IMG/VR virus record: IMGVR_UViG_3300027804_000038 | Span: 64,001 to 128,000 of that record | DNA length: 64,000 nucleotides | From: a virus | Lineage: Duplodnaviria; Caudoviricetes | Strand: one strand, 5' to 3' | In this document: positions 1 to 64,000 of the stretch, one piece after another | Layout: the number at the start of each line of letters is the position of its first letter | Numbering within the stretch: the first letter of the stretch is position 1 | Translations under genes and position numbers: made by a program | Notes under the pieces: model-generated | The model's database searches: none | Told to the model about the DNA's origin: nothing | What the model saw: only the letters and a program-made list of their open reading frames with translations

Positions 1-1
1 G

Positions 2-1507
2 GCAGCTTTAGACATTTATGCCGAAGAGTCTACAACTGTAAATCAAGATGGTTATATGCTACAAATTTATTCTGAATCAAGAAGAATAAAATCAATTTTA
101 GCAGATTTATTTAATAATAATTTAGATATTAATACTAACTTACCTATGTGGACAAGAAACACATGTAAGTATGGTGATAATTTTGTGTTTTTAAAGCTAG
201 ACCCTGAAAAAGGAGTAATTGGTTGTATGCAATTACCAATTATTGAAATTGAGAGATTGGAAGCAGGTATGGGAGGTAAGGCCGCTGACCCTGAAACCAA
301 CCCAACAAAAAAACATACTAAATTTAAATGGAAACAAAAAGACCTTGAATTTAATACTTGGGAAATTGCTCACTTTAGATTACTTGGGGATGATAGAAGG
401 TTACCTTATGGTACATCTATGCTTGAAAAGGCGAGACGTATATGGAAACAACTTTTATTGTCAGAGGATGCGATGTTGATTTATAGAACCTCAAGAGCGC
501 CAGAAAGACGTGTGTTTAAAGTATTTGTTGGAAACATGGATGACGCTGATGTTGAGCCATATATCCAAAGATTTGCAAATAAATTCAAGAGAGACCAAGT
601 AGTTGATAATAAAACAGGTAATGTTGATATGAGGTTCAATCAAATGGCGGTTGACCAAGATTATTTTGTTCCTGTTCGTGACCCTGCACAAGCATCACCA
701 ATTGAAACTTTACCAGGAGCAACTAATTTGTCAGAAATTGCAGATATTGAGTACATCCAAAAGAAATTACTAACGGCATTACGAGTTCCTAAAGCCTTTT
801 TAGGATTTGAAGAAGTTGTTGGTGATGGTAAAAACCTATCATTACAAGACATACGTTTTGCAAGAACAATCAATCGTATTCAAAAAAGTATGATTCAAGA
901 ATTAAATAAGATTGCAATAGTACATTTATTTATACTTGGATTTGAAGAGGAGATTTCAAATTTTACGTTATCATTAACAAATCCATCAACGCAAGCTGAT
1001 TTACTTAAAATAGACGTATGGAAAGAAAAGGTATTATTATACAAGGATATGGTTGCAGACCCTGGTTCAGGTATTGCTGCAGTATCCCAATCTTGGGCTA
1101 AAAAACATATTTTAGGATTTTCTGACGAGGAAATTAAACTTGATTTACAACAACAAAGAATTGAAAGGGCGGTTGGGGAAGAATTAAAGAAAACTGCTGA
1201 AGTTATTACTCATACAGGATTATTTGATAATTTAGATAAGTTATACGGTAAGAAGGAAGGGGAACCAGCAGGGTCTCCTACAGAAGGTGGTTCACCTCCA
1301 CCTCCAGGTGGAGAATCAACACCTCCTCCTGAGTCACCCGCACCACCAGCAGAATTAACACCAGAATCAATTGAATCGGTTGAAGACGGACTAAATATTC
1401 TACTTGAAAGTAATGATGTTACGGAAGATGATATATTAGATTTGTCTAAAGCAAGAAAATCTTTAGGTGAAATTGAAAACAAATTGAACACGTTACTAAA
1501 AGATTGA
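2..1507 (+). CDS. Portal vertex protein (T4 gp20-like), 5'-truncated by window edge
   Basis: Frame is open from position 2 (AALDIYAEESTT...) upstream of the track start at 56; gp20-like motifs KYGDNF, EDAMLIYR..RAPERRVF, GATNLSEIADIEYIQKKLLTAL RVPKAFL; first gene of portal-protease-scaffold-capsid block. Confidence 0.92.
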   Translation, partial: AALDIYAEESTTVNQDGYMLQIYSESRRIKSILADLFNNNLDINTNLPMWTRNTCKYGDNFVFLKLDPEKGVIGCMQLPIIEIERLEAGMGGKAADPETNPTKKHTKFKWKQKDLEFNTWEIAHFRLLGDDRRLPYGTSMLEKARRIWKQLLLSEDAMLIYRTSRAPERRVFKVFVGNMDDADVEPYIQRFANKFKRDQVVDNKTGNVDMRFNQMAVDQDYFVPVRDPAQASPIETLPGATNLSEIADIEYIQKKLLTALRVPKAFLGFEEVVGDGKNLSLQDIRFARTINRIQKSMIQELNKIAIVHLFILGFEEEISNFTLSLTNPSTQADLLKIDVWKEKVLLYKDMVADPGSGIAAVSQSWAKKHILGFSDEEIKLDLQQQRIERAVGEELKKTAEVITHTGLFDNLDKLYGKKEGEPAGSPTEGGSPPPPGGESTPPPESPAPPAELTPESIESVEDGLNILLESNDVTEDDILDLSKARKSLGEIENKLNTLLKD

Positions 1508-1514
1508 TATTTAT
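1508..1514 (+). promoter_or_regulatory. Putative late promoter TATTTAT
   Basis: 16 nt before ATG 1531. Confidence 0.55.
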
Positions 1515-1530
1515 AAAATAAAATTATAAA

Positions 1531-2241
1531 ATGAGATTTGGAGTAATAAAAACATTAATTGAAAACAAATTGGTTGAATCTTTTGTTAATAAAAGATTAT
1601 CAACCGACATGTCTTTTTTTCAAGACAAAATTTTAAAGGATAAATCATTTAAAAAACACATGTTTGTATATGATACTTTAAATGAAAATAAATCTTTAGA
1701 TTCTGAAACTGCAAATTATTTAATTGATGATTTAATTAACGATTTAAAAAATAATCCTTTGTCTGAAAATGTAATTAAAACAATAAAGAGATGGACAAAT
1801 GGAATAGTTAAAGAAAATAATTATTCTGTGATAGATAATTTGGTATACGGAGATGACTTACATCCTGAAAAAAAATCTATTGCTAGAAAACAAATAGTTG
1901 AATCGTTAGGAAAAAATAAGGTTATTAAAGAATCAAAAAGTAAAATACCTTTAAAGTCCATGGTTAAAATTGCAAACACAACAATTGCAAAAAAACTTGA
2001 GAATCTATCAGAATCTGATAAGGAAAAAATATTAAAGGTTTTAAAATCAGACGATGAAATTAAAGAAGAATTTAAAAAATTAAAAGAGGATACTCTAAAT
2101 AAAATTGATAGGTTAATTTCAGAATCACCTGAAGATTTGACACAAACATTGATTGAAACTAAAGAAAGATTAGGTAAATCAGATTTTTCAAAAAAAGAAT
2201 ATATTAAACTTATTAATTTAAATGACGGTTTAGTTCTCTAA
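1531..2241 (+). CDS. Hypothetical protein, positional analogue of T4 prohead core proteins (gp67/gp68)
   Basis: 236 aa ORF between portal and protease; many [ILV]-x-E sites (LIE, LVE, LNE, LSE, VKE, IVE, IKE) of the type cut by gp21-like proteases. Confidence 0.5.
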   Translation: MRFGVIKTLIENKLVESFVNKRLSTDMSFFQDKILKDKSFKKHMFVYDTLNENKSLDSETANYLIDDLINDLKNNPLSENVIKTIKRWTNGIVKENNYSVIDNLVYGDDLHPEKKSIARKQIVESLGKNKVIKESKSKIPLKSMVKIANTTIAKKLENLSESDKEKILKVLKSDDEIKEEFKKLKEDTLNKIDRLISESPEDLTQTLIETKERLGKSDFSKKEYIKLINLNDGLVL

Positions 2242-2415
2242 ATTCTTTTTTTCTTTATAGATTGCATTTTTTAAAGTCTGACGAGTTATGTCAGACTTTT
2301 TTTTATATGTTTTTCTATCTTGTAATTGCGATATTAATTTAGTTTTAATAACTTTTGATTTAAAAGATTTTAAGGCTTGCTCAATATTACCTTTTTTAAT
2401 TGGGACTATTAACAT
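2230..2415 (-). CDS. rpsU: Ribosomal protein bS21, Bacteroidetes-like
   Basis: 61 aa basic protein MLIVPIKKGNIEQALKSFKSKVIKTKLISQLQDRKTYKKKS...KNAIYKEK matches the bS21 pattern (MLIIPIK..ENIDRALK.YK.K..KTG...QLR.R..F.KPS...KAAY). Confidence 0.88.
   Translation of the reverse strand: MLIVPIKKGNIEQALKSFKSKVIKTKLISQLQDRKTYKKKSDITRQTLKNAIYKEKKNLEN
2273..2304 (+). terminator. Intrinsic terminator for portal-core transcript, lying inside the antisense rpsU CDS
   Basis: AAAGTCTGAC-gagttat-GTCAGACTTT perfect 10 bp stem followed by further Ts. Confidence 0.7.
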
Positions 2416-2416
2416 T

Positions 2417-2447
2417 TTGACAAATGGAATTTTATGTGTTAAATTTA
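2417..2447 (+). promoter_or_regulatory. Putative early/host-RNAP promoter (Bacteroidetes-type TTG-N20-TAnnTTTN)
   Basis: TTGACA at 2417, TAAATTTA at 2440-2447, upstream of 2483 ORF. Confidence 0.55.
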
Positions 2448-2454
2448 TTAAACA

Positions 2455-2461
2455 ATAAATA
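2455..2461 (-). promoter_or_regulatory. Putative late promoter TATTTAT for rpsU
   Basis: 39 nt before ATG 2415. Confidence 0.4.
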
Positions 2462-2482
2462 AAAAGAAATCATGCAAAGTTA

Positions 2483-2932
2483 ATGAAGAAAGGTAAATCT
2501 TGTATTTTAAATGGATACAAAAATTTAAAATGTAATTATGGAACAGTAGATGCTAAAAATCTAAAATCAATTTATATAAACATTCAGTCTTGGGTCGAAC
2601 CAGTCAAGTTTTTTGAGAATTGGGATAAGCCCGTATCAAATCTATCAAAAATAATTAAACAATTACTAAATGAAATAGTGGATAAACTAATTTATGACAA
2701 TAAATTTATTGTTGATTTAGATTTAAGAACGAGCGGAATATCTTTAGGCAAAAGGTCTTTTATGAATTTAGAAATTACTTTGTTTATTAAAAACCCTATA
2801 GATTTTAAATCTATGATTTTAAGAAAAAGTGTCAAAGACATTGTAAGTTCGATACAGAAAGAAATTTTAAATAACTCAAATTATTTTATTTTTCATCTTA
2901 CAAAGACTGACAAAATTGTAAAAAGCGAATAA
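2483..2932 (+). CDS. Hypothetical protein
   Basis: 149 aa intact ORF with own putative promoter. Confidence 0.75.
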   Translation: MKKGKSCILNGYKNLKCNYGTVDAKNLKSIYINIQSWVEPVKFFENWDKPVSNLSKIIKQLLNEIVDKLIYDNKFIVDLDLRTSGISLGKRSFMNLEITLFIKNPIDFKSMILRKSVKDIVSSIQKEILNNSNYFIFHLTKTDKIVKSE

Positions 2933-2938
2933 GTTTAA

Positions 2939-2945
2939 TATTTAT
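2939..2945 (+). promoter_or_regulatory. Putative late promoter TATTTAT
   Basis: 15 nt before protease ATG. Confidence 0.6.
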
Positions 2946-2960
2946 AAAAAAAAATATTAA

Positions 2961-3680
2961 ATGCAAAATTTTAAAATACTTGGTCCTAATGAAATCGGTA
3001 AGGGTATTCTTATTGAATACGATGCGGGATACGTATCCCCTAAAGAATTTTCTAATGATAAAATTATAAAAGAAAATTTAAACACTACCGATTATTCAAA
3101 ACCTTTTGAATTTTATGCCGTACTCCAAAAGTATGACACACCAAATAGAAATGGTAGAATATACCCCGAAAGAATTCTAAAAAGAGAGTCAGAGAATTAT
3201 ATAAAAAATTATATTAATAGAGGGACTTCTCTATCGGAATTAAACCACCCTGAATCTTCATTAATTGATTTAGATAGAGTTTCACACATCATAACTGAAA
3301 TGTGGTGGGATAAAAATGTTTTACTAGGTAAACTTAGACTTTTAACTTCTCCAGGATTCCATGAAAGAGGAATTGTCTCAACTAAAGGAGACCAAGCCGC
3401 TAATTTACTAAGACAAGGAGTAACACTAGGTATATCATCAAGAGGTGTAGGTTCTTTAAAAAAGAAAGGAGAACAAAATGAAGTTCAAGATGATTTTGAA
3501 TTAATTTGTTTTGATTTAGTATCTTCCCCATCAACACCTGGAGCATATCTTTTTAAAGATGAAAAGGATAGATATAAGTACGAGGAAAATTTAAAAGAAG
3601 AAAATGAATTAAAAGCTCAAAGAGGTATTGGGGATTCTATTGATTTAATGAAAAAACTTTCCGATTATTTATCAAAATAA
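2961..3680 (+). CDS. Prohead core protein protease (T4 gp21-like, S77/U9)
   Basis: Motifs NRNGRIYP, SLSELNHPE (His), GISSRGVGS (Ser), DDFELICFDLVSSPSTPGAY. Confidence 0.95.
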   Translation: MQNFKILGPNEIGKGILIEYDAGYVSPKEFSNDKIIKENLNTTDYSKPFEFYAVLQKYDTPNRNGRIYPERILKRESENYIKNYINRGTSLSELNHPESSLIDLDRVSHIITEMWWDKNVLLGKLRLLTSPGFHERGIVSTKGDQAANLLRQGVTLGISSRGVGSLKKKGEQNEVQDDFELICFDLVSSPSTPGAYLFKDEKDRYKYEENLKEENELKAQRGIGDSIDLMKKLSDYLSK

Positions 3681-3686
3681 TTAATT

Positions 3687-3896
3687 ATGGATGAAAAATA
3701 TTTTGTAGCAAAAATTACAATTGATGACGTTGATTCGGAATCAGGAAAAATCAAAAAACAAAAAGAAGAAAAATTAGTTAAAGGATATAGCCCAACTGAT
3801 GTCGAGGCTAAGGTTACTAAAGTTTTTGAAAGTTACTCACAAGACTGGAGAATTACAGCAATCGTTGAGAGTAAGATTGATGAAGTAATAGAATAA
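3687..3896 (+). CDS. Hypothetical protein
   Basis: 69 aa ORF 6 nt after protease, followed by terminator. Confidence 0.7.
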   Translation: MDEKYFVAKITIDDVDSESGKIKKQKEEKLVKGYSPTDVEAKVTKVFESYSQDWRITAIVESKIDEVIE

Positions 3897-3916
3897 ACTA
3901 ATTTATTTAAAAAAAT

Positions 3917-3944
3917 AAAAAGGAGTCGATTGACTCCTTTTTTT
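3917..3944. terminator. Intrinsic terminator (A-tract/T-tract, potentially bidirectional)
   Basis: AAAAAGGAGTC-gatt-GACTCCTTTTTTT. Confidence 0.85.
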
Positions 3945-3985
3945 ATTTATACCAATTAAAAATAGATTTTTTTGTCATAACGATA

Positions 3986-3992
3986 TATTTAT
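3986..3992 (+). promoter_or_regulatory. Putative late promoter TATTTAT (scaffold-capsid operon)
   Basis: 14 nt before ATG 4007, just after terminator. Confidence 0.65.
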
Positions 3993-4006
3993 CAATAAAA
4001 CTTAAA

Positions 4007-5461
4007 ATGGCAGAAAAAAATTTAGTTGAAGAAACTCTAATCCAAATCCAAAATTTGGAGGAAGTTATCAATGAAAACGCAAAAGAAATACTTGCTTCAA
4101 CCATGAAGGAAGAAATTAGCGAATTAGTAAAAGAGTCTATGAAACAAGATGAGACTGACAAAGAATCTGAGTTTACCGAAGAAATGACTGAGGCAGACGA
4201 AGAGGATGAAACAGAAGAAATTGAAATGGATTTTGACACTGAGGAAGATTCAGATGAATCTGAAGAATTGGAAGATTCTGAAGATGAAATGGAAATGGAC
4301 TTAGATATGGATGATGAAATGGAAATGGATTCTGATTTAGAAGATGAAACAGATGTGATTGATTTAACATCAGCTTCTGACGAAGAAATTCTAAAAGTAT
4401 TTAAATCTATGTCTGCTGAAGATGAAATTACTGTTACTAAAGACGGTGACTACATTCATTTAACTGACGAAGATGACGAGTACTTGATTCAAACCGAAGG
4501 AGAGCTTGAAACCGAGCTTGAAGAAGGTTGGGAATCTGAAGAAGAACAAGAATTAGAAGAATCTGATGAGGAATTAGAAGAAACTATTTATGAGATTTCT
4601 TTTGACGATTTTGAAGATTTTGATTCTGAAGAAGAATATGATTTTAAGAAAGATTTAGAAGATTTTGATGAGAAATCTGAGTTTTATTCTGAAATGGAAG
4701 AATCTACATCTATTCATGAGAAGTATGACCATAAGAAAGGTTCAAAAAGTGTTAAACCAAAAGTTGGTAAAGGAGCTAAAACAGGTTCTGCGTCTAAATT
4801 CTCTTATAAAAATAACAAAGGAGGATTTAAAGAAGAAATGCCAAAGGCTGACCCTACCAAATTTGCAGGTAAAGTTAAAAAATTCGAGTTTAAAGAAACA
4901 GATTTAAGTGCAGCATCTGAAAAAGAAGCTAAGGCATTTGCATCTAAGAAAAGTGAGACTAAAGAAGCATCTCGTACATATGGAATGGGATGGAGAAAAG
5001 ACGCACTACCTAAAGGTGCAAGAGCTGGTTCTAAACAAGCTAGAATGAGAACTGAGTCTGTTATTGATGAGGTTGAAATGTTAAGGTCTAAAAATGAAGA
5101 ATACAGAAAGGCACTTAATTTATTCCGTGAAAAATTGAATGAAGTAGCGGTTTTCAATTCAAACTTGGCATATGCAACTCGATTATTTACTGAACACTCA
5201 ACATCTAAACAAGAAAAAATTAACATCTTGAGAAGATTTGATTCTGCTGAAACACTTAAAGAATCTAAAGCATTATACAAAACAATAAAAGATGAACTTT
5301 TATCTGATAATACTGTGACAAAATCAATCAATGAATCAATTGAAAGAGTAATTGAACGTGAACCACAATCAGGTTCGGCAATTAATCTAATTGAATCTAA
5401 GACGTATGAAAACCCTCAGTTTTTAAGAATGAAAGACATCATGGCAAAAATTGCCAAATAA
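4007..5461 (+). CDS. Prohead core scaffolding protein (T4 gp22-like)
   Basis: 484 aa, extremely acidic middle, C-terminal coiled coil (LNEVAVFNSNLAYATRLF...ILRRFD), immediately upstream of capsid gene. Confidence 0.8.
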   Translation: MAEKNLVEETLIQIQNLEEVINENAKEILASTMKEEISELVKESMKQDETDKESEFTEEMTEADEEDETEEIEMDFDTEEDSDESEELEDSEDEMEMDLDMDDEMEMDSDLEDETDVIDLTSASDEEILKVFKSMSAEDEITVTKDGDYIHLTDEDDEYLIQTEGELETELEEGWESEEEQELEESDEELEETIYEISFDDFEDFDSEEEYDFKKDLEDFDEKSEFYSEMEESTSIHEKYDHKKGSKSVKPKVGKGAKTGSASKFSYKNNKGGFKEEMPKADPTKFAGKVKKFEFKETDLSAASEKEAKAFASKKSETKEASRTYGMGWRKDALPKGARAGSKQARMRTESVIDEVEMLRSKNEEYRKALNLFREKLNEVAVFNSNLAYATRLFTEHSTSKQEKINILRRFDSAETLKESKALYKTIKDELLSDNTVTKSINESIERVIEREPQSGSAINLIESKTYENPQFLRMKDIMAKIAK

Positions 5462-5497
5462 AAAAAATAAATAATAAAATAAAAACCAAAAAATAAA

Positions 5498-7327
5498 ATG
5501 GGAGCATTATTAGAATCAGGTCTTGTTGGTAACATTGGTCTTAAGCACCTTAAAGTTATCAAAGAAGATACTATTAACAAATGGGACAAATTAGGGTTCC
5601 TTGAAGGTCTTCGTGGCCACCTAAAAGAAAACGTAGCTCAGTTGTATGAAAACCAAGCTTCGCACTTAATAAACGAATCAACTTCAACTGCGGACTCAGG
5701 TTCGTTTGAAACCGTTGTATTCCCAATCATTCGTCGTGTATTCTCTAAGCTTTTGGCTAACGAGATTGTATCTGTACAGGCTATGAACTTACCTGTTGGT
5801 AAATTGTTCTACTTTGTACCACGTATCCAAGGATGGACAGGTGCAACTCCAGCAGTTGCTAATGGAAATCAAAATGGTCACTACGCACCATTCGGTTCAC
5901 CAAACGGTCCTGCATCAGTTAACGCTGGTTATGGTACAGACACAGGAGCTATCGCTAAGAACACTTACGATTTGTTCTATGAAGGTACTGAACCATCATT
6001 AGACCCACCAGGATTGTTTGACTACTCAAAAGGTCGTTATTCTTGGTTGTCTGCAGCAACTAACACTGTTGTTTGGAATACATCTGGTAATTTACAAGTT
6101 TCAGGATACGGTTCTGGCGAATATCGTAAGATATTGGTTGCAATGTCAGGTTTCTCTAACTCAGGTGCTGGTAAGATTATTGGTCCTGATGGACAAGAAA
6201 TGGATACTGAATCTTTCTTATCAGATTTAACAATCCTTCCAACTCAAGCATCTATCGGAGGATTAACATTCTCTACTACCACTCCATTATTATTCCGTGT
6301 AGTAACACAGAAATATGGACAAGGAATGGTACAGTACGGTTCATCAACAACAACTACTTGGCCAACTAACGGTAATGGTGGTACTTATTTTGATATTTGT
6401 ACACCAAACGGAGTTATCTATTTAGAAATTGATTTACAAGTACCTGCATGTATCGCTTGTGGTCAATCTACACCTGATGGATATAGTGGACTTACTTTCA
6501 CTTCTGCAGTATCTGCTACAACTGCTAGTAACCCATTCACGGCTTACTTTAAGCGTTATGAAGAATTAGAATTCGAAGACAGAATTGGTGAAGTTTCTTT
6601 TGATTTAGAATCAGTAACTGTTTCTGTGACTGAAAGAAAGTTAAGAGCACAATGGTCACCAGAACTTGCACAGGACGTTGCGGCATTCCACAACATTGAC
6701 GCTGAAGCTGAATTAACAGCTTTATTGTCTGAACAAGTGGCTGCTGAAATCGACCGTGAAATCTTACGTGACTTACGTAAAGGTGCAGCTTGGACATTAC
6801 GTTGGGATTACAACGGATGGAAGCGTCTGAATAACCAAGCAACTCCGTATACTCAAAAGGACTGGAATCAAACTCTTATCACTGCGATTAACCAAATCTC
6901 AGCTCAAATCCACAAGTCAACTCTTCGTGGTGGAGCTAACTGGATTGTAGTATCTTCTGAAATCTCTGCGATTTTCGATGACTTACAATACTTCCACGTT
7001 TCTAACGCAGCACCTGAGCAAGACCAGTACAACATGGGTATTGAGAGAATCGGTACATTGGCAGGTCGTTACCAAGTATATCGTGACCCATACTTCCCAC
7101 CAAACACTGTGTTGTTAGGTCACAAAGGTACATCGTTACTTGATACTGGTTACATCTACGCACCATACGTACCATTACAATTAACTCCAACAATGTACAA
7201 CCCATTCAACTTCACACCTATCAAAGGTATCATGACACGTTACGCTAAGAAGATGGTTAACAACCGTTTCTTCGGACGTATCATCGTTGATGGTGTTCGT
7301 ACGTTTGATTTGAGAGAATTGAGATAA
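5498..7327 (+). CDS. Major capsid protein (T4 gp23-like) with large internal insertion
   Basis: Motifs VSVQAMNLP.GKLFY, ERKLRAQWSPELAQD..AFHNIDAEAELT..LSEQ.AAEIDREI, GYIYAPYVPL, KGIMTRYA; high-expression codon bias (cgt, aac, ttc, atc). Confidence 0.97.
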   Translation: MGALLESGLVGNIGLKHLKVIKEDTINKWDKLGFLEGLRGHLKENVAQLYENQASHLINESTSTADSGSFETVVFPIIRRVFSKLLANEIVSVQAMNLPVGKLFYFVPRIQGWTGATPAVANGNQNGHYAPFGSPNGPASVNAGYGTDTGAIAKNTYDLFYEGTEPSLDPPGLFDYSKGRYSWLSAATNTVVWNTSGNLQVSGYGSGEYRKILVAMSGFSNSGAGKIIGPDGQEMDTESFLSDLTILPTQASIGGLTFSTTTPLLFRVVTQKYGQGMVQYGSSTTTTWPTNGNGGTYFDICTPNGVIYLEIDLQVPACIACGQSTPDGYSGLTFTSAVSATTASNPFTAYFKRYEELEFEDRIGEVSFDLESVTVSVTERKLRAQWSPELAQDVAAFHNIDAEAELTALLSEQVAAEIDREILRDLRKGAAWTLRWDYNGWKRLNNQATPYTQKDWNQTLITAINQISAQIHKSTLRGGANWIVVSSEISAIFDDLQYFHVSNAAPEQDQYNMGIERIGTLAGRYQVYRDPYFPPNTVLLGHKGTSLLDTGYIYAPYVPLQLTPTMYNPFNFTPIKGIMTRYAKKMVNNRFFGRIIVDGVRTFDLRELR

Positions 7328-7346
7328 TCATTAACTCAATATAATT

Positions 7347-7376
7347 AAAAAGGTCAGAGAAATCTGACCTTTTTTT
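7347..7376. terminator. Bidirectional intrinsic terminator between convergent genes
   Basis: AAAAAGGTCAGA-gaaa-TCTGACCTTTTTTT, GNRA loop. Confidence 0.9.
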
Positions 7377-7383
7377 ATTTAAA

Positions 7384-7632
7384 TTATTCCCCTAATAACC
7401 GTAGCGCTTTTGATATTGCCTCAACTTCATCCATCTTAAACGCCCCTCTTCTAAATCCAGCTTTTGATGCTTCTATAAGACAATAAATTGCCTGTTCTTT
7501 GGTCATTTTATTATAAAAATTGTCCAGTTGTTCGTCACTATAATAAGTTATAGATTCAAATAAAGAACCTTTAGGGGTTAATTGTTCAATTTTGTCTTGT
7601 ATCTCTTTTTCTATATTTTTATCAGTTTCCAT
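7384..7632 (-). CDS. Hypothetical protein
   Basis: 82 aa ORF filling the gap between terminator and next gene. Confidence 0.7.
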   Translation of the reverse strand: METDKNIEKEIQDKIEQLTPKGSLFESITYYSDEQLDNFYNKMTKEQAIYCLIEASKAGFRRGAFKMDEVEAISKALRLLGE

Positions 7633-7641
7633 TAAATTAGA

Positions 7642-7648
7642 TATTTAT
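7642..7648 (+). promoter_or_regulatory. Putative late promoter TATTTAT
   Basis: 17 nt before ATG 7666. Confidence 0.55.
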
Positions 7649-7665
7649 CTAATAATAGATAAAAT

Positions 7666-8313
7666 ATGTCTAAAAAGAAACTAAATAGTATTAATGATAT
7701 TGTTGAATCATTATTTTTAAAAGAAACTACAAATACTAATGTAAGTTCAGGTATATATAATGCACCTATAGAGATAGAAGATAAAGAATGGGATGAACAT
7801 ATATTATCACCATTTATTAATAAATCTAACCATTATCATAATAATAAAGTTAAAGATAAGGAGTTAGGTGATAAAATCAAATTTAAACACGGTTATATTG
7901 AGAAAGATAACCCAAACAAAGGGAAATCAAAAAGGTTAATTACACCTGTAAATGAAAGTGAAACTAATGAAGATTTGGCGGTTTGGTTTGGTAAAAAAAA
8001 GAAACCAAAGGGAAGTAAACAGCCTAAGGGTCCATGGGTTAATATTTGTCGTAAGAAAGATGGTAAACATCCTCCTTGTGGTAGACCTGAATCATCCGAT
8101 AAGGGGTACCCAAAATGCAGAGCTGCGGGGGTTGCTGGAAAAATGTCTGACTCTCAAAAAAGAGCGGCATGTCAACAAAAAAGAAAGGCTGAAAAAAAAG
8201 ATACCCAAACAGGTAAAGGACAAAAACCTGTTATGACTTCGTATAAACCAAAAAATAAAAAAAGTAAGAACGAATCAGTTTTGATTAGTCTAATAAGAAA
8301 AGTTTTAAAATGA
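7666..8313 (+). CDS. Basic Cys-containing conserved viral protein (WF..K..WVNI..PCGR..YPKCR motif)
   Basis: C-terminal half DLAVWFGKKK...GPWVNICRKKDGKHPPCGRPE...YPKCRAAG, very Lys-rich; late motif upstream. Confidence 0.6.
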   Translation: MSKKKLNSINDIVESLFLKETTNTNVSSGIYNAPIEIEDKEWDEHILSPFINKSNHYHNNKVKDKELGDKIKFKHGYIEKDNPNKGKSKRLITPVNESETNEDLAVWFGKKKKPKGSKQPKGPWVNICRKKDGKHPPCGRPESSDKGYPKCRAAGVAGKMSDSQKRAACQQKRKAEKKDTQTGKGQKPVMTSYKPKNKKSKNESVLISLIRKVLK

Positions 8314-8702
8314 AAGTTTGTTTAAAATATAAAAAAAAATTATTTCAAAAATATCAGTTAGACATAATAATAGATTTTATTAATCTATTACAAAAAAAAT
8401 TACCAGTAAATGGAGAAATAACTATATATTTTCTTTCAGAAAGAAAGGGTGGGATGACAACAGGCTCATTTTTAAACAAAAATAATTCAATAAAAATATT
8501 AGCTAAAAATAGAATGTTGTCTGATATTCTAAGAACTTTATCTCATGAATGGGCACATTGTTATGATAGACAACATTTGAATATAACCGACAGAAGAGAC
8601 ATAGGTGGAGAATCAGAAAATTTTGCAAATGCTAAATCAGGAGAAATAACCAAGCTATATATTAAATCAAACAAACATAAAGAAGATAAAATATTTGAAT
8701 AA
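8310..8702 (+). CDS. HExxH zinc metallopeptidase-like protein
   Basis: LRTLSHEWAHCY plus downstream ESENFANA glutamate; 130 aa. Confidence 0.6.
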   Translation: MKVCLKYKKKLFQKYQLDIIIDFINLLQKKLPVNGEITIYFLSERKGGMTTGSFLNKNNSIKILAKNRMLSDILRTLSHEWAHCYDRQHLNITDRRDIGGESENFANAKSGEITKLYIKSNKHKEDKIFE

Positions 8703-9104
8703 TTATATACAAATTTTTGAATAAATAGTCTCCAATGAATGTTTAATTTGAACATCTAACTCTTTTTCCATCTTTAAAGCTCTATCATCCATTTCTTTTT
8801 TAAAGTATTCTTTAAGTTTTTGCCAATATAAATCAGGTAATTTTATAAAGTAACTATATGTATGATTGGTAATTGTTATCTCCCCTTCCTCCATGGTAAT
8901 AAAAATACCAAACTCTTCGTTTTTGATATATTTTTTTCCAGAAATTGGTGCAATTAACAATTCTGAATTTGGGTTATGAATCAATTTTCTACATATTGCC
9001 GAACATTGATTAATCCTGGTTCTTTGGATTTTTCTAATCTCAGTTTGAGTTAGACTTCTTACAAAAAGTTTGTATTTGGCAATTATTCTTCTAAAGAATG
9101 ACAT
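8703..9104 (-). CDS. Hypothetical protein
   Basis: 133 aa ORF with Bacteroidetes-type promoter upstream. Confidence 0.7.
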   Translation of the reverse strand: MSFFRRIIAKYKLFVRSLTQTEIRKIQRTRINQCSAICRKLIHNPNSELLIAPISGKKYIKNEEFGIFITMEEGEITITNHTYSYFIKLPDLYWQKLKEYFKKEMDDRALKMEKELDVQIKHSLETIYSKICI

Positions 9105-9118
9105 ATGATTATTTTTTA

Positions 9119-9149
9119 CAAATATACGTCTAAATCTTTAATCTAACAA
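9119..9149 (-). promoter_or_regulatory. Putative early/host-RNAP promoter, full Bacteroidetes consensus
   Basis: Minus strand TTG(9149-9147)-N20-TATATTTG(9126-9119), 14 nt before ATG at 9104. Confidence 0.65.
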
Positions 9150-9614
9150 TAATTTTAAAAAATTTTCCCAAGTTTCCACATCATTATCGTTTCTACCAAT
9201 ATTTGCAGAATAGCAACAAAGAACAACATTGTCTCTTGTGTAACCTTTAGTCCTATCTAATCTATCTAATGATGGTTGCTGAGGGTGTTTTGGTTTATTA
9301 GATGATATTAGTGGTACATTAAACCAATAACACAAACCATTTTGACTATCGAACATCTCATTAATATCATCAACAGTTAAAGTATGTTCTTTATTCCTTT
9401 TAGTGTCGTTGATTAAAGTATTTTGCCATAACCTAACTCTTCTTTCCTTTTGTTTTAAGCTTTCATTTTTTTTAAAATCAGGGTTTAATCTGTAATTTTT
9501 TTTGTACTCTCTGGTAACTTTCAGAATACATTCTTTACATTTACTACCCCTTTGGGATACGTAAAAATCATTTTCGCTTTTAATCACACCGCATTTACTA
9601 CATTGTTTTTCCAT
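9138..9614 (-). CDS. Free-standing HNH-like (His-Me finger) endonuclease
   Basis: N-terminal CxxC...CxxC; C-terminal GLCYW...PSLDRLDRTKGYTRDNVVLCCYSANIGR typical of phage HNH homing-type nucleases. Confidence 0.75.
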   Translation of the reverse strand: MEKQCSKCGVIKSENDFYVSQRGSKCKECILKVTREYKKNYRLNPDFKKNESLKQKERRVRLWQNTLINDTKRNKEHTLTVDDINEMFDSQNGLCYWFNVPLISSNKPKHPQQPSLDRLDRTKGYTRDNVVLCCYSANIGRNDNDVETWENFLKLLLD

Positions 9615-9618
9615 TTCT

Positions 9619-9625
9619 ATAAATA
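9619..9625 (-). promoter_or_regulatory. Putative late promoter TATTTAT for HNH gene
   Basis: 4 nt before ATG 9614. Confidence 0.5.
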
Positions 9626-9671
9626 TAGGGAAAACATAAAAAAGAGGATATTTCTGCTCTTTATATGAAAA

Positions 9672-10199
9672 TTAACAGAATGGTGGTGAACACCTTTTCT
9701 TACCGTCAAGACCTTTTATTTTACCTTTACACACTTGGACAGCGTGACCATTACTATATGCTGAGGGGTACACGTCATACTTCGCCTTTGCCGATGCCTT
9801 ACCTCTAGCACATAATTTTGTTCCAGTTTTTTTACGACCTTCATTCATCTGATATAGTGCTAAAGCGTCATCAGGGTTTTTTAAAGTCATAGCTAAATCG
9901 TCAACAACATTATCATTTTCCATCATTTCACCATCACTAATATTCATGGACAATTCCATACCGTCTTTTTTTGTTTCATTCATCATAAAATCAAAAACTT
10001 GGTCTAAATTATTTTTTGCTTCAGCAATATGGTCCTGAGCCCAATCATGACCATTATCTAAAATAGAATCAACCATGTCTCTTTCTAAGTCTAACAATAA
10101 ATCACATTGTCTTCTCATTTGTTCTAAATTTGAAAAGAACATATATCTATCTGATTGCTCTTTAATAACTTTTCTAATTATATTATCTATATTTCTCAT
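9672..10199 (-). CDS. Hypothetical protein with C-terminal AK.KY.VYPSAY.NG motif
   Basis: KLCARGKASAKAKYDVYPSAYSNGHAVQVCKG at C-terminus; acidic N-terminal region. Confidence 0.6.
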   Translation of the reverse strand: MRNIDNIIRKVIKEQSDRYMFFSNLEQMRRQCDLLLDLERDMVDSILDNGHDWAQDHIAEAKNNLDQVFDFMMNETKKDGMELSMNISDGEMMENDNVVDDLAMTLKNPDDALALYQMNEGRKKTGTKLCARGKASAKAKYDVYPSAYSNGHAVQVCKGKIKGLDGKKRCSPPFC

Positions 10200-10204
10200 A
10201 ACTT

Positions 10205-10211
10205 ATAAATA
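10205..10211 (-). promoter_or_regulatory. Putative late promoter TATTTAT
   Basis: 5 nt before ATG 10199. Confidence 0.5.
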
Positions 10212-10213
10212 TT

Positions 10214-10717
10214 TTAAAAAGCAACATTTCCCTTTAATTCTTCACAAACATTATCTAAAAAGTTCTCAATCTCATGTTCTAACCCTTCATATGTCTCAAA
10301 CAAATTAATGCCTTCAGGGTCTTCAAAATTACATGTTGAGTAAGTCCCGTTTGGTTCACAATATATTTCCCCATAAAATTCATCATTATTTACGGTTAAA
10401 TAACCAGTGTGAACCATTTCGTTAGGATTATCTTCAGTAGATTCGTATTTAAAAGACATATTAACACCCCCAATTATATCAGAAAAAATATTTTCATAAT
10501 TGGTAACTTGTGAACGTGTAACTAATTCTTCATCATCTTTAAATTTACCAGTTTCGGAATAATGTATTAAATATTTCTTTTCTTTATCTGTTAAACCCTC
10601 AAATCCTACTCTATTTATTTTATCTAAAATAGAGTCAATTTTATCCATACTTTCATTAATAATATTATTAATTATTTTGATTAATTCCGATTCTGTTATT
10701 TGTATTTTTTTTCTCAT
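10214..10717 (-). CDS. Hypothetical protein, candidate internal head protein
   Basis: N-terminus MRKKIQITESELIKIINNIINES with I-x-E sites; acidic body. Confidence 0.6.
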   Translation of the reverse strand: MRKKIQITESELIKIINNIINESMDKIDSILDKINRVGFEGLTDKEKKYLIHYSETGKFKDDEELVTRSQVTNYENIFSDIIGGVNMSFKYESTEDNPNEMVHTGYLTVNNDEFYGEIYCEPNGTYSTCNFEDPEGINLFETYEGLEHEIENFLDNVCEELKGNVAF

Positions 10718-12216
10718 TTTTTGTTAACTATTTGAAATTTAATTTGTCTTTTATAGGTTTCTGACGACCCATTTGATATGACCTTTAAGTCAATATAATA
10801 TTCATTAGGTATTTTGTCAGTAGTATCAAATATAAAATAAAATTGATTATCTGACCTATTTATTTCAGTCCAATCTTGTACTTGAACTTCAGTTTGGCCC
10901 TCTCTAACATATAGTCTATAATAAGCGTTTACATTAGACAATATCTCATTTGTACTATATGCTTTTTTAACTATAACGCCAACTTTTCTAATATCTGTAT
11001 TTAATATTTTTTCGTCTTGTTTAATACCATAAAAATCGAACCCATACAATATTGGGTCTTGACTCATTGTTGATATTTGTAAAGTATTATTATATGGTAA
11101 AAGTATTATAGTATTTGTTATATTACTTAGACTATTTCCATTGTATATTAAATTACTCCAAACGTCATATATCGTACATGGTACGTTTGTGTTACCTGTA
11201 ATTGCGGGTATTGTTACTTCATAAATCCCTTTTGATATTAGACAAGACGTTAGAGGTCCTTGTATAATACTATCTTCAGAGTCAATTATATTAACAGTTG
11301 GTGGGGTGTCTAAATTAACTAAATCACCGTCAATATATGAAAATAAATAAAGTTTATTTTCATTATTTGTCACAAAATAATTTCGATTATCTTTAATTAA
11401 ATCATTATATGATGTCTCTAAAAATGGTTCATAAAATGTTTGAGTATGCCTACTAAAAAAGGCAACTGCGTAATTTTCAGTCAACCCTGTTAAATTTTCA
11501 AGTTCAGGTGAAAAAGATATAATCCATCCCGTGTTACCAGTAGTACCACCACTTAAAATTGAGTTTATTTCATCCGTCATATCAAACTCAATATCTTCAT
11601 TACCAAATTCAAAGTGTTGAGTATCAACAATAGTTAACCCACTATAATTTACATTACCTGAATTTGTATTTGAATATATCCCATTTTGACTCCATCCTGA
11701 TATAGTTGTTGTTTGATACCAATTAGAGGGTCTCTGAGAGTAACTTTTATTTTCAGGTAGTAATATTGGAGTTATAAGTCCATTTGAAAAATTAGTTGTA
11801 TTTTGTACATCATAATAATCAGAACCTACTCCTTCATCCCAATATTGTGGATTACCAGTTGAACCCGAAATTTTAGGTATTCTGATTAAATGTAAATCAA
11901 AAGAAGTTGCTCTTAACCTCCCGTCTGACATTGAGGTATTAAGTAACTCAGTATCAAATGAAGAAGTGTTAGTCATTCTAAGTTTGTGAGTTATTCCACT
12001 AAATCCTGTACATCCTGTTGAAATAACTCCTGATGAAAATTTACTAACTAACTCGGTTAAATCTAAATCAAAAATAAACCTTGAGAAACCTTTTTGTGAT
12101 AGTACGTCATTTGCGGTACCAAAATACAATTCAGTATAAGGAGCCTTACCAGTATTTGTAAAACTATTATACAATAATGTATTATTTCTAGAAAAATATG
12201 AACGATGTATTGACAT
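10714..12216 (-). CDS. Putative virion structural protein (Ser/Thr/Gly-rich, beta-rich)
   Basis: Start moved to ATG 12216 (MSIHRSY), 13 nt after late motif; 8 [ST]GxT motifs; follows spike gene. Confidence 0.6.
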   Translation of the reverse strand: MSIHRSYFSRNNTLLYNSFTNTGKAPYTELYFGTANDVLSQKGFSRFIFDLDLTELVSKFSSGVISTGCTGFSGITHKLRMTNTSSFDTELLNTSMSDGRLRATSFDLHLIRIPKISGSTGNPQYWDEGVGSDYYDVQNTTNFSNGLITPILLPENKSYSQRPSNWYQTTTISGWSQNGIYSNTNSGNVNYSGLTIVDTQHFEFGNEDIEFDMTDEINSILSGGTTGNTGWIISFSPELENLTGLTENYAVAFFSRHTQTFYEPFLETSYNDLIKDNRNYFVTNNENKLYLFSYIDGDLVNLDTPPTVNIIDSEDSIIQGPLTSCLISKGIYEVTIPAITGNTNVPCTIYDVWSNLIYNGNSLSNITNTIILLPYNNTLQISTMSQDPILYGFDFYGIKQDEKILNTDIRKVGVIVKKAYSTNEILSNVNAYYRLYVREGQTEVQVQDWTEINRSDNQFYFIFDTTDKIPNEYYIDLKVISNGSSETYKRQIKFQIVNKK

Positions 12217-12229
12217 TATCTTTTTATAG

Positions 12230-12236
12230 ATAAATA
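12230..12236 (-). promoter_or_regulatory. Putative late promoter TATTTAT
   Basis: 13 nt before ATG 12216. Confidence 0.55.
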
Positions 12237-13856
12237 TCAATTAATTCGAATGTTTTGATTAAGAACTTTAGAATCAAAATTTTGGAATTCAATCTCTATT
12301 TCCGCAGACGTGGTTCCCTGACTAGTTACGGGAGACGGAGGTAACATATGGTAAGGGTGAGAATGGGTAATTAAGAACTTAACCACTAAATTTAAAAACT
12401 CTTTTAATTTTTCTCCTCTAACCATAGGTTCAGTATTCGGTATTATTTCGTCAAAAATTTTACTTTGAGTTATTCCATAAACACTATCTGAACCTAAATT
12501 AATTTTTTGTTTACCAGGTATCACAGAGTCATGAGAAAGAAAAATCATCTTATTACTACCCCCAACAGAAACACTATTTTTTTTCAATACTGTTTCATAA
12601 GGGTTTGTTGATATTGTTATATTTTTTTTAGATATTCCAAATTTATTGAATTGAGAAACTAGTCCACAACCCTTTTCTGATAGAAAATATGAAATAATAT
12701 TAGCCTTTGAGAATTTAACTAATGAAGTTATTTTTAATAAATTTGTTTTAATTGTTAAATTTTCAGGTGACGTTATTTCAGACATTATGTTCCTCAAATT
12801 TTTAGATGGTCGATAATAAAATGGAAATCTTTGTCCTGAAAATTGAGAGAGTTTCGGTATATAAGGTGACTTTATATCAACTGCTCCTGTATTTAAACCC
12901 TCAATAACTGAATTAATTAAAAATGTTACTCCTGATTGAGGAATCCCAACAAATTGGTAAGTAAATATTGGTGTTGTAACACTAGACGGTAACTCAGTGT
13001 TTTCCTTAAATTCATTATTTTTAACTGAGCTTGATGCTGGTATATCGTATATATAAATTGCGCCAGTGTAAGAATTTGCATTGTTATCTAAACCTTGTAT
13101 AATATCATATTCAATTAATTTAGATAATGGGGACTCATCGGTTTCACTAATTTGTGCGTTCTCTGAAGGTTGATTTATAACATCCTTACTAAAATATGAA
13201 ATCTGATAAAAACCTCGTTTTTCATTAACGTACGGAGTCGTGTTTGGAGTTATTTCTGATGTTTTTCCAGCTCTAATTAATAGTTCGTTTGGTTTTATAA
13301 TTATATCTGAAGAACCTTTACCGTATATTGCAATATCGGACAATTTATTTGGAACTCCAACTTCTGCAAATATTCCTTTTATCTTTTGATTTCTATATTC
13401 AGAAGTAGGTGTTTTTAAATTTGGTGACCCTTGAATATTCGAACCTTGAGCTGTTTGGGATAAACTTTGTGAGTAGTCCTCAGAACTAATATTAAATGGA
13501 TTAGATTTTGGACCAGGAATATAAAATTGCTCTTTCCTACCTGTATTTTTTTCAGGGTTAGAATACATCAACCATACTAATTCACCAACCTCAGGTACCA
13601 TTGTTATTGAAAACGGAATTAGAGGTAGAAAAACAAATGGGTCTAAATTTGTAAATTTAAATTCGTCTAAAATATCGCTACCGTCTTCATTAACAATTCC
13701 TTTGTCTTTATAAGAATCTAATATCTGTTGCACACTTTCGTGGTCAGGGAAAACTCTAATCCTGCTCAGAACTTGATAATCATTATTATCAATAACTCTT
13801 CCCGTAAATATTATTTTACTATGGTCAGAAACGTAATCAACAATTTTATCCCGCAT
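12237..13856 (-). CDS. Baseplate central spike protein (gp5/VgrG-like N-terminal OB fold, C-terminal HxH)
   Basis: N-terminal GRVIDNND...RIRV...LPLIP...VPEVGELVWLMY OB-fold pattern; C-terminal VRGEKL...THSHPYH metal-binding apex motif. Confidence 0.7.
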   Translation of the reverse strand: MRDKIVDYVSDHSKIIFTGRVIDNNDYQVLSRIRVFPDHESVQQILDSYKDKGIVNEDGSDILDEFKFTNLDPFVFLPLIPFSITMVPEVGELVWLMYSNPEKNTGRKEQFYIPGPKSNPFNISSEDYSQSLSQTAQGSNIQGSPNLKTPTSEYRNQKIKGIFAEVGVPNKLSDIAIYGKGSSDIIIKPNELLIRAGKTSEITPNTTPYVNEKRGFYQISYFSKDVINQPSENAQISETDESPLSKLIEYDIIQGLDNNANSYTGAIYIYDIPASSSVKNNEFKENTELPSSVTTPIFTYQFVGIPQSGVTFLINSVIEGLNTGAVDIKSPYIPKLSQFSGQRFPFYYRPSKNLRNIMSEITSPENLTIKTNLLKITSLVKFSKANIISYFLSEKGCGLVSQFNKFGISKKNITISTNPYETVLKKNSVSVGGSNKMIFLSHDSVIPGKQKINLGSDSVYGITQSKIFDEIIPNTEPMVRGEKLKEFLNLVVKFLITHSHPYHMLPPSPVTSQGTTSAEIEIEFQNFDSKVLNQNIRIN

Positions 13857-14061
13857 TTCTACTGTTATATTCTTTTAAAATTATATTATAGGTATGTTCT
13901 AATCTGTCCAAATGTTTAGTTAAATCTATCACAGTTCTTTTAGTATGTTCAAAATCTTGAGATAGAACATCCAAAGCTTTTACTAAATCCTTATTAGGTC
14001 TGTTATTAAAATCTTTAATTATGTCTAAAACTTCTTCAGTTATTTTATACCTGTTTTCCAT
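13846..14061 (-). CDS. Small coiled-coil hypothetical protein
   Basis: 71 aa, heptad pattern, overlaps both neighbours. Confidence 0.65.
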   Translation of the reverse strand: MENRYKITEEVLDIIKDFNNRPNKDLVKALDVLSQDFEHTKRTVIDLTKHLDRLEHTYNIILKEYNSRNAG

Positions 14062-15943
14062 AAATTTTAACTGCGCTAAATGGAGGTGGTAATTGTATAC
14101 CGCCCTCTAGTTTACCATTTATTTTTTGTTCTTTATCTTGTCCTTTCATTTGTGCAAACATTGCCATAAGACCTAAATTAGGAGTACCATCAGGATTTGG
14201 TCCTGTTGGTAAACCTGATTTTTGCATGTTCTCAATACCATTAATAAACGCTCTATTAGGTGAGTAACCTGGTAACAATGAAGATAATTGTAAAAGTGGG
14301 AATGGTATTATTTGAGGGTTTAATTTTGGTATTAAATTAAATAACTGTAAAATAGCGTCAATAACACTCTTACATTTCCTATAGTCATCAACTAAAGCAA
14401 TTATAGTTTTGGCTAAATTAACTAATCTTTCAATCATTAAATAAACTGTACCTTCTTCGTCTTTTGTAATATCAATAATAATTGACCTAACTAAATTTCT
14501 AATATCTTTTTTAATCTCGTTAAACAGAATCTCAATAAAAAGAGCCCCTATTCGTGAGATTAATTGTTTCATGAATTCTTTATTTTGTTTTATAAAATTA
14601 GTAATACCTGTAATTGTTTCATCATAAAGAACCCCTAACGCTTTTATCATAACTAAAAATGGAAAAAGTACTTTAGGAGATAAAATAGTTGAAATTAATG
14701 CTAATGGTAAATTTTTTATAAAATCAGTATCTATAGTTATTTTTATTTGATTAGGATATGGAAATTGTAACTGCCATTCGGGTAAATTAGATAATGTCGT
14801 AGAAGTGTTATTAAGGACATCCTCCAAGTTACTACCATCATCCGAAACAAAAGATATGTTTTCAAATAAGGACTCTGTGTTTATTGGTAATTCTACATTA
14901 TCACAAGTCTCAAATGTTATTATACCTCTTTTAACTTGAGATGTTTTTTCTTCAATAATTGAGGTGTCGATATTTGTTATATCAAAAAAACTATCATTAG
15001 TATCGTCTAATTCAGGTGTTTTAGATTGACCTCCAACAGATATTTCAGATTCTTCGTCAAAACATAATCCTAATATTCTTTGAACCAATAATCCGAATTT
15101 ATTTTTGTCATCAATAGTCGCGATACCATACCCAATTTCAATAGAAACTATACCGAAAATAGAATCTAATAGTTGGGTAATTAGTGCCTTAAAATCAAAT
15201 AAGTTAATTGTCTGATAATAATCAACAATAAATTCTGAAATTTTATTTACACCATTTGGTCTGTCATATAAAGTAACTTTAAACCATCCACCTGGCTCAT
15301 TAGTTATTGGATTAACGTCAAAATATTGTAAATCAAATAAGTCATTTGATGATAGTCCTTTATAAGGGTTTAAAAATTCTGAAGATAAAGGTTGCGAACT
15401 CTCAATCAACTTTCTAAACATCTGATTTGAGCTCCTTGGGATATTATTAGATGTTGCGTCATTAAAGTCATTTGGTTCGTACATAACCTTACCTGTTTTT
15501 GAATCAATTGGTTTCATTAATAATTTTAATAAATCAAATGATTGTACTCTAACATAAAATGACCCACTACTATATACTTGTTCTAAATCACACCCTAAAG
15601 CTTTTATAATTTCCTCAACTAAAATATTTTGTAGTTGAGGTTTCATAACTCTAATTGCCCTTACTAACTTTTTAATTAAAAACTGTGCGGTATCAGGACC
15701 TGCACCTTTATTAGACTGTATTAGATTTATTAATTTTCCAAACTGACCTTCTACCTTTTTTTTAATTTGTTGGTTAATTTCGGCTTGGTCTAATTGGAAT
15801 TTAGAAAAATCAAAATTAGGCTGAGTAAAATTTTCAGCTTTCTTTTGAGCGTTTTTTATTGCGGACTTAACTTCAGTAAATTCTTTGTAAGCCTTTAATC
15901 TACTTTTCGCGTCATCATAACTATTTTCTAAATCTATTGCCAT
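14045..15943 (-). CDS. Large hypothetical protein, probably virion/baseplate associated
   Basis: 632 aa intact ORF in late operon with the spike gene. Confidence 0.65.
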   Translation of the reverse strand: MAIDLENSYDDAKSRLKAYKEFTEVKSAIKNAQKKAENFTQPNFDFSKFQLDQAEINQQIKKKVEGQFGKLINLIQSNKGAGPDTAQFLIKKLVRAIRVMKPQLQNILVEEIIKALGCDLEQVYSSGSFYVRVQSFDLLKLLMKPIDSKTGKVMYEPNDFNDATSNNIPRSSNQMFRKLIESSQPLSSEFLNPYKGLSSNDLFDLQYFDVNPITNEPGGWFKVTLYDRPNGVNKISEFIVDYYQTINLFDFKALITQLLDSIFGIVSIEIGYGIATIDDKNKFGLLVQRILGLCFDEESEISVGGQSKTPELDDTNDSFFDITNIDTSIIEEKTSQVKRGIITFETCDNVELPINTESLFENISFVSDDGSNLEDVLNNTSTTLSNLPEWQLQFPYPNQIKITIDTDFIKNLPLALISTILSPKVLFPFLVMIKALGVLYDETITGITNFIKQNKEFMKQLISRIGALFIEILFNEIKKDIRNLVRSIIIDITKDEEGTVYLMIERLVNLAKTIIALVDDYRKCKSVIDAILQLFNLIPKLNPQIIPFPLLQLSSLLPGYSPNRAFINGIENMQKSGLPTGPNPDGTPNLGLMAMFAQMKGQDKEQKINGKLEGGIQLPPPFSAVKIYGKQV

Positions 15944-16305
15944 TACATACTAAATTGTTCACCATCCGATTCAATATCTTTTTCTATTAATCCATGTAAT
16001 AAATCTTCATCCATTTCAGTAATATCAAACGATTCTTCTTTTGAACTTTGCTTTTCCCAAATACCTGACTGTAGTTTTGAAAGTTGTAATTTTTTTTCTA
16101 CACAGTCATTTATTATTTTTTGTTGTTTTTCGATTACTGGACCAATTAATGTCATATCCTCAGGTTCTTTCATCATAGAAACCATTTTGTTTTGGATTCT
16201 AATCGCCGTAGACCTCTGCTCAACCAACTCATTATAGATTTCTTGCATTAGAGTTAGTATTGAATCTTTAGTAAACTTTATTTCCTTTCTTTTTGGTTTT
16301 GCCAT
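15943..16305 (-). CDS. Hypothetical coiled-coil protein
   Basis: 120 aa, first gene after late motif at 16310-16316. Confidence 0.7.
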   Translation of the reverse strand: MAKPKRKEIKFTKDSILTLMQEIYNELVEQRSTAIRIQNKMVSMMKEPEDMTLIGPVIEKQQKIINDCVEKKLQLSKLQSGIWEKQSSKEESFDITEMDEDLLHGLIEKDIESDGEQFSM

Positions 16306-16309
16306 AATA

Positions 16310-16316
16310 ATAAATA
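16310..16316 (-). promoter_or_regulatory. Putative late promoter TATTTAT (spike operon)
   Basis: 4 nt before ATG 16305. Confidence 0.55.
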
Positions 16317-16331
16317 TAAATTTACTTTTTT

Positions 16332-17084
16332 TTATTCATCATCTTCAGACGGTGAAATTAACTTTAAGTATATTTTTTTATATTTTTTCATAGACGACCT
16401 AATTTCTTTAGTTGACATGTTAGTAATTTCCCTAAGAGACAATAAAATAACATTTTTGTTAAATTTATTATTATCACTAGCTGGAAAAATAGTTTCGTAG
16501 TTTTCAAAAATATCACTTAAAGCTAAACCTAATTTATACTCGTTTTCGTTTAAATCTTCATCTTCTAAAACTTCTTTTATTAAATTAATTAAAGTTGGTA
16601 TTATATGACTATCGTCTTCTGGTTCTATATCCAGATAATAAACCATATCTTTATTGTTTTCTAAGTCACTTGAAATGTCTTCGTATGATATTTTTCTATT
16701 GAATTCTTTTTGGTCTTTTAATATTTGACCCATTAAATAGTTTTTACATATTGTACCAAAATACGAATATGCCTTTTTTTCTTTACTAGGTACAAATTTA
16801 TCTACCTTAGTCATTAAAAAAGAATGAGTGTCTGTATGGATTTCGTTAAAATCCATGTCTTTTCTGTACAATTTGTACCTTCTTATAATTGATGAAATCA
16901 TTTTATCTAATGGATATCTCAAATATTCATTATATATTTTATTTTTTTCATCAAATGTAGTGGCGGTCAGAAACATTCTAACCGCCATTTCTTCTCTAAC
17001 ATCGAAATAATTCTCGTTTTGAGATTTCTTTGTTCTTTTTCCTTCGGAAACATTTATAGTGATAGAAGATGCAGTTATTAACAT
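16332..17084 (-). CDS. Late transcription sigma factor (T4 gp55-like)
   Basis: NYF near N-terminus and region-2 motif FLMTKVDKFVPSKEKKAYSYFGTICKNYL resembling gp55 NFDPEKSKNPFAYFTQI. Confidence 0.75.
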   Translation of the reverse strand: MLITASSITINVSEGKRTKKSQNENYFDVREEMAVRMFLTATTFDEKNKIYNEYLRYPLDKMISSIIRRYKLYRKDMDFNEIHTDTHSFLMTKVDKFVPSKEKKAYSYFGTICKNYLMGQILKDQKEFNRKISYEDISSDLENNKDMVYYLDIEPEDDSHIIPTLINLIKEVLEDEDLNENEYKLGLALSDIFENYETIFPASDNNKFNKNVILLSLREITNMSTKEIRSSMKKYKKIYLKLISPSEDDE

Positions 17085-17887
17085 TAAGCATTTTCTAAAT
17101 ATTTTATATTTCTATCATCAACAAAATAATATTCTTTTTTTGCGGTAGAAATCCAAAACTTCACCTCGTCCTCCGATAATCTAGTATCCCCATTTTTGTA
17201 TTCCCAAAATAAAGATTCATCTCTCATATTAACGTGTTTGTATCCAATTCTTGGGATTGTCATAATTTTTACTGAATTGTATGTCATTCTTAAAAGAAAT
17301 TCATAAACAAATGTTAGTTTCATGCTTGATTTAAATCCCCCAAAATTTTCTAAAACTTCTTTTTTAATAACCATTCCTGCGGTTTGGAAATTTTGATAAT
17401 TATGTAACATATCATTTGTCAATATTCCCATTTCTTGTGCGAAATTGGCTGCAAAGGTTGCTTCATTTGTGAATCCCGCAAAAGAAAGTTTGTTATCAAC
17501 ATCAATTACAATTGGTAAAAATGCTTCTGAATCTGGATATATGTCAGAATATTTTTTTACATTTTTAAACCATATTTGAGAATATTCATCATCAAACTCA
17601 AAAAATGAAATCCATTCTGATTTAGATTCTTTAATACCTAAATTTATTTGTGACGAATAATTTGGTTCACCATCGTACAACACTTTATTTACTTCTAAAC
17701 CTGTAAAATCAAAAGAGTTTAAAAAATTAACTAAAGTTTCTTCATTAGTGTGAACAATAACTAATTCTTTAGGTTTTACCTGTTGAGTCCTAATAGAGTC
17801 TATTGCTTTTTTAAAAAAATCTTCAAAATCTTTTACCTTAGAAGATTTAATAGGTAGTATTACTGATAAATTTAAAATGTTTTCCAT
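17084..17887 (-). CDS. Glycosyltransferase, GT2/GT-A fold
   Basis: LSVILPI start, INLGIKESKSEWISFFEFDDEY DxD-like motif. Confidence 0.8.
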   Translation of the reverse strand: MENILNLSVILPIKSSKVKDFEDFFKKAIDSIRTQQVKPKELVIVHTNEETLVNFLNSFDFTGLEVNKVLYDGEPNYSSQINLGIKESKSEWISFFEFDDEYSQIWFKNVKKYSDIYPDSEAFLPIVIDVDNKLSFAGFTNEATFAANFAQEMGILTNDMLHNYQNFQTAGMVIKKEVLENFGGFKSSMKLTFVYEFLLRMTYNSVKIMTIPRIGYKHVNMRDESLFWEYKNGDTRLSEDEVKFWISTAKKEYYFVDDRNIKYLENA

Positions 17888-17892
17888 ATTTT

Positions 17893-18954
17893 TTACGATT
17901 CAATTGTTTGGTGTTTATTCAATTCTCCCTCAAATATTTTTGTCCTAATCTCACTATAATGATTAAATGTTTTAACTACTTCTTCTTTAAAGTTATTCTC
18001 GTTTGAGAACTTTTCTACGGTCTCGTAACCCCCTTCGTATAATTTATCAGAAATATTATCCTCTAACCAATTCTGTATAAAATCCGCAACCAAGTCTGGT
18101 AATCTAATAATATCTTGAACCCAAATACCGTTATTTTCATTTATCCAAGAAGGTACCATTTTTGGAAGTTTACCCATTACAGGAACACCCGATTTCATAG
18201 ATTCTAGTGGGTAGGTTCCAAATGAACTGATGTCGTCAATCCAAATAGATAACATACAATCTTTAAGAGTATTTGCAAATTGTTCTTGAGAAACTCCCAT
18301 CATATCTCTAAATGATATCCATCTATATTGAGGAAATTTTACATAGAATAATTTAATAAAATTAATTGAATCTCTATGTTCTCTTGAATGAATTGCAATA
18401 ATTGGCTTTGCAGGATATGTAGGCTTTTCAAACACATTTGAAATTGTTGGTTCAATAACATCAATTGACGTATTTCTCATTACTGATGAAATATATTCTT
18501 TCATTTTTTCAGATGTAGTAATACATTTTGTAAATCCAAATTGACCCCATGTTTGTCCAGGTTGCAAAGTTTCAAAAATGTAATCATATGATTGACATAA
18601 TACTATCTTAGCACAAGGAAGATTAACTAATTGAGGCATTACATATCCTAAAATTTCAGGAACAATTATCGTATCCTCTGGAGATATTGCCAAATTCTTA
18701 CCCTCAACAGAGATGTGTTCGAGATTTTCCATGTATTTTGAACCTAACCAATCCTGTACTCCAAAATAATCGGGTTTTTCATGTAAAATAATTGCATTAT
18801 GACCATTTTCTTTTAATGATAAAGCCATGTCATAAATGTATTTAATAGACGCTTTAGCATTACCCTTAGTGTCTTGTACAAAAAAATAAATTCTAGCTGA
18901 TTTATTTTTTAAATTTTCAATAGATTGTTCTAATTTTTTTACTATTTCGCTCAT
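17893..18954 (-). CDS. Glycosyltransferase, GT-B fold (GT4-like)
   Basis: IIVPE motif; C-terminal SSFGTYPLESMKSGVPVMG donor-binding motif. Confidence 0.75.
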   Translation of the reverse strand: MSEIVKKLEQSIENLKNKSARIYFFVQDTKGNAKASIKYIYDMALSLKENGHNAIILHEKPDYFGVQDWLGSKYMENLEHISVEGKNLAISPEDTIIVPEILGYVMPQLVNLPCAKIVLCQSYDYIFETLQPGQTWGQFGFTKCITTSEKMKEYISSVMRNTSIDVIEPTISNVFEKPTYPAKPIIAIHSREHRDSINFIKLFYVKFPQYRWISFRDMMGVSQEQFANTLKDCMLSIWIDDISSFGTYPLESMKSGVPVMGKLPKMVPSWINENNGIWVQDIIRLPDLVADFIQNWLEDNISDKLYEGGYETVEKFSNENNFKEEVVKTFNHYSEIRTKIFEGELNKHQTIES

Positions 18955-18963
18955 ATACTATTA

Positions 18964-19230
18964 TTAATAATGTTTTATAATTTTTTCATTAAGGAATGTG
19001 TTAAAGGCCAATTTAAATGGAACACTTACAGATGATTTTGGACCTAAAGTTTCATCAACATCATCTCTCTCAGTCATTAAAATCTCCATAAGAAGTTTAA
19101 CCATTTCGTATTTAACGTATTTTATTTGTTGTTCACTTGTACCTCCACTAAGGGGTACAATTTCTAAATTAACTACCTTTTCAATTTCATCTAAATCGAT
19201 ATAATAGTGTTCATTAAATAATTTAAGCAT
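18964..19230 (-). CDS. Hypothetical protein
   Basis: 88 aa ORF within tightly packed operon. Confidence 0.7.
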   Translation of the reverse strand: MLKLFNEHYYIDLDEIEKVVNLEIVPLSGGTSEQQIKYVKYEMVKLLMEILMTERDDVDETLGPKSSVSVPFKLAFNTFLNEKIIKHY

Positions 19231-19876
19231 TTTTTATTTTTTTGGTAATCTCTTCTAATTCCTTTAAATTTTTAATTAAGTACTCAGATTCGATGTGTTT
19301 ATTATATGATGTCTCGTATTTAACGATTATCTTATTAGAATAATTAATAATAATATCAGGATTAGAAGTAACTATTAAATCAAATTCACCCAATATTTTA
19401 TTTTTAGTTACAGGATTATAAAATATAACCGATTCTACTAAACACCCAAATTTAGACAAGAAAAACAAAGTCGCTGGCTTGCTTTTACCCATTTCATCTG
19501 ATATTATTACAATATCATTATCTTCTCTATTATTTAAATAAAAATCATTAAAGTCATTGAATGTTGTCATTTCGCTTGATGGGGCATGACCAAAGATTTC
19601 CATAACATATTCCTCAAACAGAAAAGAATATTCTTCATCTTTATTTTGAAATTTAAAGTGGTTAGATAGCTCTAAACTATTAACAGGTAAATTAGTTTCA
19701 TATTTAAAAGGTAATGTTTCAGTTTGATTTAATTCAGTATTACCTGAGATATCTAAATTATATGTTTGATTGACATACTCATTTTCATATTCATCTATTA
19801 AATTTTTTTGGTAAACTTGGGTAATTTTCTCAATAGTATCCCTAAGAACACCGTTAACTTCAATCCCTATCTTCAT
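19223..19876 (-). CDS. 5'(3')-deoxyribonucleotidase-like HAD protein with degenerate motif I
   Basis: MKIGIEVNGVLRD (canonical IGIDxDGVLxD), KPATLFFLSKFG, YN..I..NL.E C-terminus. Confidence 0.6.
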   Translation of the reverse strand: MKIGIEVNGVLRDTIEKITQVYQKNLIDEYENEYVNQTYNLDISGNTELNQTETLPFKYETNLPVNSLELSNHFKFQNKDEEYSFLFEEYVMEIFGHAPSSEMTTFNDFNDFYLNNREDNDIVIISDEMGKSKPATLFFLSKFGCLVESVIFYNPVTKNKILGEFDLIVTSNPDIIINYSNKIIVKYETSYNKHIESEYLIKNLKELEEITKKIKNA

Positions 19877-20594
19877 ATCTTTCTAAAATTTTACTTATTA
19901 GTGGATTACGAACAACGTCCCCATCCCCAAATTCATGAATCCCAATTTCAGAAACGTTTTTAAATCTATCTAAAGCATCCCAAAGACCTGAATGTTTTTT
20001 ATCTTTATATCTATCAGTTTGTTCTAAGTCACCTGATATAAAAAACTTACTATCCTTTCCAATACGAGTTAAAAGTAATTTCATTTGTTTAGGAGTTGCG
20101 TTCTGAGCCTCTTCGAAAATTAAAATAGAATTATCTATATTCATCCCTCTCATATAAGCTAAAGCAAAGACTTCAATAACTTCCATAGCTTTTAACTTTT
20201 CACGAGATTCTTTGCCTATTATTTTATTTAAAAGATAATATGATGGAAAGATGTACGGGTCCAATTTCTCCTCAACATTGCCAGGTAATGAACCTAATTT
20301 TTCTTCAGCTTCAACCGCTGGACGTACAATAATTATTTTTTCATAAGGTGATGAATGGTCAGATAGTAAATCTACCGCTGCTTTCATTGCGATGAAACTT
20401 TTACCGACACCAGCTGGACCTGAACAAATAGTTATTTGATTACTTTTAAGTTTATCATAATATTCTCTCTGACTTTGTGTTAAAAACTTATCTCTGCTTT
20501 TTTTAATCAAATTAGAAATTTGGTCTTTTTTTGATATTTTTGGTCTTAATTCCCCAGGTAAATCATTACTTTCTTTTGTTTTTTTTCTTGTCAT
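19860..20594 (-). CDS. phoH: PhoH family ATPase
   Basis: GPAGVGKS Walker A, RPAVE, LDPY, AYMRG, EEAQN, GDLEQTD, VVRNPL. Confidence 0.95.
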   Translation of the reverse strand: MTRKKTKESNDLPGELRPKISKKDQISNLIKKSRDKFLTQSQREYYDKLKSNQITICSGPAGVGKSFIAMKAAVDLLSDHSSPYEKIIIVRPAVEAEEKLGSLPGNVEEKLDPYIFPSYYLLNKIIGKESREKLKAMEVIEVFALAYMRGMNIDNSILIFEEAQNATPKQMKLLLTRIGKDSKFFISGDLEQTDRYKDKKHSGLWDALDRFKNVSEIGIHEFGDGDVVRNPLISKILERYEDRD

Positions 20595-20603
20595 AATTTA
20601 ATT

Positions 20604-21596
20604 TTAATCATTATTATTTTTTTTGTTGTCATAGTATACCATCCAGTAGTCAATCATTTCATCTAACATTGACTCAAACGTATACTCATGAGTCCATCCA
20701 GTTGCGTTTACAAGTTTAGAAGAATCTCCTTTTAGATTATTTAATTCTTCAGGTCTCAAAAATTTTTCATCTTGTTTAATATATTCAGACCAATGTAGAC
20801 CCAATCTAGTGAAAACATAATTTACAAGTTCCTTTACAGAATGAGAAACTCCTGTCGCACAAACAAAATCATCTGGATTATCTAATTGTAATATTTCCCA
20901 CATTGCTTTTACATAATCTTTAGCGTGCCCCCAATCACGAGTTGCGTCTAAATTACCTAATTTTAATTCGTTTGATAACCCCAATTTAATTTTAACTGCC
21001 TCCTTACATACTTTATTTGTTACAAAGTTTGTCCCCCTTCTTGGTGATTCGTGATTAAATAATATTCCGTTCGAAATAAACATACCATATGAATTTCTAT
21101 AATTACGACATATATTGTAACTAAAAACTTTTGCACATCCATATGGAGATACTGGATTCATCGGTGTTGTTTCTCTTTGGAATCCGTCAGAATCAATTGA
21201 ATTACCAAACATTTCTGATGATGACGCTTGATATATTTTAGTATCAGGTTTAACTAATTTAACGGCTTCAAGTAAATTTAATGTACCTAATCCTGTAACA
21301 TTAGATGTATAAATTGGCTGGTCAAATGAAATCCTAACGTGAGATTGTGCCGCTAAATTATAAATCTCATCAGGTTTTATTTTTTGAATTACTGAAATTA
21401 ATGATGATATGTCAGTCAAATCTGCATAATGAAGTTTTACTTCATTATAAACTTCATTTAATCTAGAAGTTTGATTTTCAGAGACTGAGTTTCTTTTTAG
21501 AGTACCGTGAACCTCATAACCCTTTTCTAATAAAAATTCAGATAAATATGAACCATCCTGACCATTAATTCCTGTAATAAGTGCAATTTTATTCAT
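20604..21596 (-). CDS. gmd: GDP-mannose 4,6-dehydratase
   Basis: ITGINGQDGSYLSEFLL, YNLAAQSHV, YQASSSEMFG, SPYGCAK, LFNHESPRRG, LGNLDATRDWGHAKDY. Confidence 0.97.
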   Translation of the reverse strand: MNKIALITGINGQDGSYLSEFLLEKGYEVHGTLKRNSVSENQTSRLNEVYNEVKLHYADLTDISSLISVIQKIKPDEIYNLAAQSHVRISFDQPIYTSNVTGLGTLNLLEAVKLVKPDTKIYQASSSEMFGNSIDSDGFQRETTPMNPVSPYGCAKVFSYNICRNYRNSYGMFISNGILFNHESPRRGTNFVTNKVCKEAVKIKLGLSNELKLGNLDATRDWGHAKDYVKAMWEILQLDNPDDFVCATGVSHSVKELVNYVFTRLGLHWSEYIKQDEKFLRPEELNNLKGDSSKLVNATGWTHEYTFESMLDEMIDYWMVYYDNKKNNND

Positions 21597-21994
21597 TATT
21601 TTTTTGTGTTTTTAATTTTTAAAAATTCATCAAAGTCAAGAATGTAGTCATTTTTATCATACTCTGTTGAACAGATAACTAATAAAACGGAGTCTTCCGA
21701 TAAAAATTTTTGGGAGTCCCATATTAGTTTATCAACTAATACAAATTCACCCTTTCTTATTGTTGTTATTTTTTCTGATATACCGTCATGTAAAATAACT
21801 TCAATGGTTCCTGATACACATATTAGAATTTGAATAGTTTCAAAATGAGAGTGATTACCTCTAATTGTATTTTTTGGGACATTACTAACGGTAAAAACTC
21901 TTTGTGGTTTAAATGGGAAATGACTAAAGTCAACAGGTATTAAATCACCTCTTAAATCGCTAAATATACTTAATTTATTTATTTTTTTTTCCAT
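21596..21994 (-). CDS. Sugar 3,4-ketoisomerase (FdtA/QdtA cupin)
   Basis: DLRGDL, PFKPQRVF, RGNHSHF, Q.LIC..G, LLVICSTEYDKNDYI. Confidence 0.9.
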   Translation of the reverse strand: MEKKINKLSIFSDLRGDLIPVDFSHFPFKPQRVFTVSNVPKNTIRGNHSHFETIQILICVSGTIEVILHDGISEKITTIRKGEFVLVDKLIWDSQKFLSEDSVLLVICSTEYDKNDYILDFDEFLKIKNTKK

Positions 21995-22905
21995 TCTTTA
22001 ATTAAACTAATGATATGGTTAATATCAAAATTTGTCAATTCTTCATGGAAAGGTATAGATACTGTCGTAAGTGAATCAATTTCAGATAAAGGACAGTTTG
22101 AATCTTTTTTAAAATATACAGGGTGGTTATGCAACGATTCATAGTGTATTCCACAAATCACACCATTTTGACGCATAAATGAAATAAATTCGTTTCTATT
22201 ATTTACTGAAATTCGATATAGGTGATTGCTAATATTATCATAACCTAATTCTTTGTTATAAATTTCTCTAATTTCATTTAATTTAGATAATTTGTTTTCG
22301 TATTTTTTAAAGTTTCTAAATGCAATATCACATTGTATACTGTTCATGTACATTTTATAACCAGGAAATTTAATTTTCCTTTCCCAGTTATTGTCAGAAT
22401 ATGACATTCCATTTAATGCCATCTCTTTTAATTTTACTATTTTATCTAAATCATTAGATACTATCATACCACCATCACAAGACCCTACTGGTTTAGTTGG
22501 GTAAAAACTAAATATCATTAAATCTTGCGGATTACATTCATTAATAAATTGATTTTTTTCTAGTTTTTGCGCGGAGTCTATTACTTTATAATCCCCAAAA
22601 TCATGTAGTAAATACGAGTTTCCCACCCAATTTATATCATCATAAAATTCATAATTATTGCCTGAGGTTATTATGGCGTTAACAACAACTGGAGGTATAA
22701 TACTTGGAATTTTAACTTTTAAATTTTTATACTGTAAAAAAAGTAAAAAAATAGCACTTGTTGCACTATTAAAACTTACCCCATGCTTAGCCCCAACGTA
22801 TTCACAAATTGAAGACTCGAATTCGGTGACAATATTATCATGTAATAAATTACTATAATTTGAAGTGTCAATTGTGTGGTTGTTTATGTTAAATAAATTT
22901 ATCAT
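21979..22905 (-). CDS. DegT/DnrJ/EryC1/StrS PLP-dependent sugar aminotransferase (short, 308 aa)
   Basis: SFNSATSA, IDSAQ, FSFYPTKPVGSCDGGM with catalytic Lys, GYKMYM, VSIPFH. Confidence 0.88.
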   Translation of the reverse strand: MINLFNINNHTIDTSNYSNLLHDNIVTEFESSICEYVGAKHGVSFNSATSAIFLLFLQYKNLKVKIPSIIPPVVVNAIITSGNNYEFYDDINWVGNSYLLHDFGDYKVIDSAQKLEKNQFINECNPQDLMIFSFYPTKPVGSCDGGMIVSNDLDKIVKLKEMALNGMSYSDNNWERKIKFPGYKMYMNSIQCDIAFRNFKKYENKLSKLNEIREIYNKELGYDNISNHLYRISVNNRNEFISFMRQNGVICGIHYESLHNHPVYFKKDSNCPLSEIDSLTTVSIPFHEELTNFDINHIISLIKEWKKK

Positions 22906-23702
22906 ATTAATTTATAAAATTTATAGTCATTATTACCCCCATTTCTATATAGTTCTTTCCAAAAAACATCCCTGAAGTAGTCGCTATTATTTTTGTAATT
23001 TACAACCCAATCGTAACTATGAATTATTTTTTTATTTTTATTACCGCAAAAAGATGCGGATATTACAAAAGTCGATGGAGATGAAATAACATATTTACAT
23101 TCTGAAATTTTAGTAAAATCTTCTTTAAAATTAGACACATTTCCAGTAGAATAACCAATTTTTAAAAAATTTAAATACTCAATAGTTTTAATATAGGATT
23201 CTAAATTTGTGTCATCAGAAAATAAAATATAATTATAGTCTTCTTCATTTATTTCAGACCTAACAAAATCTATACTATTTTTATAATATTCAAAAGGTAA
23301 TATTGATTTAGGGTCCCATTGATGAAAGTCTCCACCTCTAAAATGAATTGCCACATTTTTTTTGGTTAAATCTATATTCTTATATTTAAAAATATCGTAG
23401 GTAGACAAAGTAGAAAATTCATAAAAATACTCTAATAATGAAGGTTCTAAATAATATATTTTATCATTATCTAATGATACCTCAAATTTATTTTTTATTA
23501 GAAAATTAACATCTAATATTTCATATTGTTCTTTATTATATTCTCTTGTTTTATTTCCAACCTCAAATAACTCTAGTCCATTAAATTCAGTAAAAAAATA
23601 ATCTTGATTATAAAATTTAGATATCTGTATTAAATTATTTAATCCTATTATTTTATTACCAAATTGGTACCCATTCCAATTATTAAAATTAGTAATAATC
23701 AT
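22902..23702 (-). CDS. GT11 family (alpha-1,2-fucosyltransferase-like) glycosyltransferase
   Basis: N-terminal GYQFGNKI, VAIHFRGGDF, ILFSDD, ISSPSTF. Confidence 0.8.
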   Translation of the reverse strand: MIITNFNNWNGYQFGNKIIGLNNLIQISKFYNQDYFFTEFNGLELFEVGNKTREYNKEQYEILDVNFLIKNKFEVSLDNDKIYYLEPSLLEYFYEFSTLSTYDIFKYKNIDLTKKNVAIHFRGGDFHQWDPKSILPFEYYKNSIDFVRSEINEEDYNYILFSDDTNLESYIKTIEYLNFLKIGYSTGNVSNFKEDFTKISECKYVISSPSTFVISASFCGNKNKKIIHSYDWVVNYKNNSDYFRDVFWKELYRNGGNNDYKFYKLI

Positions 23703-23703
23703 A

Positions 23704-24177
23704 TTAGTATTTTATTTTAAATTTTGACATAGTATCCACAGATTCTAATAGTTCTAAAAATTTTAAAGCTTTTTTATATTCAGGTCTAAAAAAATCATGT
23801 ATAAATACAATAGTATTTTCATTACCTAAAAGATTACAGATTGACGCACATGATACTCTAGCTCTACCATCTATTAAAATAACATCAAAAGGGGCGTAAT
23901 TTAGTGGTGAATTAACATATGTATAAAACTCTTCATAAGAACCGTCATCTCCACCTTCGGTATAATCTAAATCAGGTGCGGAGTATATTAAAGTACAATT
24001 ATTTGGTTTTTTTTTAGATATATCCTTATACCAATTTTCTTGATGCTCAACTGAGACTATTGTTTTACACCTATTGGCAATTTCTATTGTAGAATACCCA
24101 CTTCCATACTCCAAAACTTTTTTTGTTTCATCAATGTGGGACATAAAAAAAAATTCTTCAGATTTGTTAGCGAACAT
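23704..24177 (-). CDS. SAM-dependent methyltransferase (probable sugar O-methyltransferase)
   Basis: VLEYGSGYST, VSVEH, DVILIDGRAR, VFIHDF. Confidence 0.8.
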   Translation of the reverse strand: MFANKSEEFFFMSHIDETKKVLEYGSGYSTIEIANRCKTIVSVEHQENWYKDISKKKPNNCTLIYSAPDLDYTEGGDDGSYEEFYTYVNSPLNYAPFDVILIDGRARVSCASICNLLGNENTIVFIHDFFRPEYKKALKFLELLESVDTMSKFKIKY

Positions 24178-24180
24178 AAT

Positions 24181-24819
24181 TTACAGTAAATTTTTTTTAA
24201 CATAAAGAGCGTCACCCCAACCTCCGCCATGATATTCATGAGTCATTGTTCTTATAAAACCATGTTCACTTAAAGATTCATCCATTTCATTAATCAAATG
24301 GCATCCGTCATACATATGTATTGTGTTTATTTCAGTGTATATAAAATCCATATTTTTTAAAAACTCGCCCATTGATAATATCACATTTAAGTCAGCTCCC
24401 TGAACGTCAACATTCATAAAATTAAAATCATCAATTTTAATATAGTTTTCAATTAGTAATGTATCCATCCTTTTTGTTACCATTTCAATTTGGTCAACAT
24501 AAACAACATCTGAAAATTTATTTTTATGTTCTTTTAAATCTAAAATAGAAGATGATTGGCCGTTATTACTTATATTGAATTTTACTTTTTTTTCAGAATC
24601 GTAAATTACTTCATTAATTGTAATAATATTTTCATTACCTAAAAATTTATTTTTTAAATTACCATATAATTTTGGATTACCCTCAACCCAAATAATTTTA
24701 TTAATACCTATTTCATTATAGTCGTCATATTCTTCAGCTTCGTGAGCTCCAACATGTATAATCCCTTTAATTGGTATATTTTCGTATTTTGTTTTAATTT
24801 CTTTAATCTTAATAAACAT
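24181..24819 (-). CDS. FkbM family methyltransferase
   Basis: IIHVGAH, WVEGNP, SSIL, FMNVDVQGADL, YTEIN..MYDG, WGDALY. Confidence 0.9.
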   Translation of the reverse strand: MFIKIKEIKTKYENIPIKGIIHVGAHEAEEYDDYNEIGINKIIWVEGNPKLYGNLKNKFLGNENIITINEVIYDSEKKVKFNISNNGQSSSILDLKEHKNKFSDVVYVDQIEMVTKRMDTLLIENYIKIDDFNFMNVDVQGADLNVILSMGEFLKNMDFIYTEINTIHMYDGCHLINEMDESLSEHGFIRTMTHEYHGGGWGDALYVKKNLL

Positions 24820-24820
24820 A

Positions 24821-25414
24821 TTATACTCTTTCTATTAATATTGATTTACCAAACTCACTATCTAATTCTTCAATAATTCTATGCTCAGACAATAAATTTT
24901 TAAACTCTTCTTCGGAAATAAATGACCTAACAGTGGTTAAATTACCATATGTATTGTATTCATTAATTTTACCTTCTTTTGAACAATATTGTCTATGAAT
25001 TATTAAATATTTTTTAGTGTTTTTTAATATCTGACTTAACACAGGTATTGGTTCTGGCAATTCAGATAAAAAACTATTACATAATAATATATCGTATTTT
25101 TTAAAAAAAGTATAGTCAAAACTATATGCGTCAAATTCAAAATATTCTAAATTTGGGTTAACTTTTTTCGCAACATCTTCAATAATATGAGGTAAATCAA
25201 ATCCGCTATAATTTAACTTGCTATAAACCCTCCCGACTTCTCCAGCCCCACATCCTATGTCCGCAATATTATCACAGTTGCATTTATTTATTAGATTATT
25301 AAGATATGGAAAATGAGCAGCATTTTCTAAACGACCCCATCCATTTAAACCCATAGCACCTCTAACCATTTCGTTAGGTAATATATCAGTATTATACCAA
25401 GCAGTTTTTTTCAT
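24821..25414 (-). CDS. Class I SAM-dependent methyltransferase
   Basis: IADIGCGAG, YSGFDL, YDILLCNSFLSEL. Confidence 0.8.
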   Translation of the reverse strand: MKKTAWYNTDILPNEMVRGAMGLNGWGRLENAAHFPYLNNLINKCNCDNIADIGCGAGEVGRVYSKLNYSGFDLPHIIEDVAKKVNPNLEYFEFDAYSFDYTFFKKYDILLCNSFLSELPEPIPVLSQILKNTKKYLIIHRQYCSKEGKINEYNTYGNLTTVRSFISEEEFKNLLSEHRIIEELDSEFGKSILIERV

Positions 25415-25423
25415 AGTTTTTAA

Positions 25424-26251
25424 TTATTTCCAATAACAACCACCTTCCAATATTTTGTAATTTTCAGGAGTTTCTAATTCATTAGGATAAACCCAATTTT
25501 CATTAAAGAATTTATTTATTTCGTCATGATTATCCCATCTTTGACCTCTTATTCCGAACATAATTTGAATTGCTCCTCCAATATATATTGATGATTTTTT
25601 TAAATCATTTTTTATGAAATTAACAAGAGGTAACCCATAAGTACCACATCCTAATAAGGCAATTTCAAAATCAATTTTTGAAATGTGTTCTTTCATTATA
25701 TTTAAAGATTCGACCCAAGATGAATGAGGTCTCAACTCACCAACAGATTGCACTGATTTGTATGTAATCAAATCAATATTTGGTAGTACTTTTTTATCCC
25801 CCCAAATATTTTTTATTTTTAAATATTGTTGTTTTATACTATAACTAAATGGATTTATTACTAAAACCTTTTTTCCATTAAGGTTTAAACTCCATGGGGA
25901 GTTTAAAAAATATGGTTCTACCGTCCTATGATTTACTTTATGTGAATTAGGGGATAAAATGTCAAATATTTCATTTTGTTTTACGTCCAAGTTAGAATTC
26001 ATCCAAAAACAATTAATATCTGATTTTTTTACCGATTCAATATACAACTCTAAAAAAGTATCAAAGCAATCCCCATATACCCCACCAAAATTTTTAGCAA
26101 TCTCTATGTCTTGATTTGACGGGGTAGAACCCTTCAATACTTTATGTATTAGATTAACCTCTCCAATACCCATTCTACTTACTGAAAAAATATTATTATT
26201 AATAATATTTTCAGATATAAGTTTATTACCTTCTTCTAAATTTAAAATCAT
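25424..26251 (-). CDS. GT-D fold-like (DUF1792-like) protein
   Basis: VSRMGIGE, VLVINPF, IALLGCGTYGLPL, YIGGAIQIMFGIRGQRWD. Confidence 0.6.
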   Translation of the reverse strand: MILNLEEGNKLISENIINNNIFSVSRMGIGEVNLIHKVLKGSTPSNQDIEIAKNFGGVYGDCFDTFLELYIESVKKSDINCFWMNSNLDVKQNEIFDILSPNSHKVNHRTVEPYFLNSPWSLNLNGKKVLVINPFSYSIKQQYLKIKNIWGDKKVLPNIDLITYKSVQSVGELRPHSSWVESLNIMKEHISKIDFEIALLGCGTYGLPLVNFIKNDLKKSSIYIGGAIQIMFGIRGQRWDNHDEINKFFNENWVYPNELETPENYKILEGGCYWK

Positions 26252-26850
26252 TTTATTTTTTTTAATGGGGTACCAATGTATGTTCCAGACTCCTCAACAT
26301 TTTTTATTACACCTGAATTCATCCCAATCTTAACATTACTACAAATTTTTATTTTTTCTCTGATTGTAGAGTTAGTACCTAAATAAATTTTATCCATTAA
26401 AATACAATTTCCTGATATGTTTACATTTGGTGTTGTTGTAAAAAAATCGCCAATCATACAATCATGACCAATAGTGGTGTTTAAATTAATATGGGCGTGT
26501 CTCCCAATAGTAATGTTTGTCGTTAATATTGAACCAGCACAAATAATTGAGCCGTGACCAATTTTTATATTTTCATCTAAAATTTTAGCACTTGAGTGTA
26601 TATAGGTATAAAATTGTGTTTCAGATGGTAATCTTTTAACTATTTGTTCTCTTATTTCAGGTTCAGCTACAGTAACTAAAACTTTAAATTTTTTAATATC
26701 TAAATCACTTATTTTTTTACAATTTATATTGTTATCATCAAAAAATTCTATATAATTTTTATCAATACCATCGTTTATCATATGATAATAAACTTCCCTA
26801 CCAAAACCACCATTACCAATAAGAGCTATTTTATTATAGAATTCTATCAT
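26248..26850 (-). CDS. Sugar N/O-acetyltransferase (NeuD/PglD/PerB-like, hexapeptide repeat)
   Basis: IGNGGFGREV, left-handed beta-helix repeats, TTIGHDC, YIGTP. Confidence 0.9.
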   Translation of the reverse strand: MIEFYNKIALIGNGGFGREVYYHMINDGIDKNYIEFFDDNNINCKKISDLDIKKFKVLVTVAEPEIREQIVKRLPSETQFYTYIHSSAKILDENIKIGHGSIICAGSILTTNITIGRHAHINLNTTIGHDCMIGDFFTTTPNVNISGNCILMDKIYLGTNSTIREKIKICSNVKIGMNSGVIKNVEESGTYIGTPLKKIK

Positions 26851-27856
26851 ACATTTTGATTTCAGAAATTTTTTTATCCCAATCTATTAATTTTTTATAC
26901 CAATTTAAAGTATGAGTGGTTTCATCTTCATAGTTAATATTTGAATTTTCTAAATTATTCTTAATTTCAATAACCCCATCCTCAATACTATATTTACATG
27001 TGTATCCTAACTCATTTTCAATTTTATTGAAATTTAAACTATAGCTTCGATTATCGGGATTGTTTGGTATAAAAATGATTTTAGATTTAGGTATTAAACT
27101 AGAAATTTTATTTGCTAAATCTTTTATTTTTAAATTTTGGTTATTAGACCCTACGTTAAAAATTTTATTTTTACAATCATCGATTTTTTTAACGCATGTT
27201 ATCATAACATTAATAACATCTTTAACATGTACAAAAGGTCTCCACTGTTCACCATCTCCCATTATATAAATTATCCCGTCTTTAGTACCTGTAAGAGTCA
27301 TTATATTAACCGCCAAATCAAACCTCATTCTGTGTGAATATCCGTATATTGTTGAATTTCTTAGTATTGTAATATTAAAATCATCGTCACAGGTATCTAA
27401 CAATACCCTTTCAACAGACACCTTACTTTTTGAATATTCAGTTAATGGATTTAGTTTAAAATTCTCATCCATAAATTTTACTTCACTAAAACCATACACG
27501 CTTGCCGAACTTGAATATATATAATGTTTTACTTTATTTTTTTTAGATAACTCAATTAACCTTTTTGAACCATAATAATTAATTTCTTCAGTAAATTTTG
27601 GGTTTATCTCTGATGTTGCGTCATTACTTAGTCCGCATAAATCGATAACAACATCAACTCCGTTTAAAATAGATTCATTAAAAAATCTTATATCGTCAAT
27701 TAAAATTTCTAAATTTTTACTTTTAATTTTTTTAATTTTATCAACTCCAAAAAAGTATCTGTCTAAAGCAATTACTTTATACCCTTGAGATAAAAGTTCT
27801 TCACAAAGCATTGTACCTACATAACCGCCAGCACCCGATATTAAAATTTTTTTCAT
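26834..27856 (-). CDS. NAD-dependent sugar epimerase/dehydratase (extended SDR)
   Basis: ISGAGGYVG, SSSASVYG, YSKSK (YxxxK), RPFVHVKD. Confidence 0.9.
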   Translation of the reverse strand: MKKILISGAGGYVGTMLCEELLSQGYKVIALDRYFFGVDKIKKIKSKNLEILIDDIRFFNESILNGVDVVIDLCGLSNDATSEINPKFTEEINYYGSKRLIELSKKNKVKHYIYSSSASVYGFSEVKFMDENFKLNPLTEYSKSKVSVERVLLDTCDDDFNITILRNSTIYGYSHRMRFDLAVNIMTLTGTKDGIIYIMGDGEQWRPFVHVKDVINVMITCVKKIDDCKNKIFNVGSNNQNLKIKDLANKISSLIPKSKIIFIPNNPDNRSYSLNFNKIENELGYTCKYSIEDGVIEIKNNLENSNINYEDETTHTLNWYKKLIDWDKKISEIKMYDRIL

Positions 27857-28974
27857 ATATTAAAATATTTTTTAACAGTGTTAAATAAATAATCGATTTC
27901 AGATTCTATCATATCTGTATGTAACGGTAGTGAAACTAAACTATCTTTTATTTTATTAGTAAAATTTAAGTCTAAATTTGAAAATTTTCCACTGTAAAAG
28001 TCTAATTCATGAACTGCCGTATAATACCTCCTTACAGTAATATCATTTTTAGACATAAAATTTGTAAAATTTTCAGCGTTTTCATTTAATATTAGTGGAA
28101 AATATAGGTAATTACAAAAGACATTTTTATCTATTTCCATAAGACTAAAAAATGGTTTAAACATATCCGAAGAAAAAAATTCAATGTATTTTTCTATAAC
28201 TTTTTTTCTTTTAATTAATGCGTTTTCTATATTTTTTAAATTATGTAAACCAACAATTGCTGAAATTTCTTGCATTTTACTGTTAAGACCAGGATATTTT
28301 ATGTTTCCTCTTGTTTTTTCGTATTGACCAAAATCTCTTAAATATTGTAAAATCTCCCAAATTTCTTCGTCTTCAGTAACAACAAGACCCCCTTCCATAG
28401 TTGTAAAATTTTTAGAGGCGTGTAAACTATAGATTTCGCTAAATCCAAAACTATTAATATATTTATTTTTATAAGTTGAGCCAAAGGCTGGCGCGTTATC
28501 AAAAATTACGCATATATTATTTTTTTTAGAAAATTCAATAACTTCATCAATGTTAGGAATATTTCCATACGCCCCAACAATAACCAGCATTTTTACATTA
28601 TTATCAATATTACATTTTTTTAAGTTAATAATAAGTTTTTCATCAACATCACAAAAAATAGGTTCTAAATTATTCATATATAACGCATTTATAGTACCTG
28701 AAAATGTTACTGAGGGTACTAAAACTTTAAACGTTTGATTGTGATGATAACCCATTTTTATTTTTTGAGCTTGTATTAAATGGAAAAGTGCCATTTCTCC
28801 ATTACAAAACAAAATTGGTTTTAATTTACTTGATAGGTAAATTTGAAGCTCTTCTTCTAATTTTTTTACAAATTTAGAGTTATTCGTAACTAAACCGTTT
28901 TCTAAACATTCTTTAAAATCTTCATATATTAAATCTATACTAGGTAGAACTGGCTTTATAATATTAATTTTCAT
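27853..28974 (-). CDS. DegT/DnrJ/EryC1/StrS sugar aminotransferase
   Basis: PSVTFSGT, PIFCDVD, FDNAPAFG, SLHASKNFTTMEGG, GLNSKMQE, VSLPLH. Confidence 0.92.
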   Translation of the reverse strand: MKINIIKPVLPSIDLIYEDFKECLENGLVTNNSKFVKKLEEELQIYLSSKLKPILFCNGEMALFHLIQAQKIKMGYHHNQTFKVLVPSVTFSGTINALYMNNLEPIFCDVDEKLIINLKKCNIDNNVKMLVIVGAYGNIPNIDEVIEFSKKNNICVIFDNAPAFGSTYKNKYINSFGFSEIYSLHASKNFTTMEGGLVVTEDEEIWEILQYLRDFGQYEKTRGNIKYPGLNSKMQEISAIVGLHNLKNIENALIKRKKVIEKYIEFFSSDMFKPFFSLMEIDKNVFCNYLYFPLILNENAENFTNFMSKNDITVRRYYTAVHELDFYSGKFSNLDLNFTNKIKDSLVSLPLHTDMIESEIDYLFNTVKKYFNI

Positions 28975-28975
28975 T

Positions 28976-29875
28976 TTAATTATATTCTATTATTTTTAAA
29001 TTTTCACCAACATAGAAAATATCAATAATTTTTAAAAATTTGTCAATATTCCAATTTATGTTATGTTCGCATAAACTTCTATCAAAGTCATCCTGCAATA
29101 CTTTAATTATTGTATTTTTATTCACTTTAAATTTTAAATTTACCATTTCTCTCTCATAGTAACACCACCTATCCCAATTGTTAAAAATAACCCCATCAAT
29201 GTCAATAAGACCTGTGTATGGACCTACTATTTGTGACATCCCAATAATTTCAGAAGGACCTTCTAATACTAATCTATTTTTAATTATTTTATTAAATTCT
29301 ATTTTTTTTATATTACAAAATTTTGTTTCTTTTGGGTAATTTTTAGGTATTTCATGTTTGTTATATATCTCATTAAAAAAGAATTCACTTATTTTTTCAC
29401 TATACTGGTTGGCCCCATAATCAGTAGTATGAATTCCATCTCTTAAAATTTCATTAATATTTTTTTCAAAACATTCACTTAAATCTAAAACAGGTATTTT
29501 TAAATTAGTTAAATAATTATTTAATTTTTTATAAATTTCTGTTTTATCCACTGTCTTATCTGGAAAAATTAAAAAAATTAGTTTTACATTATTTTTATAA
29601 AATTTATTAATAATGGTATCAACATACTCTTGTATTTCATCAAATTTATCTTCATTATATTTTATATACCCTGTACTAAACCAATCAATAAAACAATATT
29701 CGGGATTTGAACTTAGTACCTCATCAATATAACAAACTCCTGCGTCTGATAAATGTCTGGCTCCAAATCCATAAGAATTAACATTAAAATTTTGATTAGA
29801 GTCCTTAAAATATTTCCAATACCCGTTATGTTGCTGGGTAACACTTGCACCAAAAAAAGAAATTCTATTTTTCAT
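28976..29875 (-). CDS. SGNH/GDSL hydrolase (probable sugar acetylesterase/acyltransferase)
   Basis: Block I FFGASVT, block II GFGA, block V DGIHT. Confidence 0.75.
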   Translation of the reverse strand: MKNRISFFGASVTQQHNGYWKYFKDSNQNFNVNSYGFGARHLSDAGVCYIDEVLSSNPEYCFIDWFSTGYIKYNEDKFDEIQEYVDTIINKFYKNNVKLIFLIFPDKTVDKTEIYKKLNNYLTNLKIPVLDLSECFEKNINEILRDGIHTTDYGANQYSEKISEFFFNEIYNKHEIPKNYPKETKFCNIKKIEFNKIIKNRLVLEGPSEIIGMSQIVGPYTGLIDIDGVIFNNWDRWCYYEREMVNLKFKVNKNTIIKVLQDDFDRSLCEHNINWNIDKFLKIIDIFYVGENLKIIEYN

Positions 29876-29888
29876 GTTTAATCATTAT

Positions 29889-30770
29889 TTAATATTTTTT
29901 TAATTGCTCGATAAATTTGTTCTTCAATGAATATAAATTTCTAATCACTGATTCTGGATGGGACCCCTCAAATACTTTAGTGTAACACTCTCCTCTGACA
30001 TTAGGTTTAAATTCGTGGACTCCTAAATATTTTTGTTCAACATTATACCTATCTAAATCTTTTCCATTTACCCATGGTAAATAAATTTTATTAAAATAAT
30101 CATCGATACAATTTTCTCTACTAACTGAATCTTTATAATAATTTACTTTTTTAAAAACTTGGTCAGGAAAAACATATGAATAATGATACATTTGTACCCC
30201 TAATAAGTCATATAGTGTTTTACTATCTACGTGCTTTCTAATGACATTTAAATTATTAGGATATTCTATGGTTGGAGGTCTATGGGTTAACCAAGTTGAG
30301 CCCTTATAATATTTAAAAATTCTTAAAAAATTATCGGTATTTAATTCAAATCCAGTTAAATAATTGTCAAAACCACCATAAAAAGAACAACTTTGTATAC
30401 CAACACTTGTCGGAGTTTCTTTTTTTAAGAACTCAATAATCTTAATTAAATCTTCAGTTTTATAAACTTCATCAGAATCTAAGTTCCATATATAATCAAT
30501 ATCGTCGTTAACATATTGCATATAAGCCCTACACTGTTCATCTTTTTCTGAAAATTTACCATGTATTATTTTTATTTTATTATCAGGGTCTGGAAATTCA
30601 TCCAAAATTTTATTTGTATCGTCTGTAGATGTTGTTTTACCTTGTCTTTGCCAATATGAGACTGGACCTTCCGATATTAAAATCTGAGACGCAAAAGGAT
30701 AGACTTGTTCTAAACATTCTTTAAGAACATAGTCACCCTCAAAAACAATCATACCAAATGCAATTTTCAT
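29889..30770 (-). CDS. Glycosyltransferase, GT-A fold
   Basis: ILISEGP, KIKIIHG, WNLDSDEVY DxD motif, MYHYSYV. Confidence 0.75.
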   Translation of the reverse strand: MKIAFGMIVFEGDYVLKECLEQVYPFASQILISEGPVSYWQRQGKTTSTDDTNKILDEFPDPDNKIKIIHGKFSEKDEQCRAYMQYVNDDIDYIWNLDSDEVYKTEDLIKIIEFLKKETPTSVGIQSCSFYGGFDNYLTGFELNTDNFLRIFKYYKGSTWLTHRPPTIEYPNNLNVIRKHVDSKTLYDLLGVQMYHYSYVFPDQVFKKVNYYKDSVSRENCIDDYFNKIYLPWVNGKDLDRYNVEQKYLGVHEFKPNVRGECYTKVFEGSHPESVIRNLYSLKNKFIEQLKKY

Positions 30771-30774
30771 TATT

Positions 30775-31641
30775 TTAGTTATATTTTGATTTTATTTCAA
30801 TTATTTTATTGTAGTATTCGTCGTATATAATTTTGAGCGATTTATTATTATGGTACACATCCATTGGTGTGTATATATGATGCATTTTTGAGGGTATATA
30901 TGTTTTTTCATCATAGTCAAATTGAGAAAAGTGACTAAACACCAACTTTTGGTATTTACCATCCCATATTATGTTACCATTTTTTTCATAGTCAGAATAA
31001 TCATACAATTGCCATTGCCACGGAGCTCCATGACCAATATTACCATCAATAAAAATATAATCATTTGGGCACATGTTTGGGAACTCATCTAAATATTTTT
31101 GGTCTCCACATGTTGATAGATGGGGATGTTTTTTATGTAAGACAGAATCGGCCCACCATTTACATATATGTTTACCAATCTTTCCATTTTTAAAGTAAAC
31201 AACCCCAACATTAAACCACCCCTCAACTCTTGGTGTTGATAGGTCAAATTGTCTATGCCTAAAAATACCAACTTCATTTTCACCAATTTCATCATAGATA
31301 TCATCTATGTTATTGTGAAAATATATATCACTGTCGATATATGTTATAGATTCGATATCTTTACTAAGAAGATAATTAGAAAAATAAGAGGCTAAAGACC
31401 AACAAAAATATTTATATTCACTAAGTTTTAAATTTAATAAATTATTATCTTCTGACAATAAAGAGTTAATATGGTAGGGTATTAAATTTTCTGATTCATA
31501 TTTTTTAACTTTATCAAAAGTAACATCATCAATACATAAATAATGAAGTTTAAAATTTTTATTTTTATCTAAAATCGATTCATATAAAGTTAATCCCTTA
31601 TATAGATAATTTATATCTGATACTGTACATATGTTTTTCAT
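30775..31641 (-). CDS. Glycosyltransferase, GT-A fold (GT8-like)
   Basis: CTVSDINYL, TYIDSDIYF, FNVGVVYF, GDQKYLD. Confidence 0.75.
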   Translation of the reverse strand: MKNICTVSDINYLYKGLTLYESILDKNKNFKLHYLCIDDVTFDKVKKYESENLIPYHINSLLSEDNNLLNLKLSEYKYFCWSLASYFSNYLLSKDIESITYIDSDIYFHNNIDDIYDEIGENEVGIFRHRQFDLSTPRVEGWFNVGVVYFKNGKIGKHICKWWADSVLHKKHPHLSTCGDQKYLDEFPNMCPNDYIFIDGNIGHGAPWQWQLYDYSDYEKNGNIIWDGKYQKLVFSHFSQFDYDEKTYIPSKMHHIYTPMDVYHNNKSLKIIYDEYYNKIIEIKSKYN

Positions 31642-32303
31642 AAATTAAAATTTAAACTTCTCCTTGTCACATATAGATTATTATCGTGACCCAAATCAAT
31701 TTGATTTTTATTATGTATTAAATCACGATTCCCATATCCCCAATCAGGGTGTTCGTGTTTTATAATAACTTCATTAAAATAAGTTTGTTTATTTAAAATT
31801 GCGGCAACTGACATAAATTCATTATCACACCATGTGGATTTATATTCAGGATAATATATATAATTAAATCTTTCATAATATTTTTTACCCAAAATACATA
31901 ATGTATTTAGTCTATTTCCTTGGAATCCGTCATTAAACCATAAAACTCCATCAGTATCAGGATAATTAGATACCATTTTATCAATGATAATATTGTCATA
32001 TCCTTTAATTTGTGGAATCATGTCATCTGATGCTAAAAGTAATATGTCCCACTCGGTAAAATTTTCTAAGTCTCTATTAACCGCATGAACTTTAGATTTA
32101 CTTTCCCCAACAACAACAGACACATTCGTAAAATTTTTTAATATGTCAAAAGTATCTTGATTATTCATTTCTATATCATCTCTATCGATTGATACTAAAA
32201 ATTTTACATTATTAATATCGTCACATAAATCATAATATTTTTTAAAGGTATTAAAAAATTTATTTTTTCGACCTCTAGTTGGGAATTTTACTATAATCTT
32301 CAT
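31638..32303 (-). CDS. Glycosyltransferase, GT2-like
   Basis: KFPTRGR, SKVHAVNR, LLASDDMIP, WCDNEF, IKHEH. Confidence 0.78.
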   Translation of the reverse strand: MKIIVKFPTRGRKNKFFNTFKKYYDLCDDINNVKFLVSIDRDDIEMNNQDTFDILKNFTNVSVVVGESKSKVHAVNRDLENFTEWDILLLASDDMIPQIKGYDNIIIDKMVSNYPDTDGVLWFNDGFQGNRLNTLCILGKKYYERFNYIYYPEYKSTWCDNEFMSVAAILNKQTYFNEVIIKHEHPDWGYGNRDLIHNKNQIDLGHDNNLYVTRRSLNFNL

Positions 32304-33933
32304 TGTATAAATTAATATAACTCAATTTTATGTTTTCGGAAACAATAGACGAATAAAATTTTTGTAAATCGTTTGGTACTAAATGTAATTTTTTACTAAT
32401 AATGTTACCTAAATTATCTACGTCATATATCCATCCCGATTTTCCACACATCCAACCCTCGATAGTTGTTCTTCCTAATAAAATACCTGCAGTTTCGGAA
32501 CATTTATGTATATATTTTTCAACTTCGGTAGTGGGCCCAAAATGTTTAACATGAGAATTTTGTAGTACTTCAGTCAAATAATCAGATTTATTCTCACCAA
32601 CTAACCATAATTCCTTACCTTCATTTTTTGACACTTCTATTAAATCAAAAATTGTATTTTTCCTTAGATAATCTATTGACCCTACAAACAATATATAATT
32701 TTCAGATTTAATATTTTTAGGAGTAAATTTAGTTTCGTCTATTGGGTTATAAATAATTTCAATTTTGTCTTCACTAATATCAAAGTTTTTAATAATGTGT
32801 TCTTTAATTTCAGGACGAATTGCGATGTATTTTTTAATAGACGGGTGTTTTACAGGGTTTTCCAATTCAATAACTTCTGAATGGATTGTACAGACTTTGT
32901 CAACTGTTGGATAAAGCATATTCATGACTTCAACTATTGGTTTGTGCTGACAATGAATTATATCAAAATGAGGAACTTCAACCTGATAAAAATTATTAGG
33001 TACTGATGGTTGAGGTCCTTTTTCAGTCATTACCATCCATTTTCCATCCCCCATTTTAAATCCTGGGGTTTCTCTAATATTTTTAACTTTAATACCTAAT
33101 TTAGTTGCCATTAAAACTAATGGACCGTTAGTTTCTGATGCAACAACAGTTACATCACAATTTAATTTAATTAAATTTTTAGCTAATTCAAAAACATACA
33201 TCTCAGACCCTGTAAATCTTTGGAAGAAAAGACAAGATATTAAAACTTTTAGTTTTGAATTTTCATCAAATCTAACCTTAGATGGTAGGGAGTCTTTATA
33301 TTTTTCTGCAAATATTTTTCTATTAATTTCCCATTGTTCATTAGTCATTCCGATTGATTTATGGGTAATTCTGATATTTGTCATTACCCCAATCTTAACT
33401 CCCTCTATGAAATTTTTATAACAAAAATTAACATCGTACATGTGAAATCCATCTACAGATTCATCAAATTTTGATTTTATTTTATTTTTGTCTATCGCTA
33501 TAAAAACACCATCAACTACAACAACTTCTTTTAATGAATTTTGTAATGATTCAGAGTATTTTGATTCCCATTTTTTACCATTATTTTCATGATTTACAAT
33601 TCCATACATCTTAGTTCTGTCTTCCCACCACGTACCACTTTTGGGTATATGAGTCGTTCCAGCCATTCCAATTATTCCGTAATCAGGATTCTTATCAAAA
33701 TTTCTAACTAATTTTGAGGCCCAATTATTAGTATCAAAATAAATGTCATCATGGCATAACACGACAACATTGTATTCAGATTCAGATATTATTTCATTAT
33801 AAACTGTAGATAAATTTTTTTCCCCATTATTAATTTTTTCAATAATCTGTATTTTTGGGTGACCTGCAATTTTTTTTAGGTATTCTTGGAAATACGGATT
33901 TGTTTTTCTTGTGCTATATCCAATTGTAATCAT
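32275..33933 (-). CDS. Two-domain glycosyltransferase (N-terminal GT2-like, C-terminal GT-B)
   Basis: VVLCHDDI, VVVDGVFI, GFHMYD in N-half; FTGSEMY, IYNPIDE, LLGRTTIEG in C-half. Confidence 0.78.
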   Translation of the reverse strand: MITIGYSTRKTNPYFQEYLKKIAGHPKIQIIEKINNGEKNLSTVYNEIISESEYNVVVLCHDDIYFDTNNWASKLVRNFDKNPDYGIIGMAGTTHIPKSGTWWEDRTKMYGIVNHENNGKKWESKYSESLQNSLKEVVVVDGVFIAIDKNKIKSKFDESVDGFHMYDVNFCYKNFIEGVKIGVMTNIRITHKSIGMTNEQWEINRKIFAEKYKDSLPSKVRFDENSKLKVLISCLFFQRFTGSEMYVFELAKNLIKLNCDVTVVASETNGPLVLMATKLGIKVKNIRETPGFKMGDGKWMVMTEKGPQPSVPNNFYQVEVPHFDIIHCQHKPIVEVMNMLYPTVDKVCTIHSEVIELENPVKHPSIKKYIAIRPEIKEHIIKNFDISEDKIEIIYNPIDETKFTPKNIKSENYILFVGSIDYLRKNTIFDLIEVSKNEGKELWLVGENKSDYLTEVLQNSHVKHFGPTTEVEKYIHKCSETAGILLGRTTIEGWMCGKSGWIYDVDNLGNIISKKLHLVPNDLQKFYSSIVSENIKLSYINLYNEDYSKIPN

Positions 33934-34517
33934 ATTCCTGTACTTCCAAATCCGTTATTACCTCTATCTTTTTCTTTAATAGTATCTACTTTAATTAAAT
34001 TTACCCATCTACCGCTTATACAACTTGAGAGTACCGCTTGAGCAACTTTCATACCCTTAGTTATTTTGAACTCATGATTATTGGTATTAAAAACTATAAC
34101 TTTAATTTCCCCAGTGTAACCCTCATCAACAGTACCTGGAGAATTCAAAACCATTAGTCCTTGATTAATTGCCAAACCACTTTTAGTTCTTACTTGTAGT
34201 TCATAATTTTCAGGTAAATTAACTCTAACTCCAGTAGGTACAAGTGACCTTCCTAATGGAGGTATTATTACTTCTTCTGACGAGTATAAGTCAAATCCAC
34301 TATCTGAAGGATAGTTATATGACAATTCTTTATCAGTGGATGTATATTCTATTTTTATCTTTGACATATCAGTCATATGAGATTCAAGCTCTTTTAAATC
34401 TAATCCTAATAAATCAATTATTTCATTGTAACTGTTGTACCCATCTTCATCGGATTCCAATAATTTTTTTAAATCATCTAAACCATTTAAAATGTCTTTA
34501 TTATAATTTTCATCCAT
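33930..34517 (-). CDS. dut: dUTPase (trimeric) with acidic N-terminal extension
   Basis: SGFDL, RTKSGLA, PGTVDEGYTGEI, AQAV, DRGNNGFGSTG. Confidence 0.95.
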   Translation of the reverse strand: MDENYNKDILNGLDDLKKLLESDEDGYNSYNEIIDLLGLDLKELESHMTDMSKIKIEYTSTDKELSYNYPSDSGFDLYSSEEVIIPPLGRSLVPTGVRVNLPENYELQVRTKSGLAINQGLMVLNSPGTVDEGYTGEIKVIVFNTNNHEFKITKGMKVAQAVLSSCISGRWVNLIKVDTIKEKDRGNNGFGSTGI

Positions 34518-35209
34518 TAAATTAACTTTTTAATTACGTTTATTAAAACCTCCACATCTTTCTCACAATAATCCTGTATTTCTTGGTATTTGTTTTCATT
34601 CCAAAAAGCATTATGAACTTTATTACCTGTTATTTCCATTGTTTTTGGACTCTCGACCCCTAAAGAAACACACATTAATTCTAAAGATGAAATCGCTCCG
34701 AATTGACCATATTGCCAAATTTCTTTAGTATCAATTGCTTTAACTTCCCACGGTTTAGTATCATAAGTTGGTAATATTTGTGACGGTTTAATTCCATTAA
34801 TTATCATTCTTTTTGCTAAAACAGGAATATCAAAATTTTTAATGTTGTGACCACACAATACAAAATCTAATTTACCAACTCTATTTAGTAGATTATTAAC
34901 ATCCTGAAGTAATTGTTTTTCATCTGAATTAAAAAATGTTTGTTTTTTAATTTCTCCTTTAGGGTCAACAAAGGCAAATGACACACATACAATTTTTGAA
35001 AACTCAGGTACTAAAGCCGCTCTATTTATAAAAATTTCTTCTTTTTCTTTAAGACTATCCTCAGGGAATCTTTTTATAAACCAATCTAGATAGTTTATAA
35101 ATTGATATTCTAATTCAGGATAATCCGTTTTAAAATTTTCATAGTTAGATGAAATACCTACAGTCTCAATGTCCAAAAAAATTATTTTTTGTAATGGTGT
35201 TTTTATCAT
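34517..35209 (-). CDS. 3'-5' exonuclease (DEDD, PolB-exo2-like)
   Basis: FLDIETV, GHNIKNFDIP, YCEKDV. Confidence 0.85.
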   Translation of the reverse strand: MIKTPLQKIIFLDIETVGISSNYENFKTDYPELEYQFINYLDWFIKRFPEDSLKEKEEIFINRAALVPEFSKIVCVSFAFVDPKGEIKKQTFFNSDEKQLLQDVNNLLNRVGKLDFVLCGHNIKNFDIPVLAKRMIINGIKPSQILPTYDTKPWEVKAIDTKEIWQYGQFGAISSLELMCVSLGVESPKTMEITGNKVHNAFWNENKYQEIQDYCEKDVEVLINVIKKLI

Positions 35210-36420
35210 AGGATTGAGTTATAAAATTCACTTCTTGTTTTAGTTACTATTGCCAAGTCGTACCTTGTTGATACGTGTTCGTAAAGTCTTTCTCCCATAT
35301 CTTTAACCATATTTGGATTTTGTACTAACTTTTTTATTGCTTTAGCCCAATCAGAATGGTTCCTATGGTCATCGACTAATATCGCATTACCGTCAACAAA
35401 TTCTCCATTCTTTAAACAATGCGTTAAATCAATGGTGTATGGACCATAGTTTGAAGCAATTAACGCTTTCTTATAAAACCCAGCCTCAATAACCTTTAGT
35501 TGAGATTTTACTTTATTAAAAATATGTGGTTTAATTGGCGCTAAAGATACGTCAAATTTAGAGTAATTTTTGGCGTAGGATGTCACAGGTTTTGTCCAAA
35601 CTCTAATGTAATTTTCATTATTTTCATTTTCAAAAGGACTCTGAACAAATTTTTCCAAATATGTTTTATATTCTGGAGTTACAATTTTATAGTTGTCTGT
35701 GAATATTTTTTCATATTCATACCAAACAGTTTCATTAGGTTTAATTGGTCTTTGTTTTTGTTCACCTGTTTGAGGATTAATTTCGGTCATAGTCCCACGA
35801 GTATCAAAACCGCAAAGGACATATTGTAATTTATCTTTTTGGTCTGATAATTTTGCAACCATACCATCCAATAACATTAAATCATGTAAGTGTGATGAAC
35901 CTCCTAACCACCCAACTCTAAGTCTTTCACTTTCAATAGTAGGTTCTTTAAACTGAGTTTCGTTTGGGTCAATTGCGTTTGGAAGAACTACTACATTCTT
36001 GTTTATTTTTCTAATTTCATCCGCATATAATTCGGTAGTAGTTGTTACGTATTTTGCAACTTTTATATTCGCAACAATTTTTTCATGGATTTTTTGTTGG
36101 AAAATTAATTGGTGTAAAGGGTGTTCCTTAGTTGGGAGCCAATAATCATCAATATCACAAATAGTTATTATACCTAAATTATTTAAAACTGGTACAAATT
36201 CAATAGACCTATCTAAGTCCTGACCTATACTGCGATGAAAATGTACTATTTGATATTGTTTCCAAAAATTTAAATCAGTAAAATCTAAATCAAATACAAT
36301 ATCTACGTGAAAATTTTCGGGATATAGTTTTTGTAAAAAAATGTGAGGGTCGATAGACCTAAATTTACCAACACCTGTTCTATCTGAAGGTATGACTAAT
36401 ACTTTGATTTTTTCTTTCAT
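35206..36420 (-). CDS. Glycosyltransferase, GT-B fold (GT4-like)
   Basis: DIDDYW, VLPNAID, VGWLGGSSH, FNKVKSQLKVIEAG. Confidence 0.85.
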   Translation of the reverse strand: MKEKIKVLVIPSDRTGVGKFRSIDPHIFLQKLYPENFHVDIVFDLDFTDLNFWKQYQIVHFHRSIGQDLDRSIEFVPVLNNLGIITICDIDDYWLPTKEHPLHQLIFQQKIHEKIVANIKVAKYVTTTTELYADEIRKINKNVVVLPNAIDPNETQFKEPTIESERLRVGWLGGSSHLHDLMLLDGMVAKLSDQKDKLQYVLCGFDTRGTMTEINPQTGEQKQRPIKPNETVWYEYEKIFTDNYKIVTPEYKTYLEKFVQSPFENENNENYIRVWTKPVTSYAKNYSKFDVSLAPIKPHIFNKVKSQLKVIEAGFYKKALIASNYGPYTIDLTHCLKNGEFVDGNAILVDDHRNHSDWAKAIKKLVQNPNMVKDMGERLYEHVSTRYDLAIVTKTRSEFYNSIL

Positions 36421-36436
36421 AATTGTGTGTATTCCA

Positions 36437-36467
36437 CAATAATAAAAATCAAAGTCTATTTAATCAA
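36437..36467 (-). promoter_or_regulatory. Putative early promoter of the 25-gene operon
   Basis: Minus strand TTGATT...N20 from TTG...TATTATTG, 16 nt before ATG at 36420. Confidence 0.55.
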
Positions 36468-36477
36468 CTCTTTTAGA

Positions 36478-37074
36478 TTAAGATAATTTTTTAACTTTCA
36501 TTATTTTACCTTCAAAAATGTGTTTACCTACTCTAAATTGAAACGTTTCTTGGCTTTTAGTTTCTGATTCGGTAATAAGCCCATTTTCTCTCAAAATTTC
36601 TTCAACAGCTTCTTTAACCATTTTTTTTAAATCGCCGTTTGTACTTTGTTGATTAGAAGATGTTTTTTGAGGTTGACTATTTGGCGCTGATTTGTTATCA
36701 CCCATAAGTCTTGCAGCCTTTTCAATTAAATCGTTAGATAATGTTGGGGTGTATTGTTGTGGTTGATTTATTGGGTTTTCAATCATTAGTTTTTTAATTG
36801 CATCAGGTAATTTAGAATTTTTAATCCTTTCTTCAGTAACAACTAAAGGTTTTTGGACTGAAGAAACTGATTGAGATTCAGGTATATATTCTTCAGGTAT
36901 ATTAAATTTTGATGGTGCTGAATTAAAAGTTTCTAACTCAGGTGATGTTATGGTATTATGCGAATAATTTTCATTAACTCCTCCAGCGGCACCACTTCGA
37001 GGCATTTCATTATGTCTATCCATGATTTTTTTAGAAATCATTAATTTTTGTAAAAATTCATTTTCGTTTGTCAT
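36478..37074 (-). CDS. Hypothetical protein
   Basis: 198 aa, low-complexity Q/S/N middle, last gene of late operon from 39027. Confidence 0.7.
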   Translation of the reverse strand: MTNENEFLQKLMISKKIMDRHNEMPRSGAAGGVNENYSHNTITSPELETFNSAPSKFNIPEEYIPESQSVSSVQKPLVVTEERIKNSKLPDAIKKLMIENPINQPQQYTPTLSNDLIEKAARLMGDNKSAPNSQPQKTSSNQQSTNGDLKKMVKEAVEEILRENGLITESETKSQETFQFRVGKHIFEGKIMKVKKLS

Positions 37075-37472
37075 ATCTCTTCAATATTTTCTAAGTCAAA
37101 TTTAGCACAAAGTTTAAGTCCAACCATACCTTTATCATCTGGGTTATATAATGGTCTTGGCTCATCAAAAGTGTTAGTCGGACTTACGTTATAACTACCA
37201 ATCCTATCTAATCTAAATAATCTCCATCCTGGTAATGGTTGTTCACCTTTTTGTGCGGTATATGATGCTCCCTCTCTTTCCCAAGCTCTAATAACTCTAT
37301 TTCCCGCCTTTGACACCCCAAAACAAAAAGGTTCAATAACTCTTAAACCCTTACCTCCATTATCTTCACCGTCATAGTATATGGTAACCAAATTTTTATT
37401 CTTAATAGAATTTGAAATTTGGTCCAGTGACTTTTCTAAGATAATTTGTTTTATGGTGTTGTAAAGCTTCAT
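37071..37472 (-). CDS. Stand-alone WYL-domain protein
   Basis: VTIYYDG...RVIEPFCFG...VIRAW...WRLFRLDRI. Confidence 0.8.
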   Translation of the reverse strand: MKLYNTIKQIILEKSLDQISNSIKNKNLVTIYYDGEDNGGKGLRVIEPFCFGVSKAGNRVIRAWEREGASYTAQKGEQPLPGWRLFRLDRIGSYNVSPTNTFDEPRPLYNPDDKGMVGLKLCAKFDLENIEEI

Positions 37473-37762
37473 TATGATGCGGGATACTGATAAGGTTTGT
37501 CAGATTGATACTGATTTATTTTAATTTCGTTAACTCTTTCTAAAATATCGACAGAATTACCTCCATTTACCGAATCTAAGAAAACTCCTGTTCCTTTTCC
37601 TTTAATATCTCCGTCAGAGATTGCATCAGGATTAGTTGCTCCATAAGGAGGTTTTTGTTGGTTATAATCATTTTTAGTGATTAACGCTTTTCTAGCTTCA
37701 TTTGCAATTTGTGTCAACTTGTTATCGGGTTGATTCAAATCAATTGGTTCATAAGATGCCAT
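37472..37762 (-). CDS. Hypothetical protein
   Basis: 96 aa, abuts neighbours. Confidence 0.7.
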   Translation of the reverse strand: MASYEPIDLNQPDNKLTQIANEARKALITKNDYNQQKPPYGATNPDAISDGDIKGKGTGVFLDSVNGGNSVDILERVNEIKINQYQSDKPYQYPAS

Positions 37763-37763
37763 A

Positions 37764-38207
37764 TTAAATTATTTTTTTCATTAATTGGTTTATTATTTTT
37801 AATTCTTCAATAACTCTTTGTTCTAATCTTAAAGATGAATTATCATCCCAAGTGTCATGTCTTTCAGATGACTTTCTATGTCTTTCCGAAGGTCTTATAT
37901 CAGACCTTTTAGTATGTTTTTTTAAATGAGAATTTTCAATACCATTATCTTGTTTAATATCTTGCGACGTTGATATATTATCTCTTTCGTTTCCCAACTT
38001 AGTGTCAATCCAATTTTTAAAATACTGACCACCTAAGCTTTCAAGTTCCCCATTCTCCATTCTATTTTTTATACGTTTCAAATTTGAGTATGATATTTTT
38101 TTTGTGTCAATCAAATTTTTAATTGTAGTATTACTTGCATACTTTTCTAAAGATGAAAGTATACTATAGTCAATGTCATAATATCTACCGTATAAATTAT
38201 TATTCAC
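37764..38207 (-). CDS. Hypothetical protein
   Basis: 147 aa, abuts neighbours. Confidence 0.7.
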   Translation of the reverse strand: MNNNLYGRYYDIDYSILSSLEKYASNTTIKNLIDTKKISYSNLKRIKNRMENGELESLGGQYFKNWIDTKLGNERDNISTSQDIKQDNGIENSHLKKHTKRSDIRPSERHRKSSERHDTWDDNSSLRLEQRVIEELKIINQLMKKII

Positions 38208-39027
38208 TTTTTTTTAGTATTTTAATTAATTCTGATGTTGAGATACCTTCTTTATCTGCTAATTTTTTTATTGATTCTAAGTTTTTTACTAATAATTTAC
38301 TTAAAGCTTTATTTTTTTTAGAAATATCTGTGTCTTTTGATTTTTTTCCTAGTAGTATATCTTCCACCATTTTAACCATTTTTTGTTTTCTTTCTTCATC
38401 TATTTTTTCTTTTTCAGATAAAGTTTGTTTTTTTGTCTTTTTAAAAGGATTTTTACCAAAGGCTCTAACTCTATCTGCGGCGTCTATAGGGTCTTCAACG
38501 CCAAGTTCATCCATGAACACTTCCATACTATCAGGACCGTTTAAGTCTTTAGTTTCTTCCCATCCAAAGGCATCCGAAAAATCAATCTCAGTAACAACGT
38601 TGTCATCATTATCATCAATACTCTCACCCCAATAAACTCGATAGCCTCTTGTTACAGGATTATTTGTTTGGTGACTCTGAGTCACTTCTTGGTCCATAGT
38701 TCCTTTAGGTGATATTTTAGGATTATATATTGGTATTTTAGAGCTTAAAAATGTTCCGTCATAATCTACTAGTTCGCCTAACTCTGACTTCAATTTTGAC
38801 AAATGTTTTTTAATTGAATCATTATCTTTAAGTTTTTTTTCTTTAAAAATTTTAGTTAGTTCTTTTTCAATTTTATTCTTATCTTTTTTATTAAATTTAA
38901 TTGAATCGTCTTTTTTTCTAGCTTCAGTTATAACATTGGAAACACTAAAATATAAGACAATATCATTTTTACCTTCTTTAAGATAAAAATAATAAGGACT
39001 TTTAAAATATTCTTTTCTAAATTCCAT
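38200..39027 (-). CDS. Hypothetical protein
   Basis: 275 aa, first gene after late motif at 39042-39048. Confidence 0.7.
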   Translation of the reverse strand: MEFRKEYFKSPYYFYLKEGKNDIVLYFSVSNVITEARKKDDSIKFNKKDKNKIEKELTKIFKEKKLKDNDSIKKHLSKLKSELGELVDYDGTFLSSKIPIYNPKISPKGTMDQEVTQSHQTNNPVTRGYRVYWGESIDDNDDNVVTEIDFSDAFGWEETKDLNGPDSMEVFMDELGVEDPIDAADRVRAFGKNPFKKTKKQTLSEKEKIDEERKQKMVKMVEDILLGKKSKDTDISKKNKALSKLLVKNLESIKKLADKEGISTSELIKILKKSE

Positions 39028-39041
39028 TAAGTTTTTTATCT

Positions 39042-39067
39042 ATAAATACATGGAAATGCGTATTTAT
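39042..39067. promoter_or_regulatory. Back-to-back divergent late promoters
   Basis: ATAAATA 39042-39048 (minus, 14 nt before ATG 39027) and TATTTAT 39061-39067 (plus, 6 nt before ATG 39074). Confidence 0.65.
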
Positions 39068-39073
39068 CATAAG

Positions 39074-41200
39074 ATGTCACAACAGAATATAAGAGAATAT
39101 AATTTTAAAAAATGGTATTTAAGACCTGTGGGTCAAATGCTTGATATAAATTTAGCCTCAGACGAAAGAGACTATAATGAGGAAGTAATATTCTCAACAA
39201 AACTAATCGGACAAGACGATGGTAATCGATTACCAATTTACTTTGATTTAAATAATACAGGGTCTTCACAGCAGATTACCATAAATTATGGAGATTACAT
39301 TTTTGCAAACACTTTAGTTTCATTAAATTATTATAACCCTAATAATGAAAATTTAAATTGCTTAACTTCAAGTACTTTATGTGACATAGGATTAACAGGT
39401 ATTGATAACGGACTTGTGCCTGAAATGACTGGTGAGACCATTAATTTTACTATGGGATTATATACAGGTACCACTAAATGGAATAGGTATTATTTTGATA
39501 GAAGACAAAAATTAATTTCCATAACTGGATATACAAATTTACCAAATGAAAGATTTTCAGGAAACACAAAAGAAACAGTATATGATATGGTATCAAAAAC
39601 TGGAGCCACTGTTGGGTATTATAATCAATTATATGGTGGATTTTATCAAGGATTTTTTAAATTATTTGGATATGATTATGAAACATTTCCTGAACGGACT
39701 AATAAAGGATGGACTGTTGAAATGTTGCTTAGAGCTCGTCAGGAAGAAGAGTTTTCTCCCACATCCGCACAAACAACTTTAAATTTAACATATCCTGAAA
39801 ATAAAAATACTTTTTTTTACTTTGGGACAAGAGCGGAAAACAAATTTTATCATCACGCTTCAGGGTCTCCTTCTTCTGATACAGGGTACACTAGAGTTAC
39901 ATCATACTTGGAGGGTTGTCTAAAAACCTGTGCATGCTCAAATACAGGGGTTACAAATTCTAGATGTATTGAGGTTTACGAACCAATGTTATACACATCA
40001 GAAAGTAATTCAAATTGTAATTGTGTTTGTGAAACAACATCTGAAGTTCTTAATAATGATAAAAATCCCCTTTATGATTCGATGTCAAATTCATTTTCAT
40101 TGCGATTATCAGGTGACCCAAAAAATCCTAAAATTTGTGTTAAAGTTTTAACTTTTACAGGAGGATGTGTTACAACAGGGACTTGTCCTACAACTGGTAT
40201 AACATATCAAACAGGATATACTATAAATGAATATTGTTCATCTAATCAAATTTTTAATTATTGTGCGAATGAAAATTCTTTATTTTTAAACACTGAACAT
40301 TGGTTTTTAATTGATTGTGTATGGGAAAGAAATTCTTATTATGATACATGTGATTTATATTATAATGGTGGATTAGGACTAATATCTAAAAATGTATATG
40401 TGAATAGTTTATCTAATAATTCTGTGTTACTTATACAACCACCAATAACCCACACTGGTAATACTCCAGCTGAAACTGTTGAAATTGTAAATCTTAATGA
40501 AAGGTGGTTGATAGAAAGAGATGAAAGATTAGGTTCGTTAAAAATATTCGTAAACGGTAAATTATTTTATGTGATTAATGGATTTGAAGAAGTAATACCA
40601 AGGGGACTAAACACTGAAAAAGAAAAACAAATTGGTGTTCCGTTTAATATGTCGTGGGGAGGTGGTACACAGGGGTTAAGAGAAAGTTTAACTTTTTCTG
40701 GATGTCCAACAAGTTTAACAGGTAATACATACATACAAGACCCTGAATCAATGCCTAATCAAACATTATCAGGTACTTCTTTATCTGCCTTAACTACAAA
40801 TATATTAATAGAACCAACTTTTGGAGGTTCTTTTGATGGGGCAATATCTCAATTTAGAATGTACGTTGAACCTTTGAGTTATCCTGAGATATTACATAAT
40901 TTTGATATATTAAAAAATCAATTCGAATTGTTTGATTTCAGATGTCCTAATTGTCCAACAGGTTTAACCTATAATATAGGATATAGTGGTAATGGAACTT
41001 CAATATTATTTTCATCCACAACACTTAGTTCGTATACTTTTAATTTATCTTATTCGTCTGAGACCTACCCAAATAGATATTCGGTAGGTAGTGGATTAAC
41101 ATTTAATAATGTTATTACTCCACCATCGTATGAAAATTCATTTTATTATTTTTATTTTTCAGGGTTTGACCAAACTATAAAAGTTAATTTCACTATTTAA
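39074..41200 (+). CDS. Putative virion surface protein, Cys- and Thr/Gly-rich, LamG/ConA-like fold elements
   Basis: Start moved to ATG 39074 (MSQQN), 6 nt after late motif; GWTVEM, LKIFVNGK, FDGAISQFRMY are LamG-like; 13 [ST]GxT motifs; many Cys. Confidence 0.6.
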   Translation: MSQQNIREYNFKKWYLRPVGQMLDINLASDERDYNEEVIFSTKLIGQDDGNRLPIYFDLNNTGSSQQITINYGDYIFANTLVSLNYYNPNNENLNCLTSSTLCDIGLTGIDNGLVPEMTGETINFTMGLYTGTTKWNRYYFDRRQKLISITGYTNLPNERFSGNTKETVYDMVSKTGATVGYYNQLYGGFYQGFFKLFGYDYETFPERTNKGWTVEMLLRARQEEEFSPTSAQTTLNLTYPENKNTFFYFGTRAENKFYHHASGSPSSDTGYTRVTSYLEGCLKTCACSNTGVTNSRCIEVYEPMLYTSESNSNCNCVCETTSEVLNNDKNPLYDSMSNSFSLRLSGDPKNPKICVKVLTFTGGCVTTGTCPTTGITYQTGYTINEYCSSNQIFNYCANENSLFLNTEHWFLIDCVWERNSYYDTCDLYYNGGLGLISKNVYVNSLSNNSVLLIQPPITHTGNTPAETVEIVNLNERWLIERDERLGSLKIFVNGKLFYVINGFEEVIPRGLNTEKEKQIGVPFNMSWGGGTQGLRESLTFSGCPTSLTGNTYIQDPESMPNQTLSGTSLSALTTNILIEPTFGGSFDGAISQFRMYVEPLSYPEILHNFDILKNQFELFDFRCPNCPTGLTYNIGYSGNGTSILFSSTTLSSYTFNLSYSSETYPNRYSVGSGLTFNNVITPPSYENSFYYFYFSGFDQTIKVNFTI

Positions 41201-41204
41201 GAAT

Positions 41205-41211
41205 TATTTAT
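41205..41211 (+). promoter_or_regulatory. Putative late promoter TATTTAT for GT60 cluster
   Basis: 28 nt before ATG 41240; very AT-rich context so weaker. Confidence 0.35.
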
Positions 41212-41239
41212 TTTTTTTATTTTTTAAAAAAATAAATAA

Positions 41240-42484
41240 ATGAAAATTTATATTCAAATTGCGTCATATCGTGACCCACAATTATTACCAACAATCGAAT
41301 CCGCATTAAAAAATGCAAAATTTCCTGAAAATTTAGTTTTTGGTATTGCCAGACAATATTCGGATGAGGATAAATTTGATAGGTTAGATGATTATTACAA
41401 AGATGATAGATTTAGAATAATTGATATACCTTATACTGAGTCAAAAGGAGCTTGTTGGGCTAGAAATAAAATACAACAATATTATAGCGGTGAAACCTAT
41501 ACATTACAAATTGATTCTCATATGAGATTTGCTGAAAATTGGGATTATGAGATGATTGAAATGGTAAAAGATTTACAATTAAAAGGATATAAAAAACCAT
41601 TATTAACGGGTTATGTTTCATCTTTTGACCCTGACAATGACCCCCAACTAAGGATACAAGAACCATGGAGAATGGTTTTTGATAGATTTATACCTGAAGG
41701 AGCAGTTTTCTTTTTACCTGAAACAATCCCAAATTGGAGAGATTTGAGTGGTCCTGTCCCATCAAGATTTTACTCCGCACATTTTTGTTTTACGGTTGGT
41801 GAATTCGCTAAAGAAGTCCAACATGACCCAGAATTTTATTTTCACGGTGAAGAAATTTCAATAGCCGCAAGAGCATATACACATGGTTACGATTTGTTTC
41901 ATCCTCATAAAGTTTTAATTTGGCACGAATACACTCGTAAGGGTAGAACAAAACAATGGGATGATGATAAAAATTGGGTTGAAAAAAATAATTTTTGTCA
42001 TAAGAAAAATCGTTCCCTTTTTGGAATGGACAATGAATCAGAAATGGACTTTGGTAAATACGGTTTTGGAACTGAAAGGTCACTAAGGGAATATGAAAAA
42101 TACTCAGGACTACTATTCTCAAAAAGAGCGGTTCAACAATATACAATAGACAAACACTATCCTCCAAATCCTTATAATTTTAATGATGAAGAAGAATGGA
42201 TGAACTCATTCTCAACAATATTTAAACATTGTATTGATGTATCATATAATCAAGTACCTGAAGACGATTACGATTTTTGGGTTGTTGCTTTTCACGATGA
42301 AAATGACGATACAATACATAGACAAGATATTGATGGAGAAGGCATTAAAATGTTAAAAAATGACCCTGATGGTTATTGTAAAATTTGGAGACAATTTAAT
42401 ACCGATAAAAAACCAAAGTATTGGGTTGTTTGGCCACACTCAATATCTAAAGGATGGTGTGATAGAATAACAGGTAATTTATAA
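41240..42484 (+). CDS. GT60-like polypeptide N-acetylglucosaminyltransferase (Skp1 GlcNAc-transferase family)
   Basis: IYIQIASYRDPQL, SKGACWARN, YTLQIDSHMRF, LLTGY, YFHGEEISIAARAYTHGYDLFHP, WHEY. Confidence 0.85.
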   Translation: MKIYIQIASYRDPQLLPTIESALKNAKFPENLVFGIARQYSDEDKFDRLDDYYKDDRFRIIDIPYTESKGACWARNKIQQYYSGETYTLQIDSHMRFAENWDYEMIEMVKDLQLKGYKKPLLTGYVSSFDPDNDPQLRIQEPWRMVFDRFIPEGAVFFLPETIPNWRDLSGPVPSRFYSAHFCFTVGEFAKEVQHDPEFYFHGEEISIAARAYTHGYDLFHPHKVLIWHEYTRKGRTKQWDDDKNWVEKNNFCHKKNRSLFGMDNESEMDFGKYGFGTERSLREYEKYSGLLFSKRAVQQYTIDKHYPPNPYNFNDEEEWMNSFSTIFKHCIDVSYNQVPEDDYDFWVVAFHDENDDTIHRQDIDGEGIKMLKNDPDGYCKIWRQFNTDKKPKYWVVWPHSISKGWCDRITGNL

Positions 42485-42488
42485 TATT

Positions 42489-43199
42489 ATGGAATTTTGT
42501 TTTGCAACCTTTTGTTTTGGTGAAAGATACTATAATCAAGTAAATAGGTTTATTGAGGATATTGAAAAATCTGATTTTAAACCAACCTTGGTTGTTGTTA
42601 CTGACAACCCAAATAAAATTTTAAAATATGATTTTGTTAAAGTTTTTAACATTTTAGAATTTAATTCAGATTATTCAGATTATGCTAAAAATTACTACGA
42701 TTTTGATTTTTCAGTTAAAAGATATTCTGTAAGAGCTTCTTTTAATTTGGGGTATACAAATATTATTTTAGTAGATGCGGATATGAGAGTTAATTATAAT
42801 CTATTTAATATGGATACAATATATAGTTCATTTACTATAAATTCAATATTAGGTCCTGTAACTTATAATTTTACAGAACAGATTAAAACAAATAGTGAAC
42901 TTGGGGTCCGTTTTATGGAATATGAAAAATATTTTAACATAAATGTAGATAAATCTAATTTGGATTTTATGCCAGAGGATTGTGTCCAATATATAAGTTT
43001 AGATTATGAAAAATACAAACACTTTTTAGATACATGGGATAAGTGTATTGAATATAAGAAAAATAAACCTTTAAGGAATATACCCGCAGGAAACATAGAC
43101 GAAATGTGTTTTTCCGCACTAATTAATGGTATATCTGTAGGTAATAATTCAAGTAAATCTTTAAATATTGTTTATGCAGAACATGACAAATGGTACTAA
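42489..43199 (+). CDS. Putative glycosyltransferase (GT-A fold)
   Basis: VVVTD, KRYSV, ILVDADM DxD motif, DEMCFS; embedded in GT cluster. Confidence 0.6.
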   Translation: MEFCFATFCFGERYYNQVNRFIEDIEKSDFKPTLVVVTDNPNKILKYDFVKVFNILEFNSDYSDYAKNYYDFDFSVKRYSVRASFNLGYTNIILVDADMRVNYNLFNMDTIYSSFTINSILGPVTYNFTEQIKTNSELGVRFMEYEKYFNINVDKSNLDFMPEDCVQYISLDYEKYKHFLDTWDKCIEYKKNKPLRNIPAGNIDEMCFSALINGISVGNNSSKSLNIVYAEHDKWY

Positions 43200-44037
43200 A
43201 ATAGTTTCTTCAATATACGAATTGAATTATGTCCAACAAAGAAATGGGGAAAGATATAAAAATTTTCCACTACTTGTTGCAACAATTAAAAATTTAATTT
43301 TTCCTGAATATAACTATGTAATATATACTGATAAAAATTCATATGATAAGTTTAATTTAAAAGACGAATTTAATTACTCAAACGTAGAATTTAAATTTAA
43401 AGAATTGAACACTTCTGAAACTTGTGAATTAATTGATAAAATCAGAACTGAAGAATTATCAGGTGGGATGAATTATGATAGAATTTATTGCGTAAACAAT
43501 TATTTGGAAGTCGTTATAAACAAACTAAAATTTTTAATTGACGAATCATTTGATTGTGAATCTATTTTTTGGATTGATGCGGGTTTAATAGGTACATCAT
43601 GTCATGATGGATGGAGAGATTACATGGCACCTTTAATCAATTCTAAAAATTTTTTAGACAAAACGGTTGATAAAATCAATAAACATGGTTTCATTCATTT
43701 AAAGGGTAATTCAATTGTGATGAATTATGAAATGAAAGATAGATTTAGAGATTTATTTGGTGTAGAGTTGGATGTAGTTCCAGGTTGTTTATTTGGGGGT
43801 AAATCTGAAAAGGTTAGAAATATTTTAGATGGTTATTTAGATATTTTTGTAAGTTATTTAAAAACACATAACCAATTAATTAGTGAACAAGAAGTACTAA
43901 CCGTACTAACTCAAATTAAAAAGGAAGAATGTTATGCTTTTGAATTTGACGATTGGTTAGACTTACAAAAGTCTTTTTTGAAAATCTTAGACATTTATGA
44001 TGAATCAAAATATGTAAGGGAAAAATGTTATGTTTAA
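43183..44037 (+). CDS. WlaTC/HtrL(YibB)-like glycosyltransferase
   Basis: FWIDAGL, GCLFGG, SEQEVLT motifs shared with the 44590 N-domain; start uncertain (43174 or 43183). Confidence 0.65.
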   Translation: MTNGTKIVSSIYELNYVQQRNGERYKNFPLLVATIKNLIFPEYNYVIYTDKNSYDKFNLKDEFNYSNVEFKFKELNTSETCELIDKIRTEELSGGMNYDRIYCVNNYLEVVINKLKFLIDESFDCESIFWIDAGLIGTSCHDGWRDYMAPLINSKNFLDKTVDKINKHGFIHLKGNSIVMNYEMKDRFRDLFGVELDVVPGCLFGGKSEKVRNILDGYLDIFVSYLKTHNQLISEQEVLTVLTQIKKEECYAFEFDDWLDLQKSFLKILDIYDESKYVREKCYV

Positions 44038-44593
44038 AATAAACATTGTGTGTACAACAATTGGAAGAATCACCTTACCTAGATTAATAGAATCTTTTAA
44101 GAATCAATTAAGTGAGGATGATATTTTTACTATAATTTCAGATACAAATCATTCGTATGTTGGGGAAATATTAAAATTATTTGATTTTAAGTTTAAAGTT
44201 AATCATATTATTAATGAAGGTGAAAGAATGTGGAAATACGGACACCCTTTAATTAACAAATACATTAATGAGTTGGAGGGTGATTTTATCATGTTTGCAG
44301 ATGATGACGATAGATACACTGAGAACGCTTTTAAAGTCATAAAAGAAACCATCAAAGATAAAAATACTTTATATATTTTTAAACACAATTGGTTGGGGGA
44401 TATTAATTGGAAACTTAAAGATTTTACAAGAGGTAATGTTGGTAAATGTATGGGGGTAATACCAAATACCCGTAATTTACCTAAGTTCCAAGAGGATGTT
44501 TTTGGAGATGTTATTTTTTATGAAGAAATAAGTAAAATGTTTAAAAGTGAATTTATTGATTATATAATTTATAAAGTTAGAGATACTGAATGA
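44030..44593 (+). CDS. Glycosyltransferase, GT2-like
   Basis: CTTIGR, YGHPLIN, MFADDDDRY, GDVIFY. Confidence 0.75.
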   Translation: MFKINIVCTTIGRITLPRLIESFKNQLSEDDIFTIISDTNHSYVGEILKLFDFKFKVNHIINEGERMWKYGHPLINKYINELEGDFIMFADDDDRYTENAFKVIKETIKDKNTLYIFKHNWLGDINWKLKDFTRGNVGKCMGVIPNTRNLPKFQEDVFGDVIFYEEISKMFKSEFIDYIIYKVRDTE

Positions 44594-46257
44594 AAAATAT
44601 TACTCTTGTTACAGGTCTTTGGGATATTGGTAGAGAAAATTTATCCGAGGGTTGGTCTAGACCATTTTCACATTATTTAGAAAAATTTGAACAGCTTTTA
44701 AAAGTTGAAAACAATTTAATAATTTTTGGTGAAGAAAATATTGAAGAATTTATTTGGGAAAGAAGAGAGTCTCATAATACACAGTTTATAAAAAGAGATA
44801 AACAATGGTTCATTGATAATGAATTTTTTGGAAAAATACAAAAAATAAGAAATAACCCTGACTGGTATAATCAATCTACGTGGTTAAGAGACTCAACCCA
44901 AGGAAAATTAGAGATGTATAATCCTTTAGTTATGTCTAAAATGTTTTTATTAAATGACGCTAGAATTTTAGATAAATTTGATTCCGATTTAATGTTTTGG
45001 ATTGATGCTGGATTAACAAATACTGTACATTATGGTTATTTTACTCACGATAAAGTTTTAGATAATCTACCAAAATACATTACTAAATTTTCATTTGTAT
45101 GTTTTCCATATGATGCAAATAATGAAATACATGGATTCTCATACCCAAAAATAAATGATTGGGCTGAGAATGATGTTAAAAAAGTTGCGAGGGGTGGATT
45201 TTTTGGAGGACCAAAAGATAGTATCTCAGAGGTTAATTCAATATATTATTCTTTATTAAATGACACATTAGTTAACGATTATATGGGTACGGAAGAATCA
45301 ATATTTTCAATAATGGTCTATAAAAATTCAGAAATTATAAATTATTTTGAAATAGAGTATAATGGACTATTAAGTAAATTTTTTGAAGATTTAAAAAACG
45401 ATAAATTAATAGTTAAATCTGAAAAAAAATTATCTGTTAATTTTGATATTGAAAAAACCGCATTATATGTCATAACATTTAACAGTCCTAATCAATTTGA
45501 GACTTTAATTAACTCAATGATGGAATATGATTCTGATTTTATTCACAAACCAAAAAAATTTTTATTAGATAATTCAACTGATTTGTCTACAACTGAAAGG
45601 TACTTAGAGATATGTAAAGAATACGATTTTGAACATATTAAAAAAGATAACATTGGGATTACTGGAGGTAGACAATTTATAGCTGAACATTTTTATAATA
45701 CTGAGTTAGATTATATGTTTTTCTTTGAGGATGATATGTTTTTTTATTCTAAAAAAGGTGAGGTATGTAAAAATGGGTTTAATCGGTACACAGATTCTTT
45801 ATATCAAAAAAGTTTAGAAATAATTAATAAAGAAAATTTTGATTTTATAAAATTAAACTTTACTGAATTTTATGGGGATAACAGTACACAGTGGAGTTGG
45901 TATAATGTCCCTCAAAATTTTAGAGAGTCTCATTGGCCAAAAAATAAAAAATTACCTAAAATGGGATTGGACCCAAATGCCCCAAGAACAAAATTTAATG
46001 AAATAAAATCTCATAAAGGGGTTCCATACGCATCAGGAGAAGTTTATCTATGTAATTGGCCCATATTACTATCAAAACAGGGAAACTATAAATGTTATAT
46101 TGAAACAAAATATGAACATCCTTTTGAACAAACATTAATGTCCCACAATTTCCAAGAAACTATTAAAGGAAATTTAAAACCTGGAATATTATTAATGACC
46201 CCTACCGAACATAATCGATTTGACCATTATGATTCTTCTTTAAGAAAAGAGTGTTAA
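44590..46257 (+). CDS. WlaTC/HtrL-like plus GT2-like fusion glycosyltransferase
   Basis: ITLVTGLWDIGRENL, YNPLVMSKMFLL, FWIDAGL, GGFFGG, GTEESIFS; C-half LLDNS, ITGGRQFIAEHF, FFEDDMF. Confidence 0.78.
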   Translation: MKNITLVTGLWDIGRENLSEGWSRPFSHYLEKFEQLLKVENNLIIFGEENIEEFIWERRESHNTQFIKRDKQWFIDNEFFGKIQKIRNNPDWYNQSTWLRDSTQGKLEMYNPLVMSKMFLLNDARILDKFDSDLMFWIDAGLTNTVHYGYFTHDKVLDNLPKYITKFSFVCFPYDANNEIHGFSYPKINDWAENDVKKVARGGFFGGPKDSISEVNSIYYSLLNDTLVNDYMGTEESIFSIMVYKNSEIINYFEIEYNGLLSKFFEDLKNDKLIVKSEKKLSVNFDIEKTALYVITFNSPNQFETLINSMMEYDSDFIHKPKKFLLDNSTDLSTTERYLEICKEYDFEHIKKDNIGITGGRQFIAEHFYNTELDYMFFFEDDMFFYSKKGEVCKNGFNRYTDSLYQKSLEIINKENFDFIKLNFTEFYGDNSTQWSWYNVPQNFRESHWPKNKKLPKMGLDPNAPRTKFNEIKSHKGVPYASGEVYLCNWPILLSKQGNYKCYIETKYEHPFEQTLMSHNFQETIKGNLKPGILLMTPTEHNRFDHYDSSLRKEC

Positions 46258-46262
46258 TTCTA

Positions 46263-46269
46263 TATTTAT
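46263..46269 (+). promoter_or_regulatory. Putative late promoter TATTTAT
   Basis: 5 nt before ATG 46275. Confidence 0.55.
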
Positions 46270-46274
46270 GTAAT

Positions 46275-46655
46275 ATGGAATTTTTCATAAAACAAGGTGC
46301 GACTTTACCGTTATTAAAAATGCAATTCTTTGAGGATGGAAAATCCTCTATGGATGATTTTAATTCTTTGGTTGAAAATTCAGCTATTTATTTTTCGATG
46401 AAAAATGCTGAGACGGGAGTATATAAATTTTTAAATAAACCTGCGGGTATTACAACGAAGACATTTATTGAACCTAATGCCAAGGTAGAATATTATATTT
46501 ACTATAAATTTTCTTCTTCAGATACTAATAAAGTTGGTAGATATGAAGGGGAATTTTTAATAGTGTCTGATGATGGTACTGCAATTCTACCAATTACTGA
46601 AAAATTATACATAAACATTGGAGAAAAATTTGTAATTAATGGACTTTTATATTAA
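46275..46655 (+). CDS. BppU-N-like virion adaptor protein
   Basis: Start moved to ATG 46275 (MEFFIKQGATLP), 5 nt after late motif; Y.F...DT..VG.YEGEF.I pattern. Confidence 0.65.
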   Translation: MEFFIKQGATLPLLKMQFFEDGKSSMDDFNSLVENSAIYFSMKNAETGVYKFLNKPAGITTKTFIEPNAKVEYYIYYKFSSSDTNKVGRYEGEFLIVSDDGTAILPITEKLYINIGEKFVINGLLY

Positions 46656-47571
46656 AAAAGGAGCTTCATTACCGATATTAAAAGTCGAGATGTGTTTAGA
46701 TGGTAGAAGTGACTATCACCTTAACTCTTATATTAACAGTGAGTTACCTGTTTATTTATCATTAATTAACGAATCAAATGGTACTATTTTGTTCGCCTCA
46801 AAAGAGTGTTTTGTAACTTCTGAATTTTCTTCGTTTGAAAATAAAATGTTGTATTATATTAATTACCAATTTACTAGAAAGGAAACTAATGAAATAGGTA
46901 AATTTACAACTCAATTTTCTATATCAAGTGATAATGGTGTAGTATTACTTCCATTAAAAGAGAAGATATATGTAAACATAATTGACTCATTTTCTGTTAA
47001 TGATTTTGGAAGTCAATCAAAATATATCGTAGACTTACCATGTTGCAATCCCCCAAATCCAACACCAACCCCGACACAGACCCCAACACCTACTCAAACT
47101 CAAACACCGACACAAACTAACACTCAAACACCTACACAGACGCAAACACCTACACAAACACAAACGCAAACGCCTACACAAACCCAAACACCTACGCAGA
47201 CTAGTTCGCAGACCCCAACTCCAACATTAACCCCAACCCAAACAAATACCCCAACACCGTCAAATAGTAATTTTATTTATTCTTTTACATCAAATTCTTC
47301 AATAAATACTTTAAGGATTGACGATGTAACTTTAGGTTACTCAATTATTGTAACTACAAATACTACTTCTAATTTTATATTACCTAGTGGAAATACATAT
47401 AGAGTTAGGTTAATCTTTACCCCTGGTGGAGGTTCATCCGCAACTTTAAGATTGACTAAAAATGGAGTTGCAATATTCGATAGTACAATTCTATCACCAG
47501 GCACTCTGGATACGGGTAATTTAGTCGCAACAAATGCTCAATACATTTGTACCGCAACGATTCCAAAATAG
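46639..47571 (+). CDS. BppU-N-like domain + Pro/Thr/Gln mucin-like linker + C-terminal beta domain
   Basis: N-domain paralogous to upstream gene (MDFYIKKGASLP); ~70 aa PT/QT repeat. Confidence 0.7.
   Translation: MDFYIKKGASLPILKVEMCLDGRSDYHLNSYINSELPVYLSLINESNGTILFASKECFVTSEFSSFENKMLYYINYQFTRKETNEIGKFTTQFSISSDNGVVLLPLKEKIYVNIIDSFSVNDFGSQSKYIVDLPCCNPPNPTPTPTQTPTPTQTQTPTQTNTQTPTQTQTPTQTQTQTPTQTQTPTQTSSQTPTPTLTPTQTNTPTPSNSNFIYSFTSNSSINTLRIDDVTLGYSIIVTTNTTSNFILPSGNTYRVRLIFTPGGGSSATLRLTKNGVAIFDSTILSPGTLDTGNLVATNAQYICTATIPK
47050..47262 (+). repeat. Coding low-complexity repeat (PTPTPTQTPTPTQTQ...)
   Basis: Imperfect 6-12 nt period with varied synonymous codons. Confidence 0.95.
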
Positions 47572-47602
47572 TTGACTTAAACATTTTTATTTGATATTTT
47601 TT
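47572..47602 (+). promoter_or_regulatory. Putative early promoter of DNA polymerase
   Basis: TTGACT at 47572, TATTTTTT at 47595 (TTG-N20-TA). Confidence 0.5.
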
Positions 47603-47656
47603 AAAAAAGGTAAATTTCGACCTATAATTCGAAAGCAAATACACCAAATTTATTAA

Positions 47657-50584
47657 ATGATATCAAACGAAGAAATTGAAAATTTCCTTCAAGGAAATGA
47701 CGAAGAAAAATATATCGTCGCAATAGAATACGATTATGTAAAAGATTGTATTTGGAAAATTATTGAGCACCCAATTCACGGAAAACAAATTAAAAAAGAT
47801 ACGTTCATTCCATTCGCATGGGTTGGTGATTTACGTGGGTTAAACTTTTATCAATCCTCCAAGGCATTACAAAAAGAGGCAATGACTAAACATAAAATTG
47901 TCATTGAAAAATTAAGAACAGATGGTAACGATAGGCTTGAGAGAGGTTTAACTTTTATGGTTAAATCTTTAAACGGTTATCGTTCGCTAATACAGTTTTT
48001 TAGAGAGGGCGGTGTTGACCCGTGGGGTGAAAAAACTAAAAGTTTAGTTTTGATTTTACCCCCTGTTGAGCAATATTTGGTCGTAAAAGAAAAAAGATTA
48101 TTTAAAGGATTTGACGATTACGATAGTATTACTAGATTTGTATTCGACTTAGAGACAACTTCATTAGAACCAAAAGATGGACGTATCTTTATGATTGGTA
48201 TGAAAACAAATAAAGGTTTTCGTGAGGTAATAGAATGTGCAACAGAGGAACAAGAAAGAGAAGGTATAATTAAATTCTTCAATAGAATTGATGAATTAAA
48301 ACCAAGTATAATTGCATCTTATAATGGTTTTAACTTCGACTGGTTTTGGATATTTGAAAGGGCAAAATGTTTAAATCTTGATATTAAAAAAATTGCAAAA
48401 ACTTTAAATCCGTCAAACCAAATAAAACAATCTGAAAGTTTATTGAAATTGGCGAATGAGGTTGAGAGGTTTAACCAAACATCAATGTGGGGGTATAATG
48501 TTGTCGACACATTACATGCGGTAAGAAGAGCTCAGGCAATTAATTCAAGTATTAAATCTGCAGGTTTGAAGTATATCACTCAATATATTAAGGCTGAAGC
48601 TCCTGACCGAGTCTATATTGACCATACAGACATAGGCTCAATGTATTCCAAAAAAGAAGAATATTGGTTAAACATTCAGAATGGGAAATATAAAAAAGTA
48701 GGGTTAGACCAATCAATTGACGAATCATGCTCAAAGCACCCAAATGTTTATATTAAAACAACTGGTGATGATTTGGTTGAACGATATCTTGATGATGACT
48801 TGGAAGAAACATTAAAGGTAGATGAGGAATTCAACCAAGGCTCTTTTCTACTCGCGTCATTAGTTCCAACAACATATGAAAGGGTTTCCACTATGGGAAC
48901 CGCAACATTATGGGAAATTCAAATGAGAGCATGGTCATATAAACATAAACTAGCGATTCCTGCAAAGAATGAAAAAACAGATTTTGTAGGTGGATTATCC
49001 AGATTATTAAAAGTAGGATACTCAACTGATGTATTGAAACTTGACTTCTCGTCACTTTATCCTTCAATACAACTTGTTCACGATGTATTCCCAACCTGTG
49101 ATATTACAGGAGCGATGAAAGGAATGTTAAATTATTTTCGTAACACCCGTATTAAGTATAAAAACTTGGCTAAAGAATATTCCGAAATAGACACTAAAAA
49201 ATCTACATCATACGATAGAAAACAATTACCGATTAAGATTTTTATTAACTCGATGTTTGGAGCTCTATCAGCTCCCCAAGTATATCACTGGGGAGATATG
49301 TATATGGGTGAACAGATTACTTGTACAGGACGACAATATCTTCGTCAGATGTTACGATTCTTTATGAAACGAGGATATACCCCACTTGTATGTGATACGG
49401 ATGGTATGAACTTCTCATTACCCGAAGGTGGTGTAGACGATAGAGTGTATATCGGTAAGGGGAAAAATTGGTTAGTTAAGGAAGGTAAGGAATATAAAGG
49501 GTACGACGCAGATGTTGCCGAGTTTAATGATATGTTCATGAAAGGAGCAATGGGTCTTGACTGTGATGGTACTTGGAAATCTTGTATGAACATTGCTCGT
49601 AAGAACTATGCAACAATGGAACATAATGGTAAAATTAAACTTACAGGTAACTCAATTAAGAGTAAAAAACTTCCTCTTTATATTGAGGATTTTTTGGACA
49701 AAGGAATCAAGATGTTACTTGAAGGGAATGGACAGGACTTTGTTGAGTGGTATTATGAATACTTAGAAAAAATCTATAATAGACAGATTCCTTTAATGAA
49801 AATTGCCCAAAGAGCAAAGGTTAAATTGTCAATTGAAGATTACAAAAAACGTTCAAAAGAAAAAACCAAAGCAGGTAATGAAATGTCTCGTATGGCACAC
49901 ATGGAGCTTGCAATAAGAGATGGTATTGCGGTGAGTTTAGGTGATGTAATATTCTATGTTAATAATGGGGTTAAGGCGTCTCACGGGGATGTTCAGAAAG
50001 TAAATAAACCAAAAAAAGGATGGTCTCAAGAACAATTAGATATATTTTTCAAAACCAATGAAGATAGAAAAGAAAAGGTAAAATTTTTACAAAAAAATGG
50101 ATGGGAACAATCTTGGGGTGATGATAACTGGGTTCGTAGTAATGCGACAAACAAAGAAGCAAATACGGGAATTCCAACAGAACAGGCATATCAAATAGCA
50201 ATTTCAGATATGGTCGGTTCAGTAGTTCAACTTAATTGTTATAGATTGAATCAGTCTGAGTTAGAGTCAAACCCTGATATGTTAGGTGATTATAATGTCC
50301 CAAGAGCAATTGTTACTTTTAATAAAAGAATTGAACCATTATTAATTGTTTTTGGTGAAGAAGTAAGAAATAATTTGATTGTTGATAAACCTGAAGATAG
50401 AGGTGTGTTCACAAAAGAACAATGTAAATTAATTAATGGTGTTCCATTTGAACCTGCAGACCAAGATAGTATTGAAGATTTATTAACAATAACAGAACAA
50501 GAAAAAGTTTATTGGGATAAACGAGGTATTAATCCTGAATATATATATGAACTTGCTGAAGAAGGGTGGGAAGAAATGGTGTAA
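47657..50584 (+). CDS. DNA polymerase, family B
   Basis: Exo FDLETT, YNGFNFDW, YLDDD; pol LDFSSLYPSI, KIFINSMFG, CDTDG, ARKNY. Confidence 0.96.
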   Translation: MISNEEIENFLQGNDEEKYIVAIEYDYVKDCIWKIIEHPIHGKQIKKDTFIPFAWVGDLRGLNFYQSSKALQKEAMTKHKIVIEKLRTDGNDRLERGLTFMVKSLNGYRSLIQFFREGGVDPWGEKTKSLVLILPPVEQYLVVKEKRLFKGFDDYDSITRFVFDLETTSLEPKDGRIFMIGMKTNKGFREVIECATEEQEREGIIKFFNRIDELKPSIIASYNGFNFDWFWIFERAKCLNLDIKKIAKTLNPSNQIKQSESLLKLANEVERFNQTSMWGYNVVDTLHAVRRAQAINSSIKSAGLKYITQYIKAEAPDRVYIDHTDIGSMYSKKEEYWLNIQNGKYKKVGLDQSIDESCSKHPNVYIKTTGDDLVERYLDDDLEETLKVDEEFNQGSFLLASLVPTTYERVSTMGTATLWEIQMRAWSYKHKLAIPAKNEKTDFVGGLSRLLKVGYSTDVLKLDFSSLYPSIQLVHDVFPTCDITGAMKGMLNYFRNTRIKYKNLAKEYSEIDTKKSTSYDRKQLPIKIFINSMFGALSAPQVYHWGDMYMGEQITCTGRQYLRQMLRFFMKRGYTPLVCDTDGMNFSLPEGGVDDRVYIGKGKNWLVKEGKEYKGYDADVAEFNDMFMKGAMGLDCDGTWKSCMNIARKNYATMEHNGKIKLTGNSIKSKKLPLYIEDFLDKGIKMLLEGNGQDFVEWYYEYLEKIYNRQIPLMKIAQRAKVKLSIEDYKKRSKEKTKAGNEMSRMAHMELAIRDGIAVSLGDVIFYVNNGVKASHGDVQKVNKPKKGWSQEQLDIFFKTNEDRKEKVKFLQKNGWEQSWGDDNWVRSNATNKEANTGIPTEQAYQIAISDMVGSVVQLNCYRLNQSELESNPDMLGDYNVPRAIVTFNKRIEPLLIVFGEEVRNNLIVDKPEDRGVFTKEQCKLINGVPFEPADQDSIEDLLTITEQEKVYWDKRGINPEYIYELAEEGWEEMV

Positions 50585-50920
50585 TTATTCTGACTTAATT
50601 CCGTCAGAAGAGACTATATACCAATTTCCAAATGAGAAGTAAATTTCAATACATGCGCCTTTTTTAATATTTACTTCAGAATATTCTTCATCAATTAAAC
50701 CAACTAATGGAGATATTTTAGTATTTGTTAATGATTTTATTGTAACATGGTCAGTTTTAGAAGAATCTAAAATTATTTGACAGTTCTCAACATCCTTAAC
50801 AATTATTAGAGATTCTCCATTTGTTGTGTATAATTGTTCAGAAACAAATGATATTTCCGAAGTCTCAATTAAAACACCTCCAATTATTCTTTGACTCGGT
50901 ATTGATTTTTGTACTGGCAT
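50585..50920 (-). CDS. Hypothetical protein
   Basis: 111 aa, co-transcribed after neck gene. Confidence 0.7.
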   Translation of the reverse strand: MPVQKSIPSQRIIGGVLIETSEISFVSEQLYTTNGESLIIVKDVENCQIILDSSKTDHVTIKSLTNTKISPLVGLIDEEYSEVNIKKGACIEIYFSFGNWYIVSSDGIKSE

Positions 50921-52041
50921 TATATTACATATATATTTCTTGGAAATGCTCTTGTTTTAAGTTGTTTCTGTAAATTTTCGGCAATTAGAGCCTCTCTTTC
51001 CATTATTTTTTCAGGTCTTAATCTTGTTAATCTTCCGTCTGCACCAATTAATTCCTCTATTAATTTTGTTTTTTCATCTTTACCTTCAGTGGCTAAAGAA
51101 GCGTAATCCATAGTTAATTCAGAATCTGGTGTTTTTAAATTTCCTGAATATTTTCCTCTTACTTTTGACAGTGTTTCTTTACAACTTGCAACAAAATATC
51201 TTCTAACCCACTGTCTTGCTGGGTTATTTAAATCTGACCAAGACATTTCATCTAAAGGAACGTCTGATGGTAATTTTATAATATCAGGATTATCTCTTAA
51301 ACAAGAATCTCTATCCGCACCTTCAGTATCATAATACCAATACCAAACCTGACCTTTCATTAAAGATGAATTACCAAAGTCAAATTTACCACCAGGAGTT
51401 TGCATTAAATGTACTGCTTTTTTACCTTCAGGTAATGCTGTCACACGATATGTTAAATCTCCCGCAATGATTCTTTTTTGTATATTAATTTCCTGTAGTC
51501 TTAACATCATGTCAAATGCTGGCATCATAAAATAAGACCCTGTATATCCCATTTGCGAATATCCTGCTGGACCACCAAGACCATAACCGCCAAGAGCCCC
51601 AAAACTCCATGGGTCAAAGAGAACGTTTGTCATTGGTGTTGGTGTGAACCAAAGTAATTCGTTTATTTCTCTATTAGCAGGTATTTCATATATTTGTACG
51701 TTAGGTTCTAATTGTATGTAATCTTTCTTTAGTACCCACGGTCCATTATTTTGTAAGCCTACAATTTTAGAATAAGCATACTGATATCGTTGTTCGTAAT
51801 CAAAACTTCTTGTAATAAATGCAGTGGATAAAGAACTTACGTCTAAATTTAAATTATATAATGAAGTCCACTGAGATTCTATTAACCAATCTTGGATATA
51901 TTGTGAATAATCACCAATTGAGAATTCTAATATAGTGTCTAATTGCTCGTCTTCTAATTCAATTGAGCGTAAAGGAGCCCCTAATACATGACGTACTTTT
52001 GTATATAATTGACTTCTTTCTGGTTCTGCGATTATTGCCAT
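50920..52041 (-). CDS. Neck protein (T4 gp13-like)
   Basis: VRHVLGAPLRSIELEDEQLD; WVRRYFVA.CKE.L..VRGKYSG. Confidence 0.82.
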   Translation of the reverse strand: MAIIAEPERSQLYTKVRHVLGAPLRSIELEDEQLDTILEFSIGDYSQYIQDWLIESQWTSLYNLNLDVSSLSTAFITRSFDYEQRYQYAYSKIVGLQNNGPWVLKKDYIQLEPNVQIYEIPANREINELLWFTPTPMTNVLFDPWSFGALGGYGLGGPAGYSQMGYTGSYFMMPAFDMMLRLQEINIQKRIIAGDLTYRVTALPEGKKAVHLMQTPGGKFDFGNSSLMKGQVWYWYYDTEGADRDSCLRDNPDIIKLPSDVPLDEMSWSDLNNPARQWVRRYFVASCKETLSKVRGKYSGNLKTPDSELTMDYASLATEGKDEKTKLIEELIGADGRLTRLRPEKIMEREALIAENLQKQLKTRAFPRNIYVI

Positions 52042-52058
52042 TTTGATATCTTTATTTA

Positions 52059-52065
52059 ATAAATA
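52059..52065 (-). promoter_or_regulatory. Putative late promoter TATTTAT (neck gp13-like)
   Basis: 17 nt before ATG 52041. Confidence 0.6.
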
Positions 52066-52080
52066 TCAAAATCAATTAAT

Positions 52081-52788
52081 TTATCTTTTAGATTCTATTC
52101 TTTGTTTGTAAAGTTCGTTTACAAATTTCCAATTAATAACTTCCCAAAAATTATTTATATATTCGTCTCTTTTATTCTGATACTTTAAATAGTAAGCGTG
52201 TTCCCATAAATCAAGTCCTAATATTGGAAATCCACCTCTGTCAATTATGTTCATTAATGGATTATCTTGATTCGGTGTCGTCATAATTTTTAATGACCCG
52301 TTATCTTTTACAACTAACCATACCCATCCAGACCCAAATCTTTTTCTTGCTAATTCTTCAAATTTAGTTCTAAATTTTCTATAAGTCCCAAACTGTTGTT
52401 TTATTTTTTCTAATATAGGACCATTTGGTTGTTGGTAAGTTGGAGATAACATTTTCCAAAATAACGCATGGTTAAATGCTCCCCCCGCATTATTTCTTAT
52501 TGTTTCGTTATATTTGGATATTTGTTTTATAATATTTTCTAATTCAACATCACCATAGTCTTTTTTACGTAAAGCTGAATTTAATTTTTTTACATAACCC
52601 TTATAATGTCTTTGGTAATGTATTTTCATTGTTTCAGGGTCAATGAACCTACGTAAAGAAGAATATGAATACGGTAATCTATCAATACCGATGGTTTTCA
52701 TTTCAGTTAAGAAGAATTTTAAATCACTTTCCTCCTCACCATTAATTTGATTTAATAAACTTTCAGATAATAACTTTAAAGATTTCAT
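52081..52788 (-). CDS. sod: Fe/Mn superoxide dismutase with ~29 aa N-terminal extension
   Basis: LPY, HYQRHY, NNAGGAFNHALFW, FGSGWVW, NQDNP, GLDLWEHAYY; all four metal ligands present; ATG at 52788. Confidence 0.95.
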   Translation of the reverse strand: MKSLKLLSESLLNQINGEEESDLKFFLTEMKTIGIDRLPYSYSSLRRFIDPETMKIHYQRHYKGYVKKLNSALRKKDYGDVELENIIKQISKYNETIRNNAGGAFNHALFWKMLSPTYQQPNGPILEKIKQQFGTYRKFRTKFEELARKRFGSGWVWLVVKDNGSLKIMTTPNQDNPLMNIIDRGGFPILGLDLWEHAYYLKYQNKRDEYINNFWEVINWKFVNELYKQRIESKR

Positions 52789-52793
52789 CAATA

Positions 52794-52800
52794 ATAAATA
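52794..52800 (-). promoter_or_regulatory. Putative late promoter TATTTAT for SOD
   Basis: 5 nt before ATG 52788. Confidence 0.55.
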
Positions 52801-52801
52801 C

Positions 52802-54547
52802 TCATCTATTATTGATTTCTTTTAATATTTCCTCAACTATATCTATAGAACCTTCATCAGTGTCTCCCATAACAGTACCGATTATTTGTTTTTTTCTAGA
52901 TAAAATGTCATAAATTGCCCCTTCAATAGTGTTCTCAAAGATTGGGTAGTAAACCAATACGTTATTTTTTTGTCCATATCTATACGCTCTATCTTCCGCC
53001 TGTGCATGGTCAGAGGGTAAAAACGATAAATCATTCATAATTACACACTCGGCTTCTGTAAGAGTTAACCCAACCCCTGCCGCTTTTATATTACCACAAA
53101 AAACTTTAACCTTGTCGTTTGTTTGAAAATCGTCAACTGCTTTTTGTCTCGCTGGTTTAGTTGTTGAGCCGTCCAAATAAACGGACTGTTTGCCAAAATG
53201 TTCGTGAATTTTCATTAAGGGTTCCGTAAAGTTAGAAAAAATTATAACTTTTTTACCTTGTTCTAAAATGTTTTCCGCAACTTCAATAGTGGTTTTTATT
53301 TTTTCTTCAGCAATTACTTGTCTTACTTTCATCAGTTTTGAAAACTGAATTGTTAACGATTTTGATTCTTCTTTTTTATTTGAATACCAATCATAATATT
53401 CCCCCATAAGTTCTTCATATAATTTTGAACTTAGTCTTTGGTAAATTGGGGTTATTATTTTTTCAGGTAAGTCCAAAACATCGGTTTTTAGTCTTCTAAT
53501 TACATGTCTTGATGTCCTGTCCCTCAACTCCTCTAAGTTAGACGCTCCTGTAACATTCCAAACTTTTCTTTTACCAACTGTAAATTGGTATCCTGCACAG
53601 TATCTTATTGCGTATGCCATCCAGTTGGAAGCTACAGGACTTTCAATTAGATTCAATAAATTATAATAATTCATTGGTCTTGATGTCATTGGAGTTCCAG
53701 TTAACAACCAAAGTTTTGGGATTTCTTTTACGATATCGTTAATTAATTTAGTTCTTTGTGCTTGCGGGTTTGAAATATAATGAGCCTCGTCAATTACAAC
53801 TAAATCAAAATATTCTTTCATTATTACCGAATCTTTTGATTTAATTTCATGGAAATTCTTTAATATATCATAATTGACAATGTAATATTTGTGACCTTCC
53901 TCCCATTTTTTACCTTCTACAATAAAAGTAGATTCGTTGGTATATAAAGCAATTTCCCTTTTCCAATTTATTTTTAAAGTTGCTGGACAGATAATTAAAA
54001 TTTTTTTGGAACCACTCTCAATAGAAGATATTACAGTACTAGTTGTTTTTCCTAATCCCATGTCATCGGCAACTATAAACTTATCATTTTCAAGTAATTT
54101 TATTATACATTCTTTTTGATGTGATAACGGAGGTCTATGAGAGTACTTATCCCAATCAACAGAAGCCTCTCTATTTTTACCTTTTAAAATTGCACTTTTA
54201 GGTACCCAAAAATCGTGAAGAGTTTCTCCACTAAATATTTTACCCCAAATATGATAAGATTTATCTTTTTCGACTAATAATTTCTCAACGTAGATTTTAT
54301 CAGGTTCCTTAACAAATGGATTATCTTCTACAAATTTTTTAGCAAAATATTGGTCCACATCGACCCATTTTTTGGCGACTTTTGGATTAGTTTTATTATA
54401 ATTTAAAATATAATCACATTGACTTCTTGTTGGAAAAAAACTTGGATTAGATTCTTTTTGAGATTTTAATTTGAGCAAATAGTTATTGGACCCAATATAA
54501 TTGGATAGCACGTCTATTGCTTTTTGTTCGATACTTACGTTTTCCAT
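52802..54547 (-). CDS. SNF2/SWI2-family helicase (HARP/SMARCAL1-like)
   Basis: ADDMGLGKT, DEAH, LTGTP, QAEDRAYRYGQ. Confidence 0.92.
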   Translation of the reverse strand: MENVSIEQKAIDVLSNYIGSNNYLLKLKSQKESNPSFFPTRSQCDYILNYNKTNPKVAKKWVDVDQYFAKKFVEDNPFVKEPDKIYVEKLLVEKDKSYHIWGKIFSGETLHDFWVPKSAILKGKNREASVDWDKYSHRPPLSHQKECIIKLLENDKFIVADDMGLGKTTSTVISSIESGSKKILIICPATLKINWKREIALYTNESTFIVEGKKWEEGHKYYIVNYDILKNFHEIKSKDSVIMKEYFDLVVIDEAHYISNPQAQRTKLINDIVKEIPKLWLLTGTPMTSRPMNYYNLLNLIESPVASNWMAYAIRYCAGYQFTVGKRKVWNVTGASNLEELRDRTSRHVIRRLKTDVLDLPEKIITPIYQRLSSKLYEELMGEYYDWYSNKKEESKSLTIQFSKLMKVRQVIAEEKIKTTIEVAENILEQGKKVIIFSNFTEPLMKIHEHFGKQSVYLDGSTTKPARQKAVDDFQTNDKVKVFCGNIKAAGVGLTLTEAECVIMNDLSFLPSDHAQAEDRAYRYGQKNNVLVYYPIFENTIEGAIYDILSRKKQIIGTVMGDTDEGSIDIVEEILKEINNR

Positions 54548-54560
54548 AATTAGAACTAAT

Positions 54561-54591
54561 TAAATATAATTCATAATTAGATATTTATCAA
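54561..54591 (-). promoter_or_regulatory. Putative early promoter of helicase, overlapping the divergent late motif
   Basis: Minus strand TTGATA...TTG-N20-TATATTTA, 13 nt before ATG 54547. Confidence 0.55.
54582..54588 (+). promoter_or_regulatory. Putative late promoter TATTTAT (gp14-like operon)
   Basis: 4 nt before ATG 54593. Confidence 0.6.
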
Positions 54592-54592
54592 T

Positions 54593-55108
54593 ATGAGTCA
54601 AAGAAATGTACCTATAACAAGATTAAGTAAATTTTTTGGTGCCGAAGATTTTAGTTTGGACGTTGGTATGGGTAGGGAATGGTTAGAAGGTGATATGAAT
54701 TTTACTTTAGTATTATATTCAGTGGATAAAACTAAAACAAATATTGATGATGTATATGGAGAAGCCTTACAAGATGGGATTAAATTTAAAACTCCTGTAG
54801 AATTTAAGGCATTTGTTCAGGTAATGGCCCCTGAGAATAAAAATGTAGGAACATCTAAATTAGATTTAATGGAACCTGGTAATATAAGAATATCAGTTTA
54901 TCAGTCTCACTTAGATGAATTAGGTATTGATATACAATATGGAGATTATATTGGATACTATGAAACAGAAAACAGAGTTAGATATTATACTGTAAATAAT
55001 GATGGTAGGGTTACTTCAGATAACAAACATACTTATGCTGGGTATAAGCCATTTTATAGAACTATAGTCGCATCTTTTGTAAACAATAATGAGTTTAGAG
55101 GTTTATAA
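54593..55108 (+). CDS. Neck/head-closure protein (T4 gp14-like)
   Basis: LY.VD..KT..DDVYGEA, GDYIGY; starts neck-gp15-sheath-tube block. Confidence 0.7.
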   Translation: MSQRNVPITRLSKFFGAEDFSLDVGMGREWLEGDMNFTLVLYSVDKTKTNIDDVYGEALQDGIKFKTPVEFKAFVQVMAPENKNVGTSKLDLMEPGNIRISVYQSHLDELGIDIQYGDYIGYYETENRVRYYTVNNDGRVTSDNKHTYAGYKPFYRTIVASFVNNNEFRGL

Positions 55109-55121
55109 AAATAATGGTAAT

Positions 55122-55580
55122 ATGAAAATACTAATAACTGAAAGACAACAAAATTTAATTATTGAAAACGAATTAAATGATAACCCAAAAGAATTTTTGG
55201 GGGAAAGAGTTATGGTATATTATAATTTACATAAACACACGTTTTCTGTTACATATAAATCTAAAGTAATTATTCATGCGGATTACGTTAAATTAAAAGA
55301 TGTGGAATTTAGAGTTAGAGTTGGAGGTAAAGAAAGGGTTAGGTCTGAAAAAAGTAAAAATGTACATGCCTTTGTAATTGGTAATTTAGTTGATTATTGC
55401 GAATATCCTTGTGAAAATATGCCTAGTGAAAGTAACAGTAAGGTTGTAACGTATAATCCATACAAATATGATAGTTTTGTATATAAAGATACTGAAGAAC
55501 CTATATATCGTGCTAAAGAGGTTGATATGGTTAATCAAAAAAATAAATTATTTGTTATTAACGAAATTGTAAAATACTAA
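55122..55580 (+). CDS. Conserved phage hypothetical protein
   Basis: Start moved to ATG 55122 (MKILITE); motifs VYYNLHK.TFSV, R.R.EK.KNVHAFV.G, VTYNPYK. Confidence 0.65.
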   Translation: MKILITERQQNLIIENELNDNPKEFLGERVMVYYNLHKHTFSVTYKSKVIIHADYVKLKDVEFRVRVGGKERVRSEKSKNVHAFVIGNLVDYCEYPCENMPSESNSKVVTYNPYKYDSFVYKDTEEPIYRAKEVDMVNQKNKLFVINEIVKY

Positions 55581-55581
55581 T

Positions 55582-56643
55582 ATGGCTTTACCAAAAAAAA
55601 TTAAAAAAAATATAAATTTAACTAATCCTAAGACAGGTTTTGCCAGACGAGAAGAATTGGTTGACATTATAAATGAAAATGGTACTTATTTACCTAAATC
55701 AATTCTACATGCCGATTTAGATAGAGGTTTTTTAGATTTTGTAAAAAATGATTTAGAAATATCAACGGACAGTGGAAAAAAAGTTCCTGTAATTGATATT
55801 ATTATTACAACTCAAAATTGGGCACAGTTTACACAAACATGGAATTTTAATGATTTAGATAAAAACGTTTTACCTCCATTTGTAACAACAGTAAGAACCC
55901 CTGAAGTTAAATACGGTACCTTACCATCATTAAGATGGAATATACCTAATAGAAAACAATATTTTTATGCTGCAGTACCAAATTTTAATAATGGTAGAAA
56001 GGGAGTTGATATATACACAATACCACAACCAGTTCCTGTAGATATAAAATATTCAGTTAGGATAGTTTGCAATAGAATGAGAGAATTAAATTCTTTTAAC
56101 AAAAAAGTTATTGAGACATTCGCATCTAGACAAGCATATACTGTTGTTAAAGGTAATTACATCCCAATAATTTTAGATGAAATTCAAGACGAGTCAGTAA
56201 TGGACTTAGAAAAAAGAAAATTGTATATACAGACCTATAATTTTACTCTACAGGGTTTTTTAATTGATGAGAATGAATTTGAAGTGAAGCCTGCGGTTAG
56301 TAGAGCTTTTACAATAATGGAAATTAATACTGGTAAAACTAGGTCTAAAAAACCTAAAGCACAACCTGAAAATATTAATATTATACCTTTTAACATTAAT
56401 TTTCCATTGTCTACAACGGCATTTACCTACACTTTTGAATATAATTCAAACTTAACACAAGACGGGATATCAAACATTTCAAACTACGATGTTTATATTA
56501 ATAACTTGTATTATGGTAGTAATATTCTGAGCAGTACAGGTAATACAATTCAGGTTAACACAAATGATGTTCTAACTATTAATATAACAAAGACAAATGC
56601 TTTAGACCCATCTATATTACAATGGACATCTAAAATAGTTTAA
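55582..56643 (+). CDS. Tail completion/terminator protein (T4 gp15-like)
   Basis: PQPVPVDIKYSVRI, Y.Q.Y.F.L.G.L pattern; precedes sheath. Confidence 0.65.
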   Translation: MALPKKIKKNINLTNPKTGFARREELVDIINENGTYLPKSILHADLDRGFLDFVKNDLEISTDSGKKVPVIDIIITTQNWAQFTQTWNFNDLDKNVLPPFVTTVRTPEVKYGTLPSLRWNIPNRKQYFYAAVPNFNNGRKGVDIYTIPQPVPVDIKYSVRIVCNRMRELNSFNKKVIETFASRQAYTVVKGNYIPIILDEIQDESVMDLEKRKLYIQTYNFTLQGFLIDENEFEVKPAVSRAFTIMEINTGKTRSKKPKAQPENINIIPFNINFPLSTTAFTYTFEYNSNLTQDGISNISNYDVYINNLYYGSNILSSTGNTIQVNTNDVLTINITKTNALDPSILQWTSKIV

Positions 56644-56789
56644 TTTTCACCATAGATATCTTTTTTCTCAGAACAATTTTCAATTATTAAATTTTCTAAA
56701 AATTTATGAATCTTTAGTCCTTTTTTAGTGCAATAGGTTTTTAGTATTTTGTGAGATTCTTCAGATATCTTCAAATTCTTTATTTTCAT
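56640..56789 (-). CDS. Ribbon-helix-helix DNA-binding protein
   Basis: Start moved to ATG 56789: MKIKNLKISEESHKILKTYCTKKGLKIHKFLENLI (beta strand with alternating pattern, two helices, G turn). Confidence 0.65.
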   Translation of the reverse strand: MKIKNLKISEESHKILKTYCTKKGLKIHKFLENLIIENCSEKKDIYGEN

Positions 56790-56824
56790 GGTAGAATTAA
56801 GGCAGAATAAATTCTTACTTATTG

Positions 56825-56874
56825 ATAAATAGATGTGCCACACTAAAATTTTTGCGATTTTTTGCAATATTTAT
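56825..56874. promoter_or_regulatory. Divergent late promoters (RHH gene / sheath) with intervening TTTTTGCRA direct repeat
   Basis: ATAAATA 56825-56831 (35 nt before ATG 56789) and TATTTAT 56868-56874 (35 nt before ATG 56910). Confidence 0.55.
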
Positions 56875-56909
56875 CGTTAAAATAAATCAGTTAAAAAAAA
56901 ATTAAATTA

Positions 56910-59900
56910 ATGGCTACATCAAACAAAGTTTTTGTTTCTCCAGGTGTTTACACATCTGAAAGAGACTTATCATTTGTGGCACAAAGTGTTGGTGTAACAA
57001 CTTTAGGTATTGTTGGGGAGACACAAAAAGGACCCGCTTTTGAACCTATTTTTGTGACTAACTATGATGAGTTCCAATCGTATTTTGGAGGTACCTCACC
57101 TGAAAAATTTGTGAACACGCAAATACCTAAATATGAAGCGGCATATATTGCTAAATCATATTTACAACAATCTAACCAATTATTTGTAACAAGAATATTG
57201 GGGTTATCGGGATATGACGCTGGTCCGTCATGGTCTATTAAAACAATTGCGAATGTTGATTGTAATACAATAGGATTTAACGGTACTGCAACAACATCTT
57301 CATTTACTTTTACAGGAACAAGTGCGTCAACATCATCAATTACACTAACAAGTGTTCCATCCCCAATCTCATCTATTATTAATGATGTCTATACAGAATT
57401 TGATGGAGGAACTTCAAGTATTTCTGAGCAAATTCAAACTCAGTTATTGAATGTTATGAGGTCAACAGGTACTTCTGCAACTTCAATATACTACTTTGGA
57501 GCTATGTCAGGAGCGTCAATAACTGCGGCAATAGGGTCAGGATATACATCACCAACAAATGTTTATTCAGTATCCTCAATTACTGCAGAAACTATTGATT
57601 ACTGTTCAGGTTTAAATGACGCATGGTACTATTCACAGTTTAGTCCCGTTGGTACTACTTCATATTCAGGATTTTCGTTTAATACTTATGTCACTAAATT
57701 AGCTGCTTTAGGTACGCCAGGTCAATATTCAGGTATAGTAACAACTACTGTTAATACTTTTTCAGGTACCCCTTACACTAATTACAGTGATTTAGTAATT
57801 GCAACATTACGTTCAAGAGGTATTACTAATTACAGTTCAACACAATCAGGACCTTTATACCAAGTTAGTGCAACTTCGGCAGTTACTATGGTTTGTACAG
57901 GTTCTTATTCAGGAGTTAGTGAAAATCCGTTTAATACATTTGTAATTTCAGGTGTGACATACCAAGGTTCTAATTTCTCATTTGAGACTTCTTTTGAGAT
58001 TGCTAATTCTAATTATATTACTAAGGTATTTGGTTCAGGTAATTTTGATAAAGACAGAACAGAAGTTCCTTTGTTTGTTGAAGAGCGTTACCAAACCTTA
58101 TTACAATATGGTTATAATAAAGGATATATTAGAGGTTTAAGTTGTTCTTTAGAGTCTTTACCTGAAGCTAGAAACTTAGACACTTCATCAATAGCCAATT
58201 ATTTAGAAAGATATCAAACAGCATTCTCACCATGGGTAGTTTCAGAATTACGTGGTAATAAAGTTTATGAATTGTTTAGATTTGTAACAATATCTGACGG
58301 AGACGCTGCGAACAGAGAAGTTAAAGTTTCTTTAGCAAATATGTCATTTAATAACCAAACATTTGACGTAATAGTTAGAGATTATTATGATAACGACTCA
58401 AATCCTGTGGTACTTGAGAAATTCACTAACTGTACTATGGACCCTGATTTGAATAGTTATATAGCTAAAAAAATCGGTTCGACTGACGGTGAATACGCAA
58501 TACTTTCTAAGTATATAATGGTTGAAATGAACTATGATGCACCGATAGACGCACTTCCATGTGGTTTTGAAGGTTACATTATTAGAACTTATGGAGGAGC
58601 AACTTCACCATTCCCTGTATACAAAACTAAGTATGATTTCCCAGGTGAAGTAATTTATAACCCTCCATTTGGTAACACTAATGGTACTGACGATTCTGTT
58701 ACAAGTTCTGGAGATAATGTTAGAAGAACTTACTTAGGATTCTCAACTTCATTAGGGTTTGATTCTGACTTCTTTGAATATAAAGGTAAACAAGTTCCAA
58801 CTTCTTGGAGTTGTTCAGAACAAGATTACAGTAATTGGGGTGACTTAACTAAAGGTTTCCACATGGATAGTGGAGCAACTGCGGTTACGATATCTTCAAC
58901 ATACTCAACATCAGGTCAATCGGCCTTTGAAGTCGGAGATTCATCATTCTCTCAAGAACCAACAAGTTCAAGCGACCCATATTACAGACTTTATTCTCGT
59001 AAATTCACTGTGTGTGTTTACGGTGGTTTTGACGGATGGGATATCTATAGAGAATACAGAACAAATGAAGATAGATTCATCCTTGGTGAATCAGGATATT
59101 TAGCGGGAGCACAAGCAGGTTGTTCACCTTACACAAACGCAACTGGATGGGGGGCGTTTAAGAGAATCACTGTTGGTGATAACGTAGTTGATTGGGCAAA
59201 TACTGACTATTACGCTTACTTATTAGGTATTAGAAGTTTTGAAAATCCTGAAGTTACTAACATAAACGTTTTAGTTACTCCTGGTATTGACTTTGTTAAT
59301 AACTCAAACTTAACTGAGGCGACTATTGATATGGTTGAAAACGATAGAGCGGATTCAATCTATATTGTAACTAGTCCTGACTTTGACCTATACCAACCAT
59401 CAACTTCTATGGATAACTTAATCTATCCTCAAGAAGCGGTTGATAATTTAGAAACAACAGGTATAGATTCTAACTACACCGCAACTTACTATCCTTGGGT
59501 TCTTACTCGTGATACGGTTAATAACACTCAAATCTATATTCCAGCAACCGCAGAAGTTACAAGAAACTTGGCGTTAACTGACAATATTGCATTCCCTTGG
59601 TTCGCAACTGCGGGATACACAAGAGGTGTTGTAAACGCAATCAGAGCAAGAAAACGTTTAACTCAAGAAGATAGAGATACTCTATACAAAGGAAGAATTA
59701 ACCCGATTGCAACATTCAACGATGTTGGTACTGTAATATGGGGTAATAAAACACTTCAAATTAGAGAGTCGGCTCTTGATAGAATAAATGTTAGAAGATT
59801 GTTGTTACAAGCTCGTAAATTGATTTCAGCGGTGGCTGTAAGATTATTGTTTGAACAAAATGATAACGTAGTTAGACAACAATTTTTAGACTCAGTTAAT

Positions 59901-60089
59901 CCAATATTAGACGCTATTAGAAGAGATAGAGGATTATATGACTTTAGAGTTACCGTACAAAATACACCTGAAGATTTGGATAATAACCAATTAGTTGGTA
60001 AAATTTACATAAAACCAACAAAATCTTTAGAATTTATTGATATTGAATTCTTAATTACTCCTACAGGTGCTAGTTTTGAAGATATCTAA
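56910..60089 (+). CDS. Tail sheath protein (T4 gp18-like) with Ser/Thr-rich insertion
   Basis: SPGVYTSE.DLS, VGETQKGPAFEP, YYPWV, PWFATAGYTRG, RINPI, WGNKTL, LDRINVRRLL. Confidence 0.96.
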   Translation: MATSNKVFVSPGVYTSERDLSFVAQSVGVTTLGIVGETQKGPAFEPIFVTNYDEFQSYFGGTSPEKFVNTQIPKYEAAYIAKSYLQQSNQLFVTRILGLSGYDAGPSWSIKTIANVDCNTIGFNGTATTSSFTFTGTSASTSSITLTSVPSPISSIINDVYTEFDGGTSSISEQIQTQLLNVMRSTGTSATSIYYFGAMSGASITAAIGSGYTSPTNVYSVSSITAETIDYCSGLNDAWYYSQFSPVGTTSYSGFSFNTYVTKLAALGTPGQYSGIVTTTVNTFSGTPYTNYSDLVIATLRSRGITNYSSTQSGPLYQVSATSAVTMVCTGSYSGVSENPFNTFVISGVTYQGSNFSFETSFEIANSNYITKVFGSGNFDKDRTEVPLFVEERYQTLLQYGYNKGYIRGLSCSLESLPEARNLDTSSIANYLERYQTAFSPWVVSELRGNKVYELFRFVTISDGDAANREVKVSLANMSFNNQTFDVIVRDYYDNDSNPVVLEKFTNCTMDPDLNSYIAKKIGSTDGEYAILSKYIMVEMNYDAPIDALPCGFEGYIIRTYGGATSPFPVYKTKYDFPGEVIYNPPFGNTNGTDDSVTSSGDNVRRTYLGFSTSLGFDSDFFEYKGKQVPTSWSCSEQDYSNWGDLTKGFHMDSGATAVTISSTYSTSGQSAFEVGDSSFSQEPTSSSDPYYRLYSRKFTVCVYGGFDGWDIYREYRTNEDRFILGESGYLAGAQAGCSPYTNATGWGAFKRITVGDNVVDWANTDYYAYLLGIRSFENPEVTNINVLVTPGIDFVNNSNLTEATIDMVENDRADSIYIVTSPDFDLYQPSTSMDNLIYPQEAVDNLETTGIDSNYTATYYPWVLTRDTVNNTQIYIPATAEVTRNLALTDNIAFPWFATAGYTRGVVNAIRARKRLTQEDRDTLYKGRINPIATFNDVGTVIWGNKTLQIRESALDRINVRRLLLQARKLISAVAVRLLFEQNDNVVRQQFLDSVNPILDAIRRDRGLYDFRVTVQNTPEDLDNNQLVGKIYIKPTKSLEFIDIEFLITPTGASFEDI

Positions 60090-60107
60090 TAAAAACAAGA
60101 TAAAAAT

Positions 60108-60134
60108 AAAAACCCTCAGAAATGGGGGTTTTTT
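60108..60134 (+). terminator. Intrinsic terminator after sheath gene
   Basis: AAAAACCCTCA-gaaa-TGGGGGTTTTTT, GNRA loop. Confidence 0.85.
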
Positions 60135-60144
60135 GTTTTTAATA

Positions 60145-60151
60145 TATTTAT
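60145..60151 (+). promoter_or_regulatory. Putative late promoter TATTTAT
   Basis: 4 nt before ATG 60156, right after terminator. Confidence 0.55.
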
Positions 60152-60155
60152 GAAT

Positions 60156-60974
60156 ATGAAATTAATTATTGTTGAAGGATTTAGAGATGAAATAACCCCA
60201 GACATGAAGTATTATGCTTTTGATTGGGATGATAATATTATGTTCATGCCAACCAAAATAATTTTAAAAACCGAAGATGGTAGTGAAATTGGTATGGGGA
60301 CCGAAGATTTTGCCGAACATAGGGTAGATATTGGTAAAAATCCATTTGAATATAAAGGTGAAACAATTGTAGGATTTGCTGAAAATCCTTTTAGGAATTT
60401 TGGGGTGTCTGGAGATAAAAAATTTATAATTGATTCATTATTATCTAAAACAGGTCCAGCTTGGGATGATTTTGTTGAGTGTATTAACGGTGGTTCAATA
60501 TTCTCAATAATAACTGCTAGAGGACATTCACCAGAGACTTTAAAACAGTCAGTTAAAAACTTAATTGAGGTTAACTATAAAGGTCTTTCAAAAAAAGAAT
60601 TAGTTAAAAATTTAAGAAAATATAGAGAAATATATGGTGAAGAGGACATGTCAGATTTAGAACTTATAAATGAGTATCTTGATATGTGTAAATTTTATCC
60701 TGTAACGTATGGAGAAGGTTCCGCACAAAATCCTGAAGAAGGCAAAGTTAAGGCAATTAAAGAATTCTCAAAGTACGTGATGGAATTAGCGAAAGAATTA
60801 CACCAAACACCTTATTTTAAGAATGATGTATCTAACAATTTTATACCACAAATAGGATTTTCAGATGATGATTTAAGAAATTTAGCTAAGATGAAAAGTG
60901 CTTTAAAAGATGACCCAGAAAATATTGTACAATTATATTCAACACATGGAGGAGAAAAAAAGAAGTATGATTAA
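60156..60974 (+). CDS. HAD-superfamily phosphatase-like protein
   Basis: YAFDWDDNI (DxD), IITARGH, GKVKA, GFSDDD; start moved to ATG 60156. Confidence 0.7.
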   Translation: MKLIIVEGFRDEITPDMKYYAFDWDDNIMFMPTKIILKTEDGSEIGMGTEDFAEHRVDIGKNPFEYKGETIVGFAENPFRNFGVSGDKKFIIDSLLSKTGPAWDDFVECINGGSIFSIITARGHSPETLKQSVKNLIEVNYKGLSKKELVKNLRKYREIYGEEDMSDLELINEYLDMCKFYPVTYGEGSAQNPEEGKVKAIKEFSKYVMELAKELHQTPYFKNDVSNNFIPQIGFSDDDLRNLAKMKSALKDDPENIVQLYSTHGGEKKKYD

Positions 60975-61048
60975 TAAATTTAACTGGTCTTAATGCAATA
61001 TTCATTTAAAAAAACTTCAAAGTAAATAGAAAAATTTTAAAACGATAC

Positions 61049-61055
61049 TATTTAT
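61049..61055 (+). promoter_or_regulatory. Putative late promoter TATTTAT (tail tube)
   Basis: 35 nt before ATG 61091. Confidence 0.55.
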
Positions 61056-61090
61056 ATAAAAAATAAAAGAGAAATTAAAAACAAAATAAT

Positions 61091-61579
61091 ATGGCTGATT
61101 TACTAATGAAAATGCCCATACCTTATGAACCAAAAAAACAAAACAGGTTTATTTTAAGGTTTCCTTCTGAACTTGGAATTAACGAGTGGTTTGTTGAGTC
61201 GGCATCAAGACCAAAAATTACCATCGCTTCTAATGCAATTCCTTTCTTGAACACTGAAAGATATGTTGCTGGTAAGTATACATGGAACACTATTTCAGTT
61301 ACTTTCCGCGACCCAATCGGTCCTTCAGCCGCTCAGGCACTTATGGAATGGGTTCGTTTACACGCTGAATCTGTAACAGGACGTATGGGTTACGCTGCGG
61401 GATACAAAAAAGACATTGATTTAGAAATGTTAGACCCAACAGGAGTTGTAGTTGAAAAATGGAAATTAATTGGTACTTTTTTAACTGATGTTGACTTTAG
61501 TTCAGTCGCTTATACATCCGATGATTTAGTTAAAATCACCGCAACATTAAGACCTGACTATTGCGTATTATTATACTAA
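61091..61579 (+). CDS. Tail tube protein (T4 gp19-like)
   Basis: RP.I...IPFLN..RYVAGK.TW..I.VTF.D, MLDPTG.VVEKW.L.G.F. Confidence 0.92.
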   Translation: MADLLMKMPIPYEPKKQNRFILRFPSELGINEWFVESASRPKITIASNAIPFLNTERYVAGKYTWNTISVTFRDPIGPSAAQALMEWVRLHAESVTGRMGYAAGYKKDIDLEMLDPTGVVVEKWKLIGTFLTDVDFSSVAYTSDDLVKITATLRPDYCVLLY

Positions 61580-61602
61580 TAATAAAATAAAATACTATTT
61601 AC

Positions 61603-61628
61603 AAATCCACACTTGTTGTGGATTTTTT
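61603..61628 (+). terminator. Intrinsic terminator after tail tube gene
   Basis: AAATCCACA-cttgt-TGTGGATTTTTT. Confidence 0.75.
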
Positions 61629-61643
61629 ATTTAAAATATAATT

Positions 61644-62396
61644 ATGAACGAAAATATTGCGGGACAAGATAATTTTAGTTTACCACATGATGTGGTATTG
61701 TTACCATCACAAGGTAAATTTTACAAAAATAAGAAAAAAAGTGTTAAAGTTGGTTTTTTGACTGCCTCTGATGAAAATTTGTTAGCTAACGTTGGTAAAA
61801 TTACAGGTGAACAGTTATTATCACAACTCATTAGAAATAAATTATATGAACCTGAATTAAATCCAAATGATTTACTTGAAGGTGATATTGAGGCGATTTT
61901 ATTATTTTTAAGAAATACTTCTTTTGGACCTGAATATAATTTTTCACTGACTGACCCAGAAACAGGTCAACCTTTTAAGACTTCTGTGGTATTAGATGAA
62001 TTAAATTTTATTAAATCAAAAATTGAACCTTCATCTGACGGAACATTTGAAACTAAGTTACCTAAAACTGGCTCTGTTATTAAATTAAAACCGCTAACTT
62101 ACGGTGAAAAAATAGAAATTGAAAAAATGGTTGATTCATATCCACAAGGTATGGTGGCTCCTAAAGTTACTTGGAGATTAATGAAACAAATCATTGAAGT
62201 AAACGGTGACCAATCTAAGGAAGTAATTTCCAAATTTATTGAATCTATGCCAATTATGGATTCAAAATACATTACAAACTTTTTAAGTGAGAATGAACCA
62301 AGAATTGATTTAATGAGAGAAATTACAGCCCCGTCAGGAAAAAAGGTTAATGCGAGAGTATCCTTTGGGGCGGAGTTTTTTCGTCCTTTCTTCTGA
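61644..62396 (+). CDS. Tail assembly chaperone / baseplate hub protein (T4 gp26-like)
   Basis: V.LPSQGKFY, LTASDENLL, LL.GD.EAIL.FLR..SFG, ends in FF; between tube and tape measure. Confidence 0.78.
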   Translation: MNENIAGQDNFSLPHDVVLLPSQGKFYKNKKKSVKVGFLTASDENLLANVGKITGEQLLSQLIRNKLYEPELNPNDLLEGDIEAILLFLRNTSFGPEYNFSLTDPETGQPFKTSVVLDELNFIKSKIEPSSDGTFETKLPKTGSVIKLKPLTYGEKIEIEKMVDSYPQGMVAPKVTWRLMKQIIEVNGDQSKEVISKFIESMPIMDSKYITNFLSENEPRIDLMREITAPSGKKVNARVSFGAEFFRPFF

Positions 62397-62544
62397 TTAT
62401 ATAGAAAATCTATTAGACCAATACTATCTTATGGGGAAATTTCTAAACACCTCATACTCTGATTTTTTAATTATACCAACATACCAAAGAAACTTTTTGG
62501 TTAATAAAATAATTGAAAGAAATACGCCAAAAACAGATAGTTAA
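62350..62544 (+). CDS. gp51-like chaperone C-terminal part, probably reached by +1 frameshift from the upstream gene
   Basis: LLDQYYLMGKFLNTSYSDFLIIPTYQRNFLV resembles gpT/gp51 chaperone tails; +1 frame overlap across TTT TTT C at 62376-62382. Confidence 0.6.
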   Translation: MREYPLGRSFFVLSSDYIENLLDQYYLMGKFLNTSYSDFLIIPTYQRNFLVNKIIERNTPKTDS

Positions 62545-62545
62545 T

Positions 62546-62552
62546 TATTTAT
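62546..62552 (+). promoter_or_regulatory. Putative late promoter TATTTAT (tape measure)
   Basis: 16 nt before ATG 62569. Confidence 0.55.
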
Positions 62553-62568
62553 ATTAAAAATATAATAT

Positions 62569-64000
62569 ATGTTTTTAGGCCCACCAGACCAATCCTCTTC
62601 AGAGTTATCAGGTAAAGATTTACTAAAAACCCTAACAGGGTTTAGAGCCGCTGAAGATTTGGCGTCGTCCTTTACAAGTGCTTTAGGGATTGTATCTGAA
62701 ATAGATAAAGAATTCGCAAAAGTTGTCTCAAAAATGGGAGTGGGTGATACCATGACCCAAGCTATTAAAAAGAATTTAGCTGAAGGTGCATTTGAGGCAC
62801 TTAAACTTGGGGGTTCTTTTGAAGACGCTGAGAAAATACAACAAAATTTTTTAGATACGTATGGTAGAAATGTAGTACTACAAGGTAAATTAACGGGAGA
62901 CATCCTTGCAACCTCTAAAGTAACAGGTGTTTTGGGTGATGCGTTAATGTCGTCATTTGCAGATGCTGGTATGTCAGCAAAAGATATTACAAAAGAAATG
63001 TCAACAGTAGTAGACGTTTCTAATAGTTTAGGGGTTAACGCTCAGGCAGTTTCTAGTAAGGTCACAAGTAATTTAGAAAAATTAAACAGATACGGATTCA
63101 CCAATGGGGTAGAAGGTTTAGCTAAAATGGCCGCTAGAGCGACAACCCTTAGGGTGGATATGGATACCACTTTTAATTTGGCCGAAAAATTATATTCACC
63201 TGAATCGGCAATTGATTTAGCTAGTTCATTACAAAGACTTGGAGCAGCATCAACAGAATTAACGGACCCATTAAGATTAATGGATTTGGCTCAAAATAAT
63301 GTACCTGAGTTACAAAATCAACTTGGGGAAATGTTTAAAACATACACATATTTTGATGAAAAAACTAAAAAGTTCCAAATTATGCCGAACGCAAGAAGGC
63401 AGTTAAGGGAAATTAGTACTGAATTAAGTATACCTATTGACCAAATAGAAAAGTTTGCTTTTGGAACTGCGGATTTAGATAAAAAATTATCTGAAATATC
63501 TTTTGGTGGGTTAGACATTGGGGAAGACACTAAAGAGATGATTGCTAATATGGCGACATTAGGTGAAGGAGGAGAGTATGAAATTACAACTAAAAATGGA
63601 GATGTACAAACCTTAGATAAATTTCTACAGTCATATCAAGGTAAAGAAGACGAATTAAAAAAATATTTTAAAGACCAAGAAGCTGAAGCGGCAAAAACAC
63701 CTGAAGAAAAAATGAGAGAAATTGCAACAAGTCAACTTGGTAAACTAGGTGAAATTGAGGCATCATCCAAAGCTCTTGCCGCAGCATTTGGTTTAAGTGT
63801 TGAAAAATCAGGCGCGGGAGATAAATTATTAGAAGCTGCAAAATCAGAATACGCCTCTCAAGCTGACACACTAATGAAGGCTATTGGACCTGACTCTGAA
63901 ATAGTTAAAGGGTTATCAAATATTGGTAAAGACATACCTCAGTTAATTGAAAAATTAACATCAGGTGATTTTATGGGTGCTTTAGATATGTTAAAAACAT
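62569..64000 (+). CDS. Tape measure protein, 3'-truncated (absent from ORF track)
   Basis: ATG 62569, frame open to window end (MFLGPPDQ...DMLKT); helical Ala/Gly/Leu-rich; follows tube and chaperones; late motif upstream. Confidence 0.82.
   Translation, partial: MFLGPPDQSSSELSGKDLLKTLTGFRAAEDLASSFTSALGIVSEIDKEFAKVVSKMGVGDTMTQAIKKNLAEGAFEALKLGGSFEDAEKIQQNFLDTYGRNVVLQGKLTGDILATSKVTGVLGDALMSSFADAGMSAKDITKEMSTVVDVSNSLGVNAQAVSSKVTSNLEKLNRYGFTNGVEGLAKMAARATTLRVDMDTTFNLAEKLYSPESAIDLASSLQRLGAASTELTDPLRLMDLAQNNVPELQNQLGEMFKTYTYFDEKTKKFQIMPNARRQLREISTELSIPIDQIEKFAFGTADLDKKLSEISFGGLDIGEDTKEMIANMATLGEGGEYEITTKNGDVQTLDKFLQSYQGKEDELKKYFKDQEAEAAKTPEEKMREIATSQLGKLGEIEASSKALAAAFGLSVEKSGAGDKLLEAAKSEYASQADTLMKAIGPDSEIVKGLSNIGKDIPQLIEKLTSGDFMGALDMLKT

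Follow-up and report, generated by a model that had tools for sequence, protein, structure and literature searches.

The window analyzed here is a stretch of 64,000 nucleotides from a giant lake phage with Flavobacteria-like hosts, whose whole genome is 293,850 bp long and has a G+C content of 30%, with A and T still more frequent in intergenic DNA. About one-quarter of the genes of this phage are preceded by a strict 7-base box, TATTTAT, usually extended to aTATTTAT and followed by A, T, or C; a G at the eighth position is nearly absent. In the window, 22 gene-sense copies lie upstream of open reading frames (ORFs) of at least 50 aa. According to their distance from the ATG, they were sorted into classes of 4 to 6 nt (7 firm members and 1 doubtful one), 13 to 17 nt (9 members), and 28 to 39 nt (5 members), close to the 21 copies in classes of 8, 8, and 5 reported by the first-pass annotation.

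TATTTAT boxes with a gap of 4 to 6 nt
9619..9625 (-): 4 nt before the ATG of an endonuclease VII-like gene (9138-9614); predicted leaderless class
10205..10211 (-): 5 nt before the ATG of 9672-10199; predicted leaderless class
16310..16316 (-): 4 nt before the ATG of a small gene (15943-16305, P0271), directly downstream of the sigma gene
39061..39067 (+): 6 nt upstream of ATG 39074, at which the 39050-41200 gene probably starts
46263..46269 (+): 5 nt upstream of ATG 46275, at which ORF 46251-46655 probably starts
46385 (+): doubtful member of this class
52794..52800 (-): 5 nt before ATG 52788 of an Fe/Mn superoxide dismutase (SOD) gene
54582..54588 (+): 4 nt before the ATG of 54593-55108, divergent from an SNF2 helicase gene

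TATTTAT boxes with a gap of 13 to 17 nt
1508..1514 (+): 16 nt before 1531-2241, immediately following the portal gene
2939..2945 (+): 15 nt before the prohead protease gene (2961-3680)
3666..3672 (+): 14 nt before 3687-3896, within the 3' end of the protease gene
3986..3992 (+): 14 nt before 4007-5461, which precedes the gp23-type capsid gene
7642..7648 (+): 17 nt before 7666-8313
12230..12236 (-): 13 nt upstream of ATG 12216, at which ORF 10714-12240 probably starts
39042..39048 (-): 14 nt before 38200-39027, the gene that opens a long leftward block
52059..52065 (-): 17 nt before 50920-52041, which weakly matches a head-tail adaptor family
62546..62552 (+): 16 nt before the gene from 62569 onwards

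TATTTAT boxes with a gap of 28 to 39 nt
2455..2461 (-): 39 nt before the phage bS21 gene (2230-2415)
27885..27891 (-): 28 nt before 26834-27856, within the upstream gene of a tight operon; doubtful member
41205..41211 (+): 28 nt before a glycosyltransferase gene (41240-42484)
56868..56874 (+): 35 nt before the tail sheath gene (56910-60089)
61049..61055 (+): 35 nt before the tail tube gene (61091-61579)

Distribution and conservation of the box

Four of these sites need a start codon later than that of the longest ORF (ATG 12216, 39074, 46275, and 52788). The gp23-type capsid gene (5498-7327) is not itself preceded by a box, and a terminator hairpin ends 41 nt upstream of the box at 3986 (+). 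The box had been described as absent before the large operon; this did not hold, as the first gene of the long leftward block has a copy 14 nt upstream. That copy, at 39042 (-), and the one at 39061 (+) stand back to back.

Over both strands, the window contained 47 copies of TATTTAT when 67.6 were expected from whole-window shuffles; the copies present are clustered before genes. In the 45 nt before 73 window starts, 20 sense and 8 antisense copies were found, compared with 2.96 ± 1.68 sense copies (z = 10) in 2000 dinucleotide shuffles of the same stretches, in which the maximum was 9. The corresponding stretches of the whole genome held 97 sense and 35 antisense copies (21.3 ± 4.5 expected; z = 16.7), and TATTTAT was the commonest 7-mer upstream of genes. 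The comparison with shuffled sequence proposed in the first-pass annotation thus revealed an enrichment in both orientation and position, in the window and genome-wide. The exact 7-mer was enriched 13.7-fold, while no one-mismatch variant exceeded 3-fold. Within genes, TATTTAT was depleted about 2-fold on both strands relative to codon shuffles (69 versus 134.7 ± 11 and 52 versus 99.9 ± 9.8), with TATTTTT, AATTTAT, and similar one-mismatch variants at expectation.

The box was kept at orthologous starts in 73/78 relatives. For orthologues of 10714-12240, it was located 10 to 17 nt upstream in 73/79 cases, and the gap of 4 nt before the endonuclease VII-like gene was kept in 6/7 orthologues. 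Upstream of the P0271 gene, a box at 4 to 6 nt was kept in 73 of 78 to 80 relatives, and the spacer between the sigma stop codon and this box varied from 0 to about 35 nt. The box was carried by 32/77 first genes of a strand block and was never present at the internal genes of tight operons across 72 to 79 orthologues. At 14/93 motif genes, there is a terminator hairpin whose end lies anywhere from 41 nt upstream of the box to 1 nt within it; at six of these 14 sites, the gap to the ATG is 4 to 5 nt. A TTG showed no peak upstream of TATTTAT (5% or less at any offset), nor did any other upstream sequence, whereas TAnnTTTG boxes of the same genome had a TTG 19 to 20 nt upstream in 39% of the cases. 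TATTTAT therefore behaves like a strand-specific, single-element, -10-like predicted promoter distinct from the host type. The earlier proposal of a -10-like element is supported at the sequence level by enrichment, orientation, strictness, in-gene avoidance, conservation, and spacing.

The box precedes head, tail, and lysis-type genes as well as the bS21 gene. Because it is also found before the SOD, endonuclease VII, and glycosyltransferase genes and before dozens of small genes without an assigned role, a strictly late character is not established, and the class probably corresponds to a late, or middle plus late, program. In published metatranscriptomes of this phage group, bS21 is transcribed together with structural genes (PMC9723584). 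No published description of the TATTTAT box was found in the literature.

Box-to-start geometry and predicted leaderless starts

Genome-wide, the gaps between box and ATG were bimodal, with 32 sites at 4 to 7 nt and 34 at 13 to 17 nt. Both spacing classes recurred at host-type TAnnTTTG boxes: 9 of these boxes in this genome, and 15 in relatives, end exactly 4 nt before the ATG, and others cluster at 13 to 17 nt. The window has one example of this other promoter class:

9119..9126 (-): host-type -7 box TATATTTG, 14 nt before 8703-9104

In Flavobacterium, the sigma-A box occupies positions -12 to -5 (PMC9723704); with a gap of 4 nt, the predicted +1 is therefore the A of the ATG. If the geometry of the T4 late box (-13 to -6) is applied to this gap, the commonest one, +1 is placed on the G of the ATG. 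Hence, the TATTTAT box would have to end at about -5, as does the host -7 box. The T4-like start spacing assumed in the first-pass annotation had to be abandoned, since a box with its end at -6 or -7 cannot be reconciled with a 4-nt gap. In the 13- to 17-nt class, 85 to 92% A was found 6 to 8 nt after the box. A pyrimidine at -1 was present in 34/43 leaderless candidates versus 183/345 others (P = 0.001), and 42 of the 43 candidates start with ATG.

At the 32 to 33 genes with gaps of 4 to 7 nt, the box is placed for a predicted +1 on or near the ATG, and the mRNA should begin on the start codon or only a few bases away from it. Gaps of 5 to 7 nt would leave a predicted leader of 1 to 3 nt unless the choice of the start site is flexible. 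The leaderless class put forward earlier was thus upheld insofar as these gaps have no room for a leader, but it is confined neither to this motif nor to late genes, as host-type TAnnTTTG boxes also occur with a gap of 4 nt. With the same spacing classes at host-type promoters, leaderless starts are predicted genome-wide. Across the two promoter classes, about one-third of the predicted phage promoters abut the start codon.

Candidate sigma factors and alternative readings

Two sigma-like proteins were found, one of them encoded in the window next to a conserved small gene:

16332..17084 (-): P0001, 250 aa, divergent sigma with domain 2 and a C-terminal helical domain; candidate box reader
15943..16305 (-): P0271, 120 aa, conserved, always following the sigma gene

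The AlphaFold model of P0001 had a pLDDT of 88, and the best 50 Foldseek matches were all sigma factors. Residues 25 to 130 aligned with sigma domain 2 at Z scores of 8.7 to 9.5 (rmsd, 2.5 to 3.1 Å over 93 to 98 residues). The family profile matched SigA region 2 (E = 0.007), and the match to Pfam Sigma70_r2 was below the cutoff (E = 0.03). By its modeled domain 2 fold and its sequence signature, P0001 belongs to the sigma-70 family. The protein had been annotated as a gp55-like sigma. A sigma-70-type domain 2 was confirmed (Z of about 9), but the likeness to T4 gp55 is marginal (BLASTP E = 3e-4 over 38 residues; family profile against 7d7c_F, E = 0.95). P0001 carries an extra C-terminal domain of about 100 residues, absent from gp55, and its C terminus differs from the gp55 and gp43 tails. 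Whole-chain structural alignments extended through region 4; the C-terminal domain alone matched sigma-H, SigA region 4, and sigma-E region 4 at Z scores of 4.3 to 5.1, amid unrelated helical proteins. More than 7,800 near relatives of P0001 are present in public data. For P0271, no family match was detectable, and it is possibly a transcription cofactor. No match to the gp45 protein or PF02916 was found in the phage genome.

The cultured Flavobacterium phage immuto, whose genome is complete, encodes a full-length P0001 homologue (E = 2e-10) and gave no Pfam match to sigma-70 region 2 or region 4 at E values up to 10. In immuto, TATTTAT stands before baseplate, tail-spike, and other large genes, and small early-type genes have a different box. 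We infer that P0001 is the reader of TATTTAT, helped by the case of immuto, which is without another detectable sigma. The second sigma of our phage is a canonical RpoD/RpoS-like protein encoded outside the window (genome positions 191,312-192,130). It has regions 1.2, 2, and 4 (E = 1e-16 to 1e-17) and matches NCBIfam RpoD/RpoS models at about 1e-52. Its gene lies behind a host-type promoter and is also found in the three most complete relatives.

We favor, as the probable explanation, that a phage-specific class of promoters has TATTTAT as its only recognition element and is read by the host core enzyme with a phage sigma, most likely P0001. Host core RNA polymerase with this divergent sigma-70-family protein (16332-17084) would bind TATTTAT as a -10-like element ending at about -5, and transcription would start on an A about 5 to 6 nt downstream of the box. 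With a gap of 4 to 7 nt, that A would be the A of the start codon or lie 1 to 3 nt away from it, giving a leaderless or nearly leaderless mRNA; with a gap of 13 to 17 nt, an A-rich leader of about 9 to 12 nt would result. The box class would drive head, tail, and lysis-type genes, bS21, and many genes without an assigned role, and host-type TTG/TAnnTTTG promoters would drive the others, including the gene of the second sigma. We infer promoter function, the +1 position, the identity of the sigma, and timing.

It is rather unlikely, though worth weighing, that another factor, either the canonical phage sigma or a retargeted host sigma-A, reads the box and that P0001 does something else. The matches of the second sigma to regions 1.2, 2, and 4 and to RpoD/RpoS models, its presence in the three most complete relatives, and its host-type promoter, as expected of an early gene, would suit such a role, as would the T1, A2, T5, and T7 common to TATTTAT and TAnnTTTG and the apparent end at -5 in both. 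However, immuto uses TATTTAT before structural genes while keeping only the P0001 homologue, and both the -33 TTG and the eighth-position G typical of host boxes are missing or nearly absent at TATTTAT sites. We regard as improbable that the box acts in RNA, as a ribosome-recruiting or mRNA-processing 5' UTR element (for example, for bS21-carrying ribosomes) in transcripts beginning further upstream. The gap of 4 to 7 nt resembles Shine-Dalgarno spacing, the hosts do not use Shine-Dalgarno sequences, the phage encodes bS21, and the only RNA runs containing this phage are assembled contigs, which do not show transcript starts and are thus compatible with upstream ones. Nevertheless, the 13- to 17-nt and 28- to 39-nt classes do not fit a ribosome-binding site, and the same spacing classes recur at host-type promoter boxes. 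In addition, in-gene avoidance extends to the antisense strand, which is not required of an RNA signal, terminators end 1 to 2 nt before some boxes, and the need for an exact match is unlike A/U-rich translation enhancers. Although AT-rich intergenic DNA in a genome of 30% G+C could favor such a motif by chance, the probability of a composition artifact is negligible: the z scores against composition-preserving nulls (16.7 for the genome and 10 for the window), the orientation bias, the sharp spacing peaks, the conservation at orthologous sites, and the lack of enrichment of one-mismatch variants refute it.

Beyond the promoter class read by P0001, a broader reading is tentative and rather doubtful: widespread freshwater and marine phages of Bacteroidota could run their late program by an undescribed sigma family, with a 7-bp box ending at -5 and systematic leaderless or ~10-nt-leader mRNAs from both promoter types. 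The new sigma, joining domain 2 and a second domain in one chain, may then be the "fused" late sigma of Geiduschek and Kassavetis, which they reportedly noted as not yet found, and leaderless or short-leader initiation is possibly favored by the phage bS21.

bS21-carrying jumbo phages are abundant in lakes, and to our knowledge, nothing has been published on the organization of their transcription. With a defined promoter box, late genes and operon starts could be predicted across hundreds of uncultured genomes, start codons could be revised (four in the window), and parts would become available for the genetic tools of Flavobacteria. Should the leaderless class prove real, the usual 5' UTR is bypassed by about one-third of the predicted transcription units of this phage, although its hosts belong to a phylum in which this is rare, and the choice of start codons by Bacteroidota ribosomes, with or without phage bS21, becomes directly testable.

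Comparison with known systems

This phage belongs to the group of bS21-encoding freshwater Bacteroidota phages found in lakes, with genomes of up to 331 kb, described by Chen et al. 2022 (PMC9723584), in which bS21 is encoded on the reverse strand within the head module. Searched by word, that article yielded nothing on promoters, sigma factors, motifs, or leaderless mRNAs.

T4 late promoters have TATAAATA from -13 to -6, which is recognized by gp55 together with gp33 and the gp45 clamp (PMC2988020). They likewise consist of a single, very strict, A/T-only -10-type element without a -35 element. The present phage also has T4-type head, sheath, and tube genes, a box before structural genes, and a divergent sigma with a domain-2 core. 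The gene-sense box differs from the T4 box at two central positions and, with A as the eighth base, is the reverse complement of TATAAATA; the first-pass annotation had pointed out the differing central bases and the reverse complementarity. The T4 consensus in gene sense at -13 to -6 was rejected as a candidate, the sense box being TATTTAT (97 sense versus 35 antisense copies). Moreover, the end of the phage box must lie nearer to +1 than that of the T4 box, by about 2 nt. While gp55 has about 185 aa, with sigma domain 2 only and a C-terminal clamp-binding tail, P0001 has 250 aa without such a tail. Unlike in T4, about one-third of the predicted promoters here abut the start codon.

Bacteroidota sigma-A promoters have TTTG at -33 and TAnnTTTG at -12 to -5 (PMC9723704, PMC7366714). 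The apparent 3' boundary at -5 is common to both boxes, T, A, T, and T match at 4 of the 6 specified positions, and two leader-length classes also occur with host-type boxes in this phage. However, TATTTAT has A instead of T at position 6, lacks the -33 TTG, and requires the exact 7-mer, and both boxes coexist in the genome on different genes. Its assignment as a sigma-A promoter was rejected, given the differences at positions 6 and 8 and the frequency of TTG (5% or less versus 39%).

Known leaderless mRNAs include lambda cI from PRM (PMC10491246) and many in Actinobacteria, Deinococcus, and archaea (PMC3160421). There too, a -10-type element lies a few fixed bases before the ATG, which places +1 on the start codon, and ATG is almost exclusive here as well. 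In the host phylum, leaderless mRNAs are rare: they make up 5.5% of the mRNAs of F. psychrophilum, and 3.7% of the 5' UTRs of B. thetaiotaomicron are under 10 nt, compared with about one-third of the predicted promoters of this phage.

Distribution of the TATTTAT box

The window covers bases 64,001-128,000 of a single virus contig of 293,850 bp with 30% G+C. It carries a morphogenesis set of the T4 type, and it also encodes a family-B DNA polymerase, an SNF2 helicase, a superoxide dismutase and endonuclease VII. The structural genes and the gene for ribosomal protein bS21 are as follows.

Structural and bS21 genes in the window
2-1507: portal
2230-2415, reverse strand: bS21, inside the head module
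2961-3680: prohead protease
5498-7327: gp23-type capsid
56910-60089: tail sheath
61091-61579: tail tube
in the window: baseplate hub

This placement of bS21, reversed within the head module, matches the layout published for freshwater Bacteroidota bS21 phages (PMC9723584). A megablast search with 25 kb against phage records found no match. The sequence before start codons is rich in A and has no Shine-Dalgarno motif.

The box, TATTTAT, is present 47 times in the window, and 22 of these copies are upstream of an ORF and oriented with it. The gap between the end of the box and the start codon was 4-6 nt at seven firm sites and one doubtful site, 13-17 nt at nine and 28-39 nt at five, so the orientation and the three spacing classes described in the first-pass annotation were confirmed. 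Positional enrichment was then checked in the 45 nt before 73 window starts, which contained 20 sense and 8 antisense copies; 2000 dinucleotide shuffles of the same stretches gave 2.96 +/- 1.68 sense copies, with a maximum of 9. Genome-wide, no 7-mer was more frequent upstream of genes than TATTTAT, which had 97 sense and 35 antisense copies there; a second-order model predicted 21.3 +/- 4.5. Among the 274 copies in the genome, 110 were sense oriented and within 60 nt of a start, and the gaps were bimodal (4-7 nt, 32 copies; 13-17 nt, 34 copies). The exact word was enriched 13.7-fold upstream of genes, and none of its 21 one-mismatch variants exceeded 3-fold. The AATTTAT variant, found before the DNA polymerase gene, had no orientation bias (23 vs 23). 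The polymerase gene has the one-mismatch variant AAATTTAT 3 nt before its ATG (window 47640-47656), which may be a chance occurrence since this variant is not enriched genome-wide. A third promoter motif was sought in upstream regions lacking the box, and this candidate was dropped because the top word, TTTATTAA, was mostly TATTTAT plus TAA.

The box is also found before the genes for superoxide dismutase, endonuclease VII and a glycosyltransferase and before dozens of small genes of unknown function at 0-40 kb. The large leftward operon had been thought to lack it; a copy at 39042 precedes its first gene. Four longest-ORF starts are probably wrong, and the box position points to another ATG in each case: 12216 for 10714-12240(-) (TTG), 39074 for 39050-41200(+) (ATG), 46275 for 46251-46655(+) (GTG) and 52788 for 52081-52791(-) (TTG). 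The last of these genes, 52081-52788(-), encodes an Fe/Mn superoxide dismutase (Pfam E 1e-40) and lies behind a box of the leaderless class (4-7 nt before the ATG).

The box as a proposed promoter and its conservation

TATTTAT was depleted about 2-fold inside genes on both strands, with 69 sense copies vs 134.7 +/- 11.0 and 52 antisense copies vs 99.9 +/- 9.8 expected from codon shuffles. One-mismatch variants such as TATTTTT and AATTTAT occurred inside genes at the expected counts. Avoidance on the antisense strand is as expected for a signal read in DNA. A G+C-rich hairpin followed by a T-run was found near the box in 14 of the 93 box-bearing genes, ending anywhere from 1 nt inside the box to 41 nt upstream of it. 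In six of the 14 genes, just 4-5 nt separate the box from the ATG, leaving no room for another promoter element between the terminator and the gene. The box heads 32 of the 77 strand blocks, and it was never found upstream of genes inside tight operons (12237, 14045 and 17084) among 72-79 orthologues. The box thus behaves as a DNA-level promoter.

We compared 80 related loci around the gene for P0001, a divergent sigma (16332-17084(-), 250 aa), in which the sigma is 59-78% identical. Between the sigma stop codon and the next gene lies a spacer of 0 to about 35 nt, which cannot be aligned apart from the box. TATTTAT lies 4-6 nt before the ATG of that next gene in 73 of 78 loci, and three of the exceptions have TATTTAC or TATTTAA instead. 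For orthologues of the gene at 10714, the box is 10-17 nt upstream in 73 of 79, and this conservation, together with the box position, supports ATG 12216 as its start. One contig, with a sigma of 33% identity, carries AACTATTTA and then A, C or T before the same neighbor gene and two others (contig positions 1130-1184, 10760-10807 and 14800-14845), and a contig with a 30% identical sigma has TATTTAT. The promoter word may co-vary with the sigma.

Candidate readers of the box

P0001 matched no family in Pfam, PHROGs or NCBIfam, although it has many relatives (7,893 matches in one search; 1,035 clusters at the 50% level). The Pfam Sigma70_r2 hit was weak (E 0.03), and BLASTP against T4 gp55 gave an E value of 3e-4 over 38 residues. 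A profile of 50 family members matched cyanobacterial SigA region 2 (E 0.007) and T4 gp55 (E 0.95) at matching positions. In the AlphaFold model (pLDDT 88), the top 50 Foldseek matches were all sigma factors, and residues 25-130 superimposed on sigma domain 2 with an rmsd of 2.5-3.1 A over 93-98 residues (Z 8.7-9.5). The C-terminal 100 residues are modeled as four or five helices. When this domain was folded alone, there was no sigma among the top 50 Foldseek matches; a wide search with VIA gave sigma region 4 at Z 4.3-5.1 amid unrelated helical proteins, so that its likeness to sigma domain 4 in the model is weak. By the fold of its domain 2, P0001 is a sigma, as annotated in the first pass. 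Its label as gp55-like is not justified, because gp55 is without such a second domain, and a review of T4 remarks that no fused late sigma had come to light (PMC2988020).

Other readers can be considered. A phage-encoded multisubunit polymerase was rejected because the RNA polymerase beta-subunit domain PF00562 is absent from the phage's own genome. The phage also has a second, canonical RpoD/RpoS-like sigma outside the window (genome 191,312-192,130 (+)), with regions 1.2, 2 and 4 (NCBIfam E about 1e-52), which is present in the three most complete relatives as well. Its gene, which follows a DUF6576 gene, has a textbook promoter of the host type (TTTG, then TAGTTTTG) upstream. P0001 is preferred as the reader mainly because of the cultured Flavobacterium phage vB_FspM_immuto (NC_055915.1; 160,410 bp, complete). 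No match to Pfam sigma-70 region 2 or region 4 was found in its genome at E values up to 10, and it encodes a full-length P0001 homologue (residues 20-237 align at 24% identity with a pairwise E of 2e-10). TATTTAT precedes the small gene after the sigma gene, a baseplate-region gene (gap of 4 nt), a tail-spike gene and, at 117-154 kb, many large genes. A run of small immuto genes has a quite different, highly repeated box, TATATTTAGGTATCAATAATTAAAAC: about 20 of them (9500-18100) each carry this nearly identical 26-nt sequence about 28 nt before the ATG, and it is probably an early promoter plus leader. All cultured phages found to have a P0001 homologue infect Flavobacterium.

The small gene directly after the sigma gene is present in immuto as in the window, and it keeps this place even in this distant phage. 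In the window it encodes the conserved protein P0271 (15943-16305(-), 120 aa), which has a basic N terminus (M-x-[RK]-P, several K/R, then EI) and an acidic C terminus. It matched no family in Pfam, PHROGs or NCBIfam and no known fold, tblastn against phage records gave no match, and an ESM Atlas look-up returned unnamed viral clusters only. P0271 is a candidate transcription cofactor.

Predicted transcription start, timing and relation to known promoters

In addition, 41-50 boxes of the host type (TAnnTTTG, the Bacteroidota sigma-A -7 element) lie upstream of genes in this genome. A TTG (the Bacteroidota -33 element) was found 19-20 nt upstream of 39% of them, whereas TATTTAT sites showed no TTG peak (at most 5% at any offset). 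Unexpectedly, host-type boxes fell into the same two spacing classes as TATTTAT. Their gap was exactly 4 nt at nine genes here (genome 7333, 13690, 30815, 45296, 225454, 232425, 235439, 245985 and 277500) and at 15 in relatives; in this genome, gaps of 5 and 8 nt occurred once each and gaps of 0-3 or 6-7 nt did not occur, and a second cluster lay at 13-17 nt. Since the F. psychrophilum sigma-A box occupies -12 to -5 (PMC9723704), a gap of exactly 4 nt would make the A of the ATG the +1 position, and these genes are predicted to be leaderless too. TATTTAT, too, most often lay 4 nt from the ATG (at 11 sites in this genome and 57 of 89 in relatives), and with the host-type calibration the last T of the box would lie at about -5. 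The T4-like start spacing assumed in the first pass did not hold: the T4 late box is at -13 to -6 (PMC2988020), and this geometry would put the RNA start on the G of the ATG at a gap of 4 nt, so it cannot apply.

Several features fit an RNA start at an A lying 5-6 nt beyond the box. In the 13-17 nt class, A makes up 85-92% of the bases at positions 6-8 past the box. The base at -1 is a pyrimidine in 34 of 43 leaderless candidates, compared with 183 of the 345 remaining genes (Fisher p = 0.001), and 42 of the 43 start with ATG. In both promoter classes the spacing implies leaders of either 0-3 nt or roughly 9-13 nt. In the host phylum, median 5' UTRs are 24-32 nt, 5.5% of mRNAs are leaderless in F. 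psychrophilum, and 3.7% of 5' UTRs are <10 nt in B. thetaiotaomicron. Predicted leaderless initiation is a property of the phage gene organization and not of the TATTTAT class alone, because the host-type class has the same implied leaders.

Late timing of the box class is suggested by the functions of its genes (head, tail, tail-spike, peptidase and bS21) and by published coexpression of bS21 with structural genes (PMC9723584). A link of the class to bS21 is speculation. Three freshwater metatranscriptome runs contained parts of the window as assembled contigs, whose starts, ends and strands were unreadable; these contigs cover the capsid region and bridge 4559-5517, joining the capsid gene to the upstream gene. 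The gp23-type capsid gene is without its own TATTTAT; the stretch before it (5440-5497) contains a short TGGCA-loop-TGCCA hairpin and a lengthy A-rich tract. It may be cotranscribed from the box at 3986, or processed.

In the full-text literature, we found no paper naming a TATTTAT box in phages and none dealing with late promoters or leaderless mRNAs in phages of Flavobacterium; the paper on the bS21 phage group (PMC9723584) has nothing on promoters or sigmas. New here are the intragenic avoidance of the box, the -33 contrast, the cultured-phage control and the reclassified sigma, as well as the finding that both promoter classes have the same spacing, from which +1 is predicted. A search of the phage's own genome with T4 gp55, T4 gp45 and PF02916 found none, and such divergent proteins are easily missed. 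T4 gp43 and gp55 share clamp-binding tails, whereas no common motif of this kind was found at the C termini of the polymerase, P0001 and P0271. The proposed promoter would be of a known kind, among the phage sigma-directed, single-element, late-type promoters.

Follow-up and report, generated by a model that had tools for sequence, protein, structure and literature searches.

To our knowledge, glycosylated virions have been described for very few tailed phages, and we know of no sequence rule for the sites that are modified. In the Bacteroidota, a general O-glycosylation system acts in the periplasm with a lipid-linked glycan at the sequon D-(S/T)-(A/I/L/V/M/T), in which the Asp precedes the acceptor. 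The GT60 family comprises polypeptide alpha-GlcNAc transferases, among them the Skp1 Gnt1 of Dictyostelium and Thr-directed enzymes of Dictyostelium and Trypanosoma cruzi. The mycobacteriophages use their own glycosyltransferases to modify the virion, and the C-termini of capsid and tail-tube subunits are the sites named in the secondary account of that work (Freeman et al. 2023, via PMC12619734). The major capsid protein of the chloroviruses is also glycosylated, at the atypical sequons N-T-x-T and NIPG (PMC9614988).

The window considered here is a stretch of 64,000 nucleotides from the genome of a lake jumbo phage, in which the first-pass annotation saw the tetrapeptide [ST]GxT recurring in virion proteins and took it for a possible recognition site of a modifying enzyme. 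A literature search found no known sequon of the [ST]GxT type. The motif does behave like a site, and a phage glycosyltransferase is its most likely reader, but no transferase co-varies cleanly with the motif.

Composition and distribution of the motif

The [ST]GxT pattern is over-represented as proposed but is too narrow a definition, since alanine is also accepted at position 2 and the fuller form is [ST]-[GA]-x-T. No a-b-x-c pattern is more over-represented genome-wide than SAxT (55 against 15.3 expected), and SGxT, TGxT and SAxT all stand among the top five, with z values of 7–10. Enrichment is limited to Ser or Thr at position 1, Gly or Ala at position 2 and Thr at position 4, at about 2.4–2.6-fold each, while Ser at position 4 gives an observed-to-expected ratio (O/E) of 1.0 and N-G-x-T one of 1.1, compared with 2.4–2.5 for the Ser and Thr forms. 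At position x, Lys, Arg and His are depleted and Leu is favoured, and the flanks at -1 and +4 are hydrophobic, position -1 being rich in Leu, Ile, Val and Tyr. Such flanks, and the Leu at x, hint at an element that lies partly buried at a strand edge. This would suit a purely structural explanation, in which Φ-[ST]-[GA]-x-T-Φ marks a β-bulge or the junction of a loop with a strand, helps the β-rich surface domains of this lineage to fold or stay stable, and is neither read nor modified. The Asx-turn equivalents, with Asp or Asn at position 1, are however not enriched (1.1–1.2).

A statistical or compositional artefact, that is, a post hoc pattern in Thr/Gly-rich, low-GC proteins, also has to be weighed. 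The pattern was picked by eye, its carriers contain 10–20% Thr, and three of the proteins first cited or considered, the 'spike', the PT-repeat protein and a 632-aa protein, lie at expectation. Against this stand the high rank of the three patterns genome-wide and the outcome of shuffling within 20-residue windows, where the 716-aa protein A has 15 [ST][GA]xT against 1.9 and the 508-aa protein B has 8 against 1.1, with 0 of 300 shuffles reaching the observed count. The excess is moreover confined to the coding frame (181 against 41.7), the other five frames lying at or below expectation, and the motif codons are mixed, which together rule out a DNA-level motif or codon artefact. It is reproduced in sets of 59 and 80 homologues and in independent genomes. 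The excess in the two main proteins therefore survives correction for composition and local shuffling, a check the first-pass annotation had called for, and it is order-specific, beyond what amino-acid composition provides. For these two proteins the artefact is already refuted, and for the motif at large its probability is very small.

The whole excess is carried by about 20 of the 329 proteins; without the top 20, the proteome holds 34 motifs against 44.5 expected, or 0.76 of expectation. Apart from three paralogous pairs the carriers are mostly unrelated by BLAST, and a common repeat or paralogy is ruled out save for those pairs. Fibre-like, SprB-repeat, LRR, LamG-like and Ig-like proteins are represented among them, the insertions of the sheath and capsid being weaker cases. 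Internal fibre repeats, including the widespread 'LSGGTxTG', which we take to be a phage tail-fibre repeat, and SprB repeats contribute to the genome-wide count and explain some of the instances in fibre proteins outside the window; such instances within known repeats would fit a structural motif. SprB and LRR matches are limited to three proteins, all outside the window, and the SprB repeats make Bacteroidota the probable host phylum. Known repeats (SprB, LRR, fibre repeat) were rejected as the sole source, as proteins A and B have no family match and bacterial SprB adhesins of similar composition (Portibacter) have an O/E of 1.28.

The motif is specific to one phage lineage, with absence calls that rest on fragments. 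Five jumbo phages of this lineage have O/E values of 2.10–2.66: the present genome, G000 (2.51, with 8 proteins at p<1e-3), G001 (2.28, 11 proteins), the 89% complete G003 (2.10, 5 proteins), G007 (2.41, 8 proteins) and G008 (2.66, 10 proteins). No enriched protein is found in the outgroups T4 (1.14), the aquatic phages Mel-JY01 (1.32), immuto (1.48) and LR756508 (1.19), and XacN1 (0.90), nor in the 28% complete fragment G010 (0.86). The outgroup and SprB adhesin scores rule out a general trait of Thr/Gly-rich adhesins or T4-like virions, and the lack of an excess in the analogous proteins of these five phages and in the adhesins also speaks against a purely structural motif. The lineage itself is large and abundant, and consists of lake and marine jumbo phages represented by hundreds of contigs.

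Motif-bearing proteins of the window

Within the window, strong enrichment is found in two proteins only. Protein A (39050–41200, plus strand), which is Cys-rich and contains 10.5% Thr, has 13 [ST]GxT against 1.15 expected from composition, and protein B (10714–12240, minus strand) has 8 against 0.67. All of the instances originally listed for the two proteins were reproduced, and more than half of their [ST]G dipeptides do have Thr at +2 (13 of 23 in A, 8 of 15 in B), whereas the 975-aa DNA polymerase has none (0 of 5), exactly as the first-pass annotation had it. Its wider claim of a concentration in virion proteins holds for these two strongly enriched proteins, albeit with their virion status lacking profile support, but the sheath and capsid are weak.

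No match to protein A was obtained in Pfam, PHROG or PDB-sequence searches. An atlas feature search led to Laminin_G_3 clusters, and a LamG/ConA-like jelly-roll fold is thus a lead only; the protein probably sits on the virion surface or binds the host, the virion location being a prediction. Its AF2 model, built from a 23-sequence alignment with a pLDDT of 41, was too poor for the motifs to be mapped. Homologues keep 6–15 motifs against about 1 expected, and there are ten conserved motif columns (position 127, for example, is a motif in 31 of 31, with x variable). The excess is 10-fold in the conserved core of A and 7-fold in that of B, compared with 1.7-fold in variable segments.

The true start of protein B is likely the ATG at 12216, which would give 500 aa. 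It has no family match in Pfam or PHROG and nothing useful came from a PDB-sequence profile search; the C-terminal part appears as tandem Ig-like sandwiches, and Foldseek returned generic Ig-like tandems only. The gene is syntenic with the major capsid gene (Gp23) across divergent lineages, so that, from synteny and fold hints, the product is probably a surface protein associated with the head or neck. In its AF2 model (pLDDT 64.5) all 8 motifs fall in DSSP coil, a state that covers 55% of the residues, and most are predicted to lie directly before a β-strand. The coil location fits a motif displayed in loops. The placement before strands favours a structural role, as does the position of most instances in A and B at conserved columns, which is how a structural motif would behave and which counts against a motif that is read by an enzyme; one site, TGLT at 251, persists in 57 of 58 close homologues.

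The wider family of protein B points the other way. It has 754 representatives, of which 109 are full-length, and 35 of these 109 lack the motif altogether, so that the motif, judged from these homologous sequences, is dispensable for the fold. In motif-poor relatives the motif-bearing loops are replaced or deleted. The family tree has one all-poor clade and at least 11 supported switches within the rich half, and single lineages can lose the full set of 8–9 sites at once: P0006 has 0 motifs, and its sister members have 8 and 9. Proteins encoded beside motif-free homologues, the capsid included, also have the motif at expectation. In one subgroup, however, protein B has lost the motif on a contig whose protein A retains 13, and motif loss is therefore not always genome-wide. 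With this behaviour set against the conserved columns, the purely structural explanation is held to be unlikely, though by no means far-fetched.

The tail sheath (56910–60089, plus strand, 1059 aa) contains a large clade-specific insertion ahead of its Pfam and PHROG sheath domains at 768–1056. It has 8 [ST][GA]xT against 3.1 expected, a weak excess (p ~0.05) lying entirely at residues 126–657; [ST]GxT proper occurs 3 times against 1.7 expected. The 10 or so looser [ST]Gx[ST] reported earlier, mostly in the insertion, were confirmed as 10 against 3.4 expected, with 9 at residues 135–668. The G001 sheath has 10 motifs against 3.4 expected at positions mostly unlike the 8 of the present genome, and outgroup sheaths have 0–5. 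The Gp23-type major capsid protein (5498–7327, plus strand; Pfam Gp23, 1e-71), which also has insertions and which the first-pass annotation names although it lies outside the stretch given there, contains 4 motifs against 1.35 expected, again a weak excess, and SG[LY]T at 330 is the sole site common to G000, G001 and G003. Lineage-specific instances amount to 1.6 and 1.0 times expectation, against 0.3–1.1 for ten control patterns. As far as these sequences indicate, the sheath and capsid exchange individual sites without losing the excess, which is a further argument against a fixed structural element.

Upstream of the sheath, a 353-aa protein (55582–56643, plus strand) carries TGKT, TAFT and TGNT, a modest 3 against 0.34 expected, and its G001 homologue has 5 against 0.9; it has no family match in Pfam or PHROG. 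The labels 'gp15-like', given to this protein, and 'spike' found no profile support and draw on synteny and fold hints. The minor copies first listed are all present (TGAT and SGLT in the capsid, TGKT and TGNT in the 'gp15-like' protein, SGVT in the 'spike', SGNT in the PT-repeat protein), but the last two proteins are not enriched. The PT/TPTQ-repeat protein (46639–47571, plus strand; 17.7% Thr) has 1 motif against 1.0 expected.

Glycosyltransferase and sugar genes

Profile searches back 7–9 glycosyltransferase-like genes in the window, and the earlier figure of about 14 was too high. No membrane protein was found in the window, and these genes and the sugar-nucleotide enzymes form an all-soluble set that, from its sequences, looks like a cytoplasmic glycosylation kit. 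A nucleotide-sugar and glycan-tailoring island (20604–32303, minus strand), whose genes were assigned by profile searches, contains GDP-mannose 4,6-dehydratase (GMD), FdtA, two DegT aminotransferases, an epimerase, FkbM and another methyltransferase, a PglD-like acetyltransferase, a GT-D-like gene, GT2, GT8 and a phrog_14945 glycosyltransferase. It is genome-specific except for GMD, which is shared with G001 and G003.

Directly downstream of protein A lies a GT60-family polypeptide GlcNAc-transferase-like gene (41240–42484, plus strand), a match to PF11397 over the catalytic domain with 231.9 bits against a curated cut-off of 21 (Pfam 1.9e-68; phrog_24687 1.4e-170). The protein is soluble with no TM segment. 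Its gene is the first of a block of small genes that lack the motif and are low in Thr, in which four genes travel with it (42489–46257, plus strand; 236, 289, 187 and 555 aa), and the same block is found in G004 and many other loci. The N-terminal half of the 555-aa product is HtrL/YibB-like (TIGR02192, 7e-21, which is below the cut-off; a weak phrog_842 match). Of 59 related loci, 13 have GT60 next to protein A. The gene immediately upstream of GT60 was Thr-rich in 48 of the 53 distinct contexts compared, and these upstream genes have a pooled motif O/E of 1.16. A homologue 48% identical, ORF334, is found in XacN1, which has Schiff-positive virion glycoproteins (PMC5852040) and a motif O/E of 0.90; it offers a precedent for glycosylated virion proteins in a phage with a homologous GT60. 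GT60 was rejected as a sufficient reader of the motif on account of the unenriched XacN1, the low score of its neighbours and its infrequent adjacency to A. Its substrate is more probably Thr-rich, mucin-like stretches than the motif, and the PT/TPTQ-repeat protein is a candidate for such a substrate. No report of GT60 in phages was found in a literature search.

The conserved block unk250-GT2a-unk353 (16332–18954, minus strand) includes a PF00535 transferase, GT2a, which is kept in the motif-free relatives L336 and G010; it is thus not sufficient for the motif and was rejected as the cognate enzyme. Two clade-wide candidates are left. The first, a bifunctional Glyco_tranf_2_5 and GT4 glycosyltransferase recognised by Pfam (GT2_5+GT4; 32275–33933, minus strand), is found in all five motif-rich genomes examined, with homologues in G001, G003, G007 and G008, and is missing from the syntenic slot of motif-free L336, but a PF13712 gene that stands alone at a distance of 10 kb from one motif-free homologue counts against co-variation. 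The second, a GT1/GT-B-like glycosyltransferase (35206–36420, minus strand), has weak Pfam matches but is clade-conserved, with homologues in the same four genomes and 28% identity to Phapecoctavirus and Campylobacter phage glycosyltransferases. It adjoins a dUTPase and an exonuclease and could therefore act on DNA instead of protein; some of the glycosyltransferases of the window may indeed modify DNA. Among GenBank phages, A, B, GT2a and GT2_5+GT4 all lack homologues.

The evidence for a trans-acting reader leaves its chemistry unspecified, and the reader could instead be a kinase, a sulfotransferase, an acyl- or methyltransferase or an assembly chaperone, or the motif itself could bind a host surface ligand. 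The methyl- and acetyltransferases of the island would be in keeping with this. However, the window yielded neither a kinase nor any other enzyme that modifies proteins. The sugar and glycosyltransferase genes are much the largest set of candidates and are conserved alongside the motif in five genomes, which makes these options improbable.

A proposed reading and its relation to described systems

The residue specificity, the restriction to about 20 proteins, the lineage specificity and the dispensability for the fold all argue that the motif acts as a recognition site, and the motif-free homologues of the same fold, the set-wise loss and the turnover are better fitted by a trans-acting enzyme than by a structural turn. 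In the preferred explanation, [ST]-[GA]-x-T, as a rule flanked on both sides by hydrophobic residues, would serve as a short recognition or acceptor sequence that about 20 surface proteins of this jumbo-phage lineage present in their loops, and a phage-encoded enzyme would read it in the cytoplasm of the infected cell. The likeliest reader would be a soluble O-glycosyltransferase that places a sugar on the Ser/Thr of position 1 or the Thr of position 4. Further soluble transferases may then extend the sugar, using unusual nucleotide sugars from the variable island, with a strain-specific glycan coat on the virion as the outcome. Three of its elements are inferred: the existence of a modification on the motif, its identity as a glycan and the choice of enzyme. 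Taken as a whole, the explanation falls just short of an even chance. The more general proposal, of a new four-residue sequon for O-glycosylation (or another modification) in a widespread freshwater lineage of jumbo phages that is served by cytoplasmic phage transferases and a hypervariable sugar island and is gained and lost as a unit, is tentative and stands somewhat below even.

If this is a true sequon, virion glycosylation in phages would for the first time have a code that can be read, and metagenomes could be used to predict which virion proteins are glycosylated. The lineage would dress its fibres, sheath and head in strain-specific sugars, with a bearing on host recognition, on resistance to grazing and proteases and on immune recognition, and a compact tag-and-enzyme pair would be available for engineering. 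Even for a motif with no more than a structural role, to be gained and lost in concert by unrelated folds would be unusual and would still call for an explanation.

Like the Bacteroidota sequon, the motif would be a three- to four-residue O-glycosylation signal on many unrelated proteins, but position -1 is Leu, Ile, Val or Tyr here and the window has no membrane machinery. The SprB repeat (PF13573) and 'LSGGTxTG' contain [ST]-G-G-T and so resemble the motif, but neither is found in proteins A and B. With the GT60 systems the locus shares a clear, soluble PF11397 member beside Thr-rich genes; contrary to what is expected of a motif reader, its genomic partners here are Thr-rich in general rather than motif-rich.

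As with the mycobacteriophages, this is a tailed phage with its own glycosyltransferase genes near structural genes and, if the preferred explanation is right, with cytoplasmic decoration of the virion. The mycobacteriophage glycosylation has been shown by experiment, whereas the present case is known from sequence alone, and in place of C-terminal tails a tetrapeptide is scattered through the loops of about 20 mainly fibre- or adhesin-like proteins, spread along the chains, with none of the capsid's 4 instances being C-terminal. The chloroviruses differ in being eukaryotic viruses that modify the capsid protein only and in using Asn as the acceptor, a residue that the N-G-x-T ratio does not favour here. 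They nevertheless share virus-encoded soluble glycosyltransferases, sugar-nucleotide enzymes and a short non-canonical sequon with Thr at +3, and their strain-specific glycans, with methylated and rare sugars, can be likened to those proposed for this phage lineage.

Extent and definition of the motif

The IMG/VR record that contains the window is 293,850 bp long with a GC content of 30% and a CheckV value of 100%. Profile searches indicate that the window encodes a Gp23-type capsid protein, a sheath protein that bears a large insertion, and a polymerase of family B, and the source genome is, by these predicted genes, a T4-like jumbo phage. The nearest GenBank relatives of the capsid, from an uncultured huge phage, a Flavobacterium phage and a Microcystis phage, are just 40–45% identical, and SprB repeats in the fibre-like proteins point to a probable Bacteroidota host.

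The first-pass annotation had noticed by eye a recurrent [ST]GxT motif in the virion proteins, an observation that is confirmed and can be generalised, and every one of its manual counts is reproduced on recounting. The 716-residue protein A (39050–41200, + strand) contains the 13 listed copies against 1.15 expected from composition, and the 508-residue protein B (10714–12240, − strand) contains 8 against 0.67. More than half of the [ST]G dipeptides have threonine at +2 (13 of 23 in A, 8 of 15 in B), the 975-residue polymerase has zero [ST]GxT, and nine of the ten [ST]Gx[ST] in the sheath lie inside its insertion. An unbiased genome-wide scan of all a-b-x-c patterns places SAxT first (z 10.2), SGxT fourth (z 7.8) and TGxT fifth (z 7.2), with TGxS and SGxS exactly at expectation, so that the motif is better written as [ST]-[GA]-x-T. 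The enriched residues are S/T at position 1, G/A at position 2 and, at position 4, T only; a position-wise residue test finds no enrichment of D/N at position 1, K/R/H are depleted at x, and the flanks at −1 and +4 are hydrophobic.

The excess in A and B persists after shuffling within 20-residue windows. Moreover, in the motif-rich genes it belongs to the coding frame (181 [ST][GA]xT against 41.7), the remaining frames being at or below expectation and the codons ordinary and mixed. Since the excess survives the shuffles, is restricted to the coding frame and ranks at the top of the unbiased scan, it is not compositional.

Across the whole genome there are 214 [ST][GA]xT against 85 expected, and the entire excess is confined to about 20 large, Thr-rich proteins, with 34 against 44.5 (0.76) in the other ~309 ORFs. 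The carriers other than A and B lie outside the window: a 1154-residue fibre-like protein (34 against 6.4), proteins with SprB repeats, one LRR protein and a number of unannotated proteins of a fibre cluster; three paralogous pairs apart, no BLAST relatedness was found among the carriers. Within the window, the proposed spread through the virion proteins holds strongly for A and B only and modestly for the gp15-like protein. The sheath (8 against 3.1) and capsid (4 against 1.35) are weak taken singly, and the proteins labelled spike and PT-repeat are at expectation, as is a 632-residue protein.

Gain and loss of sites among relatives

Genomes were compared by genome-wide observed/expected ratio (O/E) for [ST][GA]xT and by how many of their proteins pass Poisson p<1e-3 for enrichment. 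The ratio is 2.51 with 8 enriched proteins in the phage's own genome, and in four related jumbo phages it is 2.28 with 11 (G001), 2.10 with 5 (G003), 2.41 with 8 (G007, complete, with a protein B just 36% identical) and 2.66 with 10 (G008), low-complexity proteins being left out of the G001 and G008 counts. Those of G001 (IMGVR_UViG_3300034117_001582) were omitted because they masked the motif signal; at least one extremely S/T/N/G-rich low-complexity protein dominates pattern counts there ([ST]NxT 415 observed). Zero enriched proteins are found in T4 (O/E 1.14), Microcystis phage Mel-JY01 (1.32), Flavobacterium phage immuto (1.48), huge phage LR756508 (1.19), Xanthomonas phage XacN1 (0.90) and a 92-kb fragment of the motif-free relative G010 (0.86). 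Portibacter SprB-repeat adhesins of the same Thr/Gly content, for which enriched proteins were not counted, give 1.28. The outgroup phages and adhesins, at 0.86–1.48, thus rule out the motif as a general property of such proteins.

Close homologues, from 59 loci for A and 80 loci for B, retain the excess. Some 57–67% of instances fall at conserved columns, and several conserved sites stay [ST]-G/A-x-T through free S/T exchange, G-to-A exchange and a variable x. The conserved core is enriched 10-fold in A and 7-fold in B, against only 1.7-fold in the variable segments of A. Sheath and capsid show an excess in both the own genome and G001, at positions that mostly differ and lie inside clade-specific insertions, and lineage-specific instances are 2–3 times commoner than ten control patterns, relative to expectation.

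A profile search gathered 754 representatives of the B family. Among the 109 that are full-length, 35 lack the motif altogether and 18 carry a single copy, with a second mode at 4–5 and a maximum of 9; given these 35, the fold of protein B does not require the motif. Motif state is strongly clustered on the family tree, with one all-poor clade of ~40 rows and at least 11 well-supported switches in the rich half, where P0006 (0 motifs), for instance, has the query (8) and P0001 (9) as sisters. Relatives poor in motifs have the loops that would bear them deleted or exchanged for unrelated residues, and at the loci of motif-free B homologues neighbouring proteins, including the capsid, are also at expectation. 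A counter-example to this genome-wide behaviour is one B subgroup that has lost most sites, yet protein A of the same contig keeps 13.

The relatives contain further genes of note. In the motif-free relative whose B protein is sister to that of the query, a Mom-like gene (PF25680, L335:5432–6448) adjoins the capsid gene. The head module of a marine relative contains a ribosomal protein S21 gene (PF01165, L336:16699–16893), flanked by the genes for the prohead protease and the portal. At L344:7748–10294 an IMPDH-like gene is apparently interrupted by an insertion with a Hint domain and a NUMOD3 homing endonuclease, possibly an intein or homing element. A short viral contig carries an IS605 OrfB/TnpB (Cas12f-like) gene (L342:4348–5589) 2 kb from a B-family gene.

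Structural setting and reading of the motif

For A, AF2 gave an unusable model (pLDDT 41). In the moderate model of B (pLDDT 64.5) all eight motifs fall in coil, typically supplying the final three residues of a loop ahead of a β-strand, with three or four in low-confidence loops. Seven of the eight belong to the first 260 residues of B. A virion location for both proteins is suggested by an atlas lead to LamG-like features in A and, for B, by Ig-like sandwiches at the C-terminus (structure search of the model) and by its place beside the capsid gene across divergent lineages.

The motif could be purely a structural one of the loop–strand junction, as the conservation of the majority of sites, their hydrophobic flanks and their partial embedding in known fibre repeats would allow; this is a serious alternative, if the less probable one. 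The best-supported reading is that a trans-acting enzyme recognises the motif, given its residue specificity, its restriction to one protein class and one lineage, its dispensability for the fold, and its gain and loss as a set. That this enzyme is one of glycosylation is a tentative proposal, to which we give slightly less than an even chance; reading by another modification or by a binder seems improbable.

Candidate enzymes and known sequons

The region 16332–46257 encodes a GDP-mannose dehydratase (GMD), FdtA, two DegT aminotransferases, a PglD-like acetyltransferase, an epimerase and two methyltransferases. The first-pass figure of about 14 glycosyltransferases is too high: profile matches give 7–9 GT-like genes, comprising two GT2 (GT2a in the block 16332–18954, − strand), GT8, GT-D-like, phrog_14945, a bifunctional GT2_5+GT4 (32275–33933, −), a weak GT1 (35206–36420, −), GT60 (41240–42484, +) and HtrL/YibB-like genes. 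A small 133-residue protein (37071–37472), with the GT block on one side and protein A on the other, has a weak WYL-domain match. No multi-pass membrane protein is encoded across the entire window, so that a flippase, a polymerase, an oligosaccharyltransferase and an initiating phosphotransferase are all missing; this fits assembly on an acceptor that is soluble in the cytoplasm.

G001 and G003 share GT2a, GT2_5+GT4, GT1 and GMD with this genome, and the segment 21596–32303 is found in the own genome only. A 13-kb sugar/GT island splits dUTPase from PhoH here (20604–33933), genes that are neighbours in a syntenic marine relative (L336:1145–2519). As its content differs among the own genome, G001 and G003, the island is a putative hypervariable locus for glycans that resembles an O-antigen cluster.

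GT60 (PF11397, 1.9e-68) lies directly downstream of A, an adjacency found in only 13 of 59 A loci; with the four genes behind it, it spans 41240–46257. In a survey of 80 loci (L244–L323) with 53 distinct upstream neighbours, it is always first in a block of 3–6 small, low-Thr (4–5%) genes, and the gene just upstream is large and Thr-rich in 48 of 53 contexts (median 15.4% Thr, against 4–5% downstream). These upstream neighbours, pooled, have a motif O/E of just 1.16. XacN1 has a GT60 (ORF334, within locus L207 at 210153–235496 of that phage) that is 48% identical, followed by a carbamoyltransferase and three genes like those behind GT60 in the window, with no motif excess; its ORF330 is 43% identical to the window's 555-residue protein, and a GT9 and a giant 3222-residue protein are close by. 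Virion glycoproteins of XacN1 were detected by Schiff staining as two positive bands (PMC5852040, Supplementary Fig. S4). The infrequent adjacency, the neighbours' ratio and XacN1 argue against GT60 as motif reader, and it seems instead to belong to an O-glycosylation module of Thr-rich (mucin-like) type, its block resembling a mobile 'mucin-type' cassette that would dock behind various fibre-like genes.

GT2a is kept in the motif-free L336 and G010, both fragments. GT2_5+GT4 and GT1 are present in all five motif-rich genomes, and in the L336 fragment, where dUTPase abuts PhoH, the slot is without the segment that holds GT2_5+GT4, the island and GMD. A stand-alone PF13712 gene occurs near one motif-free homologue, and GT1 has nucleotide-metabolism genes around it and is similar to GTs from phages that may modify DNA. 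All candidate readers are putative.

The motif matches no known sequon among those of Bacteroidota, chlorovirus and mycobacteriophage. The Bacteroidota O-glycosylation motif, D-[ST]-[AILVMT], requires Asp at −1, whereas that position is hydrophobic in the phage motif. The chlorovirus N-T-x-T sequon requires Asn as acceptor (PMC9614988), in contrast to a motif that starts with S/T and has no D/N enrichment, and mycobacteriophage virion glycans, which are C-terminal as summarised in PMC12619734, also differ. Conserved Cys are numerous in protein A, with several conserved motifs placed between them, as in C-S-x-T-G-V-T-N-S-x-C and C-x-T-T-G-x-T-Y-x-T-G-Y-T...C. Such an arrangement may recall the EGF and TSR modules, which carry short O-glycosylation motifs between Cys residues.

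What the first reader, a model, noticed from the sequence alone, without database searches (positions are those of the whole stretch)
20604..32303. 11.7 kb exchangeable glycan-design island for amino-dideoxy, acetylated and methylated sugars
Seen: Gmd, FdtA-like isomerase, two DegT aminotransferases, extended SDR, NeuD/PerB-like acetyltransferase, three methyltransferases, SGNH hydrolase and five GT-like genes (GT11, GT-D-like, three GT-A), packed between phoH and the GT2/GT4 fusion, visibly more AT-rich than the capsid or sheath genes. Established: Gmd + DegT + acetyltransferase makes GDP-N-acetyl-perosamine; FdtA + DegT makes 3-amino-3,6-dideoxyhexoses (Fuc3N/Qui3N); these are O-antigen-type sugars. 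Inference: a hypervariable cassette that sets the outer glycan of the virion or remodels the host surface.
Basis: partly seen in the sequence, partly recalled or inferred. Interest (0 to 1): 0.7.

Follow-up and report, generated by a model that had tools for sequence, protein, structure and literature searches.

The report
Swappable sugar-coat gene cassette in jumbo phage
A 294-kb uncultured freshwater phage carries, in one fixed genome slot, a tightly packed set of soluble enzymes for making and attaching rare amino sugars. Related phages fill the same slot with different enzyme sets, much as bacteria swap surface-sugar loci, but what the sugars are attached to is still unproven.

Summary
Window 20604-32303 holds 15 back-to-back minus-strand genes: Gmd, an FdtA-like isomerase, two DegT aminotransferases (one a compact 308-aa form), a Cj1427/GalE-like SDR, a VioB/PglD-type N-acetyltransferase, two or three methyltransferases, an SGNH-fold protein and five GT-like genes.

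The window lies in a 293,850-bp T4-like jumbo phage from lakes, probably infecting Bacteroidota.

Nineteen distinct relatives share the phoH-side and dut/exonuclease-side flanks. The interval between them runs from 5 to 19 kb and holds 170 gene clusters, 113 seen once, nearly all glycan enzymes. Phages with 95%-identical flanks share 2 of 16-19 accessory genes; others have islands more alike than their flanks. So whole cassettes are exchanged.

No island protein is membrane-embedded, and the genome has no sugar nucleotidyltransferase. The island is the genome's GC minimum. Independent metagenomes from 12 studies hold this exact version, so it is not a misassembly.

Most likely (about 55%) it builds a lineage-specific glycan on virion proteins. 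Host-surface remodelling is the main rival.

Comparable hypervariable glycan islands are published for cyanomyophages and pelagimyophages, and this scan has found similar ones in other phages. I class it as a new member of a known kind.

The parts
17084..17887 (-). Conserved GT2-type glycosyltransferase in the phoH-side flank (core, not variable)
   Evidence: Pfam PF00535 25.4 bits. 59-79% identical in all relatives.
19860..20594 (-). PhoH-like ATPase; conserved right-hand anchor of the slot
   Evidence: PF02562 214 bits. At least 597 relatives in IMG/VR. 72-88% identity in the 80 loci.
20604..21596 (-). GDP-mannose 4,6-dehydratase (Gmd); semi-conserved island anchor
   Evidence: PF16363 396 bits, TIGR01472 404 bits against a cut-off of 415. 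Present in 15 of 19 relatives, mostly in two identity classes of about 87% and 62%.
21596..21994 (-). FdtA/QdtA-like NDP-4-keto-6-deoxyhexose 3,4-ketoisomerase
   Evidence: PF05523 115 bits. PDB WxcM/FdtA/QdtA 60-84 bits, with RGNHSH aligned to RGEHAH.
21979..22905 (-). Compact (308 aa) DegT-family sugar aminotransferase, paired with FdtA
   Evidence: PF01041 113 bits in two stretches; about 37 residues missing relative to PseC. At least 1,939 homologues, the best 120 all 301-317 aa. D110-S-A-Q113 and K138 invariant. pLDDT 87.5, TM 0.78-0.80 to solved sugar aminotransferases.
22902..23702 (-). GT11-like (fucosyltransferase-fold) glycosyltransferase, divergent
   Evidence: No Pfam or PHROG hit. 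ESM Atlas features 0.98 with GT11-bearing clusters, structure TM 0.81. A lead, not proof.
23704..24177 (-). 157-aa ORF, possible small SAM methyltransferase (unverified)
   Evidence: Only motif-I-level hits: Erm E 0.002, RrnaAD E 0.033. 55% homologue in L173.
24181..24819 (-). FkbM-family methyltransferase
   Evidence: PF05050 56 bits; TIGR01444 46.6 bits, above its cut-off.
24821..25414 (-). Class-I SAM methyltransferase
   Evidence: Methyltransf_23/12/31/25 at E 1e-5 to 2e-3, below gathering scores. TIGR04325 E 3e-7.
25424..26251 (-). Possible GT-D-like glycosyltransferase (weak)
   Evidence: PF22882 22 bits against a cut-off of 27; NF040628 E 0.002. The 48% homologue in L173 carries the same weak hit.
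26248..26850 (-). NeuD/PglB/VioB-family N-acetyltransferase for 4-amino sugars
   Evidence: TIGR03570 155 bits. PglD_N plus hexapeptide domains. Best PDB hits VioB 99 bits, then 4m9c, PglD, PerB.
26834..27856 (-). Extended SDR, Cj1427/GalE-like NDP-sugar C4 oxidoreductase; not a 4,6-dehydratase
   Evidence: Best PDB hit 6vo6 at 126 bits, next (GalE type) 82 bits. SSSASVYG and YSKSK motifs, with no Asp/Glu after the Ser. DegT-SDR pair at 61% in a Bacteroidota contig.
27853..28974 (-). Full-length DegT sugar aminotransferase (Lys188 present)
   Evidence: PF01041 207 bits. PDB scyllo-inositol transaminase/PseC/Per/QdtB all 94-101 bits. SLHASK motif.
28976..29875 (-). SGNH/GDSL-fold protein (candidate glycan O-acetyl-transferase or esterase)
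   Evidence: No significant Pfam hit. Atlas features 0.95-0.97, structure TM 0.82-0.83 to SGNH clusters.
29889..30770 (-). GT2 (GT-A) glycosyltransferase
   Evidence: PF00535 36 bits. 74-78% identical in L172-L174.
30775..31641 (-). GT8 (GT-A) glycosyltransferase
   Evidence: PF01501 24.9 bits against a cut-off of 24.3. 58-81% in L172-L174.
31638..32303 (-). 221-aa phage glycosyltransferase (phrog_14945)
   Evidence: PHROG E 5e-19. 57-71% in L172-L174 and 65% in L106_L020.
32275..33933 (-). GT2_5 + GT4 fusion glycosyltransferase; semi-conserved left-hand anchor
   Evidence: PF13712 102 bits plus PF13439 49 bits. In 12 of 19 relatives at 50-80%.
33930..36420 (-). Conserved left flank: dUTPase, 3'-5' exonuclease, GT-B glycosyltransferase (phrog_7162)
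   Evidence: 49-87% identical in all merged relatives.

Best explanation
This is the variable part of a phage 'glycan type' locus. A freshwater T4-like jumbo phage lineage, probably of Bacteroidota, keeps a fixed slot between phoH and dut/exonuclease. The slot is bracketed by core glycosyltransferases and usually by Gmd and a GT2_5/GT4 fusion. It is filled with interchangeable, tightly co-oriented cassettes of soluble glycan enzymes.

In this phage the cassette takes host-made nucleotide sugars. It converts them with Gmd, an FdtA-like 3,4-ketoisomerase plus a compact aminotransferase, and a DegT-SDR-acetyltransferase triad. The expected products are a 3-amino-3,6-dideoxyhexose and an N-acetylated 4-amino sugar (perosamine-type or 4-amino-4-deoxy-type). 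It then O/N-methylates and possibly O-acetylates, and five island GTs plus three core GTs assemble the oligosaccharide in the cytoplasm.

The acceptor is most likely the phage's own virion proteins, which include several Thr/Pro-rich mucin-like stretches. Cassettes, and sub-modules within them, move between lineages by homologous recombination in the conserved flanks during co-infection. This gives each lineage its own glycan type.

Shown: gene content, soluble nature, slot conservation, cassette exchange. Inferred: sugar identities, acceptor, selective agent.
For: Gene content.

Fixed slot, variable content:
- The flank genes are found in 19-22 of the 22 merged relatives, but there is no nucleotide match inside 21.6-31.5 kb.
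- The interval is 5.1-18.8 kb. Its 301 ORFs form 170 clusters, 113 of them singletons.
- Representatives of 150 clusters are dominated by GT2, SDR, Gmd-like, methyltransferase, DegT, GT11, GT10, GT17 and hexapeptide families.

Exchange:
- L089/L090 flanks are 95% identical but only 23% of the island aligns, with 2 shared accessory clusters.
- The L084/L102 island is 89.5% identical over 99% of its length, while the flanks are 85% and 77%.
- L173 flank proteins are 30-47% identical, but its island GT2 is 74% and its mini-DegT 71%.
- The window island is an L172-type backbone plus a four-gene block, three genes of which (the DegT-SDR-AcT triad) recur in L168/L169.

Cytoplasmic chemistry:
- None of the 15 island proteins has a hydrophobic segment, and none of 301 island proteins in relatives has three or more.
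- The genome has no PF00483 nucleotidyltransferase.

Candidate acceptors: Thr/Pro-rich stretches in six proteins, including the tail sheath, the portal-region ORF, the ORF just upstream of it and the ORF at 46639-47571.

Not an artefact: the same island is held by 20 runs of 12 studies, and contigs from four independent studies cross 21,596 while contigs from three of them cross 32,300.

Precedents:
- Megavirinae use clade-specific clusters of 6-33 genes to put rare bacterial amino sugars on virion fibrils (PMC10117803).
- Mycobacteriophage virions are glycosylated by phage GTs (Freeman 2023, as cited in PMC12619734).
Against: - There is no direct evidence for any glycan on virions; the phage is uncultured.
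- Published interpretations of similar islands in cyanomyophages and pelagimyophages favour host O-chain modification (PMC7029224, PMC12801897).
- The enzymes resemble those of bacterial polysaccharide loci. Many O-antigen GTs are also soluble or peripheral, so lack of TM proteins does not exclude action on host lipid-linked intermediates.
- The island sits among nucleotide-metabolism genes rather than structural genes.
- Sugar identities rest on family-level homology. SDR340's substrate is unknown, and three calls (ORF157, ORF275, ORF266) are weak.
Confidence: 0.55

Rival explanations
1. Host-surface remodelling. The cassette supplies unusual nucleotide sugars and peripheral GTs that act on the host's own undecaprenyl-linked O-antigen or capsule intermediates during infection. 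This changes the cell surface and so blocks superinfection by competing phages or stops progeny being trapped on debris. Diversity would then track host and competitor diversity.
For: - The sugars and enzyme families are typical of O-antigens.
- The SDR lies in a bacterial polysaccharide cluster with DegT, FkbM, hexapeptide and GT genes, and the DegT-SDR pair is 61% identical in a Bacteroidota contig.
- This is the standard published reading for cyanomyophage 'LPS/CWSM' clusters and for the pelagimyophage hypervariable island (PMC12801897, PMC7029224; P-SSM2 block seen).
Against: - Among 301 proteins of 19 islands there is no initiating phosphoglycosyltransferase, flippase, polymerase, ligase or ABC transporter. 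Host Wzx/Wzy/ligase steps are usually specific for their own units.
- The phage looks lytic, so there is little time for surface turnover.
- The same genome has other GT loci beside Thr/Pro-rich virion proteins (earlier notes e1-5342007, e1-5341991).
Confidence: 0.25
2. DNA or nucleotide glycosylation. The GTs, co-oriented with dUTPase, exonuclease, an NT5C-like gene and PhoH, hypermodify phage DNA with variable glycans to escape restriction, as in T-even phages and the systems of Pyle et al. 2024.
For: - The island lies in a nucleotide-metabolism neighbourhood.
- Variable glycans on DNA are known from phage GTs (Pyle 2024, as cited in PMC12619734).
- A hypervariable modification would fit an arms race with type IV restriction.
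Against: - The only thymidylate-synthase-family gene in the genome passes NCBIfam equivalog cut-offs for true thymidylate synthase (347 bits against 325; 328 against 108). It lies about 170 kb away, so no hydroxymethylase was found.
- The complexity here (two amino-sugar routes, acetyl- and methyltransferases, at least five GTs) looks more like oligosaccharide building on protein or lipid than DNA base decoration.
Confidence: 0.07
3. Misassembly, or a recently captured host fragment with no phage function.
For: The island is compositionally distinct: it is the lowest-GC stretch of the genome.
Against: - Twenty runs from 12 studies hold this island.
- Contigs of four independent studies bridge Gmd-FdtA, and contigs of three of them bridge the ORF221-fusion boundary.
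- Genes overlap across both borders.
- Relatives carry analogous islands in the same slot.
- The best bacterial identity found for the SDR is 61%. For the mini-DegT, the three neighbourhoods inspected were all phage contigs.
- GC is lower than the phage average, not host-like.
Confidence: 0.01

Closest known systems
Hypervariable 'LPS / cell-wall' gene islands of aquatic T4-like myophages: P-SSM2 LPS cluster, S-SCSM1/S-SCSM2R CWSM genes, pelagimyophage host recognition cluster (PMC12801897, PMC7029224; P-SSM2 record AY939844)
   Same: - A large T4-like myovirus.
- A block of about 12 kb led by Gmd, with nucleotide-sugar epimerases and GT1/GT2/GT6/GT11/GT25 genes.
- Non-syntenic between relatives.
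- Function never shown experimentally.
   Different: - The slot here is between phoH and dut/exonuclease in the replication and nucleotide module, not among tail-fibre genes (the HRC is defined as lying between VrlC and gp14).
- The host is probably Bacteroidota.
- The content is amino-sugar chemistry (FdtA, two DegT, N-acetyltransferase, methyltransferases).
- Cassette exchange decoupled from flank phylogeny, and the total absence of membrane proteins, are documented here.
Clade-specific glycosylation gene clusters of Megavirinae giant viruses (Notaro et al. 2022, PMC10117803)
   Same: - Virus-encoded pathways for rare bacterial-type amino sugars, plus GTs, in clusters of 6-33 genes.
- Content differs between clades.
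- The enzymes work in the cytoplasm or virus factory on virion proteins.
- The nearest look-alike clusters of the GT11-like and SGNH-like ORFs include many Nucleocytoviricota members.
   Different: - Those are eukaryotic viruses, and their glycans were chemically demonstrated on fibrils.
- Here nothing is demonstrated chemically.
- Exchange here is between closely related genomes at a single slot.
Bacterial O-antigen and capsule loci with conserved flanks and swappable centres
   Same: - Conserved flanking genes, a low-GC hypervariable centre and whole-cassette replacement by flank recombination.
- The same enzyme families.
   Different: No Wzx/Wzy/WaaL, ABC transporter or initiating phosphoglycosyltransferase in any of 19 islands. 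It is carried by a lytic-type phage.
Mycobacteriophage virion glycosylation (Freeman et al. 2023, as cited in PMC12619734 and PMC12801897)
   Same: Phage-encoded soluble GTs decorate capsid and tail proteins; the content varies among phage clusters.
   Different: - Those systems have only one to a few GTs, placed within structural operons.
- They have no nucleotide-sugar biosynthesis module.
'Moraphages', freshwater jumbo phages of Bacteroidota (Perez-Hernandez et al. 2025, PMC12619734)
   Same: - Freshwater habitat, 200-307 kb genomes, predicted Flavobacteriia hosts.
- PhoH and UvsW-type helicase in the core, and four core glycosyltransferase orthogroups.
- The authors note unexplored variable genomic islands.
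   Different: Membership could not be tested because their sequences are not in the tools' collections. The paper does not describe this island or its content.

Membership tests
Hypervariable glycan/LPS islands of aquatic T4-like myophages | T4-like myovirus backbone | tested here: met
   Portal phrog_213, major head phrog_138, sheath phrog_23. The capsid protein is 41% identical to Flavobacterium phage immuto and 31-45% to other listed T4-like or huge phages.
Hypervariable glycan/LPS islands of aquatic T4-like myophages | Contiguous block of nucleotide-sugar and glycosyltransferase genes | tested here: met
Hypervariable glycan/LPS islands of aquatic T4-like myophages | Non-syntenic content between relatives with conserved flanks | tested here: met
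Pelagimyophage/cyanomyophage 'host recognition cluster' in the strict sense | Located in the structural region with tail-fibre genes (between VrlC and gp14) | tested here: not met
   The island lies between phoH and dUTPase/exonuclease. No fibre gene lies inside it.
Bacterial Wzx/Wzy- or ABC-dependent O-antigen/capsule locus | Initiating polyprenyl-phosphate glycosyl-phosphotransferase, flippase/polymerase or ABC transporter | tested here: not met
   No hydrophobic segment in any island protein of the window. None of 301 island proteins in 19 relatives has three or more.
Virus-encoded virion glycosylation clusters (Megavirinae, mycobacteriophages) | Virus-encoded GTs, with or without nucleotide-sugar pathways, with lineage-specific content | tested here: met
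Virus-encoded virion glycosylation clusters (Megavirinae, mycobacteriophages) | Glycan demonstrated on virion proteins | not testable with these tools
   The phage is uncultured. Only candidate acceptors (Thr/Pro-rich stretches) were seen.
GDP-N-acetylperosamine pathway (Gmd, Per, PerB) | GDP-mannose 4,6-dehydratase | tested here: met
   396 bits PF16363; 404 bits TIGR01472, with a cut-off of 415.
GDP-N-acetylperosamine pathway (Gmd, Per, PerB) | Per-type C4 aminotransferase and PerB-type N-acetyltransferase | tested here: inconclusive
   DegT373 scores the same (94-101 bits) against Per, PseC and QdtB. The acetyltransferase is closest to VioB (99 bits), with PerB only 39 bits. All of these relatives acetylate 4-amino sugars.
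dTDP-Fuc3N/Qui3N pathway (RmlA, RmlB, FdtA/QdtA, FdtB/QdtB) | Glucose-1-phosphate thymidylyltransferase (RmlA) | tested here: not met
   No PF00483 match in the whole 293,850-bp genome; the control rang in 14 of 14 genomes. The host would have to supply dTDP-glucose.
dTDP-Fuc3N/Qui3N pathway (RmlA, RmlB, FdtA/QdtA, FdtB/QdtB) | dTDP-glucose 4,6-dehydratase | tested here: inconclusive
   An RmlB-like SDR exists elsewhere in the genome (G000 45631-46647): 284 bits to TIGR01181, below the cut-off of 365. Inside the island the only dehydratase is Gmd, directly downstream of FdtA.
dTDP-Fuc3N/Qui3N pathway (RmlA, RmlB, FdtA/QdtA, FdtB/QdtB) | 3,4-ketoisomerase with catalytic His pair, plus C3 aminotransferase | tested here: met
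   FdtA 115 bits with the RGNHSH motif. The adjacent mini-DegT has a PLP Lys and an aminotransferase fold. The nucleotide carrier (dTDP or GDP) is unresolved.
T-even-type DNA glycosylation | dCMP/dUMP hydroxymethylase providing the acceptor base | tested here: not met
   The single TS-family gene passes the equivalog cut-offs for genuine thymidylate synthase.
Moraphages (PMC12619734) | Phylogenetic placement by TerL/MCP/PolB with the 25 published genomes | not testable with these tools
Only descriptive traits match.

The most novel reading that the evidence does not exclude
The exchangeable cassette writes a virion-displayed glycan 'serotype' that takes part directly in infection. For example, it could act as bait recognised by the glycan-capturing SusC/SusD-type outer-membrane systems or lectins of Bacteroidota hosts. 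Swapping the cassette would then retarget or tune adsorption and host range, and the locus would evolve under negative frequency-dependent selection like bacterial O-antigen loci. A chemical sub-case is that Gmd + FdtA-like isomerase + mini-DegT form a GDP-linked route to a 3-amino-3,6-dideoxy-mannose-type sugar, with a dedicated GDP-sugar 3,4-ketoisomerase.
Probability: 0.1. Interest if true: 0.8.

Novelty: new member of a known kind. Interest (0 to 1): 0.5.

Why it matters
Clusters of 'LPS-like' genes in large aquatic phages have been noted since the P-SSM2 genome, without any experimental answer to what they glycosylate. This locus gives a clean natural experiment. One slot, present in hundreds of metagenomic phage contigs, is filled with at least 170 different soluble glycan genes. 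There is documented cassette swapping between near-identical genomes, and no export machinery at all.

That pattern argues that these phages maintain glycan types under diversifying selection, and that the acceptor is cytoplasmic. The most economical candidate is the virion, as in giant viruses. If so, virion glycan diversity would be an overlooked dimension of phage ecology, affecting adsorption, decoy avoidance, grazing and stability. It would also be a source of compact enzymes for rare amino sugars, such as the 305-aa aminotransferase family.

The locus also answers the call in the moraphage paper to characterise the variable islands of freshwater jumbo phages.

Tried and rejected
- Megablast of 18000-36500 against 50,697 phage records found no match.
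- A genome-contig scan with SDR340 gave only three weak hits. The method finds close relatives only, so it is uninformative.
- The promoter and terminator scan of 19000-38900 gave 167 promoter-like sites against 142±11 expected by chance, and 4 terminators against 4.7. It is not informative in this AT-rich DNA.
- A TATTTAT motif precedes many genes and sits 15 nt upstream of the first gene of the minus-strand array (39027). Internal copies are at chance frequency, so the timing of island expression could not be inferred.
- No RNA holder was listed among the sequencing runs.
- The many short-sided 'joints' in read laying at 90% likeness probably come from related phages, and no conclusion was drawn from them.
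- I could not verify from the library that PDB 6vo6 is Cj1427. PMC7509852 is not held and a text search for 6VO6 was irrelevant. The identification is from memory and fits the depositor's name.
- Pfam, NCBIfam and PHROGs gave nothing significant for ORF157 or ORF275, nor for 16332-17084 and 17893-18954.
- DNA hypermodification was considered and down-weighted, because the only TS-family gene is a genuine thymidylate synthase.
- 'Island unique to this phage' was rejected. That is true only against the IMG/VR top 80. Other metagenome contigs (L172-L174, L168, L169) share sub-modules.

Full report
**What the window is.** The window is bases 64001-128000 of a 293,850-bp IMG/VR virus record that CheckV rates as complete. 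It encodes a portal, a T4-type major head protein, a contractile sheath, a family-B polymerase and a UvsW-like helicase. The capsid protein is most like those of uncultured huge phages and Flavobacterium phage vB_FspM_immuto, at 40-45% over about half its length. Runs that hold the sequence are freshwater, lake, estuary and aquaculture metagenomes, plus runs labelled fungus metagenome or simply metagenome. Earlier notes of this scan propose a Flavobacteriales host; I did not test that.

**Observation.** Between phoH (19860-20594) and a GT2_5+GT4 fusion gene (32275-33933) lie 15 minus-strand ORFs. Gaps are at most 13 nt and seven junctions overlap. In transcription order they are:
- ORF221, a phage GT (phrog_14945, E 5e-19).
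- GT8 and GT2.
- ORF299, SGNH fold.
- DegT373 (207 bits; Lys in SLHASK).
- SDR340.
- A NeuD/PglB/VioB-family acetyltransferase (155 bits).
- ORF275, weak GT-D-like (22 bits).
- A class-I methyltransferase and an FkbM methyltransferase.
- ORF157, with only a SAM motif-I match.
- ORF266, GT11-like (Atlas 0.98, TM 0.81).
- A 308-aa DegT.
- FdtA (115 bits).
- Gmd (396 bits).

Three items rest on weak evidence: the third methyltransferase, GT-D and GT11.

The island is 26.2% GC against 30.2% for the genome. It is the lowest-GC 11.7-kb stretch of the whole genome, and per-gene GC differs at p = 3e-5.

**It is real DNA of this phage.** This exact island is held by 20 runs from 12 studies dated 2019-2025. 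I laid contigs from four independent studies on 17000-36500. They tile the island with few differences per contig (0-55 over 0.6-7.4 kb). Contigs from all four studies cross the Gmd/FdtA border, for example 21187-22032, 21187-22504, 21198-23832 and 21528-22578. Contigs from three of them cross the ORF221/fusion border, for example 27235-34669, 27988-32359 and 31463-32836. In these runs contigs break inside Gmd, and summed depth over phoH/Gmd is up to ten times that of the island. This is what one expects if co-occurring relatives share the anchors but carry other islands.

**Hypervariability.** PhoH has at least 597 relatives in IMG/VR, and the exonuclease has 334. I merged phoH-centred and exonuclease-centred loci of the same contigs into 22 intervals, 19 of them distinct.
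- The six genes on the phoH side (16332-20594) are present in all 22 merged relatives. The flank genes from dut to 37764 are present in 19-22. Identities are 27-88%.
- The exonuclease-to-phoH interval ranges from 5.1 to 18.8 kb.
- blastn shows 17-22 of 22 relatives matching across 16,000-21,500 and 14-22 across 32,500-37,500. Not one base matches between about 21,600 and 31,500.
- The 301 interval ORFs fall into 170 clusters at 40% identity, 113 of them singletons. Only dUTPase (19/19), Gmd (15/19) and the GT fusion (12/19) recur widely.
- Pfam on 150 cluster representatives shows the slot always holds glycan genes: GT2 14, SDR epimerase/dehydratase 11, Gmd-like 9, Methyltransf_24 9, FkbM 8, DegT 7, GT11 6, GT10 4, GT17 3 and hexapeptide transferases 3, plus pyruvyl transferase, UDP-GlcNAc 2-epimerase and TylF.
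- Interval GC is below flank GC in 22 of 23 sequences.

**Cassettes are exchanged, not just diverging.**
- L089_L017 and L090_L005 have flanks 95.3% and 95.4-95.5% identical. Only 23% of the island aligns, and they share 2 of 16 and 19 accessory clusters.
- L084 and L087 have 91-92% flanks and share none.
- Conversely, L084 and L102 have flanks of 85% and 77% but islands 89.5% identical over 99% of their length. L089 and L108 have 71-72% flanks and an 81% island.

Wider metagenome data refine the picture for this window.
- A 65-kb contig (L172) has the same backbone: fusion, ORF221, GT8, GT2, SGNH, MT, GT11-like, mini-DegT, FdtA, Gmd, at 46-88%. It lacks the block DegT373-SDR340-acetyltransferase-ORF275 (25424-28974).
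- That triad occurs at 42-73% in two other phage islands with different neighbours (L168, a 226-kb contig with the same exo-dut...Gmd-phoH frame, and L169).
- In L173, a 317-kb contig, flank proteins are only 30-47% identical, but the island GT2 and mini-DegT are 74% and 71%.

The island is therefore a mosaic of mobile sub-modules. There is no integrase or transposase, so homologous recombination in the conserved anchors is the likely mechanism (inference).

**Chemistry.** The genome has no sugar-1-phosphate nucleotidyltransferase, so host NDP-sugars are the inputs. Gmd is the only 4,6-dehydratase in the island.

SDR340 has a GalE-like SSSASVYG motif plus YSKSK, without the acidic residue that follows the Ser/Thr in 4,6-dehydratases (established knowledge of RmlB and GMD). 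Its best solved relative by a wide margin is 6vo6 (126 bits, next 82). I recall this as Cj1427, the GDP-heptose C4-dehydrogenase that makes a 4-keto sugar without dehydration (function described in PMC10680097; PDB identity from memory).

The acetyltransferase is closest to VioB, 4m9c, PglD and PerB. To my knowledge these all act on 4-amino sugars. DegT-SDR is a conserved adjacent pair in a Bacteroidota contig (61%, next to WbqC). The SDR also sits in a bacterial polysaccharide cluster with DegT, hexapeptide and FkbM genes.

Hence the triad most likely makes an N-acetylated 4-amino sugar. There are two routes:
- from an SDR-made 4-keto intermediate, or

The second module is FdtA plus the 308-aa DegT. 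This compact aminotransferase belongs to a large family of at least 1,939 homologues, the best 120 all 301-317 aa at 66-88% identity. In all three neighbourhoods inspected it is followed by FdtA and lies one gene from PhoH. Its D-S-A-Q and Lys138 are invariant. Its model (pLDDT 87.5) superposes on ArnB, PseC and WbpE at TM 0.78-0.80. It should make a 3-amino-3,6-dideoxyhexose. The carrier could be dTDP: an RmlB-like gene exists at genome 45631-46647, and host dTDP-glucose would be needed. Or it could be GDP: FdtA overlaps Gmd by one base here and is adjacent to Gmd in L172. This is unresolved. Methyltransferases and the SGNH protein would add O/N-methyl and O-acetyl decorations (inference).

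**Target.** No island protein in the window has a hydrophobic segment. None of 301 island proteins in relatives has three or more. So there is no flippase, polymerase, ligase, ABC transporter or initiating phosphotransferase.

Conserved GTs bracket the slot: GT2 at 17084-17887, the fusion, and the phrog_7162 GT at 35206-36420. This suggests a conserved core plus a variable outer glycan. The genome encodes Thr/Pro-rich stretches in six proteins: window 46639-47571, genome 57159-57920, genome 61011-63662 just upstream of the portal gene, the portal-region ORF itself, genome 168078-169091 and the sheath N-terminal extension.

Together with the giant-virus and mycobacteriophage precedents, I rate virion-protein glycosylation as most likely (about 0.55). 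Host O-chain or capsule remodelling is the published default for similar islands (PMC7029224, PMC12801897), and I rate it about 0.25. DNA glycosylation is unlikely (about 0.07), because the only TS-family gene is a bona fide thymidylate synthase.

**Comparison and novelty.** P-SSM2 has a 12-kb block of Gmd, epimerases, GT2, GT1, GT11, GT6 and GT25. Pelagimyophages and cyanomyophages have a hypervariable 'host recognition cluster' rich in GTs (PMC7029224). The moraphage paper on freshwater Bacteroidota jumbo phages reports four core GT orthogroups and unexplored variable islands (PMC12619734). This scan has also reported similar swappable glycan islands in other phage genomes (e1-5336282, e1-5392572, e1-5389648, e1-833549).

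The present locus is thus a new member of a known kind. It is distinguished by its slot (phoH-dut), its amino-sugar chemistry including a compact aminotransferase family, and clear quantitative evidence for cassette exchange and for purely soluble machinery.

Noticed in passing
window 21979-22905; L172:10001-10927; L173:10001-10927; L174:8001-8912: A compact (about 301-317 aa) DegT-family aminotransferase family with at least 1,939 homologues. In the three neighbourhoods inspected it sits next to FdtA and one gene from PhoH, in phage contigs. It lacks about 37 residues of the large domain but keeps D-S-A-Q and the PLP Lys, and it folds confidently. One member (P0224) is listed in 313 blocks of the collection, so its carriers are abundant.
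   Followed up: partly
window 12237-15943: Two large ORFs (539 and 632 aa, no family hits) are positional orthologues in all relatives but only 26-55% identical, while neighbouring genes are 56-88%. They are fast-evolving proteins just downstream of the glycan operon, possibly receptor-binding or decorated proteins.
   Followed up: partly
window 41000-45000: Nucleotide similarity to the 22 relatives drops to 0-3 again over the GT-rich locus noted by other readers (41240-47571). The phage therefore seems to have a second variable glycan locus.
   Followed up: no
window 1516, 2946, 3987, 7646, 54582, 56866, 62552, 39042(-), 52060(-), 10210(-): The heptamer TATTTAT (often ATATTTAT) lies about 10-45 nt upstream of many start codons, including the sheath gene and the first gene of the long minus-strand array. 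It is probably a phage promoter element. The only sizeable gap inside the array (36421-36477) instead carries TTGATT-17-TATTAT.
   Followed up: partly
G000 45631-46647 (18 kb before the window start; L170:4631-5647): An isolated RmlB-like dTDP-glucose 4,6-dehydratase homologue (284 bits to TIGR01181, below its cut-off of 365) with no other sugar genes beside it. It could feed the FdtA branch.
   Followed up: partly
window 5498-7327 and 56910-60089: The major head protein (609 aa) matches capsid profiles only over residues 344-586. The sheath (1059 aa) matches only over its last 290 residues or so. Both carry large extra domains, and the sheath's extension is Ser/Thr-rich.
   Followed up: no
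G000 57159-57920, 61011-63662, 168078-169091; window 46639-47571: Mucin-like Thr/Pro-rich stretches (55-80% S/T/P over 40 residues) occur in several proteins, one encoded just upstream of the portal gene. They are candidate O-glycosylation substrates.
   Followed up: partly
window 19604-21556 (read laying bins): In independent lake and estuary runs the summed contig depth over phoH/Gmd is up to about ten times that over the island (154 against 11 in X7), and contigs break at about 21,187 inside Gmd. This fits several co-occurring relatives that share the anchors but carry different islands.
   Followed up: partly
window 33930-34517; G000 269116-270252: The dUTPase carries a 65-residue N-terminal extension (domain at 66-194 of 195 aa). 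The thymidylate synthase is 378 aa, with the profile match split into two or three stretches, which suggests an insertion.
   Followed up: no
L166:7892-11023: In a Bacteroidota (T9SS-bearing) contig the DegT-SDR pair, 61% identical to the phage's, stands alone next to a WbqC-family gene, outside any large polysaccharide locus. It may be a small conserved amino-sugar module of unknown product.
   Followed up: no
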